Virus record (IMG/VR): IMGVR_UViG_3300007735_000801
Reading direction: 5' to 3' (one strand)
DNA length: 64,000 nucleotides
From: a virus
A program made the translations under genes and the position numbers. The stretch's first letter is position 1. Each line of letters opens with the position of its first letter. The notes beneath the pieces are model-generated. The model did no database searches and was not told the DNA's origin. It saw only the letters and a list, made by a program, of their open reading frames with translations. This document shows, piece after piece, positions 1 to 64,000 of this stretch.

Positions 1-867
1 TAAAGTTGGTATAAACGTACCACCTCTAAGATCACATTGATATTTAGTGCTATTATTAAACTGAATACCATTTATTAGGCAGGTATTTAAAACGGTATCT
101 GTTATATCTACAACTAAATTTGCAGAAGTATTATTCGATTTAATGTACAAATTAACTATTGAAGGTGACCCTATTAAATTTTCTGAAATTGCTGATTGTT
201 TTAATTCTATTATATTTTTACCATTTAATATTGAAGTACCAATAACATCGTATCTTGTTGAATTATTTTGCGAATTTGGATTAACTACTTCAATAACGTC
301 CCCTGCAATTATTCCTAATTTTTCTAAAGAATTATTTCCAATACCTGTTGGTGATGCCAATGCGTATCGTTTGGTTGATGCGTTTTGACCTAAAGTAACA
401 CCACTTGTTATTTGTGGTGTATCAATAAAATATGTACCATAATAGATATCGGTTGATGTACTCTTATCTGTTGTGGAATTTACTGTAGCAAACACATAGT
501 TATTTTTAAATTCGGAAAATGTTAAGCTGGAAGATAGGTCTGCTTCTAATGCTTTAGCTTCTTGTAAATAAGAACCACCACTTAAAGTAATACCACTAGT
601 TTGATTTAGTCCAGCAAAAAAACTTTTGAGAAAAGTCTTGTCGCTGAAAGAAGCAAGACTATAATCCAAAATAACTTTGTTTACTGAATTTTCAGTGTAA
701 AAAACTACATTTGGTTTTGATGTCAGAGTGGAGGTATTCTTATATAATTCACTTTCGTAATTAATAAATTGAAGAAAGTAAAAAATATCTGATCTGGCTA
801 GCGTATACACCACTCCAGGAGTAGTGTTTTGGCTAACCGAACCACTTTTTGTATTTCGGACAGACAT
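1..867 (-). CDS. Hypothetical protein, probably virion-associated (partial; runs off left edge)
   Basis: ATG at 867 (MSVRNTKSGSVSQNTTPG...) 4 nt after the stop of the 872..2125 gene. The frame stays open as far as I translated it and would be absent from the ORF track if it has no stop in the window. It contains SGITL and SGVTLG motifs like the other virion proteins. Confidence 0.7.
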   Translation of the reverse strand, partial: MSVRNTKSGSVSQNTTPGVVYTLARSDIFYFLQFINYESELYKNTSTLTSKPNVVFYTENSVNKVILDYSLASFSDKTFLKSFFAGLNQTSGITLSGGSYLQEAKALEADLSSSLTFSEFKNNYVFATVNSTTDKSTSTDIYYGTYFIDTPQITSGVTLGQNASTKRYALASPTGIGNNSLEKLGIIAGDVIEVVNPNSQNNSTRYDVIGTSILNGKNIIELKQSAISENLIGSPSIVNLYIKSNNTSANLVVDITDTVLNTCLINGIQFNNSTKYQCDLRGGTFIPTL

Positions 868-871
868 ATAA

Positions 872-2125
872 TTAGGTTGCTATGTACGTAAATGTAGCCG
901 ATCCTGCAGTAACACCAAACGACACTGTATTCAAGTTATTAGATTCGATAAACAATATTTCGCCACTACCCAGAGCGTAAGTACTATTTGTTGTACCATT
1001 TCCTTGAATATTAATATCAATTGCAGATTTGTTCTTTACCGTAATACCAGTTTTAAGAGTTTGTGAACTCAGAGTTACCGTATTACCAAGAGTCAGACCA
1101 AGAGTTCTGGTTCCTGTATAAACCGTGCTTGGGCGTGTAATGGTAGTAATCTGTGTCTGAACAACAGTTCCAGTAAGACCACCACCATTCATGGACTTAC
1201 TAATATTTTCTGTATTAGTAATCAATGAGCTTAACTTGGAATCTACAGTTAAAATATTTGTATTAACTGATTCTAGATTTACTGCAACTGTTCCGTCTAC
1301 CACAACCTTGTTGCTCAAAGCTCCAGCATCCGTTACAATGACTACTGGGATTGCTTTAGAGGCTCCTTGAGTACCTACTACACGAACTTCTGGACCAGCA
1401 GTTGCCCCAGCAATATAGAACGGAGACGATTGACTGACACCAACCACGGCACTTACGCTGATTGTGGCAGTGATACCAGCACCAATAATATTAACGTTTA
1501 ATGCGCCACCAGAAGATCCAAGAGAATTACCGCTGCCGTCTCTTAGCATCACAGGAATATATGTGCCTCCTGCGCTGTTGTAGATTGCAATAGTATCATA
1601 ATTTTTGTTGGATGGAGGCAGATAAGAAACCGACACTGTGCTTCCAGTAATTGATACACTGTCTGTTGCAAAAGCCAGTCTGCGACCACCAGTAATACCG
1701 ATAGGGTTGATCAAGGAGAATGTGCTTCCGCCGTAAATCGTGATACCATTTGGAATATTAACATTTCCAGTAATACCCAATAATACACCATTGGTTGTTC
1801 CTTGAACATTACCATTGATCTGTACTTGAGCATAGCTAGAATTGGTAGTACCGCTAATAACCAAAGGAACGGCGGTAGAGCCAGATAATCCGTTTATAAT
1901 CTTGAAATTACCAAGACCACCAACACTACCAGTGATTCCTATGGTGGCAGTGGCTAGTCTGATGTCTACGGGAAGTGGATTACTTGTGGTAACTCTGTTT
2001 GAGGCAGCAGTATCTCCCCAAGCAATCTTACTTACTTGAAAATGACTACTGTTTACGTAATCGGTGGCAATAGCAGCGGTAGTTCCTGTAACATCAACAA
2101 TTAGATTCGGGTCTGTATCGGGCAT
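872..2125 (-). CDS. Gly/Thr/Ser-rich hypothetical virion protein
   Basis: 417-aa ORF with GGAGA RBS; beta-strand-like composition with about 20 G-x-T motifs; no family recognised. Confidence 0.75.
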   Translation of the reverse strand: MPDTDPNLIVDVTGTTAAIATDYVNSSHFQVSKIAWGDTAASNRVTTSNPLPVDIRLATATIGITGSVGGLGNFKIINGLSGSTAVPLVISGTTNSSYAQVQINGNVQGTTNGVLLGITGNVNIPNGITIYGGSTFSLINPIGITGGRRLAFATDSVSITGSTVSVSYLPPSNKNYDTIAIYNSAGGTYIPVMLRDGSGNSLGSSGGALNVNIIGAGITATISVSAVVGVSQSSPFYIAGATAGPEVRVVGTQGASKAIPVVIVTDAGALSNKVVVDGTVAVNLESVNTNILTVDSKLSSLITNTENISKSMNGGGLTGTVVQTQITTITRPSTVYTGTRTLGLTLGNTVTLSSQTLKTGITVKNKSAIDINIQGNGTTNSTYALGSGEILFIESNNLNTVSFGVTAGSATFTYIAT

Positions 2126-2182
2126 TTATTTCTCCAAGTATTATTTGTATTATTCATGAAAGCTGTTATATATATGTGTACT

Positions 2183-2413
2183 ATGGTCCTATTTTTTGAT
2201 AATGAAACCCAAAATGATTTTTGTCGTCAGGTTGAGAAGTACGTAGAACAATGGAGTTCAACATATATAGATGCCGTCATCAGTGTATGTGAGTCCAAAG
2301 ATCTGCCTGTCGAAAGCGTAGCTAAATTTTTATCTAAGCCTATTGTGGAGAAAATCCAGCAAGAAGGCGAAAATTTGAATTTTCTACAAAAAACAACAAA
2401 ATTATTATTTTGA
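2183..2413 (+). CDS. gp33: Late-transcription coactivator gp33
   Basis: YIDAVISVCE...VESVAKFLSKPIVEKIQQEGENLNFL matches the gp33 pattern; lies upstream of gp32; start uncertain (2156/2174/2183). Confidence 0.85.
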   Translation: MVLFFDNETQNDFCRQVEKYVEQWSSTYIDAVISVCESKDLPVESVAKFLSKPIVEKIQQEGENLNFLQKTTKLLF

Positions 2414-2414
2414 C

Positions 2415-2442
2415 TTGACAACCTTGTTTTAGCCTGTATAAT
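2415..2442 (+). promoter_or_regulatory. Sigma70-type early promoter for gp32
   Basis: TTGACA (2415-2420), 16-nt spacer, TATAAT (2437-2442); then AAGGAG RBS and ATG at 2466. Confidence 0.85.
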
Positions 2443-2465
2443 ATTCTTACAAAAGGAGATACTAC

Positions 2466-3341
2466 ATGTCATTTAAAGATTTGAAGAAGAATTCGTCGGA
2501 TTTCAGCAAACTCCAATCTGAATTGGAGAAGCAAAATAAAACTAACGATTACAAGGATGATCGTATGTGGCGACCAGTACTGGATGCAGCCAGTAACGGA
2601 TACGCCGTAATTAGGTTCTTGCCAGCAGTTCAAGGCGAGGACATTCCGTGGGTTAAGACTTACCAACATGCATTCCGTGGTAAGGGTGGCTGGTTTATTC
2701 ACAATTGCCCAACAACACTTGGTCAGAAGTGTCCAGTATGTGAAGGCAACAGTGAACTCTGGGCTTCGGGTACTGAAAGCGATAAGAATATTGCTCGTGA
2801 TCGTAAGCGTAAGCTTTCGTACACTTCTAATATTTTGATTGTTGAAGATCCAGCAAGTCCACAAAACAAGGGTAAGGTATTCTTGTTTAAGTACGGAAAG
2901 AAGATCTTCGACAAGATTCAAGAACAAATGAATCCTGAATTTGCAGACGAATCAACAGTCAATCCGTTTGACTTTTGGAAGGGTGCTAATTTCAAGTTGA
3001 AGGTTCGTAAGGTTGAGGGTTATGTGAATTACGACAAGAGTGAGTTTAGCGCAGCATCTGCTTTGTTTGATGGTGATGATGCTAAGATTGAAGCCTTGTG
3101 GAACAGTCAGTATCCACTGAAGCCCTTTGTTGATCCAAAGGAATTCAAGTCATACGCAGAACTCAAGGTGAAGCTTGTGGATGCCCTTGGCGGCAATCTT
3201 CGTAGTGAAGCAGGTGAAGAGGATACATTTGAGTCAGACACAAAGGCTCGTCAAACAACATCATCTCGTCGTTCTGCCCCCAAGCAGGAAACCGAAGACG
3301 TTGATGTTGATACGTATCTTAAGTCACTTGGTGATGAGTAA
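2466..3341 (+). CDS. gp32: Single-stranded DNA-binding protein gp32
   Basis: DDRMWRP, NGYAVIRFLPA, CPTTLGQKCPVC zinc motif, GKVFLFKYGKKIFDKI, NPFDFWKGANFKLK, acidic tail. Confidence 0.98.
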   Translation: MSFKDLKKNSSDFSKLQSELEKQNKTNDYKDDRMWRPVLDAASNGYAVIRFLPAVQGEDIPWVKTYQHAFRGKGGWFIHNCPTTLGQKCPVCEGNSELWASGTESDKNIARDRKRKLSYTSNILIVEDPASPQNKGKVFLFKYGKKIFDKIQEQMNPEFADESTVNPFDFWKGANFKLKVRKVEGYVNYDKSEFSAASALFDGDDAKIEALWNSQYPLKPFVDPKEFKSYAELKVKLVDALGGNLRSEAGEEDTFESDTKARQTTSSRRSAPKQETEDVDVDTYLKSLGDE

Positions 3342-3362
3342 TAATTCAGAGTTGTCTGAGTT

Positions 3363-3392
3363 AAAAGAAACCCCCAGCAATGGGGGTTTTTT
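3363..3392. terminator. Bidirectional intrinsic terminator
   Basis: AAACCCCCA-GCAA-TGGGGGTTT 9-bp stem with GNRA loop, T-tract on the right and A-tract on the left, between convergent genes. Confidence 0.9.
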
Positions 3393-3393
3393 A

Positions 3394-4092
3394 TTATGCT
3401 ATATTTGCTCTCCAACTAGGCATTTGTTGGTAATCACGACGTAATCCACTAAGAAAATCTGTACTAATACTAGTTACGCTTTGATTGTTATTAGTAACAT
3501 TAGCAGAAGAAGCATTCACTTGACCCTGACCTTGATTTTGGCTTAGATCTCTTGCGTCTTTTAGGTTGTTGGCACCAGCAATCATACTCATAACTTTTGC
3601 AGTTTTTGATTCTATATCACCAATACTACTACGATTAAATGCTGCAGATTTAGCTTGCGCTAATGCTTCCGTAAACGATACTTCTCTCTGTCTTGGTGCA
3701 GGATTTTGTCGTTTAGGAGCTAGATCTTGATCCTGCTTAGGACGACCATACCTTCTTCGTAATAAATCTCGTTCTCTTTCTTTATTAGATTTTTCCAATT
3801 TATTTTGATCTAAATCTAATTCTTTTTCATGAAATTTTTTCATTTCAGGAAGTTGTGTGGGTGTAAAATGAGCATTGTTAGTTTTAGGTTGGCTTTTTTG
3901 CTGCGGATCTAGATTTAAAGGTTGGCTTTTTTGCGTATTTAAATTTTGTTCTTTATCAGATTTTTCAACTTTACTTGGTTCTAAATCTAATTCTTGTTGG
4001 TCAAATTTCTTCATTTCTGGAAGTCTTACAGACATAAAATAGGTATCACTTGTTTCAAGTTTTTCTTTTTCTTCTTTTTGTGGATTTATCAT
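3394..4092 (-). CDS. Hypothetical protein at the tape-measure (gp29-like) position; contains an internal repeat
   Basis: 232 aa directly downstream of gp26-51; two copies of LPEMKKF..ELDL....EKS.KE; Asn/Thr-rich C-terminus (NVTNNNQSVT). Confidence 0.6.
   Translation of the reverse strand: MINPQKEEKEKLETSDTYFMSVRLPEMKKFDQQELDLEPSKVEKSDKEQNLNTQKSQPLNLDPQQKSQPKTNNAHFTPTQLPEMKKFHEKELDLDQNKLEKSNKERERDLLRRRYGRPKQDQDLAPKRQNPAPRQREVSFTEALAQAKSAAFNRSSIGDIESKTAKVMSMIAGANNLKDARDLSQNQGQGQVNASSANVTNNNQSVTSISTDFLSGLRRDYQQMPSWRANIA
3775..4023 (-). repeat. Diverged 78-nt direct repeat (4023-3946 and 3852-3775) inside the 232-aa gene
   Basis: LPEMKKFDQQELDLEPSKVEKSDKEQ vs LPEMKKFHEKELDLDQNKLEKSNKER; QKSQP also occurs twice between the copies. 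Confidence 0.85.
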
Positions 4093-4985
4093 TAGAAGCT
4101 CATTTCTGTGGTATTATTTAGTCTGTTGGTTTCTTCTTTTAAGTGATTTCTGATTTGTTCCAAGTAAACAGTTCGTTCCCAAGGAATCATGGTTTCTATC
4201 TCATCTAGGCTGTAATGATGATGATACTTCATTTGGAAGTTTTGGCGATAGTATAAATCTAGCGTCAAGTGATCAAAAAAAAAATTTATAAAATTAAACA
4301 GACCCTTTATCTTTATTTGTCTGGTTACACCGTCAGAAGTCTTGTAATCTGAAGATACTTGAATAGACGGCAAAGAATCAAAGTATTCAATGATCATATT
4401 AAATTGCTGTGGTGTTAGATTTTGTATAAACTCTACAATTTCCTTCTCTGGCTTGTCTTCGCAATTGATTACTTCTTTTTGTGTTTGAATTTGCTTCAGA
4501 CAAGAAGCAACATAGGAATAAATTTTATCAGAATTTGTATTATAGTCTGGATACTTTATCAGGGTTTTAATTGTTGGGGGAGACATAATCAATAATAGAT
4601 TATTATTAATTTTTATTTTTGGGCTACTTTTAGGCTTATTTATTTTTATATCATTCAGAATATTGATCTTCAATATAGCATCTTCCCCTGTATCTGGGCA
4701 TTTAATGCTAAAAGATTCAATTTCTCCTAATGATTTGGCTCTTAGTAGCAAGAAGGCATGTTCAAAATCAGCAATACTTGATTCTTTGGCAACAAACCCG
4801 TCAAAGCAAGAATTAATAATATTCATTAAAGTTTTAAGAACACCAGTCTTGTCGTCAGAGTCTTTTACCAGTAAAAGAGACTTTTCTTCCAAAACAATCA
4901 TAGGTCTGAAACACACAGATTTGCCAGACACCAGGGTTTCGCAATATTGAGGAAATGATGAAGTTATTAGATCTTTTAGAGCCAT
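4092..4985 (-). CDS. gp26/gp51: Baseplate hub assembly protein, gp26-gp51 in-frame fusion
   Basis: N-part FRPMIVLEEKSLLL...FLLLRAKSLGE is gp26-like; C-part YYRQNFQMKYHHHYSLDEIETMIPWER is gp51-like; the two are joined across a T10 run. Confidence 0.88.
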   Translation of the reverse strand: MALKDLITSSFPQYCETLVSGKSVCFRPMIVLEEKSLLLVKDSDDKTGVLKTLMNIINSCFDGFVAKESSIADFEHAFLLLRAKSLGEIESFSIKCPDTGEDAILKINILNDIKINKPKSSPKIKINNNLLLIMSPPTIKTLIKYPDYNTNSDKIYSYVASCLKQIQTQKEVINCEDKPEKEIVEFIQNLTPQQFNMIIEYFDSLPSIQVSSDYKTSDGVTRQIKIKGLFNFINFFFDHLTLDLYYRQNFQMKYHHHYSLDEIETMIPWERTVYLEQIRNHLKEETNRLNNTTEMSF

Positions 4986-4995
4986 AGTATAAACC

Positions 4996-5577
4996 TTAAG
5001 TAATTGTATAATATCTATACATCATATCAACAATAAGAGTTAGATATTGGTTTGGTGTATCATTACTGAATTGAGTAGGAATAATTTGCTTTGGATAGGC
5101 ATCGTATAGTGTAATAGTTTTAACTACATTATCATTTTGATCTAGTGCTTCTATTTCAAGTGTTCCTACAATATCAGTGAAATATTGCACTCTGGTAGAA
5201 TTTTTATTTGTATTACCTGTGTTAAGAAACAAAGCATTAATCCAAGAATCAAAAAAAGATCTAATATTCCATTTTTTATCTACTATGAATTCTATGATAT
5301 ATCGATCATCATAGTTTCGTCGAATTGGTATGCTGATTGGTGGACCAGAAGGAGACATTGTGTCTTCGTAAAATATGATAGATTGTGAAGGAGTCTGTAT
5401 ATTTGAAGCAAATACCGTAAATGCTGTGGGAGCAATCTTTGATCCTCCAGGAATACTAGTAGGAGGTAATATATCGATACGAAAACGATTAGATTTTTGA
5501 AATCCAGATGCAGTTGAAAATGCAGTAATTAGTGTAGTAATATCTGATTTTTGTGGACTTTGAGGATTGTTTGGCAT
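4996..5577 (-). CDS. gp54: Tail-tube-fold baseplate protein (gp54/gp19-like tail tube initiator)
   Basis: SNRFRIDI, FIVDKKWNIRSFFDSW, TLYDAYPK, MMYRYY; syntenic between gp4 and gp26. Confidence 0.75.
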   Translation of the reverse strand: MPNNPQSPQKSDITTLITAFSTASGFQKSNRFRIDILPPTSIPGGSKIAPTAFTVFASNIQTPSQSIIFYEDTMSPSGPPISIPIRRNYDDRYIIEFIVDKKWNIRSFFDSWINALFLNTGNTNKNSTRVQYFTDIVGTLEIEALDQNDNVVKTITLYDAYPKQIIPTQFSNDTPNQYLTLIVDMMYRYYTIT

Positions 5578-5578
5578 G

Positions 5579-6010
5579 TTATGCTCGGAATAAGTTATCT
5601 TCTGTTAAAATCTTAAAGACCCAGCCTCGTTCTTTGCAATATATTTCTGCAGCCTTCCATTTGCATGTATTAGTTTCGTAGGTAATACATTCATTCAGAT
5701 GTGCTCTTTTGTTCTTTTTTGGTGTTGGTTTCACTGTTTGTTTTTTTGGTTTGATTTCTACTACGTAAGTTTCTATGATTCCGTCTTTAACTGCCTCAAA
5801 TAAAAAATCTGGGTAGTATTGGTGTAATTGTTTATCTATAGTAGATAGGTAAGGAATCTTCAATTCTTCGCTACACCAGCGAATAATATTTTCATTTTGG
5901 TCTAAATACTTACAAAACTTGCGTTCCCAGTTAGATCGACAAACAATGTTGTCGGCATTGCCTACATATTTAGACACAAATTCTGGTTTATATTTGGTTT
6001 TGTATGCCAT
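5579..6010 (-). CDS. gp4: Head completion protein gp4 (TnsA-like nuclease fold)
   Basis: KYVGNADNIVCRSNWERKFC, WCSEE, YYPDF, VEIKPKKQT, FKILTE; start reassigned to ATG 6010 (MAYKTKY) because the longer ORF overlaps gp48. Confidence 0.92.
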   Translation of the reverse strand: MAYKTKYKPEFVSKYVGNADNIVCRSNWERKFCKYLDQNENIIRWCSEELKIPYLSTIDKQLHQYYPDFLFEAVKDGIIETYVVEIKPKKQTVKPTPKKNKRAHLNECITYETNTCKWKAAEIYCKERGWVFKILTEDNLFRA

Positions 6011-6034
6011 AATCCCAACTATATATCTATACAA

Positions 6035-6808
6035 ATGCCAGTAGAATTTACATTTCCACCAAATACCCCTAATAATAATAGGAATTTTCATCAAGACATT
6101 CCTGTTTGGATGAAGTTTTATTGTGCCGATTATAGTACATTTGCTGGAAACCGAACTAGAGATAGTGTTACAAGTAGAGCATACGTAACTCTGACAATTC
6201 CTTATCCACAACAGCATAATACTTTAAATTCTCAAAATTATCAAGCAGGCGGAAGTTTAAACGTTAGGGCAATAGAAAAAGGAATTCTTGGTAATCTAAT
6301 AGGCGAACAGATTGCTGCAACAGCAGAATTAGCCAATAGTTTTTTTAGTGGTGGTGGAGTTTTGCGATTTGATCACTTTGAATCTATTCTTAGTCCAGGA
6401 GCTAGAAGAACTCATACATTTAATATCAATCTAATTTCAAAAAGCGAAGAAGAATCGTTTCAAGCTAATAAAATAGCTTTATGTTTTCAGACTAATGTGT
6501 TTCCTGTAGCACTAGACAATTATTTAACCATGCGACATCCGCCTTTGTGGTATTTTAAAAGTATAGTTACCGACATACGTGCCGATCCAGGAGACGAAAT
6601 TCAAACTGCCTGGGATGGTCAGCCTCTACCTTGTGTTTTGCGAACTGTGGATATTAATAGATCACCAATTTTAAATACTCCATTTATCGGATCAGATTTT
6701 AAACCAGTAGCACTTAACATTAAATTATCGTTTATTGAACTGGAACCAGCTCTTCAAAAGGGAGACGGATCATTGAACATTATAAGTCGTTCAGAAAGGT
6801 TGGCTTGA
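6035..6808 (+). CDS. gp48: Baseplate tail-tube cap gp48-like
   Basis: RTHTFNINLISKSEEES, PCVL, KLSFIELE; syntenic, divergent from gp4 and preceding gp53. Confidence 0.75.
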   Translation: MPVEFTFPPNTPNNNRNFHQDIPVWMKFYCADYSTFAGNRTRDSVTSRAYVTLTIPYPQQHNTLNSQNYQAGGSLNVRAIEKGILGNLIGEQIAATAELANSFFSGGGVLRFDHFESILSPGARRTHTFNINLISKSEEESFQANKIALCFQTNVFPVALDNYLTMRHPPLWYFKSIVTDIRADPGDEIQTAWDGQPLPCVLRTVDINRSPILNTPFIGSDFKPVALNIKLSFIELEPALQKGDGSLNIISRSERLA

Positions 6809-6814
6809 CCTTAA

Positions 6815-8617
6815 ATGTTTGAATATTTTCCTAAAATTCAATATAATTTTGACGGAATTACACAAACAGTAACCAATATATTCAAATCCGTCAATGTTAC
6901 AGTAGACCAACAAGATAATGTAACAACAAGCACCACAATCCCTGGAGAAAGACCAGACCAATTGTCAGCAAGATTGTTTAACCGAACTGATTACTTTTGG
7001 TCTTTATTTTTAACTAATGGCATTAAAAATCCATTAAGGGAATGGGCACAATCACAGGATAGTTATACGGCACAGATTGAAAAGGAATATGATGGCTGGT
7101 ATTATCAGTTTGCAAATACCTCTAATTATCTTCCAGGTGTTACTGCCTATCAAGATATTAGTAAAATCGATGCGTATCAGGGAGTAGATCTAACTGGCAT
7201 TAGTGTCGGAGATTTAATCATTTACGAAACAGGAACTGGACCATTTTCCGTTAAGTGCTTGGGTGCTGGTGGAGTTACTTCTTCTGCTGATTGCGGTAGT
7301 CCTCAATTCGGGCAAAGCCTAATACCAGATAATTTTAATAAACAACAAGACGTAGTTCAGGTTTCTGCTGGAGATTACTTTACAGCATGTCTAGATTCTA
7401 AAGGATACATCTATGTTTGGGGCAAAACTCCATCTTTAAGTTCTGCTAAATTTACTCAAAATGATCGTTTGTATTCATCTAAAGACGGCAGATATTCTTT
7501 CATAGATGCTACTGGAGAAAATCTTATAGCAGTTTTAGACGGATCATTAGTCTGTTTTGGTGGCTGTACTGCGTTCAATACTAACTATTCTGGTCAGACA
7601 GGAATAGTGAAAACTTCGTGGACTGCTCGTGGTGTTAGTGGTGGTGTTGCTATTAAATCTGATGGTACGGTAGTCGATTTTGGTTTAAATGGTCCTACTG
7701 GCGTTACCCTAAATGATATAGCATGTGGATACGAATTTTGTGTTGGTGTTTTAGGAAATACAAGAGGTGTTACGGTTTGGGGTAGTAACACCTATAATCA
7801 AAAATCTATTCCAGGCGTAACAGGGGTTACGGCTATTGCTGCTGGATTTGGTCATGCATTAGCAGTAACTGATGATGGTACTGGTTATGGTTGGGGATTA
7901 AATACTAATGGTCAAACCACAATTCCTTCTTCTGGTTATGCTTCTGTTTCTGCGGGATTTAGGCATTCTGCTGGGTTAAAAACTAACGGAAGCTTGGAAG
8001 TATGGGGCAGCATAACCACATACAGTAAAAATAGTGGTTGCACAGGAATAACACAAACAGTAAGTGCCACAGGATTAACAGGTGCCTTTTCTCGGATATC
8101 TTCAGGTAACGATCATATAGTACTCAAGGGCTCAGGAACAAATTACAAATATACTGGTGTTGTTGATTCGGTAGATCCTGTATACAAAAGAATCTTTGTA
8201 AAAGCTTACCAATTCACACAAGCAACGCCAATATTATTAGACGATCCTTCAGGAACTATTGTTTCTTTTTGGAGACTTAATACTAACGGTAGATATGGAG
8301 AAATAAAAACTATCCAGCATCAATTATTAACTATTGGAAAATATTTAGATTCTACCATTTATGTTGACCAAGCAGGTTTAATTTTAGATCCAGTTGCAGG
8401 AAATAATTGGCAATCTATTTATTTGGTGGATCACCAAACGCCAGACACTAATGAGTCATTTATAACCCCAAGAAAACAATTATTAGATATAGATCTATAC
8501 AACAAAACTCAAATTGATCATTTAAACAAAGATCAAATTGTGTTACTAAAAGAACAGATAGGTAATTCCTTACTTACGGATGATGTTATAAATATAAAAA
8601 CAAGTGAATTAATATGA
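6815..8617 (+). CDS. gp53: Baseplate wedge gp53 with inserted RCC1/BLIP-II repeats
   Basis: N-term YFPKIQY...GERPDQLSARLF..TDYFWSLFLTNGIKNPLREW is gp53/LysM-like. The middle carries RCC1-type repeats (VSAGDYFTACLDSKGYIYVWG; IAAGFGHALAVTDDGTGYGWGLNTNGQ; VSAGFRHSAGLKTNGSLEVWG). Confidence 0.82.
   Translation: MFEYFPKIQYNFDGITQTVTNIFKSVNVTVDQQDNVTTSTTIPGERPDQLSARLFNRTDYFWSLFLTNGIKNPLREWAQSQDSYTAQIEKEYDGWYYQFANTSNYLPGVTAYQDISKIDAYQGVDLTGISVGDLIIYETGTGPFSVKCLGAGGVTSSADCGSPQFGQSLIPDNFNKQQDVVQVSAGDYFTACLDSKGYIYVWGKTPSLSSAKFTQNDRLYSSKDGRYSFIDATGENLIAVLDGSLVCFGGCTAFNTNYSGQTGIVKTSWTARGVSGGVAIKSDGTVVDFGLNGPTGVTLNDIACGYEFCVGVLGNTRGVTVWGSNTYNQKSIPGVTGVTAIAAGFGHALAVTDDGTGYGWGLNTNGQTTIPSSGYASVSAGFRHSAGLKTNGSLEVWGSITTYSKNSGCTGITQTVSATGLTGAFSRISSGNDHIVLKGSGTNYKYTGVVDSVDPVYKRIFVKAYQFTQATPILLDDPSGTIVSFWRLNTNGRYGEIKTIQHQLLTIGKYLDSTIYVDQAGLILDPVAGNNWQSIYLVDHQTPDTNESFITPRKQLLDIDLYNKTQIDHLNKDQIVLLKEQIGNSLLTDDVINIKTSELI
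8587..8594 (+). promoter_or_regulatory. T4-type late promoter
   Basis: TATAAATA ending 19 nt before ATG 8614. Confidence 0.65.
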
Positions 8618-10758
8618 TATCAAATACTGAAATTAATTCTCCAAATATAACAATTACTAGTATAGGTATTCGTAATAGCTTTGGTGTAGATTTTCAGATA
8701 TTTCCAAGAAATAATAGCACTGGTGTAAGTGATGAATCTTTTTTATTAGACGAACTAACAATTAAAGAAGATATGTTTTCGGAAGCTGTATTTGGATCAA
8801 TAAGCTTTTTTGATTCTTCATATATTGTTGATCAATTAAATTTAACTAGTTCTTTAGATAGTGTTTATTTTAAACTAAATGCGTTTGATACTAATCATGA
8901 ATATAGAATATTGGACGTAAATGTTGCATCAGACCTTGCCAGCAAACAAGTACACGGTCCTATTGGCACTGTAAACAAAGTAACCATACGATTTTCTTCT
9001 GATTCGTTTATTAATAAAAATTTTGATACTTTGTTTGATGCAAATTATATTGGAAAAATTTCAAAAGGTTCTGGTTCAGAGTCAGGAACACTATCCACAC
9101 CACCAGGCTTTGACCAAGCAGAATACCAAACACACGAAGCTAAGATGCAGGGGTTTGTTCAGCATTTAATGGAAAAGTATAATTCAACAATAGGTATTGC
9201 TGGTCAAAAACCTCTAAATGCTGATGATACCCATAATGATATTTGGGTAAAGACCGAGAATTTCTTTTATCCTTTATTTAAAATAGGAAATAATTTACGT
9301 ATTTCTCAATTAATGAATTATGTTTGTGAATATGCTTGCTACAAAAAGAATCCTAAAGCTGTTAATTTTTTCTTTTGGGAAGATACTCAAAAATGGAATT
9401 TTAAATGCATTGAATCTCTGCTATCAGATCCGAATAATTTTAAAGGATATTATAATTTAGCAGGAGATAGAGGTCAAAGTGAAAATTATTCAGATACTAT
9501 AGTTGCGATGGAAGTTATTAGTGATACTTCTCCTTTGAAATTGTATGATGGTGGTGCTGCATTTAGTGAATATATTAGAGTAAAACCTGATTGGGGAAAT
9601 CCGTATCGTGGATTTGTAGACAGCACAAACAGTCTTCTTCGTGAACAAGTAACTTATAATTATAAAGACGCTGCGGGTACCAATACTGCTGAAGGTGGAT
9701 GGAAAAGAATTGCACCATGTTCTCCATTTACTGATTTTATTTTAAACAAATACAAAACAAAACAGGACTATGGAACTGTCAGAATTTCTGATTTAAATTA
9801 CGGATTTTACAGTAATGCCTATAACGCAAAAGACCTTCCTTGGTGGAATTATTACGATTTTAGTTCTCCGCATGGCTATTTAGGTGATAAGATGGCATTA
9901 CCCGAAGCAAGTGGTGGATACGATATTCATAATAAACGTGATTTGTTTGATAAACATCCAGGATCCAAAGAAGTTTCTAGAATTGATTCTGAATATTGGC
10001 AAGCACAATATGATTTTTGTGAATTACCTGGAGCATTTCTCAGAACAATTTATAAAGATATTAAATGGGCATTAACTGAAGCTAGAACATTTTATGCTGA
10101 AGCCAAAGCAGCAAAAAAATTATGGGACGTTTATCGTAATGTTATTTGTTGTGATTCTGCTTCTAGTTCAAATGGTAGTTTTTTTGCCATTCTTACTAGT
10201 GCAGAGGAAGTAACTGCTGGTCCTCCAGGAGGCGTATATCGTTATGATTGGAGACAAATTGAATTATGGCCTCGATCAGAAGTAGATAAAATATCAGATA
10301 CATCTTATGAAATTATAGAATCTAAAAATATACCTTATCATTTTGTTTTTATTAGCTCAAAAAAGCATGCTAAAGGTAGCGATGCGTATAATTTAAATGA
10401 ACTTTTAAATTCTTATATTCCTACAAGCAAAGAAAAAGGGAATAAGACTTTAACTATGGGACCTGGTATATCTGTTCCTACTAATACTATGAGTTATAAA
10501 GATAGAGAAGATACAACTTCATATCCAAAACATTTTTCGATGATGCCTATTGGTGAATATTTAGTATCAGAAAAAGGAAGTTGCGATCCTTCAAGATATT
10601 ATAGTGGTCAAATTGTACAATTACAGGCAGTATCTCCTGATTCTATGTCAAACATTAAAGGTTTTACTACTGGTTCTAACAAACAAAAATCTAAAATTTA
10701 TGTGTTTGATGCACAAAATGCTCATGATGGTATTTGTGGAAAATGTTCGGGAGATTAA
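8614..10758 (+). CDS. Baseplate hub-like protein (gp27/gpD-like), N-terminal part
   Basis: LDELTIKEDMFSEAVFGSISFFDS and FFFWED...WNFKCIESL resemble the hub protein that follows gp53 in T4-like phages; Cys-rich C-terminus. Confidence 0.55.
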   Translation: MISNTEINSPNITITSIGIRNSFGVDFQIFPRNNSTGVSDESFLLDELTIKEDMFSEAVFGSISFFDSSYIVDQLNLTSSLDSVYFKLNAFDTNHEYRILDVNVASDLASKQVHGPIGTVNKVTIRFSSDSFINKNFDTLFDANYIGKISKGSGSESGTLSTPPGFDQAEYQTHEAKMQGFVQHLMEKYNSTIGIAGQKPLNADDTHNDIWVKTENFFYPLFKIGNNLRISQLMNYVCEYACYKKNPKAVNFFFWEDTQKWNFKCIESLLSDPNNFKGYYNLAGDRGQSENYSDTIVAMEVISDTSPLKLYDGGAAFSEYIRVKPDWGNPYRGFVDSTNSLLREQVTYNYKDAAGTNTAEGGWKRIAPCSPFTDFILNKYKTKQDYGTVRISDLNYGFYSNAYNAKDLPWWNYYDFSSPHGYLGDKMALPEASGGYDIHNKRDLFDKHPGSKEVSRIDSEYWQAQYDFCELPGAFLRTIYKDIKWALTEARTFYAEAKAAKKLWDVYRNVICCDSASSSNGSFFAILTSAEEVTAGPPGGVYRYDWRQIELWPRSEVDKISDTSYEIIESKNIPYHFVFISSKKHAKGSDAYNLNELLNSYIPTSKEKGNKTLTMGPGISVPTNTMSYKDREDTTSYPKHFSMMPIGEYLVSEKGSCDPSRYYSGQIVQLQAVSPDSMSNIKGFTTGSNKQKSKIYVFDAQNAHDGICGKCSGD

Positions 10759-10772
10759 TAGGAATATAAAAT

Positions 10773-11726
10773 ATGAGCAAATTAATTAAAACTTTTACAT
10801 TTTCTAAAGATGATTATGGTCCGATTGGTTCTAGTACTGAAAAAACATATGATGTTATTTTAAATAAGGATTCTTCTGGAAATTTTGAAATTAATGATTT
10901 AGGACCTTGTATGAATCCTAATGGTTATGTTTCAAATGTTGATTGTCCAGAAAGCGATCTTCTGTGTAATTGTCCAAAAGAACTAAAACCAAATCAACCA
11001 GAACCATCTGATATATCTCTAGAAAACTTAAAATATAATACTAATGAATGTAATTTAATAATAAAAAATCTTTCTAATAGATGGTTTGGAATTGATTATT
11101 TTAATCCATCATGTTCTTATAATTGTACTGATATTAAAATTGAAGGTAGTTCTTCTTCTGGGTTTACGGGTATTAATGGTGGTGGTGATACTAGTTCTGG
11201 TTCTAGTGGAGGAGATTCTGGTTCTGGTGAAGGAGATTCTGGTCCTGCAGACCCAGACAATGCTCCAATAAGATTATTATATAAAGGAGAACAATTTCCT
11301 TCAGAATTGTCGGGTTCGTCTGGTGAAGGCTCGTCTGCTGGTAGTTCATCTACTGCAGGTTCGTCTGCTGGTCCTAATTTTAAACATTATCTGGAATACT
11401 CTAAAACAAATGCTACTTTTTGGAACACTCCTAAAGAAACGCCACTCTATCGAAAAGCCCAAACCGCCCTATTAACGTATCAGCGAATAAAAATTGTTGT
11501 GAATGGGGATTTTGATATAAAGCCAGGCAATATTGTAGGCATAAACATGCCGACTCCAGAAATGCGTAATATAAGAGAAACAAGATTTTATGGAAAGTGG
11601 ATGGTTTACAAAAATGAACACATAATTACTAGCCAAAAGCACTCCATGATTTTATACCTAATGAGGGATGGTAATTATCACAATCCAAATCAAGTATTCA
11701 ATATAAACATAGAAAAGAAGGTATAA
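10773..11726 (+). CDS. Baseplate hub-like protein, C-terminal part, with Cys-rich N-terminus and Gly/Ser linker
   Basis: IKIVVNGDFDIKPGNIVGI...YGKWMVYKNEHII...HSMILYLMRDG matches the gpD/gp27-type C-terminal barrel. Confidence 0.6.
   Translation: MSKLIKTFTFSKDDYGPIGSSTEKTYDVILNKDSSGNFEINDLGPCMNPNGYVSNVDCPESDLLCNCPKELKPNQPEPSDISLENLKYNTNECNLIIKNLSNRWFGIDYFNPSCSYNCTDIKIEGSSSSGFTGINGGGDTSSGSSGGDSGSGEGDSGPADPDNAPIRLLYKGEQFPSELSGSSGEGSSAGSSSTAGSSAGPNFKHYLEYSKTNATFWNTPKETPLYRKAQTALLTYQRIKIVVNGDFDIKPGNIVGINMPTPEMRNIRETRFYGKWMVYKNEHIITSQKHSMILYLMRDGNYHNPNQVFNINIEKKV
11145..11375 (+). repeat. Low-complexity Gly/Ser coding repeats (GGAGATTCTGGT; TCGTCTGCTGGT)
   Basis: GDTSSGSSGGDSGSGEGDSG and GSSAGSSSTAGSSAG. 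Confidence 0.7.
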
Positions 11727-12118
11727 TGAACACAACAGTCACAAGATTTACAGACATAGACTTTCTTCTTACTAAAAACGACTTAACAAATGACGTAAAT
11801 ATTAAGTATGATGCTAATGCTATCTCACAATCTATAAAAAATATCATACTAACTACACAAAAAGAAAAACTATTTTCTCAATTTTTTGGTGGAAATGCTT
11901 ATGATTTAGTGTTGAGTTCTCCTTCTCCTTTGGATATTGCCAGTAAACGATCACTTTTTGCAGCTGCTATAAAAAATAACGAACCAAGAGTCAATGTTCA
12001 GAGTATAAATATTACGGATTCGGGAGAAGGTGGTTGGCTTATAAAGGTATTATATCGCACAACTTACAATCAAACTAACCCTCTTAATACACAACAAATT
12101 GTAACAATATCACTATAA
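11726..12118 (+). CDS. gp25: Baseplate wedge gp25
   Basis: FTDIDF, AISQSIKNIILT..KE, IKNNEPRV; immediately before gp6. Confidence 0.92.
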   Translation: MNTTVTRFTDIDFLLTKNDLTNDVNIKYDANAISQSIKNIILTTQKEKLFSQFFGGNAYDLVLSSPSPLDIASKRSLFAAAIKNNEPRVNVQSINITDSGEGGWLIKVLYRTTYNQTNPLNTQQIVTISL

Positions 12119-12131
12119 TAAGAAAATAAAA

Positions 12132-13847
12132 ATGGCAAATCCTAAAATAAACATATCTTCTCTTACTTTTGATGACATTAAAACCTCGTTAAAAGCCTAT
12201 TTAAATAATCCAACCCTAAATCCTCAGTTTGTTGGTTATAATTTTGATGGATCTGCCTTAAATACCCTGTTGGATATCTTTTCTTACAACACACTATTTT
12301 ATTCTTTTTACAGTAACATGATTGCCAATGAAACCTTTTTGAGTACTGCTAGCCTAGAAAGCAGTATTGTTTCTTTGGTAAAGCCGCTAGGATATTTGGT
12401 TCCAGGCAAATCATCAGCTAAAATTCAGTTAAACGTGTCTCCAGCTTCTGGTAGTGTTACCGTTAATCCTTATTCTACTGTATTTACTGGGTTTAGTCCT
12501 TCTGGAGCTTCCTATTTGTTCTACTCCACTGAAGAAGTTTCGGTAGCCTCTGAGACCGATTTAAGCATATATGAAGCAAAATCTGTTGTCAACAATCTAG
12601 AAGTAACTGTTGATATCACGGAACAAAAGGTATTTTTAGGGAATACCAATGTTGATATTAATACTTTAACAGTAAAGGTTAATGACGTTGCCTGGACAAA
12701 GTATAATACGTTTCAGAGCAATCCAGGATCCGAAGGTACGGTTTATTTTCTAGATAGAACTTCTGGTGGTTTTTATATTATATTTGGTAAAAAGACTATT
12801 AATGATTATCAAACAACCTTTGGTAAAACTATAGCAGAAACAGATGTAGTAACAGTATCCTATCTTATTCCTTCTGGTGCTGGTGCAAACAATATTAATT
12901 CTGTCACTAATACTAATCTGGTAGTAAACAGCACAATACCGTCTATTGGTGGTGCAGATGGTGCAGATCTAGATTTGGTTAAATTCTTTGCTCCCAAGAT
13001 GTTTGCTGCTAATGATCGTGCAGTTACCAGAGACGACTATTACGGAGTATTGTTTAATTCCGACGTTCTTCCAACCAGTATTACCACACAAGATCAGGTG
13101 AATGTATGGGGCGGAGAAGAAGCGGATCCTCCAGCGTATGGAAGAGTATTTGTTTCTTTTGCAGACGAAACCTTGGATAAAACAACGCCATCAATTCAGA
13201 AATGTATGGAATTTTTAAAAACTAAAAGTGTTGTTACTGTTATTCCAGAATATGTGGAACCTCAATTAATAACAGTAAATTTAAATATACTTCTTGGAAA
13301 TGCTAGAACAACACAATTAATACCAATTCAAAACACTATCAACGACTTCTATAATACCACGAAAACATTTAACGACAGCATTAATATGGGTGATATTGTG
13401 GACCTGATCTCTTTAGGATTATACCCAAACGTAACTAGCATGTATCTAGAATCTGCCTCATTGGTATTAGAAGTCTACAGTTCATCGGTATCAAAAAATG
13501 TATATTTTAAAAATGAATTTGCTTCTGTGACTAGTATTTTACCAGTAGGATCTGCAGTATATTCAGGCAGTTTCTTGTATAACGGAAACACAATTATTCT
13601 GAAGGATAAACCAACCATATTTGATGAAAACAATTTTGGTTTAGAGGGCGAACTTCACGGATATTCTGGTACTACTGATGTTGGTGTTCTCGGATATGTG
13701 AATTACGTTTCTGGTTATGTCACTATAGACGCTAACGTTCTTCCAACATCAACAACTACATCTATTACGGCAATTCCAAAATATCCAGATAACATTGTAA
13801 TCAAGAATGAATTTGTATTAATAGCAAACACCACAGTAAGAATATAA
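12132..13847 (+). CDS. gp6: Baseplate wedge gp6
   Basis: LTFDDIKTSLKAYL, YNFDGSALNTLLDI, ANETFLSTA, DRAVTRDDY, VWGGEEADPPAYGRVF. Confidence 0.95.
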   Translation: MANPKINISSLTFDDIKTSLKAYLNNPTLNPQFVGYNFDGSALNTLLDIFSYNTLFYSFYSNMIANETFLSTASLESSIVSLVKPLGYLVPGKSSAKIQLNVSPASGSVTVNPYSTVFTGFSPSGASYLFYSTEEVSVASETDLSIYEAKSVVNNLEVTVDITEQKVFLGNTNVDINTLTVKVNDVAWTKYNTFQSNPGSEGTVYFLDRTSGGFYIIFGKKTINDYQTTFGKTIAETDVVTVSYLIPSGAGANNINSVTNTNLVVNSTIPSIGGADGADLDLVKFFAPKMFAANDRAVTRDDYYGVLFNSDVLPTSITTQDQVNVWGGEEADPPAYGRVFVSFADETLDKTTPSIQKCMEFLKTKSVVTVIPEYVEPQLITVNLNILLGNARTTQLIPIQNTINDFYNTTKTFNDSINMGDIVDLISLGLYPNVTSMYLESASLVLEVYSSSVSKNVYFKNEFASVTSILPVGSAVYSGSFLYNGNTIILKDKPTIFDENNFGLEGELHGYSGTTDVGVLGYVNYVSGYVTIDANVLPTSTTTSITAIPKYPDNIVIKNEFVLIANTTVRI

Positions 13848-13850
13848 AAT

Positions 13851-14939
13851 ATGTTTTTCTTATTTAATAAAAATATTCCGAATAAAAATTATGCGGTTAA
13901 TATTAATGTATCTGGAATAGATGCTGAAATAATCACAGCAAGTATTAGATCTACCGCTCAAGAGATTTATAATTTTTATACTCCAACTCAACAAATTACC
14001 ACATCCTGTCATTATCCGTTAAACATTGCAGAATTATTTCCGTATTGGTTGCAAAAAGAGAGTGCCAATACCACGAGTCTAATTACCCTAACTGAAACAT
14101 ACTACCAGTGGTTAAACTGTAACACGCAAGACATTAATGAGGTAAGCTTTCTTCGTTTAGAAGACCTTACAGACTTAGAACAAATGCCAGGGAATTATGT
14201 AAAGCATTTAGCCAACACCTATTTAAACGCTTTACCGTCTGAGTTTATTAATAGTGAAGATTATACTGAAGGTATTATTGATGAAAGTAAAGTAAGAAAT
14301 TTAATAGACAACGTAAAAGTCAACCTTTATGCTCGTAAAGGTACAGATGAAAGTTTTAAATTTGTAATAAATGAATTATTTGACATAGATCCTGACAGAA
14401 TTACAGTTTCTTATCCTAAGAAATACGTAATGCGTCTGAATAGTGGTCGATTTGACGGAATGTCTGATAATTTATCGGATATGACCGACAGTTATTTGAA
14501 TTATTCTGTTATTTATGATGCAAATAATCTGTGGCAAGATTATTCTTATGTAGTTAATGTGTCTGGATTGACTGCAGAAAGTTACGAAACCACAGTTCGA
14601 CCCCTATTACATCCAGCAGGAACCGTTGATTTTTATCAAACCAGACAAGACATTTTTAATAATTTACAGGATTCTATTGTTATTGGAAAAAATGAAATAC
14701 CAATTATAAAAAATTATCGAGGGTATACTCTTGGTTCTAGCGAGTCTCTTGCTGTCTGTTATGCTGGATTTACTTCTGCTCCAACATACACATTCCCAAC
14801 ATGGGATCAAGAAATTTATGATAAATACTATATTGGCATGACTTTTGGCATGATAAATATAGAAGACTTTCTATTGTTATCTCCGATATCAGGCTATACC
14901 TATGCAAACGAAACACGCAGCGTCACTACTTGCCCATAA
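13851..14939 (+). CDS. gp7: Baseplate wedge gp7-like (short)
   Basis: LYARKGTDESFKFVINELF and WQDYSYVV...VRPLLHPAG; follows gp6. Confidence 0.8.
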   Translation: MFFLFNKNIPNKNYAVNINVSGIDAEIITASIRSTAQEIYNFYTPTQQITTSCHYPLNIAELFPYWLQKESANTTSLITLTETYYQWLNCNTQDINEVSFLRLEDLTDLEQMPGNYVKHLANTYLNALPSEFINSEDYTEGIIDESKVRNLIDNVKVNLYARKGTDESFKFVINELFDIDPDRITVSYPKKYVMRLNSGRFDGMSDNLSDMTDSYLNYSVIYDANNLWQDYSYVVNVSGLTAESYETTVRPLLHPAGTVDFYQTRQDIFNNLQDSIVIGKNEIPIIKNYRGYTLGSSESLAVCYAGFTSAPTYTFPTWDQEIYDKYYIGMTFGMINIEDFLLLSPISGYTYANETRSVTTCP

Positions 14940-14957
14940 CTAAAAGAATAATCCACC

Positions 14958-16331
14958 ATGACACAACCCAACTTATCAAACTTAACACTACAACAAGTAC
15001 CAAAAGAATTATTCTTGATCCTAGGCGGAAACAGAACACCAATTGATGATGGTTTTGATCCTCATGCAGACGCTGCTATTGCTCAAAGAATTCCAGAAAA
15101 CAAGAGATGTTTGGTTGCAAACAACAATATATGGCAAGCAGGAAAAATCTATACTCCCTGGACATTGGAAGCTACACAAAATTATTATGTTTTAAATCAA
15201 AGTAATAATATAGTGTATTTGTGTGTAGGCGATAATTCTAATAATGTAATAAACGGAACAGTGCTTACTTCTGCCGTTATTCCAAACCATACTACTCCCA
15301 CAGTAACTCTTTATGATGATGGTTACAGCTGGTTGCCTTTATTTAAAGTTGATCCTAGTCAGTATACCTTTATTAATAAAACAGATCTTCCTTTGTATGA
15401 CATTTCCGTGAAACAAGAATATACTACCTTTGCAGAAAAATACGAACCTCTTTGTGGATCAGGAGTTACTAGTTTTGGTTGTTGCTGTTTATATTTCAAA
15501 GATCCAAGCACAGACGAAATAACCAACGAAGTATATCTTCAGGGTGATCTAACTAATGAAACTATATTTTCTGATTGTTATGAATGCCAAAAACTGGCTG
15601 ATAATTTAGATCGTCAGGCTATATTTTTAAGAGGCTTGACTGCTGGTGGTATTACCACAAGCAATACAGGAGAAAATCCTTTATGTGCTGCTACCACTAC
15701 CATAAAAACTTTATCAGAAGAATTAACAGAAAATAAAAATACTTTTACTCCAGGCAGCAGTAACGAATTTGCAGTAAAACTATTGTCTGAATTTTCGAGT
15801 ACTAACGGTGTTATGACTGCTCGTATTGATTTAACTAATCTGACACTAGCTCAACGAACACTCTCCAGTTCAAATCCAATTGTCTCGATTATAGATCCTA
15901 TTGGTTCTGGTGCTAGTGTACAGTTAAAAACCAATCAAATTGGTGTCAATTCCTACGAAGTCTACGGAATTGAAACATCCGCATATGGTAAAGATTATTT
16001 ACTTCCAGATCTTCTGATTAGTGGAACCACTGCAGGAAACCCATTAAATACCGCAATTACTCTATTTACGTTTCCTGATAATATTTTTGAAAGTACAGAG
16101 GTTTTAGTTCCTGGACAAAGGTATAAAATTAATTCCACCATACTAAGTACAGATATTTCCAGTGTTTCTGGAATCGACAACATAAATAAGTATGGTATTC
16201 TTGCTAATCCAGGATTTACTTCAGAAAATGGATCAGCTCAGTTTGTACAAAATAGCGCAACAACTACTACTTTGGAATATCGTGTATTCCTTGGTCTTAA
16301 ATCAGATTTTCCGTTGTGCACGAATGCATAA
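14958..16331 (+). CDS. gp8: Baseplate wedge gp8-like with Cys-rich insertion
   Basis: WQAGKIYTPW, YYVLNQ..VYLCVGDN, DDGYSWLPLF; follows gp7. Confidence 0.75.
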   Translation: MTQPNLSNLTLQQVPKELFLILGGNRTPIDDGFDPHADAAIAQRIPENKRCLVANNNIWQAGKIYTPWTLEATQNYYVLNQSNNIVYLCVGDNSNNVINGTVLTSAVIPNHTTPTVTLYDDGYSWLPLFKVDPSQYTFINKTDLPLYDISVKQEYTTFAEKYEPLCGSGVTSFGCCCLYFKDPSTDEITNEVYLQGDLTNETIFSDCYECQKLADNLDRQAIFLRGLTAGGITTSNTGENPLCAATTTIKTLSEELTENKNTFTPGSSNEFAVKLLSEFSSTNGVMTARIDLTNLTLAQRTLSSSNPIVSIIDPIGSGASVQLKTNQIGVNSYEVYGIETSAYGKDYLLPDLLISGTTAGNPLNTAITLFTFPDNIFESTEVLVPGQRYKINSTILSTDISSVSGIDNINKYGILANPGFTSENGSAQFVQNSATTTTLEYRVFLGLKSDFPLCTNA

Positions 16332-16339
16332 GGACTAAT

Positions 16340-16768
16340 ATGGCAAACACAGATCCAGTCAAAAGTATAAATCTTTCTCCAACTAGCTATGCTACGCTTA
16401 ATGCTTCACAAACAGCTCGCAATTCAAATGCAGGAAATTATCAAGTATTTTCTACCCTAAGAAAAACTAGTAATGGAAAAATTACATATTCTAATACAGC
16501 TGATCAGTCATGCACCCAAACTGGTTTAGTTGCTTATGTAACTGATATTCCTGGTGCTATAAATCTTGGTGATACGTGGATTATTGGTGGGGAATCATAC
16601 GAAGTCAAATGGATAGAACCTGTTCCTGTTATCGATAAAACCAAAGGAAAATATGTGTCTACTGGTGTTCTGGATTTTGGAATATCTACTGGAGGAATAT
16701 CTGGTGGTGCTACAGGATCAGTAAAAGCATACAACTTCGATATTAGCATAAATACATTCACAGGATAA
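16340..16768 (+). CDS. Hypothetical baseplate protein (possibly detached gp8 C-terminus)
   Basis: AGGA RBS before ATG 16340; PVIDKTKGKYV loosely resembles the gp8 C-terminal P-E-I-x-K-Y-S-G motif. Confidence 0.5.
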   Translation: MANTDPVKSINLSPTSYATLNASQTARNSNAGNYQVFSTLRKTSNGKITYSNTADQSCTQTGLVAYVTDIPGAINLGDTWIIGGESYEVKWIEPVPVIDKTKGKYVSTGVLDFGISTGGISGGATGSVKAYNFDISINTFTG

Positions 16769-16780
16769 AAATAACCACAA

Positions 16781-17524
16781 ATGAGCATACCAGAACCATT
16801 TAAATCAGGATTTCCACTCAAATCTAACCCATTTCGAAGTAGAATCGAATCTCAGATAAACACTGCAAAAAATTATTATGCAGTAGCTTTTCGTCCTGGT
16901 TTTCCCCTGCAAGCTGCAGAACTTAACGAAATGCAAGAGATTTTTTACGTTCAGCAGACTTTGACTCAAACCATGATGTCTTCTTGGCTCACCAAGGTGA
17001 TATTTGATGCTCAAGCTGGTGGTTCGGTAGAGGGTCCAGGTTGGGATGGTTGCACTCCTCTCAATCCTAATCTTATTAATAATTTGTCTAGTGGCACAAT
17101 CACCTTATATGTTCTTCCAGGTTGGTACTTGGTGAAGAGTAGAGATTTTAATGGTGGTCTTGGTGTTTGGGTATATAATCCAGAAGAGCTTCCGTTGATT
17201 CAAAATTTTTCTAATACTTCTGCGGAAAGTACTACTGGTTATTACGGAATAAGAGTAAAACCAATAACTATTTCCTGTACTTCCACGGTTCCTGCAGGAA
17301 CTAATGAAGATAATTCCATTCAGGATCAAACCAATATTAATGTAATTAATGGTCCATGTGGTGCTTCTCGCCTGCAATTAAAAATTATGGGATTCGGACA
17401 CAGCTCTACCGTTGCTACAGGAGAAACTTTTCTTCCAATCTGTTCAGCAATTAATACTCCATCAAGCGCAGAAGTAAATTTTATAAACAATTATCAAATT
17501 TTCAGACAAGATTATATTACTTAA
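16781..17524 (+). CDS. DUF4815/VrlC-like structural protein, N-terminal domain only
   Basis: KNYYAVAFRPGFPLQAAELNEMQ and GASRLQL motifs; syntenic after gp8; CATAAATA at 16747-16754. Confidence 0.75.
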   Translation: MSIPEPFKSGFPLKSNPFRSRIESQINTAKNYYAVAFRPGFPLQAAELNEMQEIFYVQQTLTQTMMSSWLTKVIFDAQAGGSVEGPGWDGCTPLNPNLINNLSSGTITLYVLPGWYLVKSRDFNGGLGVWVYNPEELPLIQNFSNTSAESTTGYYGIRVKPITISCTSTVPAGTNEDNSIQDQTNINVINGPCGASRLQLKIMGFGHSSTVATGETFLPICSAINTPSSAEVNFINNYQIFRQDYIT

Positions 17525-17547
17525 CAACAACAGGATAATTACAAAAA

Positions 17548-19932
17548 ATGCCAACGCCAATCACATCTCTAGCTACTACTGACACGTTTAATACGTGGTT
17601 TAACTCCACCAATACAGTTATAACTGCATTGAATGGTATTAGTATGTACAAAGGATTTGCTGGAGATGGTGTTAGTATCACTTACGATACATCTGGTAAC
17701 TATACATTTAGTCATTCAAATACGGTGACTACTGGAGTAACATTTAACGGAAGTGTTTTATTCAATGGCGCAGTTTCGTTTGCTGGTGCTGCTCCTTCAA
17801 TTTCTTCCACCACAATCAGTATTTCTCCTGCAGTCGCAGGCTTGACTTCTGGTAATATCGTAACTACACATCCTACGTTAGGATTGACTTTAGCAAAAGC
17901 AGATAGTGCAAGCACATCTGAAGTTATGGGTATTGTTGTAGCTCAATCTGCTTCTGCCACAACAGTCGCTGTTAGTGGATCAGTCAATAATACAGTATTC
18001 AGTAATACAATTAGTAATGCATTAGGAATTTCTGGTGCCACATTAACCACTGGACAAGCCTACTTCTTGAGTCCAACTGTGGCTGGTGGAATCACAACAA
18101 TTGAACCAAACACATTTGGTCATGTTTCTAAACCTATTTTGCTAGGTATTACAGGTAGTGCTGGTTCCATACTTCCGTATCGTGGCATCATTATTGAAGG
18201 TATTAGTGCTGGTATTACTGCGGAATTAGATAATAAAGTAATTGTTGAAGTAGATTTTAGTACTAATCCTGCTGGATTTACTACTAGTAATCAGGTTAAA
18301 GTAGGAGATACTTTTTGTGTTGTATACGATAACGGTGATTCGTTTGTTCAATTATTGAGTAATTACGGAAATTATAAACTTGCAGGAAAATTAAATTCCT
18401 CTTCTGGTATTAATTGTTTTGTTCCTGATATGTCTACTGGATTCAGCAATTCAATAGGTGATTTGCTTGGATCTAATTTTTTCGGTCTAGTTAGTAAGGT
18501 TATTACTACCACAGCAACAAAATATATTTTAGAAATTACTACTGTTGGTGGATCCTTTAATTGTAATATTGCTGATTTAGATTCTAGTTTTTATAGTTCG
18601 TCTACAGATACTGGTTCCTATTCTCTTTTTGTAGATACTACTTCAGGGTTAATGGGTCTTATTCCAAATTTATATTCTAACTCAATAGATTATAAGTTTT
18701 TAGACCTTATTAGATTAGATGCAAGTACTGCAAAAATAGTTCTAAGTAAAACACAGAATACCAGAGATCTTGGTACGTATGGTTCTTCTTCTGCATTTAC
18801 TAGTTTTGCTGCATTTGGTGGAGGTGGAGGATCAAATAGCGGAGAATATGATAATCTAATTCCTAATGGCACATTCAGTATTTGGCAGAGAAACGCAACA
18901 TCATTAACTGCTGGTAACTTAAACACATACAGTACACCAGTTGCTGATCGCTGGTTTGTTGTTAAAAATGGTATTACTGGAACAACTGCTTCTATTTCCA
19001 GACAAGAATTTTCTTCGGATCAAACCTCAGTTCCAGGATCTCCGTTATACTATGTTGATTGTAAGTTCCAGTACACACAACCAAGTAGTTTAGACAAACG
19101 ACCAAAACTAGAAAACATTCAGAAGGAAGCACGGCTTCTTCAGAATCAAAATGCTACTATTAATTTCTGGGCAAAGTCCACAATTGATGGATCTACTCTG
19201 GATGTAGTCTATAATCGATACAGAGACGCATACACCACTACTGCAGGCGTTACTACAGATCTAGCTAATCGTGTATTAGTTGGTACTGGTGGTGTAACTC
19301 TCACTACCTTCTGGTCGGAATATGTTTACACCTTCCCTGTCAGTACTTGGGGAACTACATTAGGAGCAACCCAAAGTGGTTGGTTTGCTGTAGGATTTGA
19401 ATTCCCAAATTCCACTACCACTATTAGTCTTGCACAAGTTCAATTAGACTTTAACGGAAACACTGGATCTGTATTTTATGTGAGTCCAACCGCCGAACTA
19501 GAGCGATGCAAACCTTATTATCAAAGAACTTATGATCTGGGACAAACTGCAGGATATGCTGGAAGTTCCACAAATAACGAAAAAGTATTGCAATTAGCAA
19601 ATCTAAATTCACAAACAATTTATTTTGTTGATTTCCCAGTAGAAATGGTCAGCAGTCCAACCATTTCCTTGTATGCACCAAACGGAATATTAGGTGATGC
19701 TTATAATATGAATTCAGGAAAAAATATGGCAAGTTCAGATGCTACAACAGTTTCGTATCCATGGACAACAACTACATTTACACGTGTCAGTAGTTCTTCA
19801 TCTTACGGAAATATTTCTGTTGGCTCTACTAGTAAAAAGGGAATGGAAATTTCCATACTTAATGGAGCAGCATCTTTGGATGCATTAAAGTTCCATTATG
19901 TTGCAGATTCAGATTTAAGTTTAAACGTATAA
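17548..19932 (+). CDS. Tail fibre/baseplate-attached structural protein
   Basis: N-term LATTDTFNTWFNSTN anchor motif; NLIPNGTFSIWQR...ADRW...ELERCKPYYQ carbohydrate-binding-like fibre domain. Confidence 0.7.
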   Translation: MPTPITSLATTDTFNTWFNSTNTVITALNGISMYKGFAGDGVSITYDTSGNYTFSHSNTVTTGVTFNGSVLFNGAVSFAGAAPSISSTTISISPAVAGLTSGNIVTTHPTLGLTLAKADSASTSEVMGIVVAQSASATTVAVSGSVNNTVFSNTISNALGISGATLTTGQAYFLSPTVAGGITTIEPNTFGHVSKPILLGITGSAGSILPYRGIIIEGISAGITAELDNKVIVEVDFSTNPAGFTTSNQVKVGDTFCVVYDNGDSFVQLLSNYGNYKLAGKLNSSSGINCFVPDMSTGFSNSIGDLLGSNFFGLVSKVITTTATKYILEITTVGGSFNCNIADLDSSFYSSSTDTGSYSLFVDTTSGLMGLIPNLYSNSIDYKFLDLIRLDASTAKIVLSKTQNTRDLGTYGSSSAFTSFAAFGGGGGSNSGEYDNLIPNGTFSIWQRNATSLTAGNLNTYSTPVADRWFVVKNGITGTTASISRQEFSSDQTSVPGSPLYYVDCKFQYTQPSSLDKRPKLENIQKEARLLQNQNATINFWAKSTIDGSTLDVVYNRYRDAYTTTAGVTTDLANRVLVGTGGVTLTTFWSEYVYTFPVSTWGTTLGATQSGWFAVGFEFPNSTTTISLAQVQLDFNGNTGSVFYVSPTAELERCKPYYQRTYDLGQTAGYAGSSTNNEKVLQLANLNSQTIYFVDFPVEMVSSPTISLYAPNGILGDAYNMNSGKNMASSDATTVSYPWTTTTFTRVSSSSSYGNISVGSTSKKGMEISILNGAASLDALKFHYVADSDLSLNV

Positions 19933-19941
19933 GGATAATAA

Positions 19942-21075
19942 ATGGCTAATTCTTCCAGTTCACAAAATAGCAGAGTCTTTGCCCCATATGTTGTGTTGGC
20001 ACAAGATACTTCACGTCTTTTCATCACCATAAAGACAGGAGAAGGTTATAGTATTGCTAGCGGTATTACTGCTGGAGATGTTATTCGATTTAATCCTCAA
20101 TATGCTGCAGCGGGTATAACTGGACAATATGTTAAATCACAAGCTAATACCGACGAAAATGCTGAAGTTGTTGGTATTGTTGAAAGCAAAGCAAATAATA
20201 TTTACACCGTTGTTACACATGGTTCTATTTTATATCCTGCTAGTCGTTTGACTGGAATTTGCGGAGCTGGTGGTGGTCTTGACATTCTATTTTTAGATTA
20301 TAATGTTGCTGGTGGATTGACAGGAACTATCGATCTTAGCACTACTGGGGAAAAGATTATTAAACCAGTGTTTCAGATAGCTCCTCATAGCACATATAAT
20401 GGATTAGTAGTAAACTACATTGGCTATAAGACAGGAAATGCAGCTACAGTATCATCAAATCCAACAGGTGCTGGAAATGTTCAATATGTTAATGCTAGCG
20501 TTACTCCTGCCAGTAATTGGTTGGAAGTTAGTGTAGACCGAACAGTTCAGGTTGCAATGTTTTCTGATTTGTATGGAGTTTACGGAAAAACAAATGGTCC
20601 TTTCACTGAAAAGATTACTGTGACATCTACACCATCCAGTGCATTAATTGGTAGAACAATATACCAATTAAGTGGTGGTAGTCAAATAAACACAGGTACA
20701 ATTACGAGTGTTGATACTGGTAACAAATACATTTACGCACAAAAAGTTTCAAATGCATCATTGATGACTGTTCCTGGAACAGTCTATGTTGCTACTAGCG
20801 GATCTGGGCAATTATTTTCAGCAACAGCATCAGAAGTTTATGAATTTACTGTTCCTGCTGTTGTTAGTAGTAATGTGATAACTCAAAATTCATCTCCATT
20901 AATTCCTTATGTAGAAACAACTAACACATCTACCGTTAGTGTGCCTGGAGCATTAAGTGTTACATCAATGAGCGTATCTGGAATTTTAGAATTAGGTGAC
21001 ATAACAGATGTAGAAACTCGCATTAATACTATGCAATCCCAAATTGATACTATAAATGCTAGGTTAAACCTCTAA
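19942..21075 (+). CDS. Tail fibre-like structural protein
   Basis: Shares the (K)SQAN..ENAEVVGIV and FL...VAGGLT domain with the previous gene; coiled-coil-like C-terminus. Confidence 0.65.
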   Translation: MANSSSSQNSRVFAPYVVLAQDTSRLFITIKTGEGYSIASGITAGDVIRFNPQYAAAGITGQYVKSQANTDENAEVVGIVESKANNIYTVVTHGSILYPASRLTGICGAGGGLDILFLDYNVAGGLTGTIDLSTTGEKIIKPVFQIAPHSTYNGLVVNYIGYKTGNAATVSSNPTGAGNVQYVNASVTPASNWLEVSVDRTVQVAMFSDLYGVYGKTNGPFTEKITVTSTPSSALIGRTIYQLSGGSQINTGTITSVDTGNKYIYAQKVSNASLMTVPGTVYVATSGSGQLFSATASEVYEFTVPAVVSSNVITQNSSPLIPYVETTNTSTVSVPGALSVTSMSVSGILELGDITDVETRINTMQSQIDTINARLNL

Positions 21076-22448
21076 TGAAAATTATTGGTTCTAGTGTAGC
21101 TAGTTCAGTAACTTCCTACTTTTCAGCTACAGGACCAACTGGTCCTACTGGTCCAACTGGTCCTACAGGACCCGCTGGATACGGACCAACAGGACCAACT
21201 GGTTCTAATATTATTGGAATCACATTAGTTAATCGTTTTTTAGTAACTACATTTTCTAATGGTTCTACTTATTCTACTCCTGTGCAAGTATATGGTGCAA
21301 CAGGAAATGCATCTTACCTATTAGGGGTTTCTAATATAGGAACTGGTGTTAGTTTAGGTTATGGTGTTACTGGAACCAATTTACAAGTAAGACCTATAAG
21401 ATTTGTTAGTACTGCTAACACATCATTTTCAGTATCTGATCAGACAAATTTTGTGGATGTTAATTTTCAAATTAATAGTCCTGGAGTAACACTAGTAAAC
21501 TCTAGTTCAACAGAAAGAAATTTAATAAAATTTAATTCTTCTGGAGTTCTACAAAGAGTCTCTAATACCTTTGGCATAACCCTACCACTAGATCCAACTA
21601 ATGTTGGTGTGCAATCTATTGGTTTTGTAAACGCAAATATTTTTGAAATTGTTCGTGGTGGTGGATGGACAGGTTCCACAGGAGGTGGTTCAACAGGCGC
21701 AATTGGTTGTACTGCCACAGTTGTAGGAATTACCTGTACGATAGATCCTACTTTCAGAGAATTTGATGGTCAAATGTATGGTTCTAGTTCTCGTGTATTT
21801 GTTACAGATTTCCGTGGAAGTACTGGAACAATTGTTGTTAACAATCCACCAAACGATAATAAGGTTTATGGATTTGATTTGCTTCTTTCTGGAGCATTAA
21901 ATCCTCAATTAATTTCTAACAGATTTAGCTCAAACATTAAATGGTCTCTGAACAGAGCACCATGTTTTAGTTTTGATGGAACTACTTGTGATATGAAAAT
22001 ATCATTTTTTGGCTTAGGTGGAACCACAGCTTGGTATGCTTCAGCAATCCCAACATCATCTCGATGTACTGATGTTAAGATGTTTGATTCTAATTGTGTT
22101 TCTCCTAATACATTTACCTCTGGAAGTTCTACCTTTAAAGAATTGGGATTCACTGGAGCTTGTTGTAAGGCTGATGGAACCTGCGAAGAAACCTATGCAG
22201 AAAATTGTGTAGGATTCTTTCACGGCATTGGTACTACTTGCGGAACAACATATGACTCTATTTGTGACAAAGTAGGAGCTTGCTGTGTTCTTGATGTAAC
22301 GTATAATTGTTATGATTACCTGTCTTGCACAGATTGCCTGGCTCTAGGAATATCTGGTTCTGTAACCACTCAGTTCGCAGGAAAATATACTACATGTGCT
22401 GATGTGGATTGTAGTATTCTTTACGACAACTACTATAATTTCTTATAA
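21075..22448 (+). CDS. Collagen-like, Cys-rich (GACC repeat) fibre protein 1
   Basis: (GPT)n repeat near N-terminus; two GACC...C...C...C units at C-terminus. Confidence 0.7.
   Translation: MKIIGSSVASSVTSYFSATGPTGPTGPTGPTGPAGYGPTGPTGSNIIGITLVNRFLVTTFSNGSTYSTPVQVYGATGNASYLLGVSNIGTGVSLGYGVTGTNLQVRPIRFVSTANTSFSVSDQTNFVDVNFQINSPGVTLVNSSSTERNLIKFNSSGVLQRVSNTFGITLPLDPTNVGVQSIGFVNANIFEIVRGGGWTGSTGGGSTGAIGCTATVVGITCTIDPTFREFDGQMYGSSSRVFVTDFRGSTGTIVVNNPPNDNKVYGFDLLLSGALNPQLISNRFSSNIKWSLNRAPCFSFDGTTCDMKISFFGLGGTTAWYASAIPTSSRCTDVKMFDSNCVSPNTFTSGSSTFKELGFTGACCKADGTCEETYAENCVGFFHGIGTTCGTTYDSICDKVGACCVLDVTYNCYDYLSCTDCLALGISGSVTTQFAGKYTTCADVDCSILYDNYYNFL
21132..21203 (+). repeat. Collagen-like GPT repeat (9-nt period)
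   Basis: ggaccaact ggtcctact ggtccaact ggtcctaca... encoding GPTGPTGPTGPTGPAGYGPTGPTG. Confidence 0.9.
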
Positions 22449-22461
22449 CTAATATAGAATC

Positions 22462-25374
22462 ATGGCTATTCAAGGATCCAGTTTAATTACTATTAAAGCC
22501 CTAGACGGCTCTTTGTCGTTTGTTGGGTTTTCGGGACCTACTGGTCCAACAGGACCGACAGGACCAACAGGCGGAACAGGAACTACTGGAGCCACTGGTA
22601 ATGGTGTCAGCTTTATTCGGAAAATAAACTCTGACGGAATCACGGTATTTCTTATAAACGGAACCGCAATCAGTGTTACTGGATTGACTGGTAATAGTCC
22701 GTTGCCTGCTGATTTTGCAGCAAATCCTTATAGTGTTGTTGGATCTACTGGCACCACATCATTATCTTTCAATGTTGGTGGTGTTGTTTCAGGTTTAACG
22801 GCATCATTTAAACCAATAAGAGGTTTAGCTGGTCTCAGTTTAACTTATTCTGGAAGCGATTTAATATTTAGAGGAATAACTAGTAGTTCTGGTTTTGGTG
22901 TAACCAATGCAGTCTTATATTCTGCTGGAAATACAGCGGCTCCTTTGGTTGATTCGTCTGGATTAAATACAATATTTCGTTATGAAACCCATACTGCTGG
23001 CTCTACAACACAACCTGTTGCTGTGGCAACAATATCTAAATTTCTACAAGGCAAAAATTCCGCAGGAATCACTAATATTAATTTGGTTGAAGTGAGCGGT
23101 ATTACTGCATACATTAAAACTTTTGCAGATACTTCAGTAAATTCTTTTTATACAAATTCTGGAATATGGTATAATAAACAGTGGTATAATAGTTCCTATA
23201 AAGATGTTAAAGCAACATTAACGCCTGCTACTGCTGTACAGAATAGTGGTGTAACATCTAATACTAATATTGTTTTCCGAACTCAAAACACTACTCCGTT
23301 TGCTTTACAGGAATATGGTTCGTGTTGTTTCTGTAGTAGCGGAAAGCAGTGTTTGGATTACGTTACTAGGTCCTATTGCTCTAGTGTAAGTGGAACATTT
23401 TCGACAACTCTATCCTGTAATATACGAAAAAATAATGGTGATTCTGGTTGTTATGCATCTATTGGTGCATGTTGTATCAATGGTACTTGCGTAGAAACAT
23501 CTCAATCACAATGCGAATCTTATGGTGGAGTTTTTGAAACAGGAAAGACTTGTTTTAATGCTACATCATGCAGACTTAATAGTTTTTTAATTTTTTATGA
23601 TGGCGAAGAAGCTAAATTAGATGCTATGACAAATCCTGATAATGATTTTAGTCATATGACTTGGCGGCAAAATGTTCCAGAACTTGATGCTATTGGTGCA
23701 CGGCGTATGCCATTTACTTGTGGTGCGGATCCTTGGTGGTTGACTACACAAAAATTTCGTGTAAATACAACAACTCCTAATAATGGATTAAACTGGAGAG
23801 GATATTATGGTGCTGGATTACCTGGTACTTGTCCAGACAGTAGATGGGCTCATTGCTTTCAGAAAATAACAGAAGGTTTAGACGTACAGGCGTTTAATTA
23901 TGTAACACAAGACGAAATTGATTGGATGGCACAAGCATTAGTGCTTCAGGGTGTTACCTCAACTAGTTCTGAATATATTTATTTAAATTGGCACGAAGAC
24001 TATAGAGATTTTTCTCTTTTTCCTGGAATGACTGGTCCTACTGATAATGTTCATATAGTGAATATATCTGGTCAAAATATACAATTGCCACGAGCTGTAA
24101 TGAGTGAAAACAATACAGGAAGAACAGAAAAACAAAATCATTTAGAATTTGGTAAATATATTGGTAGTTTGCTTACGGGTGGTACTGGATCTGACGGAAA
24201 ATCATTTAATGGTTTAAAACATTATTTTCCTAAATGTTTGTTTGGTTTTTATAATCATCCTACTTGGGGTTATTATTTTCCTTCAGGAACACCTTATTGG
24301 ATCATGACAGGAACAAGGGCACAGATACTCAATTCCATGAATGTTGCTGCTGATGCATTTGTTAGTTATTTGCAGGCTGGAAATTATGCTATAGATTTAC
24401 TAATGCCTAGTGTATACACTGCACTCAATAATCCAGATGCTAATGCAGAAAGATCAAAACAAGCAGTAGAATTTTGTAATATTATCAACGATAAACTTGC
24501 TGAACTTGGAGTAGAAAGAAAACTAATAATTCCTTGGATTTCTCCACAACACGACACAATATCTACTGGGGGTCCTTATACTTCGGGAAACGGAAACGTA
24601 TGGACACCACCAAGCACACAAATGACTAGAGATGAAATGCAAAGTCATATGATTGATCCTATAGTTAAGGCTGGAGCCGATGGAGCAACTATATGGATTG
24701 GTAGTGGATATAGAGCAACATTAGCTATGGGTAGAGATACTAGATATTGGCTTAAAGACGCAAATGGCAATTATACTGGTGCTCGAAGTGATTACGTAGG
24801 AGGTTCAGAAGATGCTACTCCACAATCCAATTGGCAAAAGTGGTTTTATCTACATCCTGGTGGAACAACAGCTGGTATAAATCAATGGTCTGATAAAACT
24901 ATGTTAAGACATTCTATAGCTGCCCATTACACATGGACAAAAGAACCTGAACTTATGGGTATAACTGGAAATCGGTGGTGGCCCGAAATGCCTACAAAAT
25001 ATGTTCCAGCAGCATGGATGCCATTACATTCACCTTTGAAAGATTTTAAAATTACTGGTCAAACTGCACCATACGGAAATCGAGTAGTGCCTTGTCCTGG
25101 ATCTACATCTCCTGATTCAGTAATGTCTATAGTTGTTGAAGTATTAGGTGGTGTGAAAAAAGATTTAGTAGAAGTGTTTATAGATAGATGGAATTTTAAT
25201 TTAGATGGTGGATTTCAACAGGGCGGGTTAGGACAGGCATCGTTTACTAGTTTTGTACCAGTATTAGACGATGATGCTGTTAAACGTATTGCCGAACCAA
25301 AACCTTCAAATATCTCTGATATGAATTCGTTTTATGCACTAGTTGACGAAAATGCAATACACGGAGTCACTTAA
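22462..25374 (+). CDS. Collagen-like, Cys-rich fibre protein 2 with C-terminal glycoside-hydrolase-like (GH56-like) domain
   Basis: GPT repeats; GSCC and GACC units; LKHYFPKCLFGFYNHP, IDLLMPSVY, AGADGATIW. Confidence 0.65.
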   Translation: MAIQGSSLITIKALDGSLSFVGFSGPTGPTGPTGPTGGTGTTGATGNGVSFIRKINSDGITVFLINGTAISVTGLTGNSPLPADFAANPYSVVGSTGTTSLSFNVGGVVSGLTASFKPIRGLAGLSLTYSGSDLIFRGITSSSGFGVTNAVLYSAGNTAAPLVDSSGLNTIFRYETHTAGSTTQPVAVATISKFLQGKNSAGITNINLVEVSGITAYIKTFADTSVNSFYTNSGIWYNKQWYNSSYKDVKATLTPATAVQNSGVTSNTNIVFRTQNTTPFALQEYGSCCFCSSGKQCLDYVTRSYCSSVSGTFSTTLSCNIRKNNGDSGCYASIGACCINGTCVETSQSQCESYGGVFETGKTCFNATSCRLNSFLIFYDGEEAKLDAMTNPDNDFSHMTWRQNVPELDAIGARRMPFTCGADPWWLTTQKFRVNTTTPNNGLNWRGYYGAGLPGTCPDSRWAHCFQKITEGLDVQAFNYVTQDEIDWMAQALVLQGVTSTSSEYIYLNWHEDYRDFSLFPGMTGPTDNVHIVNISGQNIQLPRAVMSENNTGRTEKQNHLEFGKYIGSLLTGGTGSDGKSFNGLKHYFPKCLFGFYNHPTWGYYFPSGTPYWIMTGTRAQILNSMNVAADAFVSYLQAGNYAIDLLMPSVYTALNNPDANAERSKQAVEFCNIINDKLAELGVERKLIIPWISPQHDTISTGGPYTSGNGNVWTPPSTQMTRDEMQSHMIDPIVKAGADGATIWIGSGYRATLAMGRDTRYWLKDANGNYTGARSDYVGGSEDATPQSNWQKWFYLHPGGTTAGINQWSDKTMLRHSIAAHYTWTKEPELMGITGNRWWPEMPTKYVPAAWMPLHSPLKDFKITGQTAPYGNRVVPCPGSTSPDSVMSIVVEVLGGVKKDLVEVFIDRWNFNLDGGFQQGGLGQASFTSFVPVLDDDAVKRIAEPKPSNISDMNSFYALVDENAIHGVT
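22534..22599 (+). repeat. Collagen-like G-x-T repeat
   Basis: GPTGPTGPTGPTGGTGTTGATG. Confidence 0.88.
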
Positions 25375-25400
25375 ATCTTACTAAATAAAGCAGAACTCTT

Positions 25401-28400
25401 ATGCCAACAATTATAGGAAACAGCACAATATTTGGTATAGGTGGTAATACTGGATCTACTGGTAATACTGGTAATCCTGGTCCTACTGGTGCTAGAGGTA
25501 ATCTTGGTTCTACTGCTGGTCCTACTGGCGGTACTGCAGTTTATATTAGTACCGTTACATTCGATTCTGCCAGAAACAGATTAACGTTTGTTGGATCTAA
25601 CGGAACCAATCTTTCTGTTTTGGAAGGATTTACTGGATCTACTGGCTATTATTCTGATTCCAGAGGAATATCTGCCACTATAGCTGCTGGGTATCTTTCT
25701 GGTTTGTCAGGCATTATTGGCGGAAATACTTTTCAATTTTTAGGAATTTGCGGAGCTGGAACCTTAATATCATCTCTATCTACAGACAAAACAGAAATTT
25801 TAATAACTCCAAATGTTTTGGCTAGTTCCCCTTCTTACGGATCCACTCTACCAAATAATTATATTGCTTACACTACTTCTTCTTTTTCCGCAACCACAAC
25901 TAAAATTGGTGTTACAGGCACAAACTCTATTTTATCTTTTGGTCTAACAGCTGATAATGGAGCCACTGGTAATTCTGTAAAAGTATTTACTGATTTCAAT
26001 GAAATTTATTTTGGTATAACTGGAGGAATTACTTTAGGATTTAGTGGAGGAGTTTCTTTAAATTCTGTTGTAACTGGATATGATGCTGGTGGATTGGTTT
26101 TAGATTTAACCAAGTACACCACATACAAAACTACTGCACCAATTGGCATTACGGCATTTACTTCAAGTAGCGATACAGGAGCAATTCAAGCTTATACTTT
26201 CTTTATTGAGGGTGCTGAAGTCTGGAATTTTCCAAAGAATGTGTATTTTGAAAATACTAATTCAGGAATTTGTGGTTACGGATTCTTGGACGGAATGAAT
26301 ATTGTTCACTTGTGGAGCGATAATGCAGGACTTACATTTAATGCTGCATTTGTTGCTCGTGGTATAGGTGAAGCAAATAGCACAGTATATACTTCTCAGA
26401 TTGGTTCTTGTTGTTATTCTGCTGGCACCACTTGTTTAGACTATACGACTCTAAGAGACTGTAATCTTCTTGGTGGTAATTTTAATCCCTTAAAGCCATG
26501 CTCACAAACTTGTATAGAAATTGGATCTTGTTGCAGCGAAAATACTTGTTACGAAAATACACCAAAAAGTGTTTGTGAGGAAATTGCAGGAACATATAGT
26601 ATAGGACCTAATTGCACTAGTGCTGTGTGCGGAGTAAAAACTTATGATTTAATAATTACAGAATTAGCAGATCCTTTGATATTAAAAACTGTAAATAAAT
26701 TATTTACTGCTACAATTCGAACCACAGATACCGATCCTGTTTTTGTTAGCTTTCCTTCTGGTGTTGTATCAAACACCAGTGAAAGTTTTAATGCATTTTA
26801 TGCAATATTGCCAAATCAAACTATTATTAGTGATATGACAGGGTTGACTAACGGAACCACTCTTGGGTTTTATTTTGACAACACAAATACTCCAACTATT
26901 TCTGGAGCTTTAGGAACACTTCCTATATTGTTGCAAGACACAAATAGAGACACACAAAAAGTAAAAAATATAGATGTTGTTTATAGACCAGAAGGATCTG
27001 GGTGTGGTGGTTGTGTTAGTGCATTTCAGATTGCTGGAGGATTTTCGACTGTTCGATATTGTAATGATTGTTATACGATAAATTCATCAGGTCTTCAACA
27101 ATTTAGTCGAGTACAAACTCAAAGTGGAACAATTAATTTTTGTATTGCTAGTTCTGGATGTGGGTTTACTCTATCAGTAAATTGTATTAATGTTGATGAA
27201 GTTATAGATTTAGACGACTGCAAAATAACTGGTGCTAATATTGACGATAATTCCTTATTATGTCCTCATAGAGAATATAAATTTTTAGATAATAATTGTG
27301 TTGGATGTGAAAATTCAGCTAAACCGTATTTGTCTTTAGCTCATACTCATTGTAAGGGAGCAACTTTAGATGGTGGAGTAACATCTGGTTATTATTATAC
27401 TTATAATTTTAATAATGAAATGTACGGATATTTAAATGATGCAGGAATTACTGCTATTGCTGATATAAGCAAAATAGAAAAAGGTTTAAAGTCTGCAATA
27501 TCAAACAGCAAAAAAAATAATAAACCATTACTTTACAATAAAGACAACATGCTAACTGGTATTACTTATACTAATTATGCCACCTGTTGTCCAGTAAATA
27601 ATACGCCAGATATTGTTTTAGATTTTTCTGCTGGTAGAAGAATTTTTGTGTATCAAATACAAGTTGTAAGAAGAACTGGTTGGAATGGTCATGTGGAAGG
27701 TGAATGGGGTACTGGTGGTTTAGGTATGAGTACTAAAGGATCTCCATGCAACGGTGTAGATGGAATGTGGGATTATTATTATGCACTGGTATCTACTGAA
27801 GTAGATGCTACAGACAGTATTATGCCACCACCAATTAATAGTTGCATGACTATAATACCTTTTGCAGAAATAGCAGAAGGAATAATAAAAAGAGATTGTA
27901 CGTTTGAATCCATAGTAAATGTTAGTAATTTGTTCTATTTTAATTTTCTCGGAGAAATAGTAAACGGCACAAATGACGTTAAATTAAATAATGGTAAACT
28001 TGTATGGAATAATAATCCTACTTGGTTTAGTGACTATAGATTTTTCCAAAGTGAGGTTTTTCAAGGTTATCCTGCATCAGGTTTGAATTATTATTCTCAT
28101 ATTTTTCATAAAACAATTGGCAATTTTACAACAACCCTTAAAAGAAATAATGAATTTCGTAGATATTTTTGGGGTCCTGGATACTGTAATGGTGGTGATT
28201 TTGGTACAGTTTTATGTTCTAATACTGTACAAAACAGATGTATATTAAGTTCATCTATTGGATTTTCTAATAGTATAAAAACTAATCCCGATATTCTAGA
28301 TAATTTGTGTTATTTTGGTTATTCTCATGCAATAGAACTGTTTGTGGCTTCTGATCCAGATACTGGTATTCCGATTGAAATTACCCCTACGTTATACGAC

Positions 28401-29156
28401 ATACAACCAAACGGAAGCTGGATTAAAAATACTACTGCTTGGTTATTTGTTTCTAGATTAGATACTATATTTGATGGTAATGAAGGTGATTGTATGGAGT
28501 GTTTAGGAAGAGGAATGCCAGCAATAAGATCAGGAACAACATATCCGTTATCTCAAAATATAAATATAGATAGTTTATTTTATGTTTATTATAATGGAGA
28601 TGTTAATCTTGATGCAAAGCCTATACAAATAACAGAAAAATATACTACACATTTAGACCCTGCTTCGGTAACCATACCAGAATTAGATTTTACACACACA
28701 TATTCCATTATTAATAATAACATAACTTTAAATTTGGAATTATCTGAATTTGTAAAATTAGGAGCCTGGGAAATAGACAAATACGAATGGGTATATTGGT
28801 GGGAATTACCTAATGGTCAGTATTCCTCAATAATTACATGGAGTGAATTGGGTCAAGATTCATTTGAATTGTATCAGAGTACTGCTTCTATGGATAGCAC
28901 TATGTTAAAAGTATACAACGAAATTGAAGGTCAAAAACTTCTCAGATATGTTGTAGTTCATGTTTTATTCACCGCAAGAATGATACAAAGTACTTATAGA
29001 GGACAAGAAGTTAATAAAATAATTAAGATTTATCTAGATACTCCTAGTTCTTTGGTACCACAATCAACCATACAAAATAAAAAAATAAATAACCAATGCG
29101 TTGCCATAGATTGTTCTGGTATTGAATTTTATTGTTCTGGGTTAAAGGACTGCTAA
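25401..29156 (+). CDS. Collagen-like, Cys-rich fibre protein 3 (1251 aa)
   Basis: GNTGSTGNTGNPGPTG repeat; two GSCC units at about 26403-26630; many further Cys; C-terminus CVAIDCSGIEFYCSGLKDC. Confidence 0.65.
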   Translation: MPTIIGNSTIFGIGGNTGSTGNTGNPGPTGARGNLGSTAGPTGGTAVYISTVTFDSARNRLTFVGSNGTNLSVLEGFTGSTGYYSDSRGISATIAAGYLSGLSGIIGGNTFQFLGICGAGTLISSLSTDKTEILITPNVLASSPSYGSTLPNNYIAYTTSSFSATTTKIGVTGTNSILSFGLTADNGATGNSVKVFTDFNEIYFGITGGITLGFSGGVSLNSVVTGYDAGGLVLDLTKYTTYKTTAPIGITAFTSSSDTGAIQAYTFFIEGAEVWNFPKNVYFENTNSGICGYGFLDGMNIVHLWSDNAGLTFNAAFVARGIGEANSTVYTSQIGSCCYSAGTTCLDYTTLRDCNLLGGNFNPLKPCSQTCIEIGSCCSENTCYENTPKSVCEEIAGTYSIGPNCTSAVCGVKTYDLIITELADPLILKTVNKLFTATIRTTDTDPVFVSFPSGVVSNTSESFNAFYAILPNQTIISDMTGLTNGTTLGFYFDNTNTPTISGALGTLPILLQDTNRDTQKVKNIDVVYRPEGSGCGGCVSAFQIAGGFSTVRYCNDCYTINSSGLQQFSRVQTQSGTINFCIASSGCGFTLSVNCINVDEVIDLDDCKITGANIDDNSLLCPHREYKFLDNNCVGCENSAKPYLSLAHTHCKGATLDGGVTSGYYYTYNFNNEMYGYLNDAGITAIADISKIEKGLKSAISNSKKNNKPLLYNKDNMLTGITYTNYATCCPVNNTPDIVLDFSAGRRIFVYQIQVVRRTGWNGHVEGEWGTGGLGMSTKGSPCNGVDGMWDYYYALVSTEVDATDSIMPPPINSCMTIIPFAEIAEGIIKRDCTFESIVNVSNLFYFNFLGEIVNGTNDVKLNNGKLVWNNNPTWFSDYRFFQSEVFQGYPASGLNYYSHIFHKTIGNFTTTLKRNNEFRRYFWGPGYCNGGDFGTVLCSNTVQNRCILSSSIGFSNSIKTNPDILDNLCYFGYSHAIELFVASDPDTGIPIEITPTLYDIQPNGSWIKNTTAWLFVSRLDTIFDGNEGDCMECLGRGMPAIRSGTTYPLSQNINIDSLFYVYYNGDVNLDAKPIQITEKYTTHLDPASVTIPELDFTHTYSIINNNITLNLELSEFVKLGAWEIDKYEWVYWWELPNGQYSSIITWSELGQDSFELYQSTASMDSTMLKVYNEIEGQKLLRYVVVHVLFTARMIQSTYRGQEVNKIIKIYLDTPSSLVPQSTIQNKKINNQCVAIDCSGIEFYCSGLKDC

Positions 29157-29157
29157 A

Positions 29158-30396
29158 ATGAGTATTCAATTTAGAGCAAGAACTATAAGTACAACTGTTG
29201 AAGCACATACGCCACCAATTAGTGGCGATTCTACTACTGGTTGGTGTTGTGGTGGAGGTAAAAATGCATTATCTTCTAAACCTGAATGTGATGCTGCTGG
29301 TGGTTATTTTTTATCTGGTCAGACTAACAGAGACGCATGTCCTTCTTGCGTTGCTGGTTTTGCTCCAAATTTTGGATCATTAGGATCATGTTGTCATTAC
29401 GAAAAACAAAACGGATTTTATACATTATTTTGTGCGGATGTATATTCAGACTTTGAGTGTGCAGATTTGCACCAAGGAAAAGAAGAAGGTCTTCGGTATC
29501 AATTTAATCCGAATGATACTTGCCAAGGATCCACTGCAGGAAATTCGGTTTGTGAAGTATCTAGTACTCCTTTCGGAAATTGTTGCACTCAAAACGTAGA
29601 CGGAACTGTGGATTGTTCGATTACATTCCAATCTGAGTGTTCTGGTTTTTGGTCTTACCCTGTAAACGGTATTTTGTCTTGTGTGGATTCTACTCCATGT
29701 TCTGGAGTTTATTTCACAAGTATTGCTGGAATCACACCCAGAGCTTCATTAACTACATTGCAAAATTCGACAAATTATATTCAAACTCTACCAGCAACAC
29801 CACAAATTTATCAAGGTGGTTTGTATGTTGGCATATTTAAACCAGGATCTCCTATTAATACTAAAGGAGTAACGTTATACGGAAGTCCATATACAGGAAA
29901 CGCAAATCAATACGTCTCAAGAGGAAATGGAATAGGAACTTCAGAAAAGAGTTGGATATTGGTTGCTGCTACTAAAGATTATTTCTACCTTCCAATGAAT
30001 TCAGAAAGTTTGGCTGGAAGCACAATGAGTACCTCTATTTACGACGGACTTCTTAATACTTATGGTACGGAATCCAGTAAAGCTAATGTGTATTATTCTT
30101 TGGATACTTACAGCTTAAATGGTTTTGATGATTGGTATCTGCCTAGCCAAGAGGAATTAGCATTTTATTTCCAAAATGTAGAGTATGGGTTTGCGCTGGA
30201 TAAACAGTACACAAAACTTACAGAAGGTCCTTATATGACTTCTACAGTGTATGATAATGGCATTCAAAACTTTAATAATACATATTTTGTGTATTCTCAG
30301 AATGCAGCACAATTTACCTACGGAAATGTTAATCTTGTTTCCAGGAATATTCCATTAAATATTCGTTTATTTCGAAGAATTTACTTGGATTCGTGA
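29158..30396 (+). CDS. Cys-rich protein with C-terminal DUF1566/Lcl (C-type lectin-fold) domain
   Basis: GWCC, GSCC and GNCC units; YQGGLYVG; LNGFDDWYLPSQEEL...YMTST...RLFRRI. Confidence 0.72.
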   Translation: MSIQFRARTISTTVEAHTPPISGDSTTGWCCGGGKNALSSKPECDAAGGYFLSGQTNRDACPSCVAGFAPNFGSLGSCCHYEKQNGFYTLFCADVYSDFECADLHQGKEEGLRYQFNPNDTCQGSTAGNSVCEVSSTPFGNCCTQNVDGTVDCSITFQSECSGFWSYPVNGILSCVDSTPCSGVYFTSIAGITPRASLTTLQNSTNYIQTLPATPQIYQGGLYVGIFKPGSPINTKGVTLYGSPYTGNANQYVSRGNGIGTSEKSWILVAATKDYFYLPMNSESLAGSTMSTSIYDGLLNTYGTESSKANVYYSLDTYSLNGFDDWYLPSQEELAFYFQNVEYGFALDKQYTKLTEGPYMTSTVYDNGIQNFNNTYFVYSQNAAQFTYGNVNLVSRNIPLNIRLFRRIYLDS

Positions 30397-30398
30397 TA

Positions 30399-30406
30399 TA
30401 TAAATA
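30399..30406 (+). promoter_or_regulatory. T4-type late promoter
   Basis: Intergenic TATAAATA followed by AGGAG RBS and ATG 30431. Confidence 0.85.
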
Positions 30407-30430
30407 TATACATTATTAGGAGTTTATATT

Positions 30431-30997
30431 ATGGGATGCGGATGCAATAAAAACAAACAAAATCAACAACCTGCTGCAGAAGGTGAAACGCCAGTTTCTC
30501 CAAATCTGGAATTCAGAAAAGAATCTAATCCTCAAGACATTAAGGGACTTCTTTCTCGTAAGATAGGAATGGTTCAAAGCTTTGCTTCGGCTCTAGTAAG
30601 TCGTGGCTTAAGTGATCAAAAAATTAACAAATCAGCAAAACAACTCCGAGCAATTAGTTGTTTTGGTAACAAGCATCTTGGAGGACAACTTCCTCCTTGC
30701 GAGTATTTGAAAGACAGCGAAACACCAGGAAAGTTCTTTTGTGGTGGCTGTGGTTGTGGAGATAAGCCACACACATGGTTGACTATTGAAGGTGAGGAAT
30801 ACAGCAAGTTGGATTATCCCAAGCTTACCTGTCCGCTCCATATGCCTGGATTTAGTAATTACGAAGCAAGCAAGCCAGACGAATCAGTTTCTCCGATTAC
30901 TCGACGTTATTATATTGAACAGATTGATTTTGGTGAAGTATTAAGATTAAATGTTACTTTGCCTGAAAAACCCCAAGATCCTCCAAAACCAGAATAA
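30431..30997 (+). CDS. Cys-rich hypothetical protein (MGCGC...CGGCGC)
   Basis: 188 aa with 8 Cys; own late promoter and RBS. Confidence 0.8.
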   Translation: MGCGCNKNKQNQQPAAEGETPVSPNLEFRKESNPQDIKGLLSRKIGMVQSFASALVSRGLSDQKINKSAKQLRAISCFGNKHLGGQLPPCEYLKDSETPGKFFCGGCGCGDKPHTWLTIEGEEYSKLDYPKLTCPLHMPGFSNYEASKPDESVSPITRRYYIEQIDFGEVLRLNVTLPEKPQDPPKPE

Positions 30998-31013
30998 CGT
31001 AAATTAATTTTGC

Positions 31014-31021
31014 CATAAATA
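31014..31021 (+). promoter_or_regulatory. Late promoter variant for gp13
   Basis: Intergenic CATAAATA ending 15 nt before ATG 31037. Confidence 0.65.
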
Positions 31022-31036
31022 CTATAAAGGGATCCT

Positions 31037-31837
31037 ATGGCAAAACCTACTTCAAGAGAAACATTAATTCAGTACAGTCTCAGACAATTGGGTTCTCCAG
31101 TTGTCGAGATCAACGTAGATTGGGAACAATGCGAAGATCGTCTAGACGATGCCCTTCAATACTTTACAGAGCGTCATTTTGATGGTGTGCAAAAGGTATT
31201 TTTTAAATATCAATTAACCCCTACCGACATAACCAATAGGTACATTCCTACTGAAGATATTGTGTCTCCAAATGAAGTAGACGGTCCTACAGGCAAACAA
31301 ATTGTTTCTATTGTTAAGGTTATGCAGTTTGGAATGTTTGCAAACATTAATATGTTTGATGTTCGCTATCAACTAGCTTTATCAGATTATTTTGGTATGA
31401 ATCGAAATCTTGGTGGAAATGCCTCTATGGGATTGGCTGCATACGATAGTACCAAAAGATATATTAAATTGATTGAAGATTTATTTCAGCCAGAAAAGGC
31501 TATTGAATTTAGTAAAGTTACTAATAGATTATACTTAGATATGCAGTGGAGTACTGAAGTTGTGGCTGGAGATTGGTTGGTAATACAGGCTTATGCAGCA
31601 TTAGATCCAAATAAATTTACTGAAATTTTTGATGATCGTTATCTCAAGCGATACGTTACTGCATTAATCAAACGCCAATGGGGAGCTAATATGGCAAAGT
31701 TTGATGGTGTAGCCCTTCCTGGTGGTGTTGTAATGCGAGGTGGACAGATTCAAAACGAAGCTGCTGGCGAAATTGAACGAATTGAAGAAGAAATTAAACG
31801 TGAATATGAACTTCCTATCGATTTCATGACAGGATAA
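31037..31837 (+). CDS. gp13: Neck protein gp13
   Basis: LRQLGSPVVEINV, DDALQYFTERHFDG, LIKRQWGANMAKF.GV.LPGGV. Confidence 0.96.
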   Translation: MAKPTSRETLIQYSLRQLGSPVVEINVDWEQCEDRLDDALQYFTERHFDGVQKVFFKYQLTPTDITNRYIPTEDIVSPNEVDGPTGKQIVSIVKVMQFGMFANINMFDVRYQLALSDYFGMNRNLGGNASMGLAAYDSTKRYIKLIEDLFQPEKAIEFSKVTNRLYLDMQWSTEVVAGDWLVIQAYAALDPNKFTEIFDDRYLKRYVTALIKRQWGANMAKFDGVALPGGVVMRGGQIQNEAAGEIERIEEEIKREYELPIDFMTG

Positions 31838-31838
31838 A

Positions 31839-32774
31839 ATGGCAACGAATCCATATTTTAAAAAGGATTATTCTGGAGAACAGGATGTCCTTGAAGATCT
31901 TACAATTGAACTCATTAAAACTATGGGTCGAGATATGTATTATATTCCTAGAAATATTTTAGATATGGACATAATATTTGGAGAAGGTCTTCAAGTCAAT
32001 TACAAAAATGGTATTCCTTTAGAAATGTACATTGATTCTGTTTCTGGATTTGATGGTCAGGGAGATATTGCTAGTAAATTTGGTATCGAAATTAGAGACA
32101 ACATTATGTTGACTCTTTCCAAGAAACGATTTAAGGAAGAAGTACAAACTAGATTTGTTAGTATAACCAGACCACGAGAAGGCGATTTAATTTATTTTCC
32201 TTTAGCAAAAGCTATATTTGAAATTAATTTTGTTGAACACGAAAATCCATTTTATCAATTTGGAAAATTATTTTCATACAAATTAACCTGTGAACTCTTC
32301 ACTTATAATCAAGAAGAAGTTACAACAGGAACTACAGAAATTGATAATGTTGTAAATCAAAATCAAGAATTTTTTACACTATTATCTCTATTACCAACAG
32401 TATCTGGACAAACTCAGGGATTATATACTGGAGAAAAGGTGTATCAGGTCAATGGTGTTACTGGTAGCGGAGCAACATTATCGAATGCTACTTGGACTGG
32501 TTATATTGCGTATCCTGGCACTACAGGACTTGCTTATGTTAGTGCTACTAGTGGTAATATATTAAATTCAGCAACATTATCTTATACTATTAGGGGTGAT
32601 TCTAGTAATTTGGAATTCTATGTTATATCTAAACAAACTGGAGTTACGTTAGCAATTGTTAATGATGAGGATAGAAGTATACAAGGAGATAATGCTGATA
32701 TTTCTTTAGAATCAAAAATTAAAGGTTTAATAAATTATACCGAAACCGATCCTTTTTCAGAAGGTAAATATTAA
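31839..32774 (+). CDS. gp14: Neck protein gp14
   Basis: EQDVLEDLTIE.IK..G.D.YYIPR, SKFGIEIRD, RPREGDLIYFP, FEINFVEHENPFYQ, DPFSE. Confidence 0.95.
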   Translation: MATNPYFKKDYSGEQDVLEDLTIELIKTMGRDMYYIPRNILDMDIIFGEGLQVNYKNGIPLEMYIDSVSGFDGQGDIASKFGIEIRDNIMLTLSKKRFKEEVQTRFVSITRPREGDLIYFPLAKAIFEINFVEHENPFYQFGKLFSYKLTCELFTYNQEEVTTGTTEIDNVVNQNQEFFTLLSLLPTVSGQTQGLYTGEKVYQVNGVTGSGATLSNATWTGYIAYPGTTGLAYVSATSGNILNSATLSYTIRGDSSNLEFYVISKQTGVTLAIVNDEDRSIQGDNADISLESKIKGLINYTETDPFSEGKY

Positions 32775-33460
32775 TGTTTACTTATTATAAAAACGATTCA
32801 GTTCGAAAATTGGTTATTGGTTTTGGTAATTTATTTAATGGTATTCAAATTGAACAGACCAATACCGATAATAGTAAACGAATATTTAATGTTCCATTAT
32901 CTTATGCTTCTAAAGAAAAATTTATTAAGCGTTTAACCGAACATAGTTCGATTAGTGAAAATACTCGTATTGAAATTGGTGTTCCACAGATGTCATTTGA
33001 ATTGGTTGGATTAGTCTATGATCCTGCTCGTCGAATGAATAAGTTGTCTACAATGACACAGGTTAGTGCTGACCAAAATTCACTTGCTGCATCTTTTACA
33101 GAAACTCCTTATAATTTTACATTTAACTTGTACGTATACACCAGAAATATTGAAGAAAATTTGCAAATATTAGAACAAATATTACCGTATTTTTCTCCAG
33201 AATTTGTTATCTCTTTGAATATGACTGATATGCATCAGGCTGTTGATGTTCCTATAGTTCTTGCTCAAACAAATCTAACACAGGAATATGAGGGAGATTT
33301 TTCTACTAGACGAAATATTGTATCAACATATCAATTTACTGCTAAATCGTATGTGTACGGAAACACTAATCAGAATTTTGCTACAACCTTGAGAAATGTC
33401 AATATAAATACTAGTGATAATCCGTTTACCTTTAGTGATTCTTATGGTCTAACTGCATGA
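32774..33460 (+). CDS. gp15: Tail sheath stabiliser/terminator gp15
   Basis: RKLVIGFGNLFN, VPLSYASKEKF, PQMSFE, LQILEQILPYFSPEF, YEGDF. Confidence 0.95.
   Translation: MFTYYKNDSVRKLVIGFGNLFNGIQIEQTNTDNSKRIFNVPLSYASKEKFIKRLTEHSSISENTRIEIGVPQMSFELVGLVYDPARRMNKLSTMTQVSADQNSLAASFTETPYNFTFNLYVYTRNIEENLQILEQILPYFSPEFVISLNMTDMHQAVDVPIVLAQTNLTQEYEGDFSTRRNIVSTYQFTAKSYVYGNTNQNFATTLRNVNINTSDNPFTFSDSYGLTA
33403..33410 (+). promoter_or_regulatory. Possible late promoter for gp16-17
   Basis: TATAAATA in the 3' end of gp15, 46 nt before the gp16 start. Confidence 0.55.
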
Positions 33461-33897
33461 GTGATAATGATATTATTTCTAAATCTCTAGACTTGGCATT
33501 TTCTGGTATAACTGCCGAAGCTATTGTCCCTCCAAAAACAACCAATATTGATGGTGATTTTGATTATGCTCGTGAAAATATCAAACAATTAATTGCCAAT
33601 GGATCTGATGCTATCGATGAGATTATTAAAATTGCCAAGGCTGGCGATAATCCAAGAGCATTTGAAGTGGTAAGTTTATTATTAAAAACCGTGGCAGATA
33701 TGAATAAAGATCTGATTGATCTATACCAGAAGACTAAAGTTGTAAAAAAAGAAGAAACAACAATCAACAACACAACAAATCAATCTATATTTGTTGGATC
33801 TACTAGTCAACTACAGGATCTCATTAATAAAGATCGTAGTCGTATTAAGTCTATTAAGAGTCAACAATTTTTAGAGAATGATGAAAATGGGATCTAA
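33457..33897 (+). CDS. gp16: Terminase small subunit gp16
   Basis: DFDYARENI, NPRAFEV, NQSIFVGSTSQLQ. Confidence 0.92.
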   Translation: MSDNDIISKSLDLAFSGITAEAIVPPKTTNIDGDFDYARENIKQLIANGSDAIDEIIKIAKAGDNPRAFEVVSLLLKTVADMNKDLIDLYQKTKVVKKEETTINNTTNQSIFVGSTSQLQDLINKDRSRIKSIKSQQFLENDENGI

Positions 33898-35572
33898 GAA
33901 AAAGCATGGGTATTTGGGCAATCCAAATCTCAAACAAATTAGTACTGATGTAGAGTTCACAAAAGAACAAGTTGCAGAGTACATGAAATGTGCCAGCGAT
34001 CCTGTTTATTTCATTAAAAAATATATTAAAATTGTTACTCTAGATAAGGGTCTTGAGCCTTTTGAGTTGTATGATTATCAGGAAAAGATGGTGGAAACTA
34101 TTCAAGATAATCGTTATATTATTGCAAAACTACCACGACAATGCGGTAAAACTACAACTGTTGTGGCTTGGTGTGTACATTATATTCTGTTTAATCAGAG
34201 CGTAAATGTGGCTATTTTGGCTAATAAACTGAAGACTGCCATGGAAATTATGAAGCGTGTCAAGGAAGCATACGAGTACCTTCCAAAATGGCTTCAACAA
34301 GGCGTAGTGGAATGGAACAAGACTTCTATTCAGATTGAAAACGGATCTCGTGTTTTGGCTTCTGCTACATCTGCTAGTGCTGTCCGTGGTGGTTCATACA
34401 ATGTTCTGGTGCTTGATGAGTTTGCCCACGTTCCTTCTAACATTGCAGATGAATTCTTTAGCTCGGTATACCCGACCATTACGTCTGGTCAAACAACCAA
34501 AGTTATTATTGTGTCTACGCCTAACGGTATGAACATGTTTTATAATTTGTGGCAAGGAGCCACACGCAAATCAGAAGAAGAAGGTAAGAGCGAATACGTT
34601 CCTATTGAGGTTCATTGGAGCCAAGTACCTCTATACTCTGGCGGTCCTCTTCGTGACGAAAAATGGAAAGAAAGAACCATAAAGCAATTGGGTGGTGGAG
34701 CTGGTGGAGAGCAGCGTTTCGACAGTGAGTACAATTGTGATTTCATCGGCTCTTCTAATACTCTAATTTCTACAGCAAAGCTTCATACTCTAACACATAA
34801 AAAACCAAAAACCAAATCCAAAGAAGGTCTCTGGGTCTACGAAGAACCTGTAGCAAATAAACCTTACATCATGACTGTAGACACTTCCAGAGGACAAGGA
34901 AAAGATTACAGCGCAATCTTGGTATTTGACGTATCAGATACTCCGTATAAGATGGTGGCAAAATACAGAAATAATATTATTTCTCCCATGTTGTTTCCTA
35001 CCATGATTGATGCTCTTGGCAGGAAATACAACACAGCCTATGTTTTGGTGGAAGTAAATGATATTGGTAGCCAAGTAGCAGACATTCTTCACTATGACTT
35101 GGAATACGAACATGTTCTTATGAGTACCAATAAAGGCAGAAGTGGTCAAGTACTAAATGGAGGGTTTGGTAAAGGACAGACTCTTTTCGGTGTTCGAACC
35201 ACCACGCCAGTTAAGAAATTAGGATGTTCTATTCTTAAGAGTTTAATTGAACAGGACAAACTTCTGGTAGAAGACGAAGAAGTTATTTCCGAACTGTTGA
35301 CCTTCATATCAAAACATAATAGTTATGCGGCAGACGATATGCACACAGACGACCTTGTGATGTGTATGGTGTTGTTTGCTTGGTTGACAAAGCAACCGTA
35401 TTTTAAAGAATTGACTAATGTGGACATCAGAAAAGAACTTTTCGAAGGTGAAATTAAAAAAATTGAAGAAGACGACTGGTTCAGTTTCGGGTTTATTTCC
35501 AATGTAGACGACGAAGAACCCCCTCAATCGCAGCCAGATTCAGAAGAACGTGACTTTTGGTCTAAAGCGTAA
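33887..35572 (+). CDS. gp17: Terminase large subunit gp17
   Basis: YLGNPNLK, PRQCGKTT (Walker A), LDEFAHV (Walker B), IIVSTPNG, DDLVM; start may be 33878/33881/33887. Confidence 0.98.
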   Translation: MGSKKKHGYLGNPNLKQISTDVEFTKEQVAEYMKCASDPVYFIKKYIKIVTLDKGLEPFELYDYQEKMVETIQDNRYIIAKLPRQCGKTTTVVAWCVHYILFNQSVNVAILANKLKTAMEIMKRVKEAYEYLPKWLQQGVVEWNKTSIQIENGSRVLASATSASAVRGGSYNVLVLDEFAHVPSNIADEFFSSVYPTITSGQTTKVIIVSTPNGMNMFYNLWQGATRKSEEEGKSEYVPIEVHWSQVPLYSGGPLRDEKWKERTIKQLGGGAGGEQRFDSEYNCDFIGSSNTLISTAKLHTLTHKKPKTKSKEGLWVYEEPVANKPYIMTVDTSRGQGKDYSAILVFDVSDTPYKMVAKYRNNIISPMLFPTMIDALGRKYNTAYVLVEVNDIGSQVADILHYDLEYEHVLMSTNKGRSGQVLNGGFGKGQTLFGVRTTTPVKKLGCSILKSLIEQDKLLVEDEEVISELLTFISKHNSYAADDMHTDDLVMCMVLFAWLTKQPYFKELTNVDIRKELFEGEIKKIEEDDWFSFGFISNVDDEEPPQSQPDSEERDFWSKA

Positions 35573-35583
35573 ACTCCTAGAAA

Positions 35584-35591
35584 TATAAATA
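35584..35591 (+). promoter_or_regulatory. T4-type late promoter for the sheath operon
   Basis: Intergenic TATAAATA upstream of AGGAG RBS. Confidence 0.88.
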
Positions 35592-35624
35592 ACGAGTAGA
35601 ACTAACTAAATCTTAGGAGAAAAG

Positions 35625-35699
35625 ATGTCGCAATTATCAAATAACTTACAACTTGAATTTGTTTATTATCAATACTCTAATCAAAAGGAATATCGCTAA
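35625..35699 (+). CDS. 24-aa leader ORF coupled to gp18 (MSQLSNNLQLEFVYYQYSNQKEYR)
   Basis: Strong AGGAG RBS after a late promoter; its TAA overlaps the gp18 ATG (TAATG). Confidence 0.45.
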   Translation: MSQLSNNLQLEFVYYQYSNQKEYR

Positions 35700-36865
35700 T
35701 GGCAACACCTGAATCTGATTCTCCTCTTATTGCTGGCGTAGTATCTTTTAATGGACTAATTCCTATATTTGGGAATACTGGTGCTAACGGAACCACAGCC
35801 GAAACTAGTATTGGTTTAATGACAATTCCTTCATATAATGATTGGATTGCTCGTTTAAATTCCAGTCCATATCAGACCACAGGTCCTACAGGTGCTTGGG
35901 TTAATGAGTGGTGGGCTGTATATAATTATCTACAATACGGTGGAATTTGTTTGGTTGGTGGAACAGGAACTACTGGAGATTATTATGGTGGAACTGGAGG
36001 AGTTTTAACTGCTTCTAACACCCCATTACACAACAAGAGCATAAGTACTTTTGACGTAGTATTCGATGCAGGAAATACGTATTCTGCTCAAGCAGCCTAT
36101 AGTATTGCTACCACGAGACGAGATTGTGTTGCTTATATTGGAAATTACCAGAGTATTACTGGACTTCCTTTAGGTGCAACTTATTCAGGTGAAACTGCAG
36201 ATTTTGGTGTGACTCAAGGTACGACTGGTACAGAGTATGTGGCTTTTATTGCTGGTCGAAAGAAATTTTTAAGTGATGTTGGACAGTCTACTGGCGTAGT
36301 GTTTACTGCGAATTTAAGTCCAGATGCTGCTGGTTGTGCTGCTCGTACCGCAGCATCCACTTCGTTGTGGGTTCCACCTGCAGGAAAAATTCGTGGCAGA
36401 ATTCTTAGTGTAATTAACTTGCAACAAAATTTCACTGTATCAGATGCCGATTATTTGTATGCTGGTAATGTAAATCCAGTGAAAACTTTTCCAGGAGAAG
36501 GTACGTTTCTGATGGGTAATAAAACATCATATTCTAGTACTAGTGGATTAGGGTATATAAATATAGTAGCAATGATTGCTTATTTAAAGAAACAATTATT
36601 AATTATTGCTAATTCGCTTTTATTTGAAGCAAATACTGTGGAGTTAAGACAACAGTTTCTTTCTCGTGCCACTCCAATATTAGAATCTATTAAATCTGGT
36701 AACGGCATCTCAGCATACACAATTGTTTCAGATTCAAGTAATAATACGCCAACAACAATGGCAGCAAATAAATTGATTGTTGATATTACTATAAAACCAA
36801 CTTCATCTGTTCAAACAATAAGTATCACTGTTGTTAATAGTGATACCTCCGAAGTCTTAATATAA
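35699..36865 (+). CDS. gp18: Tail sheath protein gp18 (compact, 388 aa)
   Basis: NYLQYGG, RRDCVA, WVPPAG.IRG, LYAGNVNPV..FPGEGT.LMGNKT, LFEAN, IKPT. Confidence 0.9.
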   Translation: MATPESDSPLIAGVVSFNGLIPIFGNTGANGTTAETSIGLMTIPSYNDWIARLNSSPYQTTGPTGAWVNEWWAVYNYLQYGGICLVGGTGTTGDYYGGTGGVLTASNTPLHNKSISTFDVVFDAGNTYSAQAAYSIATTRRDCVAYIGNYQSITGLPLGATYSGETADFGVTQGTTGTEYVAFIAGRKKFLSDVGQSTGVVFTANLSPDAAGCAARTAASTSLWVPPAGKIRGRILSVINLQQNFTVSDADYLYAGNVNPVKTFPGEGTFLMGNKTSYSSTSGLGYINIVAMIAYLKKQLLIIANSLLFEANTVELRQQFLSRATPILESIKSGNGISAYTIVSDSSNNTPTTMAANKLIVDITIKPTSSVQTISITVVNSDTSEVLI

Positions 36866-36879
36866 GGATATAGAAACAC

Positions 36880-37440
36880 ATGGCAACTAATCATTCAATC
36901 TCTGATTTTATCAATGGTTTTGGTGGCGGAACACGTCAAAATCGTTTTCTTATAACGGGAGATATTGGTAGCGACAGTAGTCCTAAAACTACTAATTTTA
37001 CTAACAATGTGTTTTATGTAAGAACTGCAACTCTCCCTAATTCCACATTAGGAGGAATTCCTATAAATTATCGAGGAAGAACTGTGGTATATCCTGGTGA
37101 ACGAGTTTATAGTCCTTGGCAAATAACGGTATTAGACGATAAGCCTTCAGGAAAAACAAAATTATTTGAATCATTTCACGCTTGGAGTAATGGTATAAAC
37201 AATCATTTACTTAATACCACATCATCATCAGGACTTGATCCAAGCAATCATTTTGCTAATACTAATTGGACCGTAGAGCAACTAGATACTAATGGTGGTA
37301 CTACACTTACAGGTAGAAAGTTTACTTTATTTAATTGCTGGCCCCAAACGGTAGGTGATTTAGCCCTAGATATGGGAGCAGATAATACTCTTGCTAGTTT
37401 TGCGGTTACTATTTTTTATAGTCATTATTCGATTACTTAA
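36880..37440 (+). CDS. gp19: Tail tube protein gp19
   Basis: GGTRQNRF, YRGRTVVYPGER.Y..W.ITVLDD, VEQLD, LFNCWP. Confidence 0.93.
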   Translation: MATNHSISDFINGFGGGTRQNRFLITGDIGSDSSPKTTNFTNNVFYVRTATLPNSTLGGIPINYRGRTVVYPGERVYSPWQITVLDDKPSGKTKLFESFHAWSNGINNHLLNTTSSSGLDPSNHFANTNWTVEQLDTNGGTTLTGRKFTLFNCWPQTVGDLALDMGADNTLASFAVTIFYSHYSIT

Positions 37441-37460
37441 TTTATGAAAAGTGAGAATTT

Positions 37461-39059
37461 ATGGAATTAGAACTATTCGGCTTTACAATCGGAAAAAAGA
37501 AACAAGATGCTCCACCAGAGAATCGTGATGTAATAACCCCAGATTCATATGATGGATCTTATGTCCTAGAGACTGGTGGTGTGTTTGGTACATTTGCAGA
37601 TTTTTCTGGAAATGCCAGAGACGAAAATCAATTAATTGCCCATTATCGCTCCATGGCATTGTACCCAGAAGTAGATTCTGCCATTGAAGACATTGTTAAC
37701 GAAGCAATTGTTTTGGATACTGATCGAAAACCAATAAAGATTGATTTAGACCGTGTAAATTTATCTGAAACAATTAAAACTAAAATGCATAGCGAGTATA
37801 ATCACTTGCTAAAGCTTTTAGATTTTTCTAATAAATCCCACGATATATTTCGTCGCTGGTTTATTGATGCCAAAACTTTCTACTTCAAGAAAATTGATAA
37901 GAATGATATTCGAAAAGGTATCATTGAACTAGTTCCTATTGATCCTGTAAAGATTAAAAAAGTTAGAAAGATTGAAAAGGATAAAGCTGTTTACGGTGGT
38001 GCTGCTCCTTTCTCTCCTATTAAAAGTATTCAAGAATATTATGTTTACACCGACACAGATAAGGAAGCAAACTTTCCAACAAATCCAACAGGATGGAAAA
38101 TTGCACCAGACACTATTGCCTATGTGCACTCAGGTATTGTTGATTCTAGCACAAAGCGTGTAGTCGGTTATTTGCAGAAGGCTGTTCGTCCCCTAAATCT
38201 GCTTCGTCAAATCGAAGATGCCGTAGCCATCTACCGAATTTCTCGTGCACCAGAACGACGAGTATTTTACGTAGACGTAGGTAATTTGCCTAAGCAGAAG
38301 GCTGAGCAGTATCTTCGTGAAATCATGAACCGATATCGTAACAAGACTATTTACGATCCTAAGACTGGTGAAATCAAGGATGAGCGTAATCATATGAGCA
38401 TGCTTGAGGATTACTGGATGCCTCGACGTGAAGGTGGTCGTGGCACAGAAATCAGTACGCTTGATGGTGGTCAAAACCTTGGTCAGATGGATGATGTTAA
38501 CTATCTGTTACAAAAGCTGTACCGAGCTCTTGGTGTTCCCCTGTCACGCATGATGCCTGATGGTGGTTTCAACATGGGACGTAGTGCGGAAATTACTCGT
38601 GACGAAGTTAAATTTAATAAATTTATTGATCGTCTTCGACAACGATTCAGCACTATATTCTTGGATTTGTTGAAGACCCAAGTTATTCTTAAGGGTATAA
38701 TGACGGAAGAAGATTGGAATCGTGTCGTACAAGATATCGGTTTCAAGTTCAATAACGATTCATATTACAATGAACTTAAGACCAACGACATTCTGCGTGA
38801 GCGTCTTGATATCATTGCTGCCGTGACTCCTTACATTGGTCGTTTCTTTTCTGGTGAATATGTGCGCAAACACTTCTTAAGACAAACAGACGAAGACATT
38901 ATTGAAATTGATGCACAGATAAATAGAGAGATGCAGAAGCAACTTGAAGCCCAAGAAGCTCAAGCATATCAACAAATGTTGGCAGGAGAAGAACCTGGTC
39001 AAGAAGGCAAACCAGGCGAAGAACAGCAACAAGAAGGCGAACAAGCACCCCCACAATGA
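37461..39059 (+). CDS. gp20: Portal protein gp20
   Basis: YPEVDSAIEDIVNEA, IYRISRAPERRVFYVDVGNLP, EDYWMPRREGGRGTEI, EITRDEVKF. Confidence 0.99.
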   Translation: MELELFGFTIGKKKQDAPPENRDVITPDSYDGSYVLETGGVFGTFADFSGNARDENQLIAHYRSMALYPEVDSAIEDIVNEAIVLDTDRKPIKIDLDRVNLSETIKTKMHSEYNHLLKLLDFSNKSHDIFRRWFIDAKTFYFKKIDKNDIRKGIIELVPIDPVKIKKVRKIEKDKAVYGGAAPFSPIKSIQEYYVYTDTDKEANFPTNPTGWKIAPDTIAYVHSGIVDSSTKRVVGYLQKAVRPLNLLRQIEDAVAIYRISRAPERRVFYVDVGNLPKQKAEQYLREIMNRYRNKTIYDPKTGEIKDERNHMSMLEDYWMPRREGGRGTEISTLDGGQNLGQMDDVNYLLQKLYRALGVPLSRMMPDGGFNMGRSAEITRDEVKFNKFIDRLRQRFSTIFLDLLKTQVILKGIMTEEDWNRVVQDIGFKFNNDSYYNELKTNDILRERLDIIAAVTPYIGRFFSGEYVRKHFLRQTDEDIIEIDAQINREMQKQLEAQEAQAYQQMLAGEEPGQEGKPGEEQQQEGEQAPPQ

Positions 39060-39457
39060 GCACCGCACAACGTTTAGTTCAAATGATTCTTCGAGGTAAA
39101 CCTGATCAGTTTAATACTATTATTAAAGAGTATTTGAATGAGCGAGCTTCTGTCATGATGGAACAAGTGTATCTAGAAGAAAGTAAAAATATTTTAGAAA
39201 TCATAAAACCAATACAGACTCAATTGGAATTATCAAAGCCTGAACCAGTTTCAGTTACTCAGTTTATTCCTGAAAATTCCTATCAATTACGAGACGGAGC
39301 TGTTGGTATTCTAAACGAAACACAGCAAGAAGCTGTGGGTAAACTGTACAAAAGTCTAAATACTGATAATAGACAACGTTTGGTCAAGTTACTCTCAGAA
39401 TCACAAGAATCATTTAATCGAGTATTGAATTTAGCAAAAATAGAAAGCAAAAAATAA
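39056..39457 (+). CDS. Hypothetical prohead-core-like protein
   Basis: Between gp20 and gp21; helical; LYKSLNTDNR motif. Confidence 0.55.
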   Translation: MSTAQRLVQMILRGKPDQFNTIIKEYLNERASVMMEQVYLEESKNILEIIKPIQTQLELSKPEPVSVTQFIPENSYQLRDGAVGILNETQQEAVGKLYKSLNTDNRQRLVKLLSESQESFNRVLNLAKIESKK

Positions 39458-39468
39458 GGAAACTATCC

Positions 39469-39861
39469 ATGGAAAACACTGATCAAATTCACTCATTTAT
39501 TCGTCTAGTCATGAACGAAAATCTCGCTCAGGCTCAATCTGTTATTCGAGAAGCTCTCAATACTAAGTTGAGCGAAGCTCTTGATGAAAAGTTTGAAGCT
39601 TATGCTCCTGCTATTTTTGAAGAGTTTGATGCCAAGAAGGCAGACAAAAACGACGATGGTACACTGAGTGATTGGGAGGTAAATTCTACCAAATGGGCTG
39701 AAGAAGGCGGCGACGAAGGCGGCGAAGAAGAAGGCGAAGAAGAAGGCGAAGAAGAAACTGACGAAGGCGACGAACAACCTATGCAAAATACGCCACCTAT
39801 TATGTCACAATATAGTGCTCCTACTGGTGGTGCTAGCACTGTTGGATCAGATGGATATTAA
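39469..39861 (+). CDS. Prohead core protein (gp67-like) with EF-hand-like loop and acidic tail
   Basis: ALNTKLSEALDEK; DKNDDGTLSDWE; Glu/Gly repeat; AAGGA RBS. Confidence 0.65.
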   Translation: MENTDQIHSFIRLVMNENLAQAQSVIREALNTKLSEALDEKFEAYAPAIFEEFDAKKADKNDDGTLSDWEVNSTKWAEEGGDEGGEEEGEEEGEEETDEGDEQPMQNTPPIMSQYSAPTGGASTVGSDGY

Positions 39862-39864
39862 TCT

Positions 39865-40512
39865 ATGAAGCTAATAACCGAAACAATTGAAGAAGTAGAA
39901 TTTCTCACCGAAGCAGCCGAAGGCGGCGGTAAGAATTATTTCATTGAAGGTGTGTTTATGCAATCAGACACACTGAACAGAAATAAGCGTATGTATCCAC
40001 GTAACATTCTTCTTAATGAAATTGCACGGTATGACAGAGAATACGTTCAAAACAAAAGAGCATTTGGTGAATTAAATCATCCAACTAATCCTGTTGTTAA
40101 TCTAGATCGTGTTTCTCATATCATTCTTGAATTCAAGAGTAATGGTAAAGATGTTCAGGGACGAGCAAAAGTTATGGGAACTCCGATGGGCGAGATTGTT
40201 AAGAGTCTTATCAACGAAGGTGCTCGTTTAGGCGTATCTAGTCGTGGTATGGGTTCTTTAAGAGAACGAAACGGCTACAACGAAGTGTGTAATGATTTTC
40301 TCTTAAGTGCCGTAGATATTGTTGCTGATCCTAGTGCTCCTGGTGCATTTGTTAACGGCATCATGGAAGGCAAAGAATGGATCTGGAACAATGGCATTTT
40401 GGAAGAGCGTCAAGCCGAAGAGTATCGTCGAGAGATCAAGAAAACCTCAAGTCGTCAATTAGAATCAAAGGCAATCAAGTTGTTTGAAGATTTTCTAAGA
40501 AAATTAAAATGA
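39865..40512 (+). CDS. gp21: Prohead protease gp21
   Basis: MKLITE, IEGVFMQ, NRNKRMYP, GELNHP, GVSSRGMGSL, DIVADPSAPGAFV. Confidence 0.98.
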   Translation: MKLITETIEEVEFLTEAAEGGGKNYFIEGVFMQSDTLNRNKRMYPRNILLNEIARYDREYVQNKRAFGELNHPTNPVVNLDRVSHIILEFKSNGKDVQGRAKVMGTPMGEIVKSLINEGARLGVSSRGMGSLRERNGYNEVCNDFLLSAVDIVADPSAPGAFVNGIMEGKEWIWNNGILEERQAEEYRREIKKTSSRQLESKAIKLFEDFLRKLK

Positions 40513-41963
40513 TTAAATCAAATTTCCAGTTAGAAAAAGAAAAAGAACGATCTATTTTAGATTGCATTACTTCTATTACTGGAAAGTTAAACGAAGCTAC
40601 AGTTGTTGGATTTAGTGCACCAATGGGTGGTATTGCTAACGCACAGCCGTCTTGGGCTACTCAGCGAGCAAAGGCATTAACTAATCCTTCTTTGCCTCTT
40701 CCTTTGCAGCCTGGACAAAGCACACCATTTATTGCTAGACCACCTTTTGTTCCACAAACACAATCCTCACAGCAACCACAGGGGTCGAATCGAGCACAAA
40801 TTGCTAGACCAGATTTAAACAATATACGGTATGATAACAAAAAAAGGAATGATCAATTTCCTGATCCAACAAAACCAAACTATGATAATGTGATTGATAT
40901 ATTACCTGATTCTGATTCATATAATGCAGGAAAATATCAATCTACTCAACAAAATACACCAACAGCAGATCAGAGAGTTCGAGCAGCTGGAGAAGCTCAA
41001 GCAGCGGAATCTGCAAAAGAAATAAACATGACTCCCGAAGAAAGAGACGCAAGAAGAGTTGCAAGAGAAGCAGCAGAAGACCGAAATGAAGGATCTTATG
41101 TTCAATACGACAGTGATGAACCTGGTAAACCAACATACGTTCCTGGAGAAAAAGATACAATTCATAAACGTTTACAGGCTCAAAGAAATCGACGAAATGC
41201 ACGAGAAGCTGAACGCTTAGACGCAGAAGAAAAGGCTCAGGAAAATAGAGAAAAAGAACGTGATATAAACAGACGAAGATATTCTCGTCCTATTTACAAT
41301 CAAGATGGAAGTGTAACAGACAGTTATACTGGAAAAAACATTGGCAATCAAGGAAGAAATCGATCAGATAATCAAGGTGACGGTGGCGGTGGTAGCTCTA
41401 TTCCTGAAAGTTTTAAAGGATCCCTAAATCGTTTAGACGAAATTGCTGCTGGTATTACTGCTATAGCTGGAACAGAGTTAGGTAAACACATTAAAGATTT
41501 TGCTGTGAATGCAGGTAGCGAAGCAATAAATTTTGCTAAAAATTACGCACCAAAGATTGGTTATATTGCATTAACTCCTCCTAGAACACTGGCTGCTGCT
41601 GCAACAGGCAGATTGAGTGGTCTTGGTTATTCTAAAGAGGGAGCAATAGATACATTTAACTATTACCGAAATATGATTGGCGGATTAGGTAAGGCTGGTG
41701 GCACTCTTTTAACTGGTCTTGCAGGAACAGCCGCAGGACAAAAAGTTGGAACTGCTGCAGGAAAAGCTGCAGGAAAAGTAGCTTCGTGGGTTGGTCCATT
41801 AGGTATTAAAGTAGGCAAAGATGTTGTGGGTGCATTAGACCCAGCGGGACATGTTGATGCCTTTGCCGACGAAGCTGCGTTAAATACTGGAGCGGCTCTA
41901 TGGGATCCAAGAATGCTCAGTTATAACATTAAATCAAAACCATTAGCTCAAGAAAAGAACTAA
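40509..41963 (+). CDS. Hypothetical protein, candidate internal head protein
   Basis: 484 aa inserted between gp21 and gp22; L/I-x-E sites (LNEA, IPES, LDEI); disordered middle; Gly/Ala-rich C-terminus. Confidence 0.6.
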   Translation: MIKSNFQLEKEKERSILDCITSITGKLNEATVVGFSAPMGGIANAQPSWATQRAKALTNPSLPLPLQPGQSTPFIARPPFVPQTQSSQQPQGSNRAQIARPDLNNIRYDNKKRNDQFPDPTKPNYDNVIDILPDSDSYNAGKYQSTQQNTPTADQRVRAAGEAQAAESAKEINMTPEERDARRVAREAAEDRNEGSYVQYDSDEPGKPTYVPGEKDTIHKRLQAQRNRRNAREAERLDAEEKAQENREKERDINRRRYSRPIYNQDGSVTDSYTGKNIGNQGRNRSDNQGDGGGGSSIPESFKGSLNRLDEIAAGITAIAGTELGKHIKDFAVNAGSEAINFAKNYAPKIGYIALTPPRTLAAAATGRLSGLGYSKEGAIDTFNYYRNMIGGLGKAGGTLLTGLAGTAAGQKVGTAAGKAAGKVASWVGPLGIKVGKDVVGALDPAGHVDAFADEAALNTGAALWDPRMLSYNIKSKPLAQEKN

Positions 41964-42010
41964 ATAATTTACTCGTTTTTAACATTTTTACTACTAGAAA
42001 TATTGAATAA

Positions 42011-42018
42011 TATAAATA
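42011..42018 (+). promoter_or_regulatory. T4-type late promoter for gp22-23
   Basis: Intergenic TATAAATA, followed by AAGGA RBS. Confidence 0.9.
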
Positions 42019-42040
42019 ACAAGGATTAAGGAACTAATAT

Positions 42041-42958
42041 ATGCAACCACAAAATAACAATGTCGCTCAACCGTCTAATGTATTGATTGATGCACGTACC
42101 TATACTCAAGATGCTTCTGGTAAGGGAGTAGTTCTGGGTACCGAAGATACAAGCTGGCTTAATGGTCGTGCTCAACAACTTCAAGGTGCTAATCGTCAAC
42201 CATTCAGTAGTGGTGTTGATGCGCCTCCTCCACAAGGAGCACAGGCTGCAATGAACGAACAACTTCAGAACCTTTTCTCTGGTGAAAACCTCTCCGAAGA
42301 TTTCATGGGCAAAGCTTCCGTTGTATTTGAAGCTGCACTCAATGAGCGTACCGAAGCTATTCGTCAGAGTGTTCTTTCTGAGAGTGCCGCTCTTGTTGAA
42401 CAAGAAGTTGGCAATGCAGTAAATGAACTGGCTACTCGTTTAGACGAGTATCTCAGTTACGCTGTTGATGAATGGATGAAGGAAAACAAGTTGGCTGTTG
42501 AAAGCGGTATTCGTACAGAAATTTCCGAAAGCTTTATCAATGGTCTCAAGTCTTTGTTTGAAACACACTACATTGAAGTTCCAGAAAGCAAGCAAGATAT
42601 TCTTGAAGACCTGTTCTCTGATAATCAAGAACTTGAAACAAGTCTTAATGAACAAATTCAAACCAATATGCGTATCAAGCAAGAATTAGAACAAACTGCT
42701 GCTCGTGGCATTTTCATGGAAGCAGTTTCCGATCTAACACAAGTTGATGCAGAGCGTCTCGCAAGTCTCGCAAACAGCATTGCATATAACAGTCCACAAG
42801 AATTCCACAACAAGCTTGTGGTTCTTAAAGAAAATTATCTCAAAGCAGCACCAGTTGCCGCAAGAGAACCAGAAACATTGACAGAACAACGAATCGCTCC
42901 ACGTGGAAACGATCCGATGGCTGCTTATGTAAACGTACTTGGTCGCTTAAGTCACTAA
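42041..42958 (+). CDS. gp22: Prohead scaffold gp22
   Basis: LSEDF..KASVVFEAAL, LDEYLSY..DEWMKENKLAVESGIRTEI.ESFI.GLK.LF..HYIEVPE, MAAYV. Confidence 0.96.
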   Translation: MQPQNNNVAQPSNVLIDARTYTQDASGKGVVLGTEDTSWLNGRAQQLQGANRQPFSSGVDAPPPQGAQAAMNEQLQNLFSGENLSEDFMGKASVVFEAALNERTEAIRQSVLSESAALVEQEVGNAVNELATRLDEYLSYAVDEWMKENKLAVESGIRTEISESFINGLKSLFETHYIEVPESKQDILEDLFSDNQELETSLNEQIQTNMRIKQELEQTAARGIFMEAVSDLTQVDAERLASLANSIAYNSPQEFHNKLVVLKENYLKAAPVAAREPETLTEQRIAPRGNDPMAAYVNVLGRLSH

Positions 42959-42996
42959 ATTAAATCTAACATTATACTCAAAAGGAGATAAACAAA

Positions 42997-44370
42997 ATGG
43001 ATTTCAGTCAAACATCACCATACGACACTTTACTAGAAAAGTGGGAACCACTCATCAATCACGAGTCAATTCCTTCGATTCAAGACTCTTACAAGCGTAA
43101 GGTCACTGCTGTTCTCTTGGAGAATCAAGAAAACGCATTGCGTCAACAATACATCACTGAAGTTTCAGCCAATAACATGGGTGGTAACTTCTCAAACGCT
43201 CAGGTCGGATCTGCAGGCGGTCTCGCAGGTTATGATCCAATCTTGATTAGCTTGGTTCGTCGTTCCATGCCAAACTTGATGGCTTACGACATTGCAGGCG
43301 TTCAGCCAATGAGTGCTCCAACAGGACTCATCTTTGCAATGCGCAGTAAGTACGATAGTCAAACTGGTAGGGAAGCTCTCTTCCAAGAATCGTTTGCTCA
43401 GTTCGGTGGTAGTGGTAACACTTCTACTGGTGCTGCAACAATGGCAAGCCAAGGCGTTATTCCTTACGGAGCAACCGCTGGTGCTGCTGGCAACGTTAGA
43501 GGTACTACTTTTGCAATAGGTAGTTTCCGTGGCATGTTAACCTCAGATGGTGAAGCTCTTGGTGGTGCAACTAAGACTTTCAACGAAATGGCGTTCAGCA
43601 TTGAACGTATTGCTGTTGAAGCTCGTACTCGTGCTCTCAAGGCTGAATACACCACTGAATTGGCTCAAGATTTGAAGGCTGTACACGGTTTGGATGCTGA
43701 GAGTGAACTTGCTAATATTCTTAGCAGCGAAATTCTCAACGAAATCAATCGTGAATTGATGTACACCCTCTATCGTGTAGCCAAGACTGGTGCTGCTCAA
43801 GTCGATTTGACTACTGCTGGTATTTACGATCTCAACACGGATTCAGATGGTCGCTGGAGCGCAGAACGCTTCCGTGGTCTCATGTTCCAAATTGAACGTG
43901 AAGCAAATCAGATCGCCAAGGAAACTCGTCGTGGTAAGGGCAACTTTGTTGTCTGCTCCTCAGACGTAGCTTCTGCTTTGGCGATGGGTGGTTTCCTCAA
44001 CGTAAGCCCTGCACTAAACGTGCAACTCGAAGTTGATGACACTGGCAATACTTTTGCTGGTATCCTCAATGGCAAGTTCAAGGTCTACATTGATCCATAT
44101 GCTGCAACTGGTATTAACTTCTGCATGGTTGGTTATCGTGGCGCAAGCCCATACGATGCTGGCGTGTTCTACTGCCCATACGTTCCTCTCCAAATGGTAA
44201 GAGCCGTTGATCAGAATACGTTCCAACCAAAGATTGGTTTCAAGACTCGTTACGGTATGGTAGCAAATCCTTTCTCGGAAAACACAAGCATTGATGCTGT
44301 TGGACAGAATCAATACTATCGTATCTTCCGTGTAGATAACCTCCATGGTAACACAGGTTACGGTTCATAA
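42997..44370 (+). CDS. gp23: Major capsid protein gp23
   Basis: TAVLLENQE, LISLVRRSMPNLMAYDI.GVQPM, RALKAEYT.ELAQDLKAVHGLDAE, FYCPYVPL, FQPKIGFKTRYG. Confidence 0.99.
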   Translation: MDFSQTSPYDTLLEKWEPLINHESIPSIQDSYKRKVTAVLLENQENALRQQYITEVSANNMGGNFSNAQVGSAGGLAGYDPILISLVRRSMPNLMAYDIAGVQPMSAPTGLIFAMRSKYDSQTGREALFQESFAQFGGSGNTSTGAATMASQGVIPYGATAGAAGNVRGTTFAIGSFRGMLTSDGEALGGATKTFNEMAFSIERIAVEARTRALKAEYTTELAQDLKAVHGLDAESELANILSSEILNEINRELMYTLYRVAKTGAAQVDLTTAGIYDLNTDSDGRWSAERFRGLMFQIEREANQIAKETRRGKGNFVVCSSDVASALAMGGFLNVSPALNVQLEVDDTGNTFAGILNGKFKVYIDPYAATGINFCMVGYRGASPYDAGVFYCPYVPLQMVRAVDQNTFQPKIGFKTRYGMVANPFSENTSIDAVGQNQYYRIFRVDNLHGNTGYGS

Positions 44371-44399
44371 TCTGAACTTTAACTAACACTAACGATTAT

Positions 44400-44428
44400 G
44401 GGGAGGCTCTAATGAGCCTCCCCTTTTT
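44400..44428 (+). terminator. Intrinsic terminator after gp23
   Basis: GGGGAGGCTC-TAAT-GAGCCTCCCC 10-bp stem followed by TTTTT. Confidence 0.93.
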
Positions 44429-44432
44429 GTTA

Positions 44433-44440
44433 TATAAATA
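44433..44440 (+). promoter_or_regulatory. T4-type late promoter for gp3
   Basis: TATAAATA right after the terminator and 4 nt before ATG 44445 (near-leaderless). Confidence 0.85.
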
Positions 44441-44444
44441 CTAT

Positions 44445-44945
44445 ATGGCAACAAACCCAGCAACACATAATGCACTCATAGTCAATTACTTTCAATTTGT
44501 TTTGACTAGAGTTCCTAACATGACATACTTTTGTCAGAGTGCAAATCTTCCAGGACTAGCATTTGGCTCAGCAGAACAGCCAACTATTTTAGGTCATCCA
44601 GTTAAAGTTCCTACAGGAGCATTTAGATTTGAAGATCTTGATTTAACTTTTCGTGTTGATGAGAATTTAACTAATTGGAGAGAGATTCATACTTGGATTA
44701 AAACTACTGGAAATTACGAATCTGATGAACATACTCTTCCGTATAACGAAAAAACCTCAGATGCTCGTTTGTTGATAACAAATAGTTCATATCGTCCAAA
44801 AATTGCTGTTCAATTTAAACACGTATTTCCTATTTCGTTGAGTGGTTTGAATTTCAATACTACGGCTATCGATTCTCTGGAAATGACTGCTAGTGTGAAA
44901 TTTGCATTCACTGGTTATGAAATTGAAACTTTGTCTAATCCCTAA
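44445..44945 (+). CDS. gp3: Tail tube terminator gp3
   Basis: YFCQSANLPG, L.FRVDENLTNWREIHTW, SDARL, FPISLSGLNF; start moved to ATG 44445 because the longer ORF crosses the terminator. Confidence 0.9.
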   Translation: MATNPATHNALIVNYFQFVLTRVPNMTYFCQSANLPGLAFGSAEQPTILGHPVKVPTGAFRFEDLDLTFRVDENLTNWREIHTWIKTTGNYESDEHTLPYNEKTSDARLLITNSSYRPKIAVQFKHVFPISLSGLNFNTTAIDSLEMTASVKFAFTGYEIETLSNP

Positions 44946-44962
44946 TTTTTAAGGAATATATT

Positions 44963-45397
44963 ATGAATATTAATGATGTGAAAGAAATGGTTAAATCTGA
45001 TTTGGGTATTGATCAAACTGCTCTAGACACAGAGTCTAGTAGAACACCTCAATTACATAACAAGTATTTGGTTTTATTTATGGATGAACGAATAAAACTA
45101 AAGAGACTAGAAAATGAATTATCTGTACTCAGAAGAAACAAGTGGTTGTATTACACAGGACGTATGAGCAAAGAAGAGCTTGTTCAGTTTAATTGGGAAC
45201 CGTTTGAATTAAATGTGTTAAAGACTGAGGCTAATGATCTCATAGACTCTGATGATGAGTATATCAGAATGTCTCAAAAGGCAGATTTTCAAAAAGAAAT
45301 TGTTAATTATTTGGAAGGTGTCGTTAAAATAGTCCAGAACCGTCAATGGCAGATACGAGCCATGATAGACTGGATCAAGTTTACTCAGGGGGCTTAA
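44963..45397 (+). CDS. uvsY: Recombination mediator UvsY
   Basis: LDTES..TPQLHNKY, KWLYYTG, LKT, NRQWQIRAMIDW.KF. Confidence 0.93.
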   Translation: MNINDVKEMVKSDLGIDQTALDTESSRTPQLHNKYLVLFMDERIKLKRLENELSVLRRNKWLYYTGRMSKEELVQFNWEPFELNVLKTEANDLIDSDDEYIRMSQKADFQKEIVNYLEGVVKIVQNRQWQIRAMIDWIKFTQGA

Positions 45398-46905
45398 TGG
45401 CAGACCTGGATATTACACAACCAGATGCAGTTATGGTCAAGGTTGATTGTGATCGTTCTTTAGCGAAAGAACTGAATTCTTATTTTACTTTCACTATGCC
45501 TAATTTCAAGTATACCCCAGCCTATAAGAACAAGATTTGGGACGGTAAAATACGTCTTTTCAACCTGTTTACCCAGTCCATGTACGCTGGATTAGTGGAA
45601 CCTTTGATTAAGTTTGCCAAAGATCGAGGGTATTCCTACTCCTTTACTCCAAGAACGTACCAGAAGCCATCTAATGCCCTTATAAGCGATTTTATAGAGA
45701 ACTTGCCCATCCAGGCTAACGGCTCCACAATCAAACCCCACGATTACCAGGTTGAAGCCGTCCTACACAGCCTGGGGCATTCTAGAGCCCTTCTGGTGAG
45801 TCCTACAGGCAGCGGTAAGTCTCTAATCCTGTATCTTCTGTGTCGCTGGATTCTAGAAACCCATAATACAGGTAAATTGCTTATAATTGTTCCTACCACC
45901 AGCCTAGTCTCCCAGATGTTGGCAGATTTCCGAGAATACGCCAAATTAGACACTTGGAAGGCAGATCGTAACATTCACACCATTATGGCAGGCAAGGACA
46001 AGGACACAAATAAACGTATCATTATATCCACGTGGCAGAGCATCTATAAACAACCAGAAACTTGGTTCAACGACTTTGTCGGTGTGTTTGGAGACGAAGT
46101 GCATCTGTTTAGTGCTAAATCCCTGACTGGTATTATGACCAAAGCCAAGAACACAGATTATCGAATAGGTACCACTGGAACCCTAAGCGGAATGCAGATT
46201 CATCAGTTTGTTATTGAAGGCTTATTCGGACCTGTATATAACACTACAACTACTAAAAAATTAATTGATAAAGATCTATTGTCTAGTATCAATATTGACT
46301 GTTTAAAGCTTCAGTATACCGCAGAAGAAATTCAGAAAACAAAACGAATGGAATACCAGGACGAGATTCGTTTTGTGGTTACTCATAAAGGACGAAATAA
46401 ATTTATTAAAAATTTATGTAACAGTCTAACAGGTAACACCCTAGTTCTTTTTAATTTTGTGGAGCTTCAAGGAAAGCCATTATATGAGTTGATAGTAAAC
46501 GATTCCAATAAATCTATTTATTTTATTCACGGAGAAACTGATGTGGAAACTCGTGAAGAGATCCGAAAAATTGTAGATAAAGGAACAGATTCTGTTTTAA
46601 TTGCTTCTTACGGAACTTGTTCTACTGGAATTAATATACGAAATATTAATAATATTGTGTTTGCTTCTCCCTCTAAGTCTGTTATTCGTGTACTCCAGTC
46701 CATTGGACGAGGTTTACGTAAAACAGAAACAAAATCTAAAATGAAATTATTTGATATTGCAGACGACTTGTCCTACAAAACTTACGAGAACCATGGCATG
46801 AAACATTTGGAACAACGATTTAAAATATATACTAATGAAGGATTTCCTTTTAAGATTGTTCCTATTCAGTTGCCCAAGGAGACTAATGATGAGAACCCCC
46901 TATAA
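45397..46905 (+). CDS. uvsW: DNA/RNA helicase UvsW
   Basis: WDGKIRLF, SPTGSGKS, DEVH, TTGTL, STGINI, LQSIGRGLR; start at TAATG 45397. Confidence 0.97.
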   Translation: MADLDITQPDAVMVKVDCDRSLAKELNSYFTFTMPNFKYTPAYKNKIWDGKIRLFNLFTQSMYAGLVEPLIKFAKDRGYSYSFTPRTYQKPSNALISDFIENLPIQANGSTIKPHDYQVEAVLHSLGHSRALLVSPTGSGKSLILYLLCRWILETHNTGKLLIIVPTTSLVSQMLADFREYAKLDTWKADRNIHTIMAGKDKDTNKRIIISTWQSIYKQPETWFNDFVGVFGDEVHLFSAKSLTGIMTKAKNTDYRIGTTGTLSGMQIHQFVIEGLFGPVYNTTTTKKLIDKDLLSSINIDCLKLQYTAEEIQKTKRMEYQDEIRFVVTHKGRNKFIKNLCNSLTGNTLVLFNFVELQGKPLYELIVNDSNKSIYFIHGETDVETREEIRKIVDKGTDSVLIASYGTCSTGINIRNINNIVFASPSKSVIRVLQSIGRGLRKTETKSKMKLFDIADDLSYKTYENHGMKHLEQRFKIYTNEGFPFKIVPIQLPKETNDENPL

Positions 46906-47644
46906 ATTAATTAAGATGATGTCTGGTGAAGAATTGATTGCTACCATTCGTAAAGGCAGAAATGGTAGACTTATACTTACGAGACCTATGGTCTTTGAAT
47001 CCACACTATCTGCTGACATGATGGGTAGAGTAAAGGAAATATTTACTCTAAGAAATTGGATTATTCTTTCTTCTGATACCACAGTAACTATTTCAGAAGC
47101 ATCTGTTGTTTCTGTTAGCACTCCTAGTAACGATATTGAGATCTTATATGATGCGGAAAAGAATAAAGAAGATCAACAAAAACTTAATCCTAAATCAACC
47201 AAGCCATCAGTTAATCCAAAACTTCCATCTTTAATGGATTTATTTGGGGATCTTCCAGAAATTTCCACAGATTATCCAACCTCTTTAACTTCACCTATTT
47301 CTAAGAAAGAAGAGGATGCTTTGTTTCATAAAATGGATAAAATTATGAAAGATATGGGAATGGATTTTAATTCAGAAAACCCAAAGAAAAACCTTGCAAA
47401 ACCTGATTTTGATGATACAATAGTGTATATGAATCTAGTGTTTTCCCCCAATGTTATTCTTAAACTTTTAAAGAGTGGAATGCTCAAGCGTTCCGATCTG
47501 GGTAAAATAATAAATGAATTAACCGATGGCAACGGTGAAGGTATGAGCGTTGATAAATTTACAAGTAAGAATAAGAAAAAAGAAGATTTTGGTAATAAGT
47601 GGACTGATTGGAATCCAGATCCAAAGTCTAATGATTATCAGTAA
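46886..47644 (+). CDS. Conserved hypothetical protein between uvsW and gp55 (Sm-like N-terminus)
   Basis: AAGGAG RBS; YKLIKMMSGEELIA; syntenic position. Confidence 0.7.
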   Translation: MMRTPYKLIKMMSGEELIATIRKGRNGRLILTRPMVFESTLSADMMGRVKEIFTLRNWIILSSDTTVTISEASVVSVSTPSNDIEILYDAEKNKEDQQKLNPKSTKPSVNPKLPSLMDLFGDLPEISTDYPTSLTSPISKKEEDALFHKMDKIMKDMGMDFNSENPKKNLAKPDFDDTIVYMNLVFSPNVILKLLKSGMLKRSDLGKIINELTDGNGEGMSVDKFTSKNKKKEDFGNKWTDWNPDPKSNDYQ

Positions 47645-47693
47645 TATCAATTATTGTTTGATTCTCTATTTTCTCATTCATACCAGACACACA

Positions 47694-47722
47694 AGTATAC
47701 ACGAAAATTTTAATTATGTCAA
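47694..47722 (-). promoter_or_regulatory. Antisense sigma70-type promoter overlapping the gp55 start
   Basis: Minus strand TTGACA (47722-47717), 17-nt spacer, TATACT (47699-47694). Confidence 0.7.
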
Positions 47723-48303
47723 GTGAAAAATCTAAAAAATCTAAAAATATTGTAGACCCCCCGATTGTAGCCCAAAAACGGCTCACCAAGGACAGCGACC
47801 ACTATGTGGATAACAAGAAGTTCCTTGCTGAGATGGTTATTTGGAAACGCCAAATACGAGAAGCAGAAGAAGTAGAAGATGACAAGCCGCCAGTATCTAC
47901 CTATATTGGCGAATGCTTTATGAAGATTGCGGAACGCCTTTCCTCCAAGCATAACTTTGCGAATTATCCGTATCGAGAAGAGATGGTGGGAGATGCTATT
48001 GAGAACTGTCTCATGTATGCACACAACTTTAATCCTAAGAAATCCAAGAATCCGTTCTCGTATTTCACTCAAATAATCTATTACGCCTTCCTCAGACGCA
48101 TAGAAAAAGAAAAAAAGCAAAATTATATCAAGTTTAAGTTGACTGAGCACCTAGATGATGGTACAATGCATAAGTGGTGTAAAACTAATTACTTTGAAAA
48201 GGATGATCCACGAGAAGCATTAAGTGAACATTTCTCTATTACAGAAAAGGATATAGAGAAGTATGAACCTAAGTTACGAAAAAAGCGCAAACATAAATCA
48301 TGA
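47716..48303 (+). CDS. gp55: Late sigma factor gp55
   Basis: HYVDNKKF, YIGECFMKIAERLS, NF.NY.YREEMVGDAIENC, KSKNPFSYFTQIIYYAFLRRIEKEKKQ. Confidence 0.98.
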   Translation: MSSEKSKKSKNIVDPPIVAQKRLTKDSDHYVDNKKFLAEMVIWKRQIREAEEVEDDKPPVSTYIGECFMKIAERLSSKHNFANYPYREEMVGDAIENCLMYAHNFNPKKSKNPFSYFTQIIYYAFLRRIEKEKKQNYIKFKLTEHLDDGTMHKWCKTNYFEKDDPREALSEHFSITEKDIEKYEPKLRKKRKHKS

Positions 48304-49343
48304 AAATATGCATTATTGGTGACTCGCATTTCGGAGCAAGATCCGATTCGCCGTTATTTTTAAATTATTTCTTTAAGTTTTTTGATAATGAATTGTTTCC
48401 TTATCTAAAAGCAAACGATATCAATACAGTCATTCATTTAGGTGATCTGTTTGATCGTCGTAAGTTTGTAAATTTTCATACACTAAAGCATGTAAGAGAA
48501 CGATTCATGAATTGGTTTGAAACCAACAATGTGGATCTTCACTGTATTCTCGGAAACCATGATGTGTTCTACAAGAATACCAATCATCTAAATTCCCCAA
48601 AGGAATTGTTTGTTGATTGTTATTCAAAATTCCATCTGTATGAACAGACTACAGAACTAGTAGTAGCAGATGGTACCAAGTTCTTGATGGTTCCTTGGAT
48701 TAATGACGAGAATAAATCAGCCGTAATCAAGGCTATTGAAGCCAGCACAGCACCAGTAGTATGTGGTCATTTTGAACTGAATGGTTATGAAATGATATCT
48801 AGTATCAAATGCTCTAGTGGAATGGAAGATAAATTCCTACAAAAGTTTGAATTAGTTCTTTCTGGTCACTTCCACACAAAGAGTTCTAAAGGAAACATTC
48901 ATTATCTTGGAACTCAATACGAAATGACTACTGCTGACCTTCACCAAGATAAAGGCTTCCATGTGTACGATACAGAAACTCGTGAACTAACATTTATCAA
49001 GAATCCACATAAAATGTACTATAGTATTGAATGGACAGATAAACGAGATTTTAGTGACTTGGATCCTACGGTATACAAAAACACTTATGTTCGAGTACTA
49101 GTATTAAACAAAAAAAATGAAAGAAAATTTGACGAGTTCATAGATCTGTTGTATACTGGAGAGCCAGCAAGCATCACAATCATTGAAGACATAGTAACCA
49201 AGGACGACGAAAATAGTCCAGAGTTTGATATTGCTGAAGATACTTTGAGTCTGATTAATCGAGAAATTGAATTTTTAGAATCTGATAACACAGAACAATT
49301 AAAAGAAATTATGCGTCAAGTCTATATGGAAACTCTTTCATGA
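48300..49343 (+). CDS. gp47: Recombination endonuclease gp47 (Mre11-like)
   Basis: GDSHFGAR, HLGDLFDRRK, GNHD, GHFE, SGHFH. Confidence 0.97.
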   Translation: MKICIIGDSHFGARSDSPLFLNYFFKFFDNELFPYLKANDINTVIHLGDLFDRRKFVNFHTLKHVRERFMNWFETNNVDLHCILGNHDVFYKNTNHLNSPKELFVDCYSKFHLYEQTTELVVADGTKFLMVPWINDENKSAVIKAIEASTAPVVCGHFELNGYEMISSIKCSSGMEDKFLQKFELVLSGHFHTKSSKGNIHYLGTQYEMTTADLHQDKGFHVYDTETRELTFIKNPHKMYYSIEWTDKRDFSDLDPTVYKNTYVRVLVLNKKNERKFDEFIDLLYTGEPASITIIEDIVTKDDENSPEFDIAEDTLSLINREIEFLESDNTEQLKEIMRQVYMETLS

Positions 49344-51055
49344 TCGTATTCAAGACTGTTCGATTTAAAAATTTTGGTTCATTTGGAAACAGCTTTACCG
49401 AAGTTAAGTTAGGAGAGAAATCCACCACTCTAGTATGTGGTAGTAATGGTAACGGCAAATCCTTTGCTTTATTGGATTCTATTGCCTTTGCATTATATGG
49501 AAGACCATTTCGTAACATCAATATCCCGCAACTAGTTAATTCCGTAAACAAAAAGAATTGCGTGGTAGAGATCAATTTCAGTATTGGAAAGAATGAATTT
49601 AAGGTAGTTCGTGGTCTAGCCCCAAAATTATTTGAAATCTATAAAGACGGTAATCTACTAAATCAAGATGCAAAGATTAAAGATTATCAGGAAGTATTAG
49701 AATCTCAGATATTAGGAATGAACTTTAAGACGTTCTCTCAGGTTGTTGTATTAGGAAGTTCATCGTTTGTTCCGTTCATGCAATTAACTCCTACTGATCG
49801 CCGTCAGGTTATAGAGAACATATTAGATATTAGCATATTCTCTCAAATGAATGTTGTAGTTAAAGATAAGGTTAATGGGGTTAAGTCTGAACTAGACGCA
49901 ACCAATACTCAAATAGAAGTAACTAAAGCACAAATTGCAGACACCAAAGAAACTATTCAGTCTCTAGTAAAGAACACACAACAGATTATAGAAGAACGTA
50001 AAGCAGCACAGGCGCAACTAAAAGCCGAAATGGTTGTCATACAGACTGATATAGATGAGTTGTCAGAGCCATTAAAGATTTCTGGTACCTCAATACAGAA
50101 CGAATTAAAGGAAGTTCAAAAGAAACGAACAGATGCTCAAAAGATTCTTGGCAAAATTGAACAGGCTAAAGAGAGTATTAACGAAGATATTGAATTCTTT
50201 AATAATAATGAAACCTGCTCTTTATGTAAACAGGGAATTGCCCATGACCACAAAGATGCCCTACTAACACAAAGAAAAACAAAGTTGGATGAGTACCAGC
50301 AAGGTACTCAGGATATAAACACACAAATTGCAAAGACCGAGAAACAAATAGAAGAGATTCAGGGTCGATTAAACGAACACCAAACTAATGTTATTCGTTT
50401 GGCTAATAAACGAGAAACCTTAAAGAGTCTTAATACTAGTCACGCAAATCTTGAATTGAACAATGCCAAGACATACTCCCAAGAAGAGATTGCCAAGTTT
50501 GAGAGTAAACTCGTAGAATTAGAAAATAAAGAAGTTGATCTGATTGATAAAAAGTATAAAGTCCTAAAGACTCTGAAATGCTACGATCAACTTATAAATT
50601 TATTTAAAGATAGTGGCATTAAATCAAAAATTATTAAGTATTATATCCCTTTAATCAACAAACATGTAAACAAGTACTTGACAAGCATGGATTTCTATGC
50701 TATATTTAATCTGGACGAAGAGTTCAAAGAAATCATCAAGAGTCGCCACCGAGACATATTCACATATGAATCATTTAGTGAAGGCGAAAAAATGCGTATA
50801 GATTTGGCACTGCTTCTTACTTGGCGAGAAATTGCTCGATTAAAGAATAGTGTTTCCACCAACCTTCTGATTCTAGATGAAGTTTTTGATTCTAGTTTAG
50901 ACGGTACTGGAACTGATGAGTTTATGAAATTGATATCTTCGTTTGGATCTAAGGTTAATGTATTTGTCATCAGTCATAAAACTGATCAATTACTAGATAG
51001 ATTTGGTTCAATAATTCAATTCGAAAAGAAACGAAACTTTAGCAGATTAGTATGA
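49340..51055 (+). CDS. gp46: Recombination ATPase gp46 (Rad50-like)
   Basis: GSNGNGKS, CSLC zinc hook, FSEGEKMRIDLAL, LDEVFDSSLD, ISH. Confidence 0.98.
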   Translation: MIVFKTVRFKNFGSFGNSFTEVKLGEKSTTLVCGSNGNGKSFALLDSIAFALYGRPFRNINIPQLVNSVNKKNCVVEINFSIGKNEFKVVRGLAPKLFEIYKDGNLLNQDAKIKDYQEVLESQILGMNFKTFSQVVVLGSSSFVPFMQLTPTDRRQVIENILDISIFSQMNVVVKDKVNGVKSELDATNTQIEVTKAQIADTKETIQSLVKNTQQIIEERKAAQAQLKAEMVVIQTDIDELSEPLKISGTSIQNELKEVQKKRTDAQKILGKIEQAKESINEDIEFFNNNETCSLCKQGIAHDHKDALLTQRKTKLDEYQQGTQDINTQIAKTEKQIEEIQGRLNEHQTNVIRLANKRETLKSLNTSHANLELNNAKTYSQEEIAKFESKLVELENKEVDLIDKKYKVLKTLKCYDQLINLFKDSGIKSKIIKYYIPLINKHVNKYLTSMDFYAIFNLDEEFKEIIKSRHRDIFTYESFSEGEKMRIDLALLLTWREIARLKNSVSTNLLILDEVFDSSLDGTGTDEFMKLISSFGSKVNVFVISHKTDQLLDRFGSIIQFEKKRNFSRLV

Positions 51056-51780
51056 AACGAAAACAAACAAAACACAAACGTATCAAGCGTGGCGATTCTG
51101 TAGACTCTCTACTGATCAAGAATGAACCTTCTTGGGAGGATGTGGCTACTCTAACTCCAGAGCAAATTGATGCCAGAATTCTCAAGGCAACCAGTTGGTA
51201 TAGTTACAGTTGCAAAAATGAGGTGTATAAGCCTTGGGTGATTGATTGGATGCAAAGAAACAAATACTCCAAATCAGATGTTCGTGACGCAATCAAGGTA
51301 TCAGATACACACCCATCCATAATGAGTATAGGTAAATACTGCAGAATCATGAATCTTGGCGGAAAGTTTGTTGATAAAGTTCTAGACAATATTAAATCAG
51401 AAATACAACATATTATCAAACTTGGTCAAGTAGTTAAACCAAAGGTAGTAAAAGAACAAGTCTCAATCCAAGAGCATATCCGAAAGAAAACCGAAGGATA
51501 TCTGTGCACAATGAACGAAAGAATTGATGAATTATATCTTGCAGTATGTGAAGACGAAGCTACTAAATTTGACCACGAAGGCTGGTTGGAAGTTGAAGAC
51601 ATAAATCATATTCATTGGAAAAAGATGTCTAAGATACTTGATCCGTTCATTAATGAATTGAAACTAGCATATTCTGGAAAAGATCAAGAGTTAAAAGAAG
51701 CCTATGAATACCTTGGTAAGAAAAAGATTAAAGTTATGATAAATACCCTAGAGGATTTTAAAGAAATATTAAATGGCTAA
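51052..51780 (+). CDS. Hypothetical protein
   Basis: 242-aa ORF overlapping the gp46 stop; DQELKEAYEYL motif. Confidence 0.7.
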   Translation: MKRKQTKHKRIKRGDSVDSLLIKNEPSWEDVATLTPEQIDARILKATSWYSYSCKNEVYKPWVIDWMQRNKYSKSDVRDAIKVSDTHPSIMSIGKYCRIMNLGGKFVDKVLDNIKSEIQHIIKLGQVVKPKVVKEQVSIQEHIRKKTEGYLCTMNERIDELYLAVCEDEATKFDHEGWLEVEDINHIHWKKMSKILDPFINELKLAYSGKDQELKEAYEYLGKKKIKVMINTLEDFKEILNG

Positions 51781-52093
51781 TTTCAAAGGAATATTTCGAG
51801 TTAGTGGTGCAGACGGTCAATGCATTCAATATGCACAAGGGGACATTGTATATAAAAAGGGAGAAGCGTACATTGCTGAACGTACTCCAGATCTTTGCAC
51901 ATCCCCAGAGCATAAGTTATCAGGATGGCAACCCCTAGCATCAGAACGAGCAGGAACCACAGTAACATTCTTTAGTTCTGTTACTCCACCAAGTCGAGTT
52001 TCTCAAGGAGACGAATGGTGGGATCCTAGCACCGCCAAATTGTACAAATATATAATTGATACAAATAGTGAACAATGGGTACAAATTTATTGA
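51773..52093 (+). CDS. Small protein with CBM5/12-like and fibre-type motifs
   Basis: YAQGDIVYKKGEAYIA...P....GW; PP...QGDEWWDPST.KLYKY...QWVQ. Confidence 0.6.
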   Translation: MANFKGIFRVSGADGQCIQYAQGDIVYKKGEAYIAERTPDLCTSPEHKLSGWQPLASERAGTTVTFFSSVTPPSRVSQGDEWWDPSTAKLYKYIIDTNSEQWVQIY

Positions 52094-52117
52094 CTTTTGT
52101 TTTTTACGTGATATAAT
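52090..52117 (+). promoter_or_regulatory. Sigma70-type extended -10 promoter for rnh
   Basis: TTGACT (52090-52095), 16-nt spacer, TGaTATAAT (-10 at 52112-52117); ATG at 52124. Confidence 0.8.
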
Positions 52118-52123
52118 TACATT

Positions 52124-52960
52124 ATGCTTCTTATCGACAATAATCAAATAATTTTAGCAAACATCTTTCAGGCTGCTAAAGACACAGATAACTTTAACGA
52201 AGACTATATTCGTCATACTGTGCTTAATTCTTATCGTAAATACCGAATGATGTTTCGTGAATACGGCGAGTTAGTTGTGTGTAACGATAGTTGTAATTAT
52301 TGGAGAAAACAATGGTTTCCCCATTACAAGCAGAATCGTAAGAAGACACAAGATGCAGCAGCAGACCAATGGAAAGAAGTCTATTCTATTCTAGACGTTA
52401 TTCGAGACGAAATCAAAGAGATCTTCCCGTATCCTAATATTCGTATTCAGGGAGCAGAAGCAGACGACATTATCTTTGCCCTAACCAAGCGATTTGCTCA
52501 ACAAGAAAAGATTATGATCTTGTCTAACGATAAAGACTTTCAACAACTTCAGATTTTTCCTAACGTAAAGCAATACAGCACAAACAAAAAAGAATTTATG
52601 GAGTGTGCTGATCCTCGTGGATATTTACTAGAACATATTATCAAAGGCGATTCCTCTGACGGTGTTCCTAATATGCTGTCTGATGATGACACCTTTATGA
52701 CTGACGGAAAGCGTCAAACAGTAATGACAGCCAAACGATTAGAGGCACTAAAGAAACAATCAGAAGAATCTTCTTTTTACAATATGCCCAACTATATAAG
52801 GAATAAGACGATGATTGATTTGTCTTCTATTCCAAAAGCACTAGAAGAGAGTATTTTAGATTCATACCAAGAACAACAAGGAAAAGGTCGAGAAAAATTG
52901 TTTAATTATTTTATTGATCACAAGTTAAAGGAGCTACTTCCAAGTATTGAGGAATTTTGA
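52124..52960 (+). CDS. rnh: RNase H / 5'-3' exonuclease (T4 rnh)
   Basis: YWRK..FPHYKQNRKK, GAEADDII, SNDKDFQQL, KGDSSDGVPN. Confidence 0.96.
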   Translation: MLLIDNNQIILANIFQAAKDTDNFNEDYIRHTVLNSYRKYRMMFREYGELVVCNDSCNYWRKQWFPHYKQNRKKTQDAAADQWKEVYSILDVIRDEIKEIFPYPNIRIQGAEADDIIFALTKRFAQQEKIMILSNDKDFQQLQIFPNVKQYSTNKKEFMECADPRGYLLEHIIKGDSSDGVPNMLSDDDTFMTDGKRQTVMTAKRLEALKKQSEESSFYNMPNYIRNKTMIDLSSIPKALEESILDSYQEQQGKGREKLFNYFIDHKLKELLPSIEEF

Positions 52961-53140
52961 ATGGCAAACGAACAAGAACCAGAATCGGAGTATGAACAAT
53001 TCAAACGCTTACAGAAGGAACGAAAGAAAGCGAAGAAAACTAAACATCGTCCAGACGCAAGAAAGTGGCTGAATGATTTACGACACGGACACAATAGTGA
53101 TGATGAAGATTACCAAAGTTTTGAAAGATTTAACAAGTAA
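52961..53140 (+). CDS. 59-aa charged hypothetical protein (not in ORF track)
   Basis: GAGG RBS; ATG right after the rnh stop; MANEQEPESEYEQFKRLQKERKKAKKTKHRPDARKWL...; fills the gap to gp45. Confidence 0.7.
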   Translation: MANEQEPESEYEQFKRLQKERKKAKKTKHRPDARKWLNDLRHGHNSDDEDYQSFERFNK

Positions 53141-53154
53141 AGGATGACTATATT

Positions 53155-53841
53155 ATGACAAGTACAACAACCAGTATCTCTAAGCAGACGTTTAACATTT
53201 TAAAGAATTTCAGCAGCATTAACTCTAACTTGTTTGTGAAGGCGGGAAATAAAATTACCACCATTTCACCAAGCAAGAACGTGATGGCAGAAGCCATCGT
53301 AGAGGAAACATTTGATTCCGAGTTTGGACTTTGGGATCTGAACAAGTTTCTTGGTATTGTTTCTCTTCTCGAAGATCCTGAGTTTATGTTTGAAGAGAAG
53401 TGTGTGGTAGTGACAGGAGTTAATGGTTCCTCGGTAAAGTATTACTTTGCTGATCCAGCACTTCTGACGTATCCAACCAAGCAAGTGAAGACTCCAGCGG
53501 TTGCTATTACTTTTGACCTGATGGCAGATCAGTTCCGTGAACTTCAACGATCAGGTGCTGCTCTTCAACTTTCCGATCTCTGCATCATCTCCAAGGGCAG
53601 TGAAGTATTAGCAGTAGTCAAGGATCTAAAGGATCCTACCACTAATGTCTTTACCTTACCAGTAGGCAGCAATCCAGAAGAAGCAACATTCTCGTTCAAC
53701 TTTAAGTTGGATAACCTGAAGTTGTTTGAAGGTGACTATAGTGTGGAAATTAGCAAGACCGTGATCTCGCAATTCACACACAAGAATCTGGATCTAAAGT
53801 ATTGGATTGCCATGGAAAACACCAGCACATACAGCGAATAA
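53155..53841 (+). CDS. gp45: Sliding clamp gp45
   Basis: ILKNFSSINSN, KNVMAEA, FGLWDLNKFL, YYFADP, YWIAME. Confidence 0.97.
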   Translation: MTSTTTSISKQTFNILKNFSSINSNLFVKAGNKITTISPSKNVMAEAIVEETFDSEFGLWDLNKFLGIVSLLEDPEFMFEEKCVVVTGVNGSSVKYYFADPALLTYPTKQVKTPAVAITFDLMADQFRELQRSGAALQLSDLCIISKGSEVLAVVKDLKDPTTNVFTLPVGSNPEEATFSFNFKLDNLKLFEGDYSVEISKTVISQFTHKNLDLKYWIAMENTSTYSE

Positions 53842-53844
53842 TCC

Positions 53845-54807
53845 ATGATAATAACCGCAAATAATGCGATTGGTTTGTTGGTCGAGAAGTATAGACCACA
53901 AACCATTCAAGATTGTGTACTTCCTGCAAATATCAAAAAGATTTTTCAGGATATAGTAAACTCAAAGGATTGTCCTAATCTTATGCTATCGGGCAAGCCA
54001 GGTCTAGGTAAAACTAGCGTGGCTAAAGCCCTTTGCAATGAACTAGGAGCAGACTTTATTATTATCAATTGTTCTGAAGACGGAAATATCGATACTTTGC
54101 GAACAAAGATTCGCCAGTTTGCAAGTACGGTATCTCTGTCAGAAGACGCAAATCAGAAGATTGTTATTCTGGATGAGTTTGATTATTCTAATGTGAATAG
54201 TATTCAGCCTGCCCTTCGTGGAGCCATTGAAGAGTTCTCTAAGACTTGTCGGTTTATTATTACGTGCAACTACAAGAATCGTATCATCGAGCCTATTCAT
54301 TCTCGTTGTACGGGTATTGACTTTAACTTTGCACACAAAGACCGACCAGAACTAGCCAAGCAGTTTCTAGAACGATGTCAGGGTATTCTGGAAGCAGAAG
54401 AGATTACCTACGACGTAAAGATTCTGTCTAAAGTCATTGTGAAATTCTTTCCAGATTTTCGTCGTGTTCTGAACGAACTTCAACGATACTCTGCGGCAGG
54501 AACCATTGATGTAGGTATTCTGAGCACAGCAGGGGAACTGGATGTGAAGCAACTGATGGGGTTTATGAAAGAGAAGAACTTCAACGAGGTCAGAAAATGG
54601 GTGGCAAACAACACCAACCATGTTCCACAGGATCTCTTCAGGAAGGTCTACGATAGCCTATACGACTTCCTAGAGCCTTCTACCATACCACAGGCGGTTT
54701 TGATCATTGCAGAGTATCAATACAAGGCTAGTTTTGTGAGTGATCAGGAGATCAATATGTGTGCTTTCATGGTGGAAGTCATGATGACTTGCGGGTTCAA
54801 GAAGTAA
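53845..54807 (+). CDS. gp44: Clamp loader large subunit gp44
   Basis: VEKYRPQTI, GKPGLGKTS, ILDEFD, PIHSRC, FPDFRRVLNELQRY. Confidence 0.98.
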   Translation: MIITANNAIGLLVEKYRPQTIQDCVLPANIKKIFQDIVNSKDCPNLMLSGKPGLGKTSVAKALCNELGADFIIINCSEDGNIDTLRTKIRQFASTVSLSEDANQKIVILDEFDYSNVNSIQPALRGAIEEFSKTCRFIITCNYKNRIIEPIHSRCTGIDFNFAHKDRPELAKQFLERCQGILEAEEITYDVKILSKVIVKFFPDFRRVLNELQRYSAAGTIDVGILSTAGELDVKQLMGFMKEKNFNEVRKWVANNTNHVPQDLFRKVYDSLYDFLEPSTIPQAVLIIAEYQYKASFVSDQEINMCAFMVEVMMTCGFKK

Positions 54808-55190
54808 TGGATCCATTTATTTTCCTTAATTCTATAAACCAATCCAAGGTTCCCTTGATGGACGAAGATCATCTATGCGAAAAAGAGTATGTTCCGTACA
54901 TGACTAATCGTGGATTATCCTACTTTTCAGACACAATCTTCTACGCAAATACGATGAACCGTCACGGTAATATTGACAAGAAGCTTCAGTTTGATTATCT
55001 TCGTATTTCGGTTCGTCCACGAAAGCGGTTTAGTAAGTGGCTGAAGCCTGAACAAGATGATCGTATTGATGCCTTGAAAGCATTGTACGGGTATTCCAAT
55101 ACCAGAGCCAGAGAAGTGGTAGATTTGCTGTCCGAAGACGACTGGAAACAAATTCGCAGCCTTTTAGATCAGGGTGGAGCCAAACTTTAA
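54807..55190 (+). CDS. gp62: Clamp loader small subunit gp62
   Basis: FLNSIN..K, YVPYM.NRGLSYF.DTIFYAN.MN, RPRKRFSKW, YGYS...A; start at TAATG 54807. Confidence 0.95.
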   Translation: MDPFIFLNSINQSKVPLMDEDHLCEKEYVPYMTNRGLSYFSDTIFYANTMNRHGNIDKKLQFDYLRISVRPRKRFSKWLKPEQDDRIDALKALYGYSNTRAREVVDLLSEDDWKQIRSLLDQGGAKL

Positions 55191-55194
55191 TTTA

Positions 55195-55202
55195 TATAAA
55201 TA
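55195..55202 (+). promoter_or_regulatory. T4-type late promoter upstream of regA and the glycan cluster
   Basis: Intergenic TATAAATA. Confidence 0.78.
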
Positions 55203-55246
55203 CTTATGTTATTGTATGAATTAATTTAACATAAAGCGAATTTGAT

Positions 55247-55657
55247 ATGGAAACTGATGATAATGATATATTTGATGGGCTAGGTGTAGAAATTACACTC
55301 AAAAGCAAAGACGATTTTCTTAAGGTTCGAGAAACTCTAACTCGCATGGGAGTCTCGTCTAAAAAAGAAAAGAAATTATTTCAAAGTTGCCATATTCTGC
55401 ATAAGCGTGGCAGGTATGCTATTATGCACTTTAAAGAATTATTGGATTTGGATGGTCTGGAAACAGACATATCAGATTCTGATATTGGTCGTAGAAATGT
55501 TATAGTTAAACTTTTAGTGGAATGGGGTTTAGTAACGGCAGTAGATCCTGAGGAATACAAAGAACCTCAACTTTCTCTTGCTCAGCTAAAAATCATTCCA
55601 CATAAAGAAAAGAAAGATTGGGTTCTGGTTCCGAAATACCATATAGGAAATTCTTAA
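55247..55657 (+). CDS. regA: Translational repressor RegA
   Basis: DDFLKVRETLTRMGV, LFQSCHILHKRGRY.I.HFKEL..LDG, W.LVPKY.IG. Confidence 0.98.
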   Translation: METDDNDIFDGLGVEITLKSKDDFLKVRETLTRMGVSSKKEKKLFQSCHILHKRGRYAIMHFKELLDLDGLETDISDSDIGRRNVIVKLLVEWGLVTAVDPEEYKEPQLSLAQLKIIPHKEKKDWVLVPKYHIGNS

Positions 55658-55659
55658 TT

Positions 55660-56298
55660 ATGCAAACTGAAGTGATTAGTTTTTATAGTGATTTAGATGG
55701 ATCGACATATTACAGTGATCACGCAAAACGATTAAAAAACCAATTAGATCGTTTAGGTTTAAAGTCGGATATTCGTGAAAAGAAATCACTAGGATCTTAC
55801 CAAAAGAATTGTTTAAGTAAACCACAATTCATCTATTATATGTTAGTACAAAAACAACAACCAATTTTGTGGTTGGATGTAGATTCTGACGTAAGACAAT
55901 CATTAAATGTATTTGATTTGTTTCAAGACAATACTGATCTTGCGTTTTCTTGTTCTTTACCTAAATTATATGCAGCAAAAGCATCACCAATATATTTGGC
56001 GTTTAACAGTAAAGTGTTAGAGTTTTTACAACACTGGATACATGTTGCTAGAAATTTTGAAGAAACTGGTAAATGGTTTGATCATGAAGCCCTATTAGGA
56101 ATCATTAATAAGTTCTATACTCAAGAAGGATTTAGAATGAAGTTTGTTGGTCCTGAATATTGCGTTTGGCCTGGAGAAGAAGCAGCTAATTCTGTTATTG
56201 TTATGGGATTAGCTGATGTGGAATCTAAAAAACAATCTTTGCGTGAATTAGGTATTAATGAGGAAGCAATTGCATGGCAGAGTCCAGGAACAAAGTAA
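55660..56298 (+). CDS. GT-A fold glycosyltransferase-like protein
   Basis: KPQFI...ILWLDVDS (DxD), WFDHEAL; start ATG 55660. Confidence 0.7.
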   Translation: MQTEVISFYSDLDGSTYYSDHAKRLKNQLDRLGLKSDIREKKSLGSYQKNCLSKPQFIYYMLVQKQQPILWLDVDSDVRQSLNVFDLFQDNTDLAFSCSLPKLYAAKASPIYLAFNSKVLEFLQHWIHVARNFEETGKWFDHEALLGIINKFYTQEGFRMKFVGPEYCVWPGEEAANSVIVMGLADVESKKQSLRELGINEEAIAWQSPGTK

Positions 56299-57140
56299 GA
56301 GGAATTGGATTACCGTTTGACCCACAATACTCATCTTGCTCTAATATAAAACCAAAAGATTTTGATTGGGTTACTACAGCAGGCGATTGGGTTGTGCATA
56401 TAGACGAATGTCTATTAATGCAACCAGATAGTACTCCAAAAGAAAAACGTTTTGGGTGGGTATGCGAATCCAAGTATATCGTCCCTAATGTATATACATT
56501 TTTGACGCACAAACATAAAGAGATGTTTGAAGAATATTATACTAACATATTCACCTGTGATCAAGAATTATTAAATCTAGATGAACGATTTGTTTATTGT
56601 CCTAACGGAAGCAATTATCCTTGGGTGCCTAAAGAGAAATGGGAAGTATATAATAAAACTAAATTATGTTCAATGTTTTGTTCTCCCAAATTAATGACAG
56701 AAGGACATGTTCACAGGCATCAAATAGCAAGACTGGCACTGGATGCTAACATTAGTGTGTTTGGTGGAGTTCACGGAACCCAAAGAACAGTAACGGATCC
56801 TCGTAATCCATGGAATACTAAAATTGATGGTTTAAAAGACTATATGTTTAGTATTATTATGGAGAATGGAGTGTACGATTCATACTGGACGGAAAAGGTT
56901 ACAGATTGTTTTGCTACAGGAACTATACCAATTTACTGGGGATCCAAGAAATTACTTGACTTCTTCGAATCTGATGGTATAATTATGTTAGAGTCTGGGA
57001 AAGAACAAGAAATCATGGAATCATTAACCCCAGAACTTTACGAAAAAATGAAACCAAGTGTTGAGAATAATTTTCTTAAAGTTAAAGGGATGCAAATGGC
57101 AGATGATGTATTGTTTGAAAGAATCCAATGTTCACACTAG
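56274..57140 (+). CDS. GT10 (fucosyltransferase-like) glycosyltransferase
   Basis: K.DGLKDYMFSIIMEN...YWTEKVTDCFATGTIPIYWG. Confidence 0.85.
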   Translation: MAESRNKVRGIGLPFDPQYSSCSNIKPKDFDWVTTAGDWVVHIDECLLMQPDSTPKEKRFGWVCESKYIVPNVYTFLTHKHKEMFEEYYTNIFTCDQELLNLDERFVYCPNGSNYPWVPKEKWEVYNKTKLCSMFCSPKLMTEGHVHRHQIARLALDANISVFGGVHGTQRTVTDPRNPWNTKIDGLKDYMFSIIMENGVYDSYWTEKVTDCFATGTIPIYWGSKKLLDFFESDGIIMLESGKEQEIMESLTPELYEKMKPSVENNFLKVKGMQMADDVLFERIQCSH

Positions 57141-57904
57141 AAACCAGAGTAATAAGTAGAATTAAATCATCACGAAGACCTACAATACAGAAGCATCTTG
57201 AATCCAAAGATGTTTCTTTTTCGTTTTTTGATGCAGCAGATAAATTTAGCATTACAAGAAACGATTTAACCTTTAGTTATAAATGGCATAATATTTCTGT
57301 TAATACGGATAATAATTACGGAGATTCTTTTAATGGTAGAAAATGGGTAAATATTGGTGAGATCGGTTGTCTATTCAGTCATTATTCTTTATGGAAAGAA
57401 TTGGCAGAAAGCGAATACGATGCTACTTTGATTCTAGAAGATGATGCTAAATTGTTATTCACTGGAGAGCAATTAACAGAATTTACAAAAACTCAAAATC
57501 TTGATGGAATAGATTTGATATTTTGCCAAAGAAATTCACCAAACTTTGTTACAGGTAAACGAGCATTTGAACACCTAACTAATAAAATCGAAATATTGGC
57601 TACTACACAAGCATCCTTTTGGGAAATTTGTGAAGGAACTGCTGGTTATATCTTAACTAAAGCAGGAGCCAAGAAATTAATAGCACCAATCGAACAATTT
57701 GGTTTTTTGTTTCCAGCGGATAATCATATTCTTAGGTGTACACAAAAACCACCAATCGGTCTTGCTATTTTTGGAGGAATGAATGCATTCCTAACCACGA
57801 AAGAACTCCAAATAGAATTAAGTGAATATGCTAAGACAAGCGAAATTCATGATAAAAAAGAAGAAACTATAACCATGGTTGGTAATATAAAATTTAAAGA
57901 TTGA
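57128..57904 (+). CDS. GT25 glycosyltransferase
   Basis: RR, FFDAAD, GEIGCLFSHYSLW, ILEDD, GTAGYILTKAGAKKL, PAD. Confidence 0.9.
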   Translation: MFTLETRVISRIKSSRRPTIQKHLESKDVSFSFFDAADKFSITRNDLTFSYKWHNISVNTDNNYGDSFNGRKWVNIGEIGCLFSHYSLWKELAESEYDATLILEDDAKLLFTGEQLTEFTKTQNLDGIDLIFCQRNSPNFVTGKRAFEHLTNKIEILATTQASFWEICEGTAGYILTKAGAKKLIAPIEQFGFLFPADNHILRCTQKPPIGLAIFGGMNAFLTTKELQIELSEYAKTSEIHDKKEETITMVGNIKFKD

Positions 57905-57936
57905 ATTGTCGTATAGATAATAAGAGTGAATTTTTT

Positions 57937-58836
57937 ATGAATAAGCAAGTTTTATTATTGGGTGGTAACGGTTATATTGGTAGTAGATTATACGACCATT
58001 TATGTGATTTGAATTATGATGTAACTAATGTAGATCTTTGTTGGTTTGGAAAAATCCACAAGAATACTCACGAAGAGAATTATAATAATTTATCTAAAGA
58101 ATTTATCAATAAATTTTCTCATATTATTTTGTTAGCAGCACATTCTTCTGTTTCCATGTGCAGCCATTCTTTAATTCCTTGCTTTCAAAATAATGTTGTA
58201 AATTTTATTAAACTTATAGAAAAACTTAATGACGATCAGACACTATTGTATAGTAGCACTGCTGCAGTATACGGCAACAATAATAACTTAGTTGACGAGA
58301 CGTATCCATTAGCCAGTGGTATAAATTATTACGACTATACCAAAATTTGTAATGAAAATATTATAAACCTATACCCAAACAAGAATGTAATTGGGCTACG
58401 GTTTGGTTCTCTTGGTGGATTTTCTAAAAACTTCAGAGGAGAAAATCTATTAAATTCATTATCATTATCTTCGCTTAGAACCAAAAAGATCACTGTTTCT
58501 AATCCTGATAAATTTAGGTCAGTTCTTGGCATGAATGATTTGTGCAGGGTATTTTCTAATATCTTGAATAGCGACAATATCAAAAACAAAGTATACAATA
58601 TCACATCAATCAATTCAAAGATTATCCAATTTGCAGAAACAATTCAGAATTTGAGTAAATGTGAGTTAGTCGTGAATGATTCTTTTCCAACAAATTATAG
58701 TTTTAATTGTGATAATTCTTTATTTGAAAAGGATTATAACTTTAAATTTCAAGACACTGTAGAAACCATTTACAACGACATAATAAATAATGCTGATAAT
58801 ATAATCAGTAATGTCAAAAGAGAAAGCAGAGAATAA
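57937..58836 (+). CDS. NAD-dependent epimerase/dehydratase (extended SDR)
   Basis: GGNGYIGS, SSTAAVYG, YDYTK (YxxxK), GLRFGS. Confidence 0.9.
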   Translation: MNKQVLLLGGNGYIGSRLYDHLCDLNYDVTNVDLCWFGKIHKNTHEENYNNLSKEFINKFSHIILLAAHSSVSMCSHSLIPCFQNNVVNFIKLIEKLNDDQTLLYSSTAAVYGNNNNLVDETYPLASGINYYDYTKICNENIINLYPNKNVIGLRFGSLGGFSKNFRGENLLNSLSLSSLRTKKITVSNPDKFRSVLGMNDLCRVFSNILNSDNIKNKVYNITSINSKIIQFAETIQNLSKCELVVNDSFPTNYSFNCDNSLFEKDYNFKFQDTVETIYNDIINNADNIISNVKRESRE

Positions 58837-58837
58837 A

Positions 58838-60061
58838 ATGTTAAAAAGTGATTGCAGAAGTTGTGGTAATATTAATCTAAAATCTATAGTTTCTTTAGGT
58901 CTTTCCCCTTTAGCAAACAATCTATTAAACGATATTAATGATACTGATAATCTATATCCATTGGATGTAGTGTATTGCGATAAGTGTCATAATTCTCAGC
59001 TTTCGTATGTGATTCCTCCAGAACAACTATTTGATACTTATTTGTATGTGTCTTCTACAACCAAGACATTTAGGGATCATTTTAGAAATGCAGCAGAAAC
59101 GTATATTAAAGAATTTAATCTGAATTCAGATTCAGTTGTTGTTGATATTGGCAGCAATGATGGTGTTGGATTGGTCGGATTTAAAGAAGCAAATGTAAAG
59201 GTAGTTGGAGTAGACCCTGCAGTAAATCTTGCCAAACTTGCCAACGATAATGGTATTGAAACCATCAATTCTTATTTTGATACAGATACTGCTGAAAAAA
59301 TTATTAACAAGTTTGGGAAGGTAGATCTAGTTACCGCATCTAATGTTTTTGCACATTCAGATGTAGTTAAAGAGATTACCAGAAATGTATTCAGTATGCT
59401 CAAGGACGATGGTTGCTTTATCATTGAAGTTCAGTATCTATTGGACACTATTAAAGATGTTACTTTTGATAACATATACCACGAACATGTTAGTTATTGG
59501 TCGGTAACTTCTCTCAGTAATTTCTTTAATAGTTTTGGTTATTCTGTTGTAAAGGCACAACACATCGACACCCATGGTGGATCTATTAGAGTATACGTAA
59601 AACGACAAAATTCAAACGTAGATGCTAGCGTTGATAAGTTCTTAACGGAAGAAAAGAATTTTGGTATACTGAATGGTGAAGTATATAATCAATTCTTTGA
59701 AAATATTAAAACTATAAAGAAAAATATCAATATCAATCTTCATGCGTTAAAGGAAAAGGGATTAAAGATTATTGGTTACGGATCTCCAGCAAAGGCAACA
59801 ACAGCATTAAACTATTTTGGAGTTGGCACAAACTATATTGATTATATTGTTGAAGACAATAAACTAAAGCATAATAAAATTTTGCCTGGTGTAAAGATTC
59901 CTATTTTTCCAAAAGATAAAATAAAGGAAGATAAACCAGATGTTATTGTGATTATGGCTTGGAATTTTGCAGAAGAAATCAAACGAAACAACAAAGAGTT
60001 GATTGATTCTGGAATTAGATTCATTAGTATCAAAGATCTTCAGAGCGAGAATTTCCAATAA
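58838..60061 (+). CDS. NDP-sugar C-methyltransferase (Zn-binding N-terminus, SAM domain)
   Basis: CRSC...PLAN...CDKC, DIGSNDG, IYHEH, HGGSIR, GYGSPAKA..LNY, MAWNFAEEI. Confidence 0.92.
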   Translation: MLKSDCRSCGNINLKSIVSLGLSPLANNLLNDINDTDNLYPLDVVYCDKCHNSQLSYVIPPEQLFDTYLYVSSTTKTFRDHFRNAAETYIKEFNLNSDSVVVDIGSNDGVGLVGFKEANVKVVGVDPAVNLAKLANDNGIETINSYFDTDTAEKIINKFGKVDLVTASNVFAHSDVVKEITRNVFSMLKDDGCFIIEVQYLLDTIKDVTFDNIYHEHVSYWSVTSLSNFFNSFGYSVVKAQHIDTHGGSIRVYVKRQNSNVDASVDKFLTEEKNFGILNGEVYNQFFENIKTIKKNININLHALKEKGLKIIGYGSPAKATTALNYFGVGTNYIDYIVEDNKLKHNKILPGVKIPIFPKDKIKEDKPDVIVIMAWNFAEEIKRNNKELIDSGIRFISIKDLQSENFQ

Positions 60062-60745
60062 ATGAAAATCTCTATTGCGGTTCCAACATACGAATGCCAC
60101 GGAATGGGTTGGTTATTCATTTCAGAATTATTGAATAGTATCAAGAAACAAGATTATTCAGATTACGAAGTAGTAATAAGTGATCAGAGTACTGATGATA
60201 TAACCAAGAATTTAGTAGAAATGTATTCAAAACACATGAATATACTATACGTAGATTCTACACATTTAACCAGAAAAATAGGATCTAATCTTAATAATGC
60301 AATCAAGCATTGTACTGGCGATCTAATAAAACCAATGTGTGCTGATGATTTTTTTATAGACAATAATGCTCTTACCAAGATTGTAAAAAAGTTCTATGAA
60401 AATACAGACAAGACTTGGTTGGTTAGTGGATGTGTTCATTGCCAATCAATTCATTTTCTTTATCAAAAAATGATACCTTATTATCAACATAAAATTCATC
60501 ATGGGGCTAATACTATTAGTTCACCAAGCGTATTAACGATGAAAACTAAAGAATATTTTGATGAAAAATTATCACTATTAATTGATTGTGAAATGTACAA
60601 GAGGTTATACACAAAATATAATCTTCCAATGATCATCGAGGAACCTTTAATTTGTAATCGTATGCACGATAAACAAATGCAAAACAAAGATTCAGATCTT
60701 TTACAACCAGAAAAAGCATACTGTATTGGTATTTACGGAGAATAA
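60062..60745 (+). CDS. GT2 glycosyltransferase
   Basis: ISIAVPTYE, EVVISDQSTD, NLNNAI...GDLIKPMCADD, ISSPS. Confidence 0.88.
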   Translation: MKISIAVPTYECHGMGWLFISELLNSIKKQDYSDYEVVISDQSTDDITKNLVEMYSKHMNILYVDSTHLTRKIGSNLNNAIKHCTGDLIKPMCADDFFIDNNALTKIVKKFYENTDKTWLVSGCVHCQSIHFLYQKMIPYYQHKIHHGANTISSPSVLTMKTKEYFDEKLSLLIDCEMYKRLYTKYNLPMIIEEPLICNRMHDKQMQNKDSDLLQPEKAYCIGIYGE

Positions 60746-60746
60746 T

Positions 60747-61571
60747 ATGAGTAGAGTATGCGTATTAGTTGTGAGTCATAATTATCCAGAATTAACCGAT
60801 TCTTTATGTGAATCCATTATTCAACGAACCAAAGGTGTTGATTATGATCTGCACGTAATTGAGACTGGTTCACAGATAAACAATTGTTCCAAGTATGCTA
60901 CATTGTGGGTATCTGACGGTTGCAGAATGACCAGAGGTTTTAATTTATTAAAATCGTATGCAGACTCTGTTCTTAAATATAAAACTGGTGAAAAGTATGA
61001 TGCCTATATGTTGTTTGTGAATGATGCTAAATTCATAGACGATAAAGATCTAGTAACTATACTATACAACGAAATGGCATCTTTGCCTGATTGTGGTCAA
61101 ATTAGTCCATACCAATCTAACATCTATGCACCACATAAACGATTAGGTAAAATGACAGATTCAGAAACAAGAAAAGAAAGTTTTTCAGAAATTATCTGTC
61201 CCATGATTTCCGCAAAGGCATGGGATGCTTGTGGAGATAATTTTTTAGATAACATATTCTTTTATGGATGGGGTCTTGATTATGATATGCCATACCAATT
61301 ACACAATGCTGGATACAGGACATATATAACAGATAAGATTGGCATTTTTCATGATCCGTTTACATCATACAAGAACAAAGAAAAAACAAAGCAAACTATG
61401 GACGGCAGTCAGTTTATTCAATTAGCAAGAGTGAATATGCACGAAGGATTTAATAAAAAATATGGAGCAGGTTGGATGCAGCAATTGATGAATGCGATTC
61501 CTGCAGATGTTTCTAAAGAAGCCTTATATCTTTGGTTGTCTATGAATGATGGATTTAGAGGTACTCTGTGA
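60747..61571 (+). CDS. GT2-like glycosyltransferase
   Basis: VLVVSHN.PELTD, VIETGS, FVND, YGWGLDYD. Confidence 0.75.
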   Translation: MSRVCVLVVSHNYPELTDSLCESIIQRTKGVDYDLHVIETGSQINNCSKYATLWVSDGCRMTRGFNLLKSYADSVLKYKTGEKYDAYMLFVNDAKFIDDKDLVTILYNEMASLPDCGQISPYQSNIYAPHKRLGKMTDSETRKESFSEIICPMISAKAWDACGDNFLDNIFFYGWGLDYDMPYQLHNAGYRTYITDKIGIFHDPFTSYKNKEKTKQTMDGSQFIQLARVNMHEGFNKKYGAGWMQQLMNAIPADVSKEALYLWLSMNDGFRGTL

Positions 61572-62179
61572 TTAATACTATATTATTTGATCTTGATGGA
61601 GTATTGGTAGATGCATGTGATTGGCATTATCATTCCTTAAATCATGCTCTTTCTTCGTTTGGGCATTCCCCAATCAATAAAGAAGACCACATGTCCACAT
61701 ATAACGGTCTTCCTACTCATGTAAAATTAGGTATGCTTGGTATTGCAGAAGATCAGGCAAAGAAAATTAATGCGGCAAAACAAGACTTTACCTTGGATGT
61801 GATTAGGAAAACTGCAAAAATAATGTCAGAGAAAATAGAATTACACAAATATTTAAAATCTAATAATATTCGAATTGGCTGTGTTACTAATTCTATTCGC
61901 AAAACTGCAGAAGAGATGTTATCCAAAACAGGTCAATTAGAATTTATGGACATACTCATAACAAATGAAGATGTATCAAGAAATAAGCCTTACCCAGATT
62001 GTTATAATTTAGCAATAGATAAATTAGATGCAATTGGTTCTGAGGTATTATGTGTCGAAGATTCTGAAAAAGGAATCAAAGCTGCCAAAGCTTCCGCAGC
62101 TAAACATTTACTAATCGTTGAAGACTCTAGCAAAGTCAATCTACATACACTAGTTACTTTTTTAAAGGATTCAATATAA
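61568..62179 (+). CDS. HAD-superfamily phosphatase
   Basis: FDLDGVLVD, VTNS, KPYPD, VEDS..G. Confidence 0.92.
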   Translation: MINTILFDLDGVLVDACDWHYHSLNHALSSFGHSPINKEDHMSTYNGLPTHVKLGMLGIAEDQAKKINAAKQDFTLDVIRKTAKIMSEKIELHKYLKSNNIRIGCVTNSIRKTAEEMLSKTGQLEFMDILITNEDVSRNKPYPDCYNLAIDKLDAIGSEVLCVEDSEKGIKAAKASAAKHLLIVEDSSKVNLHTLVTFLKDSI

Positions 62180-62739
62180 TGCAAAACCTAGATTCGTATA
62201 TTTCACATTTAAATTTTAAAGCACAGATTGGACAGGACAAAATCGTATTAGACATTTTGGGTCCAAAATACAATGGCACCTTTGTTGATATTGGTTGTTC
62301 TGAACCACTAAGCATAAGTAATACTTTTCTTTTTGAAGCAACATTCAATTGGACTGGTATTGGAGTTGATATTCAAGATTATGTGGGAGATGGAGGAGAA
62401 ACTTGGAAATCTCACAGACCACAAACCAAGCATGTCTTGGCTGATGCTTTGGCTATTGATTATGCCAAGTTGTTCGAAGAAAATAATATGCCAGAAACTA
62501 TTGATTATTTGTCTTTAGATTTGGAACCGCCTGATTTGACTCTGGAATGCTTGATGAAGATTCCTTTCGATAAGTATAAATTCAATGTTATAACATTTGA
62601 AACTGATGAGTATCGAGAGGGTGGTCAACGAAGAGTTGATGTAAGTAGATCTCATATGGAAAAATATGATTATAAATTGCTTGGTTGCGTAAATCGCCAA
62701 GATGATGTTTACGTACATAATAGTTTTAAAAAGGCTTAA
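62179..62739 (+). CDS. FkbM-like methyltransferase
   Basis: AQIGQD, GTFVDIG, SNTFLFE..FNWTG, IDYLSLD.E, F.VITFE. Confidence 0.82.
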   Translation: MQNLDSYISHLNFKAQIGQDKIVLDILGPKYNGTFVDIGCSEPLSISNTFLFEATFNWTGIGVDIQDYVGDGGETWKSHRPQTKHVLADALAIDYAKLFEENNMPETIDYLSLDLEPPDLTLECLMKIPFDKYKFNVITFETDEYREGGQRRVDVSRSHMEKYDYKLLGCVNRQDDVYVHNSFKKA

Positions 62740-62740
62740 A

Positions 62741-63454
62741 ATGAAAATATTGATTCCCATGGCTGGGGAAGGAAGCAGATTTGCCAAAGAGGGCTACACT
62801 TTTCCTAAGCCTTTAATTGATGTTGACGGCAAACCGATGATTCAGGTTGTTGTGGAAAATTTAGATTTTGATGCCACATATATTTTCTTGGTTCGTAAAG
62901 AACATTTAGAAAAATATAGTGGTCTCAGAACTACATTAGACCGAATCACTAACGGCAAATTTCAGATTGTGGAAGTAGATGGTTTAACTGAAGGTGCAGC
63001 CTGTACTGCACTATTAGCTAAACATTTAATAAACGACGACGAAGAATTGTTAATTGCTAATTCTGATCAGGTATTAGAATATTCTATAGAGAATTTTAAA
63101 TTACTAAAATCATTAACCCCAGCCGAAGGTATCGTATTTACATTTAATGCCGTTCATCCTAAATGGTCTTTTGTTAGAGTTAATTCTCGTGGTATTATTA
63201 CGGAACTACAAGAAAAGAATCCAATCTCAAATATTGCAACTTGCGGTATTTATTGGTATAAAAAGGGATCAGAGTTTGTTAAATATGCAGAACAAATGAT
63301 CGATAAAAATATTAGAGTAAACAATGAGTTTTATATTGCTCCTGTATACAATGAATATGTTGCTGATAGGAAAATGCTTATTCCCTTTTATGTAGACAAG
63401 ATGCACGGAATTGGTACTCCCGAAGACCTTAATACCTACCTTAAACAAAAATGA
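62741..63454 (+). CDS. Nucleotidyltransferase-fold protein (BcbE-like)
   Basis: ILIPMAGEGSRF...YTFPKPLI, TEGAACTAL, IANSDQ, NEFYIAPVYN, GTPEDL. Confidence 0.88.
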   Translation: MKILIPMAGEGSRFAKEGYTFPKPLIDVDGKPMIQVVVENLDFDATYIFLVRKEHLEKYSGLRTTLDRITNGKFQIVEVDGLTEGAACTALLAKHLINDDEELLIANSDQVLEYSIENFKLLKSLTPAEGIVFTFNAVHPKWSFVRVNSRGIITELQEKNPISNIATCGIYWYKKGSEFVKYAEQMIDKNIRVNNEFYIAPVYNEYVADRKMLIPFYVDKMHGIGTPEDLNTYLKQK

Positions 63455-63762
63455 ATATTAAAGATTTTACTAAAGGTTGGTTGGTTGGTGATTTTTCTCC
63501 ATGTTTATTTAATAATAAAGATATAGAGATTGGTGTTAAGTATTATAAAAAGGGTGATAAAGATGAAAATCATTATCATAAAATAGCCACAGAATATACC
63601 GTTGTAATTTCTGGAGAAGTAAAAATGCAAAATAAAACATTTTCTTCTGGAGATATTATAATAATTGAACCAAATTTAGAGAATCAATTTGACTGTTTGG
63701 AAGATGCGTGTATACTTGTTATTAAGACACCATCTGTAGTCGGAGATAAATATATTAACTGA
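63451..63762 (+). CDS. Cupin-domain protein
   Basis: KGWLVGDF, HYHKIATEYT, KTPSV.GDKY. Confidence 0.85.
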   Translation: MNIKDFTKGWLVGDFSPCLFNNKDIEIGVKYYKKGDKDENHYHKIATEYTVVISGEVKMQNKTFSSGDIIIIEPNLENQFDCLEDACILVIKTPSVVGDKYIN

Positions 63763-63773
63763 GAGAATTTTTT

Positions 63774-64000
63774 ATGATGCCAAAAACTGGAATTGCACTT
63801 TTAAATTATAATTTACCAAATGAGACTGATTTTGTTTATGAAAATTTAGTAAAGAATTTAACTAAAACTAATTACGAAATTTGTGTGGTAGATAATGCTT
63901 CAGACAAAGCTCCTCCCTCTAAGTATACAACAATCAAAAGTATTGTCAATACCAGAACAATGGGAGCCATATTGCTTGGAGCACATTATTTTAATCGAAA
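63774..64000 (+). CDS. GT2-like glycosyltransferase (partial; runs off right edge)
   Basis: MMPKTGIALLNYNLPNETD...ICVVDNASD, similar to the N-terminus of 60747..61571. Confidence 0.7.
   Translation, partial: MMPKTGIALLNYNLPNETDFVYENLVKNLTKTNYEICVVDNASDKAPPSKYTTIKSIVNTRTMGAILLGAHYFNR

Follow-up and report, generated by a model that had tools for sequence, protein, structure and literature searches.

The tripeptide G-x-T is enriched in tail proteins of one clade of uncultured T4-like phages that also carries a candidate protein glycosyltransferase

In the window, i.e. the whole 64,000-nucleotide stretch of viral DNA analysed, genes for fibre, baseplate, neck, tail and capsid proteins lie upstream of a glycan island. 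A fibre-like protein of 417 aa with no known family (872..2125, minus strand) contains 20 G-x-T tripeptides versus 7.3 expected (shuffle p<0.0005), matching the figure of about 20 that the original prediction had obtained by hand. In its AF2 monomer model, the first 280 aa are unfolded and are followed by a helix (284-314) and a C-terminal beta domain, and a homotrimer model gave an ipSAE of 0.46 versus 0.00 for the best control. All of its homologues (89/89) were G-x-T enriched (pooled 1.98). Located on the plus strand are 1) a gp53-like baseplate wedge protein into which an RCC1-type propeller is inserted (6815..8617; PHROG, Pfam RCC1_2 and Phage_gp53), having 16 G-x-T versus 6.8 expected, 2) a baseplate-region protein (13851..14939) with 5 versus 1.4, all in the C-terminal third, and 3) fibre proteins of 794 aa (17548..19932; 19 versus 9.6), for which Pfam and PHROG gave no family, 457 aa (21075..22448; 24 versus 7.2, or 16 versus 5.6 with its N-terminal (GPT)4 and (GPT)2 runs masked), 970 aa (22462..25374; 32 versus 10.1) and 1251 aa (25401..29156; 27 versus 13.3, mostly within the first 350 aa). 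In the 970-aa protein, a (GPT)4-GGT-GTT-GAT run at the N-terminus and a Cys-rich linker are combined with a globular C-terminal domain that by itself has 12 G-x-T versus 4.4 expected. Many motifs had been predicted for the fibres of 17548-30396, and the counts there were 19, 5, 24, 32, 27 and 5; the pure GPT collagen runs also predicted were present, but with 4+2 and 4+3 triplets they are short and add little.

Further downstream on the same strand, PHROG identified the neck proteins gp14 (6 versus 2.5 expected) and gp15 (2 versus 0.8) at 31839..33460, the orthologues of which had observed/expected ratios (O/E) of 2.0-2.8 in the clade versus 0.8-1.1 in outgroups. The short tail sheath (388 aa, 35699..36865) has 11 G-x-T versus 4.7 expected, all in residues 25-176, and the tail tube (36880..37440) has 5 versus 2.4, the tube of the clade being about 1.8-fold enriched despite its covering by the sheath. 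The major capsid protein (42997..44370; 6 versus 3.0) was not different from outgroup orthologues (17/11.9), and a signal running from capsid to fibres, as originally proposed, was thus not found at its capsid end; this protein has a clade-specific C-terminal extension ending with H-G-N-T-G-[YF].

A T4-type late-promoter-like motif, TATAAATA (55195..55202, plus strand), precedes regA and the glycan island by 45 nt. Outside the structural module there is no other motif of this type; the one at this position is kept in the relative REL1, and the island of REL2 has more copies within it. All island genes described here are on the plus strand. At the island head in all relatives are a GT-A Nucleotid_trans-like glycosyltransferase (55618-56298; atlas, Pfam) and a GT10-like one of fucosyltransferase type (56274-57140; Pfam, PDB FucT matches), the latter with a 38% homologue in S-SSM7. 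The adjoining part (57128..63762) is strain-variable and encodes soluble products assigned by Pfam, namely GT25, NAD-epimerase/dehydratase, sugar C-methyltransferase, GT2, DUF707, HAD phosphatase, a weak FkbM-type methyltransferase, sugar-1-P nucleotidyltransferase and cupin, its counterparts in REL1 and REL2 being different sugar genes. The 5′ end of a weak GT2-like gene (63775..64000) is cut by the window end and continues in contig L199, the identity of which to the window end is 97.8%; there it is followed by three genes and then by a GT2+TPR gene (10001-11239), about 2.45 kb beyond window position 64000. No TM segments were found in any island protein, nor was a thymidylate-synthase-type hydroxymethylase for a DNA-sugar route found. 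In REL1 and REL2, the GT2+TPR gene is followed by one small gene and then by that of a G-x-T-rich protein of 2513 and 2041 aa, respectively (77 versus 38 and 44 versus 21.6). It was also noticed that the small protein after the GT2+TPR gene is LtfC-like, the match being weak (E=0.0017) and below the cut-off.

Pooling of eight G/T-rich virion proteins (5239 aa) gave 154 G-x-T versus 60.4 expected (2.55, z ~12), and G-x-T ranked top among all 400 spaced pairs. The high density predicted for structural proteins was therefore borne out after correction for composition, more strongly than could have been known beforehand. In the same pool, control patterns were near chance (GT 0.99, GxxT 0.83, GxS 0.93, TxG 1.03), and longer spacings gave 1.05 (G-x3-T) and 0.80 (G-x5-T). 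Following G-x, Thr alone was enriched (V 1.04, I 0.73, S 0.93), with G-x-S near chance throughout (0.87-0.97). The motif is thus sharp, being limited to G, to T and to spacing 1, and its commonest form is G-[IVL/P/S/T]-T-[G/A]. The excess persisted under 30-aa local shuffles and was still 2.21 when tandem runs, which supply 36 of the 154 sites, were masked; codons within G-x-T follow ordinary usage, and the excess is neither a DNA nor a codon effect.

By protein class, O/E was 2.27 for fibres and peripheral proteins (P=1e-17), 2.01 for neck plus tail and 1.53 for baseplate, versus 0.96 for the head module, 0.61 for replication and 0.50 for the glycan island. As predicted, the motif was rare in gp32, gp44, gp46, gp20 and gp22, and terminase and portal orthologues had no enrichment. 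An 800-aa protein of REL1, taken as head-internal only because its gene lies between those for the head protease and the scaffold, had 1 G-x-T versus 5.8 expected. Since the enriched families include at least eight proteins without detectable paralogy, among them the RCC1 propeller, an enzyme-like globular domain, sheath and neck, a single fibre fold is not easily the explanation. Genome scores were 1.59-2.29 for the window and four relatives versus 0.95-1.21 in seven other T4-like genomes, and in 96 gp13-anchored loci the score dropped from 2.27 to 1.13 with distance; the excess is specific to one clade of uncultured T4-like phages. A search for motif-rich relatives without glycosylation genes found none.

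A purely structural origin of the motif is a realistic alternative to the reading that we prefer below. G-x-T would mark a tight turn or G1-type bulge leading into a strand with Thr as its first outward residue, as a building habit of the clade's beta-rich trimeric fibres and decoration domains, and the glycan island would alter the host envelope and be unrelated to the motif. Turn-plus-bulge beta-hairpins start in this way, as in ubiquitin residues 10-12, where Thr opens the strand. At isolated sites x was hydrophobic in 50%, charged residues were avoided and downstream hydrophobics alternated (N-x-x-G-[IVL]-T-[AGL]), a context that resembles such hairpins and, as read from the sequences, is a turn-to-strand signature. 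Within the confidently modelled C-terminal domain of the 417-aa protein, G-x-T lies at loop-strand junctions, and in this family Ser seldom replaces Thr. Many sites keep their position in sequences with as little as 33% identity, a degree of conservation unusual for O-glycosites: the 417-aa family has about 7 ancient invariant sites along with turnover of others, the enzyme-like domain has one conserved site inside a D-G-A-T-I-W strand motif, and G25/T27 and G62/T64 of the sheath are invariant across 16 clade sequences, so that the placement of motifs in variable segments of core proteins, suggested originally, does not hold for some sheath sites, which are core positions. The RCC1 part of the signal in the gp53-like protein falls within RCC1-type repeats, and bacterial RCC1-like repeats often have G-Q-T at the corresponding position. 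Consistent with a structural role are also the enriched, covered tube and the signature pairs that other phages' fibres have of their own (e.g. GxxT 1.50 in S-SSM7), while in marine T4-like genomes the hypervariable-region clusters of genes for glycosyltransferases and deoxy-sugar enzymes have been interpreted as serving host LPS modification (PMC7029224).

The invariant sites, hydrophobic x, strand-start position and lack of Ser thus keep the structural explanation alive, but it leaves unexplained why one sharp tripeptide occurs in at least eight non-paralogous families of different folds in one clade only, why Thr is not enriched at the next outward positions and why neither Val nor Ile takes its place. 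Turn-plus-bulge hairpins occur in all beta proteins, yet other T4-like phages have an O/E of about 1.1. Nor does it account for a protein-type GT2+TPR enzyme in this clade alone, beside G-x-T-rich giants; the cyano- and pelagimyophage LPS/O-chain clusters are similar in gene content and in their hypervariable location, but belong to genomes without the G-x-T excess and without this enzyme. A reader of G-x-T other than a glycosyltransferase, such as a different modification of Thr or a chaperone of tail/fibre assembly, appears improbable. It would suit a signal confined to proteins of the tail assembly pathway, covered tube included, and absent from the head, and the LtfC-like match might be its trace; however, the window revealed no candidate for a kinase or a different modifying enzyme, and we know of no chaperone that recognises a motif like G-x-T.

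Our preferred explanation, still a tentative one, is that the Thr of G-x-T is the acceptor of a phage-encoded cytoplasmic O-glycosylation, this being the most likely reason for the build-up of the motif; the tail of this phage lineage may carry a sugar coat. The GT2+TPR gene was present in four of four large clade genomes and none of seven outgroups. Its profile matched GmaR, the Listeria flagellin O-GlcNAc transferase (E=7e-15), SunS (2e-9) and ThuS (1.5e-8), the best solved relatives, with the IVKNE, DTGSTD and DAD(D/E) motifs and the ThuS helical domain lining up and identity being low outside the first 100-230 residues. These relatives glycosylate proteins or peptides, not lipids or polysaccharides, although their acceptors follow no G-x-T rule and SunS and ThuS modify Cys. 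In Clostridioides difficile, SgtA transfers O-GlcNAc onto Thr of G-P-T repeats, is encoded beside its substrate BclA3 and accepts Ser in vitro (PMC7157674). The phage enzyme shares with SgtA, compared by architecture only, the GT-A (GT2) plus TPR arrangement and the position beside a G-x-T-rich fibrous surface protein, as in the SgtA/BclA3 and Bacillus anthracis BclA systems; their acceptor on the spore is a long tandem collagen repeat, whereas G-x-T in the phage is mostly isolated and in beta-rich tail proteins. The GT2+TPR protein is accordingly a clade-restricted candidate for a protein glycosyltransferase of the GmaR/SunS/SgtA type. When another 76 viral contigs were anchored on this enzyme, the G/T-rich ORFs in its neighbourhood had a median O/E of 1.71, compared with 1.02 for outgroup loci (p=7e-9). 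The jumbo phage Tunturi_5, which is unrelated, has a 37% homologue 3.7 kb from its sole G-x-T-rich protein, a tail fibre of the (GPT/GAT)n type (79 versus 30.1, P=1e-13). Both the motif and the enzyme are traits of a single clade, and their co-occurrence therefore amounts to about one evolutionary event.

We infer that the GT2+TPR protein acts on virion proteins with G-x-T as the site. Being soluble, it would bind them late in infection, before or during fibre assembly, and attach the first sugar to Thr; other soluble island transferases, i.e. the conserved pair at 55618-57140 and the strain-variable set, would lengthen it with nucleotide sugars supplied by the island's own enzymes, the outcome being strain-specific glycans on the tail apparatus, capsid shell excluded. 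The sharpness of the motif, its spread over non-paralogous proteins, its restriction by class and clade, island proteins without TM segments, the late-promoter-like motifs and the missing DNA-sugar hydroxymethylase all argue for O-glycosylation, as do the co-occurrence, architecture and gene neighbourhood of the enzyme and the Tunturi_5 case. Against it, besides the invariant sites and the turn-to-strand context, are the chance level of G-x-S although SgtA takes Ser in vitro, the enrichment of the covered tube and not of the capsid, and Gly columns conserved across all T4-like phages, where Thr at +2 was not significantly more frequent in the clade (8.0% versus 5.4%, p=0.31). S-SSM7 and S-PRM1 have sugar-nucleotide and glycosyltransferase(-like) genes, in S-SSM7 the GT10-like homologue included, without G-x-T excess, and in huge phages and Tunturi-like contigs the neighbours of distant GT2+TPR homologues are not G-x-T-rich. 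The proposal that G-x-T is the acceptor for the glycan cluster at 55660-64000 thus gained a clade-restricted candidate enzyme, but the best initiating candidate lies outside that stretch, and a coat including the capsid is not favoured.

In mycobacteriophages, structural proteins receive glycans in the cytoplasm from glycosyltransferases that the phage encodes, and these glycans are on C-termini of capsid and tail-tube subunits of siphoviruses (PMC12619734, citing Freeman et al. 2023); the present phage is a myovirus, for which a linear motif is proposed and in which the capsid is not enriched, having only the clade-specific C-terminal H-G-N-T-G tail. By analogy with BclA/BclA3, where the known precedent is tandem GPT repeats, the GT2+TPR enzyme might instead glycosylate only collagen-like (G-x-T)n runs of fibre N-termini and giants, with dispersed single sites being structural. 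The tandem location of 61 of the 79 Tunturi_5 sites and the (GPT)n runs carried N-terminally by two window fibres fit such a division, which we nevertheless consider unlikely, given the small share of tandem sites and the enrichment left without them; moreover, a protein that REL1 encodes and that belongs to Pfam Collagen (421 aa, 20% Gly) contains 1 G-x-T versus 4.0 expected.

Judged from its gene content, the window covers the core genes of a T4-like myovirus, both structural and replicative. PHROG matches revealed a collinear T4-like module comprising gp53-gp6, gp13/14/15, gp16/17, gp18, gp19, gp20, gp21, gp22 and gp23. In window order, gp32 was followed by baseplate genes, among them a fused hub gene and a gp53 carrying an RCC1 insert, by six genes of fibre type (17548-30396), the neck genes gp13/14/15 and those for terminase, a 388-aa sheath, tube, portal, protease, scaffold and capsid, then by UvsY/UvsW, gp46/47, RNase H, clamp, clamp loader and RegA, and lastly by an island of sugar genes reaching the window end. 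The capsid protein (42997-44370) was 55-58% identical to those of cyano-, pelagi- and Methylophilales myophages, no group being closer than the others, and the phage therefore represents a separate uncultured lineage. It was also observed that ORF 4092-4985 (-) matched both a baseplate hub (phrog_150) and a hub assembly catalyst (phrog_634), as in a gp26/gp51-type fusion, and that the sheath (35699-36865), at only 388 aa versus 660-800 aa in T4, HTVC008M, Melnitz and S-SSM7, was without most of the outer insertion domains that sheaths commonly carry.

The original prediction had pointed to a high density of G-x-T (Gly-any-Thr) in the fibre-like 417-aa protein encoded at 872-2125 (-), and counting confirmed exactly 20 versus 7.3 expected. 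When eight G/T-rich virion proteins were pooled, 154 G-x-T were found versus 60.4 expected (composition-corrected observed/expected ratio, O/E, 2.55; z about 12), the strongest excess of any of the 400 residue pairs at spacings 0 to 2, with the control patterns at chance (G-T 0.99, G-x-x-T 0.83, T-x-G 1.03 and G-x-S 0.93). Thr was the sole residue favoured after G-x, Val and Ile giving 1.04 and 0.73, respectively. The excess persisted after composition correction, both in global shuffles and in shuffles inside 30-residue blocks, which ruled out a composition artefact. A DNA-level motif or codon bias was also ruled out, the codons within G-x-T being ordinary. A single duplicated fibre domain is improbable at the level of homology that BLAST detects, the G-x-T-rich proteins yielding one Cys-rich linker common to two fibres and no further paralogy. 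An explanation of G-x-T lying outside both protein structure and glycosylation is very unlikely. The Cys-rich segment was located in the fibres 22462-25374 (aa 260-367) and 25401-29156 (aa 307-408), with 36% identity (E=7e-10).

By protein class, O/E was 2.27 for fibres, 2.01 for neck and tail, 1.53 for baseplate, 0.96 for head, 0.61 for replication and 0.50 for the glycan island. The capsid of the window was not richer in G-x-T than its orthologues in other phages, leaving unsupported the idea of a sugar coat extending "from capsid to fibres"; any coat, if there is one, would be on the tail. With respect to exposure, the covered tail tube was enriched, whereas the exposed capsid was not. In the neck and tail genes (5579-6217, 31037-33460, 35699-37440 and 44412-44945), G-x-S was depleted (3 versus 9.6 expected) and G-x-T was doubled. 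A large gene between the head protease and scaffold (40509-41963), used as an internal-head control because its position, the sole basis for this assignment, suggests an internal head protein, was G-rich and G-x-T-poor (2 versus 2.6 expected); its counterpart in REL1 (58249-60651), a large relative of the same clade (L068-L069), had 1 versus 5.8. The capsid proteins of the window (last 7 codons of the gene), REL1 and a second large relative, REL2 (L075-L076), ended in a clade-specific H-G-N-T-G-[YF] that was absent from four outgroups and recalls the C-terminal glycosites reported on mycobacteriophage capsids.

Comparison of whole genomes by G-x-T O/E within G/T-rich ORFs gave 2.29 for the window and 1.59-1.89 for four IMG/VR relatives (REL1, REL2, G006 and G007), versus 0.95-1.21 for the T4-like outgroups (T4, HTVC008M, Melnitz, S-SSM7, S-PRM1, G008 and G010). 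Among 96 gp13-anchored loci, O/E dropped from 2.27 where gp13 was at least 90% identical to 1.13 where it was at most 43% identical, the one distant outlier being a true collagen protein. Orthologues of the sheath, tube, gp14 and gp15 had O/E of 1.7-2.8 within the clade versus 0.8-1.4 outside; those of the portal, terminase and gp13 were not enriched. The G-x-T excess is a clade trait, the seven outgroup genomes and 60 distant loci ruling out a general trait of T4-like fibres. Where Gly is conserved across the T4-like phages as a whole, the clade did not significantly gain Thr at +2, and the excess therefore resides in clade-specific segments and families.

Careful inspection of the isolated sites revealed the consensus N-x-x-G-[IVL]-T-[AGL] with hydrophobics alternating downstream, a context that reads as a turn and then a strand with Thr as its first outward residue. 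All 89 members of the 417-aa protein family were enriched (pooled O/E 1.98); about seven of their sites were invariant down to 33% identity, and the remainder turned over with the total steady at 13-16 and Thr changed to Ser in only 10%. Invariant sites were also found in the sheath (G25/T27 and G62/T64) and, several of them, in the C-terminal globular domain of the 970-aa fibre (22462-25374, +), which had 12 G-x-T versus 4.4 expected. This domain (23659-25371) had no Pfam match and nine homologues only, some of them stand-alone proteins of 540-590 aa, and its AF2 model (pLDDT 41) was unusable as a fold. A purely structural role of G-x-T would explain why sites are invariant, why x is hydrophobic, why the motif stands at strand starts and why Ser is absent, and is helped by enrichment of the tube despite its sheath cover and by the occurrence of glycan clusters in phages without the motif; we regard it as a serious possibility, some way short of probable. 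A glycosylation sequon would explain why the motif is so sharp, why it is spread over unrelated folds, why it is limited to one clade and to proteins of the tail pathway, and why a protein-type transferase is present; we tentatively rate this reading a little below an even chance.

The candidate transferase was recognised by a GT2 domain search, which gave matches in all four large clade genomes and in none of the outgroups. The protein (412-425 aa, 50-78% identity across the clade) had an N-terminal GT2 domain (46-48 bits in Pfam) and TPR repeats (weak matches). Its profile matched the Listeria flagellin O-GlcNAc transferase GmaR (E=7e-15) with DAD(D/E) aligned, and also ThuS and SunS, which glycosylate peptides; the catalytic motifs were aligned in these matches. 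The protein is predicted to combine a soluble GT-A (GT2) domain, bearing a DxD motif, with TPR repeats, the SgtA/GmaR-type architecture. The GT2+TPR gene was observed outside the window, in REL1 (87983-89227), REL2, G006, G007 and the contig L199 (10001-11239), which was 97.8% identical by BLAST to window 61569-64000 and carried the gene 2.45 kb past the window end; an exact 39-mer of the window end had no match among the viral contigs, L199 being tied in by BLAST. SgtA of C. difficile, which has the same GT-A+TPR build, transfers O-GlcNAc onto Thr of the BclA3 GPT repeats, and its gene adjoins that of BclA3 (PMC7157674). In REL1 and REL2, the GT2+TPR gene was just upstream of genes for G-x-T-rich proteins of 2513 and 2041 aa, respectively, with one small gene between; most of the G-x-T-rich window genes lie 30-60 kb away from it. 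In 76 further enzyme-anchored viral contigs, the neighbouring G/T-rich ORFs had a median O/E of 1.71 versus 1.02 in outgroup loci (p=7e-9). GT2+TPR homologues occur in more than 500 IMG/VR contigs. Motif and enzyme are each a trait of a single clade, and their joint presence therefore counts as nearly one event.

The unrelated jumbo phage Tunturi_5 had a homologue of 37% identity located 3.7 kb from a (GPT/GAT)n tail fibre, the only G-x-T-rich protein in that genome. No G-x-T-rich ORFs were found in the neighbourhoods of distant homologues from huge phages and Tunturi-like contigs, so that the enzyme-motif link does not reach them. Glycosylation confined to tandem runs, such as those of BclA3 and the Tunturi_5 fibre, seems unlikely; in the window, O/E was still 2.21 with all tandem (G-x-T)n runs masked, which ruled out collagen runs as the sole source of the excess. 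No window protein matched Pfam Collagen (PF01391), and the longest runs were of 4-7 triplets. A Pfam-Collagen protein with 20% Gly was encoded at REL1 97446-98711 (L069:17446-18711), adjoining the G-x-T-rich giant; it contained little Thr and had just 1 G-x-T versus 4.0 expected, and collagen-like sequence in the clade thus need not use Thr.

The sugar gene island extended over 55618-64000 in the window, 74247-89227 in REL1 and 48762-63845 in REL2. Its window genes encoded a GT-A Nucleotid_trans-like protein (the atlas lead), a GT10-like protein, GT25, an epimerase/dehydratase, a sugar C-methyltransferase, GT2, DUF707, HAD, a nucleotidyltransferase and a cupin. The GT10-like protein matched PF00852 at 30.8 bits (cut-off 23.9) over residues 127-237 only, and H. 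pylori FucT with E=2e-5 across 54 residues, and is predicted to contain the C-terminal nucleotide-sugar-binding domain of a GT10 alpha-1,3-fucosyltransferase. The site after regA, the first two genes, both for glycosyltransferases, and the last gene (GT2+TPR) were constant, and the interior was replaced in both relatives, with a DegT aminotransferase, a PglD-like acetyltransferase, GT17 and DUF5672 in one and a UDP-galactopyranose mutase, GT47, GT92 and further genes in the other. In this layout the island is, to judge by its genes, a serotype-like, O-antigen-like locus in a phage. GT25, GT8 and GT1 were absent or non-discriminating as clade markers. Such glycan clusters have been interpreted as modifying host LPS (PMC7029224). 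Across 47 proteins from the islands of the window, REL1 and REL2, a search for hydrophobic 19-residue segments found no membrane segment and no Gtr-type membrane-embedded flippase or transferase, which would modify host LPS from the periplasmic face; soluble enzymes may still serve host LPS modification by acting on cytoplasmic lipid-linked intermediates. DNA glycosylation via hydroxymethyl-pyrimidines is weakly disfavoured, no PF00303 being found in three clade genomes 80-86% complete.

Returning to the sequon, it is conceivable, at rather less than even likelihood, that a widespread uncultured clade glycosylates its whole tail (fibres, baseplate rim, sheath surface and neck), in that the SgtA/GmaR-like GT2+TPR enzyme would recognise G-x-T on the tail apparatus and the strain-variable island would add differing glycans onto this common anchor, giving particles of different "glycan serotypes". 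To our knowledge, virion glycosylation is documented in very few phages, with no linear acceptor motif known for any; if true, phages would have their first described case of a sequon-directed glycoproteome, the glycan islands of many environmental T4-like phages, by default taken for modifiers of host LPS, would have to be re-examined, and strain-variable tail glycans would newly have to be reckoned with in host recognition, in particle stability and in evasion of grazers or defence systems. Since the motif is simple and countable and a candidate enzyme can be named, a single recombinant protein and some peptides would suffice for a test. Should the sequon idea fail, G-x-T would still be a clean marker of an undescribed style of fibre building in a large phage clade.

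In the AF2 monomer of the 417-aa protein, nothing but a helix (284-314) and a beta domain at the C-terminus was modelled, with confidence in the last 80 residues only. The three-copy model gave a self-association score of 0.46 versus 0.00 for the best control, a score attained by 20 of 30 proteins with solved homo-pair structures and by 1 of 23 with single-chain structures; at least 43% of the contacts agreed between runs, with a partner pLDDT of at least 59. In these models, the protein looks like a trimeric fibre. A T4-type late-promoter-like motif, TATAAATA, was found upstream of regA and the island in the window and REL1, with further copies within the REL2 island. The window total was at chance (10 versus 9.25 expected), and therefore only placement is informative; the ten sites (8587 to 55195) were all on the + strand, six of them 27-115 nt before a start codon.
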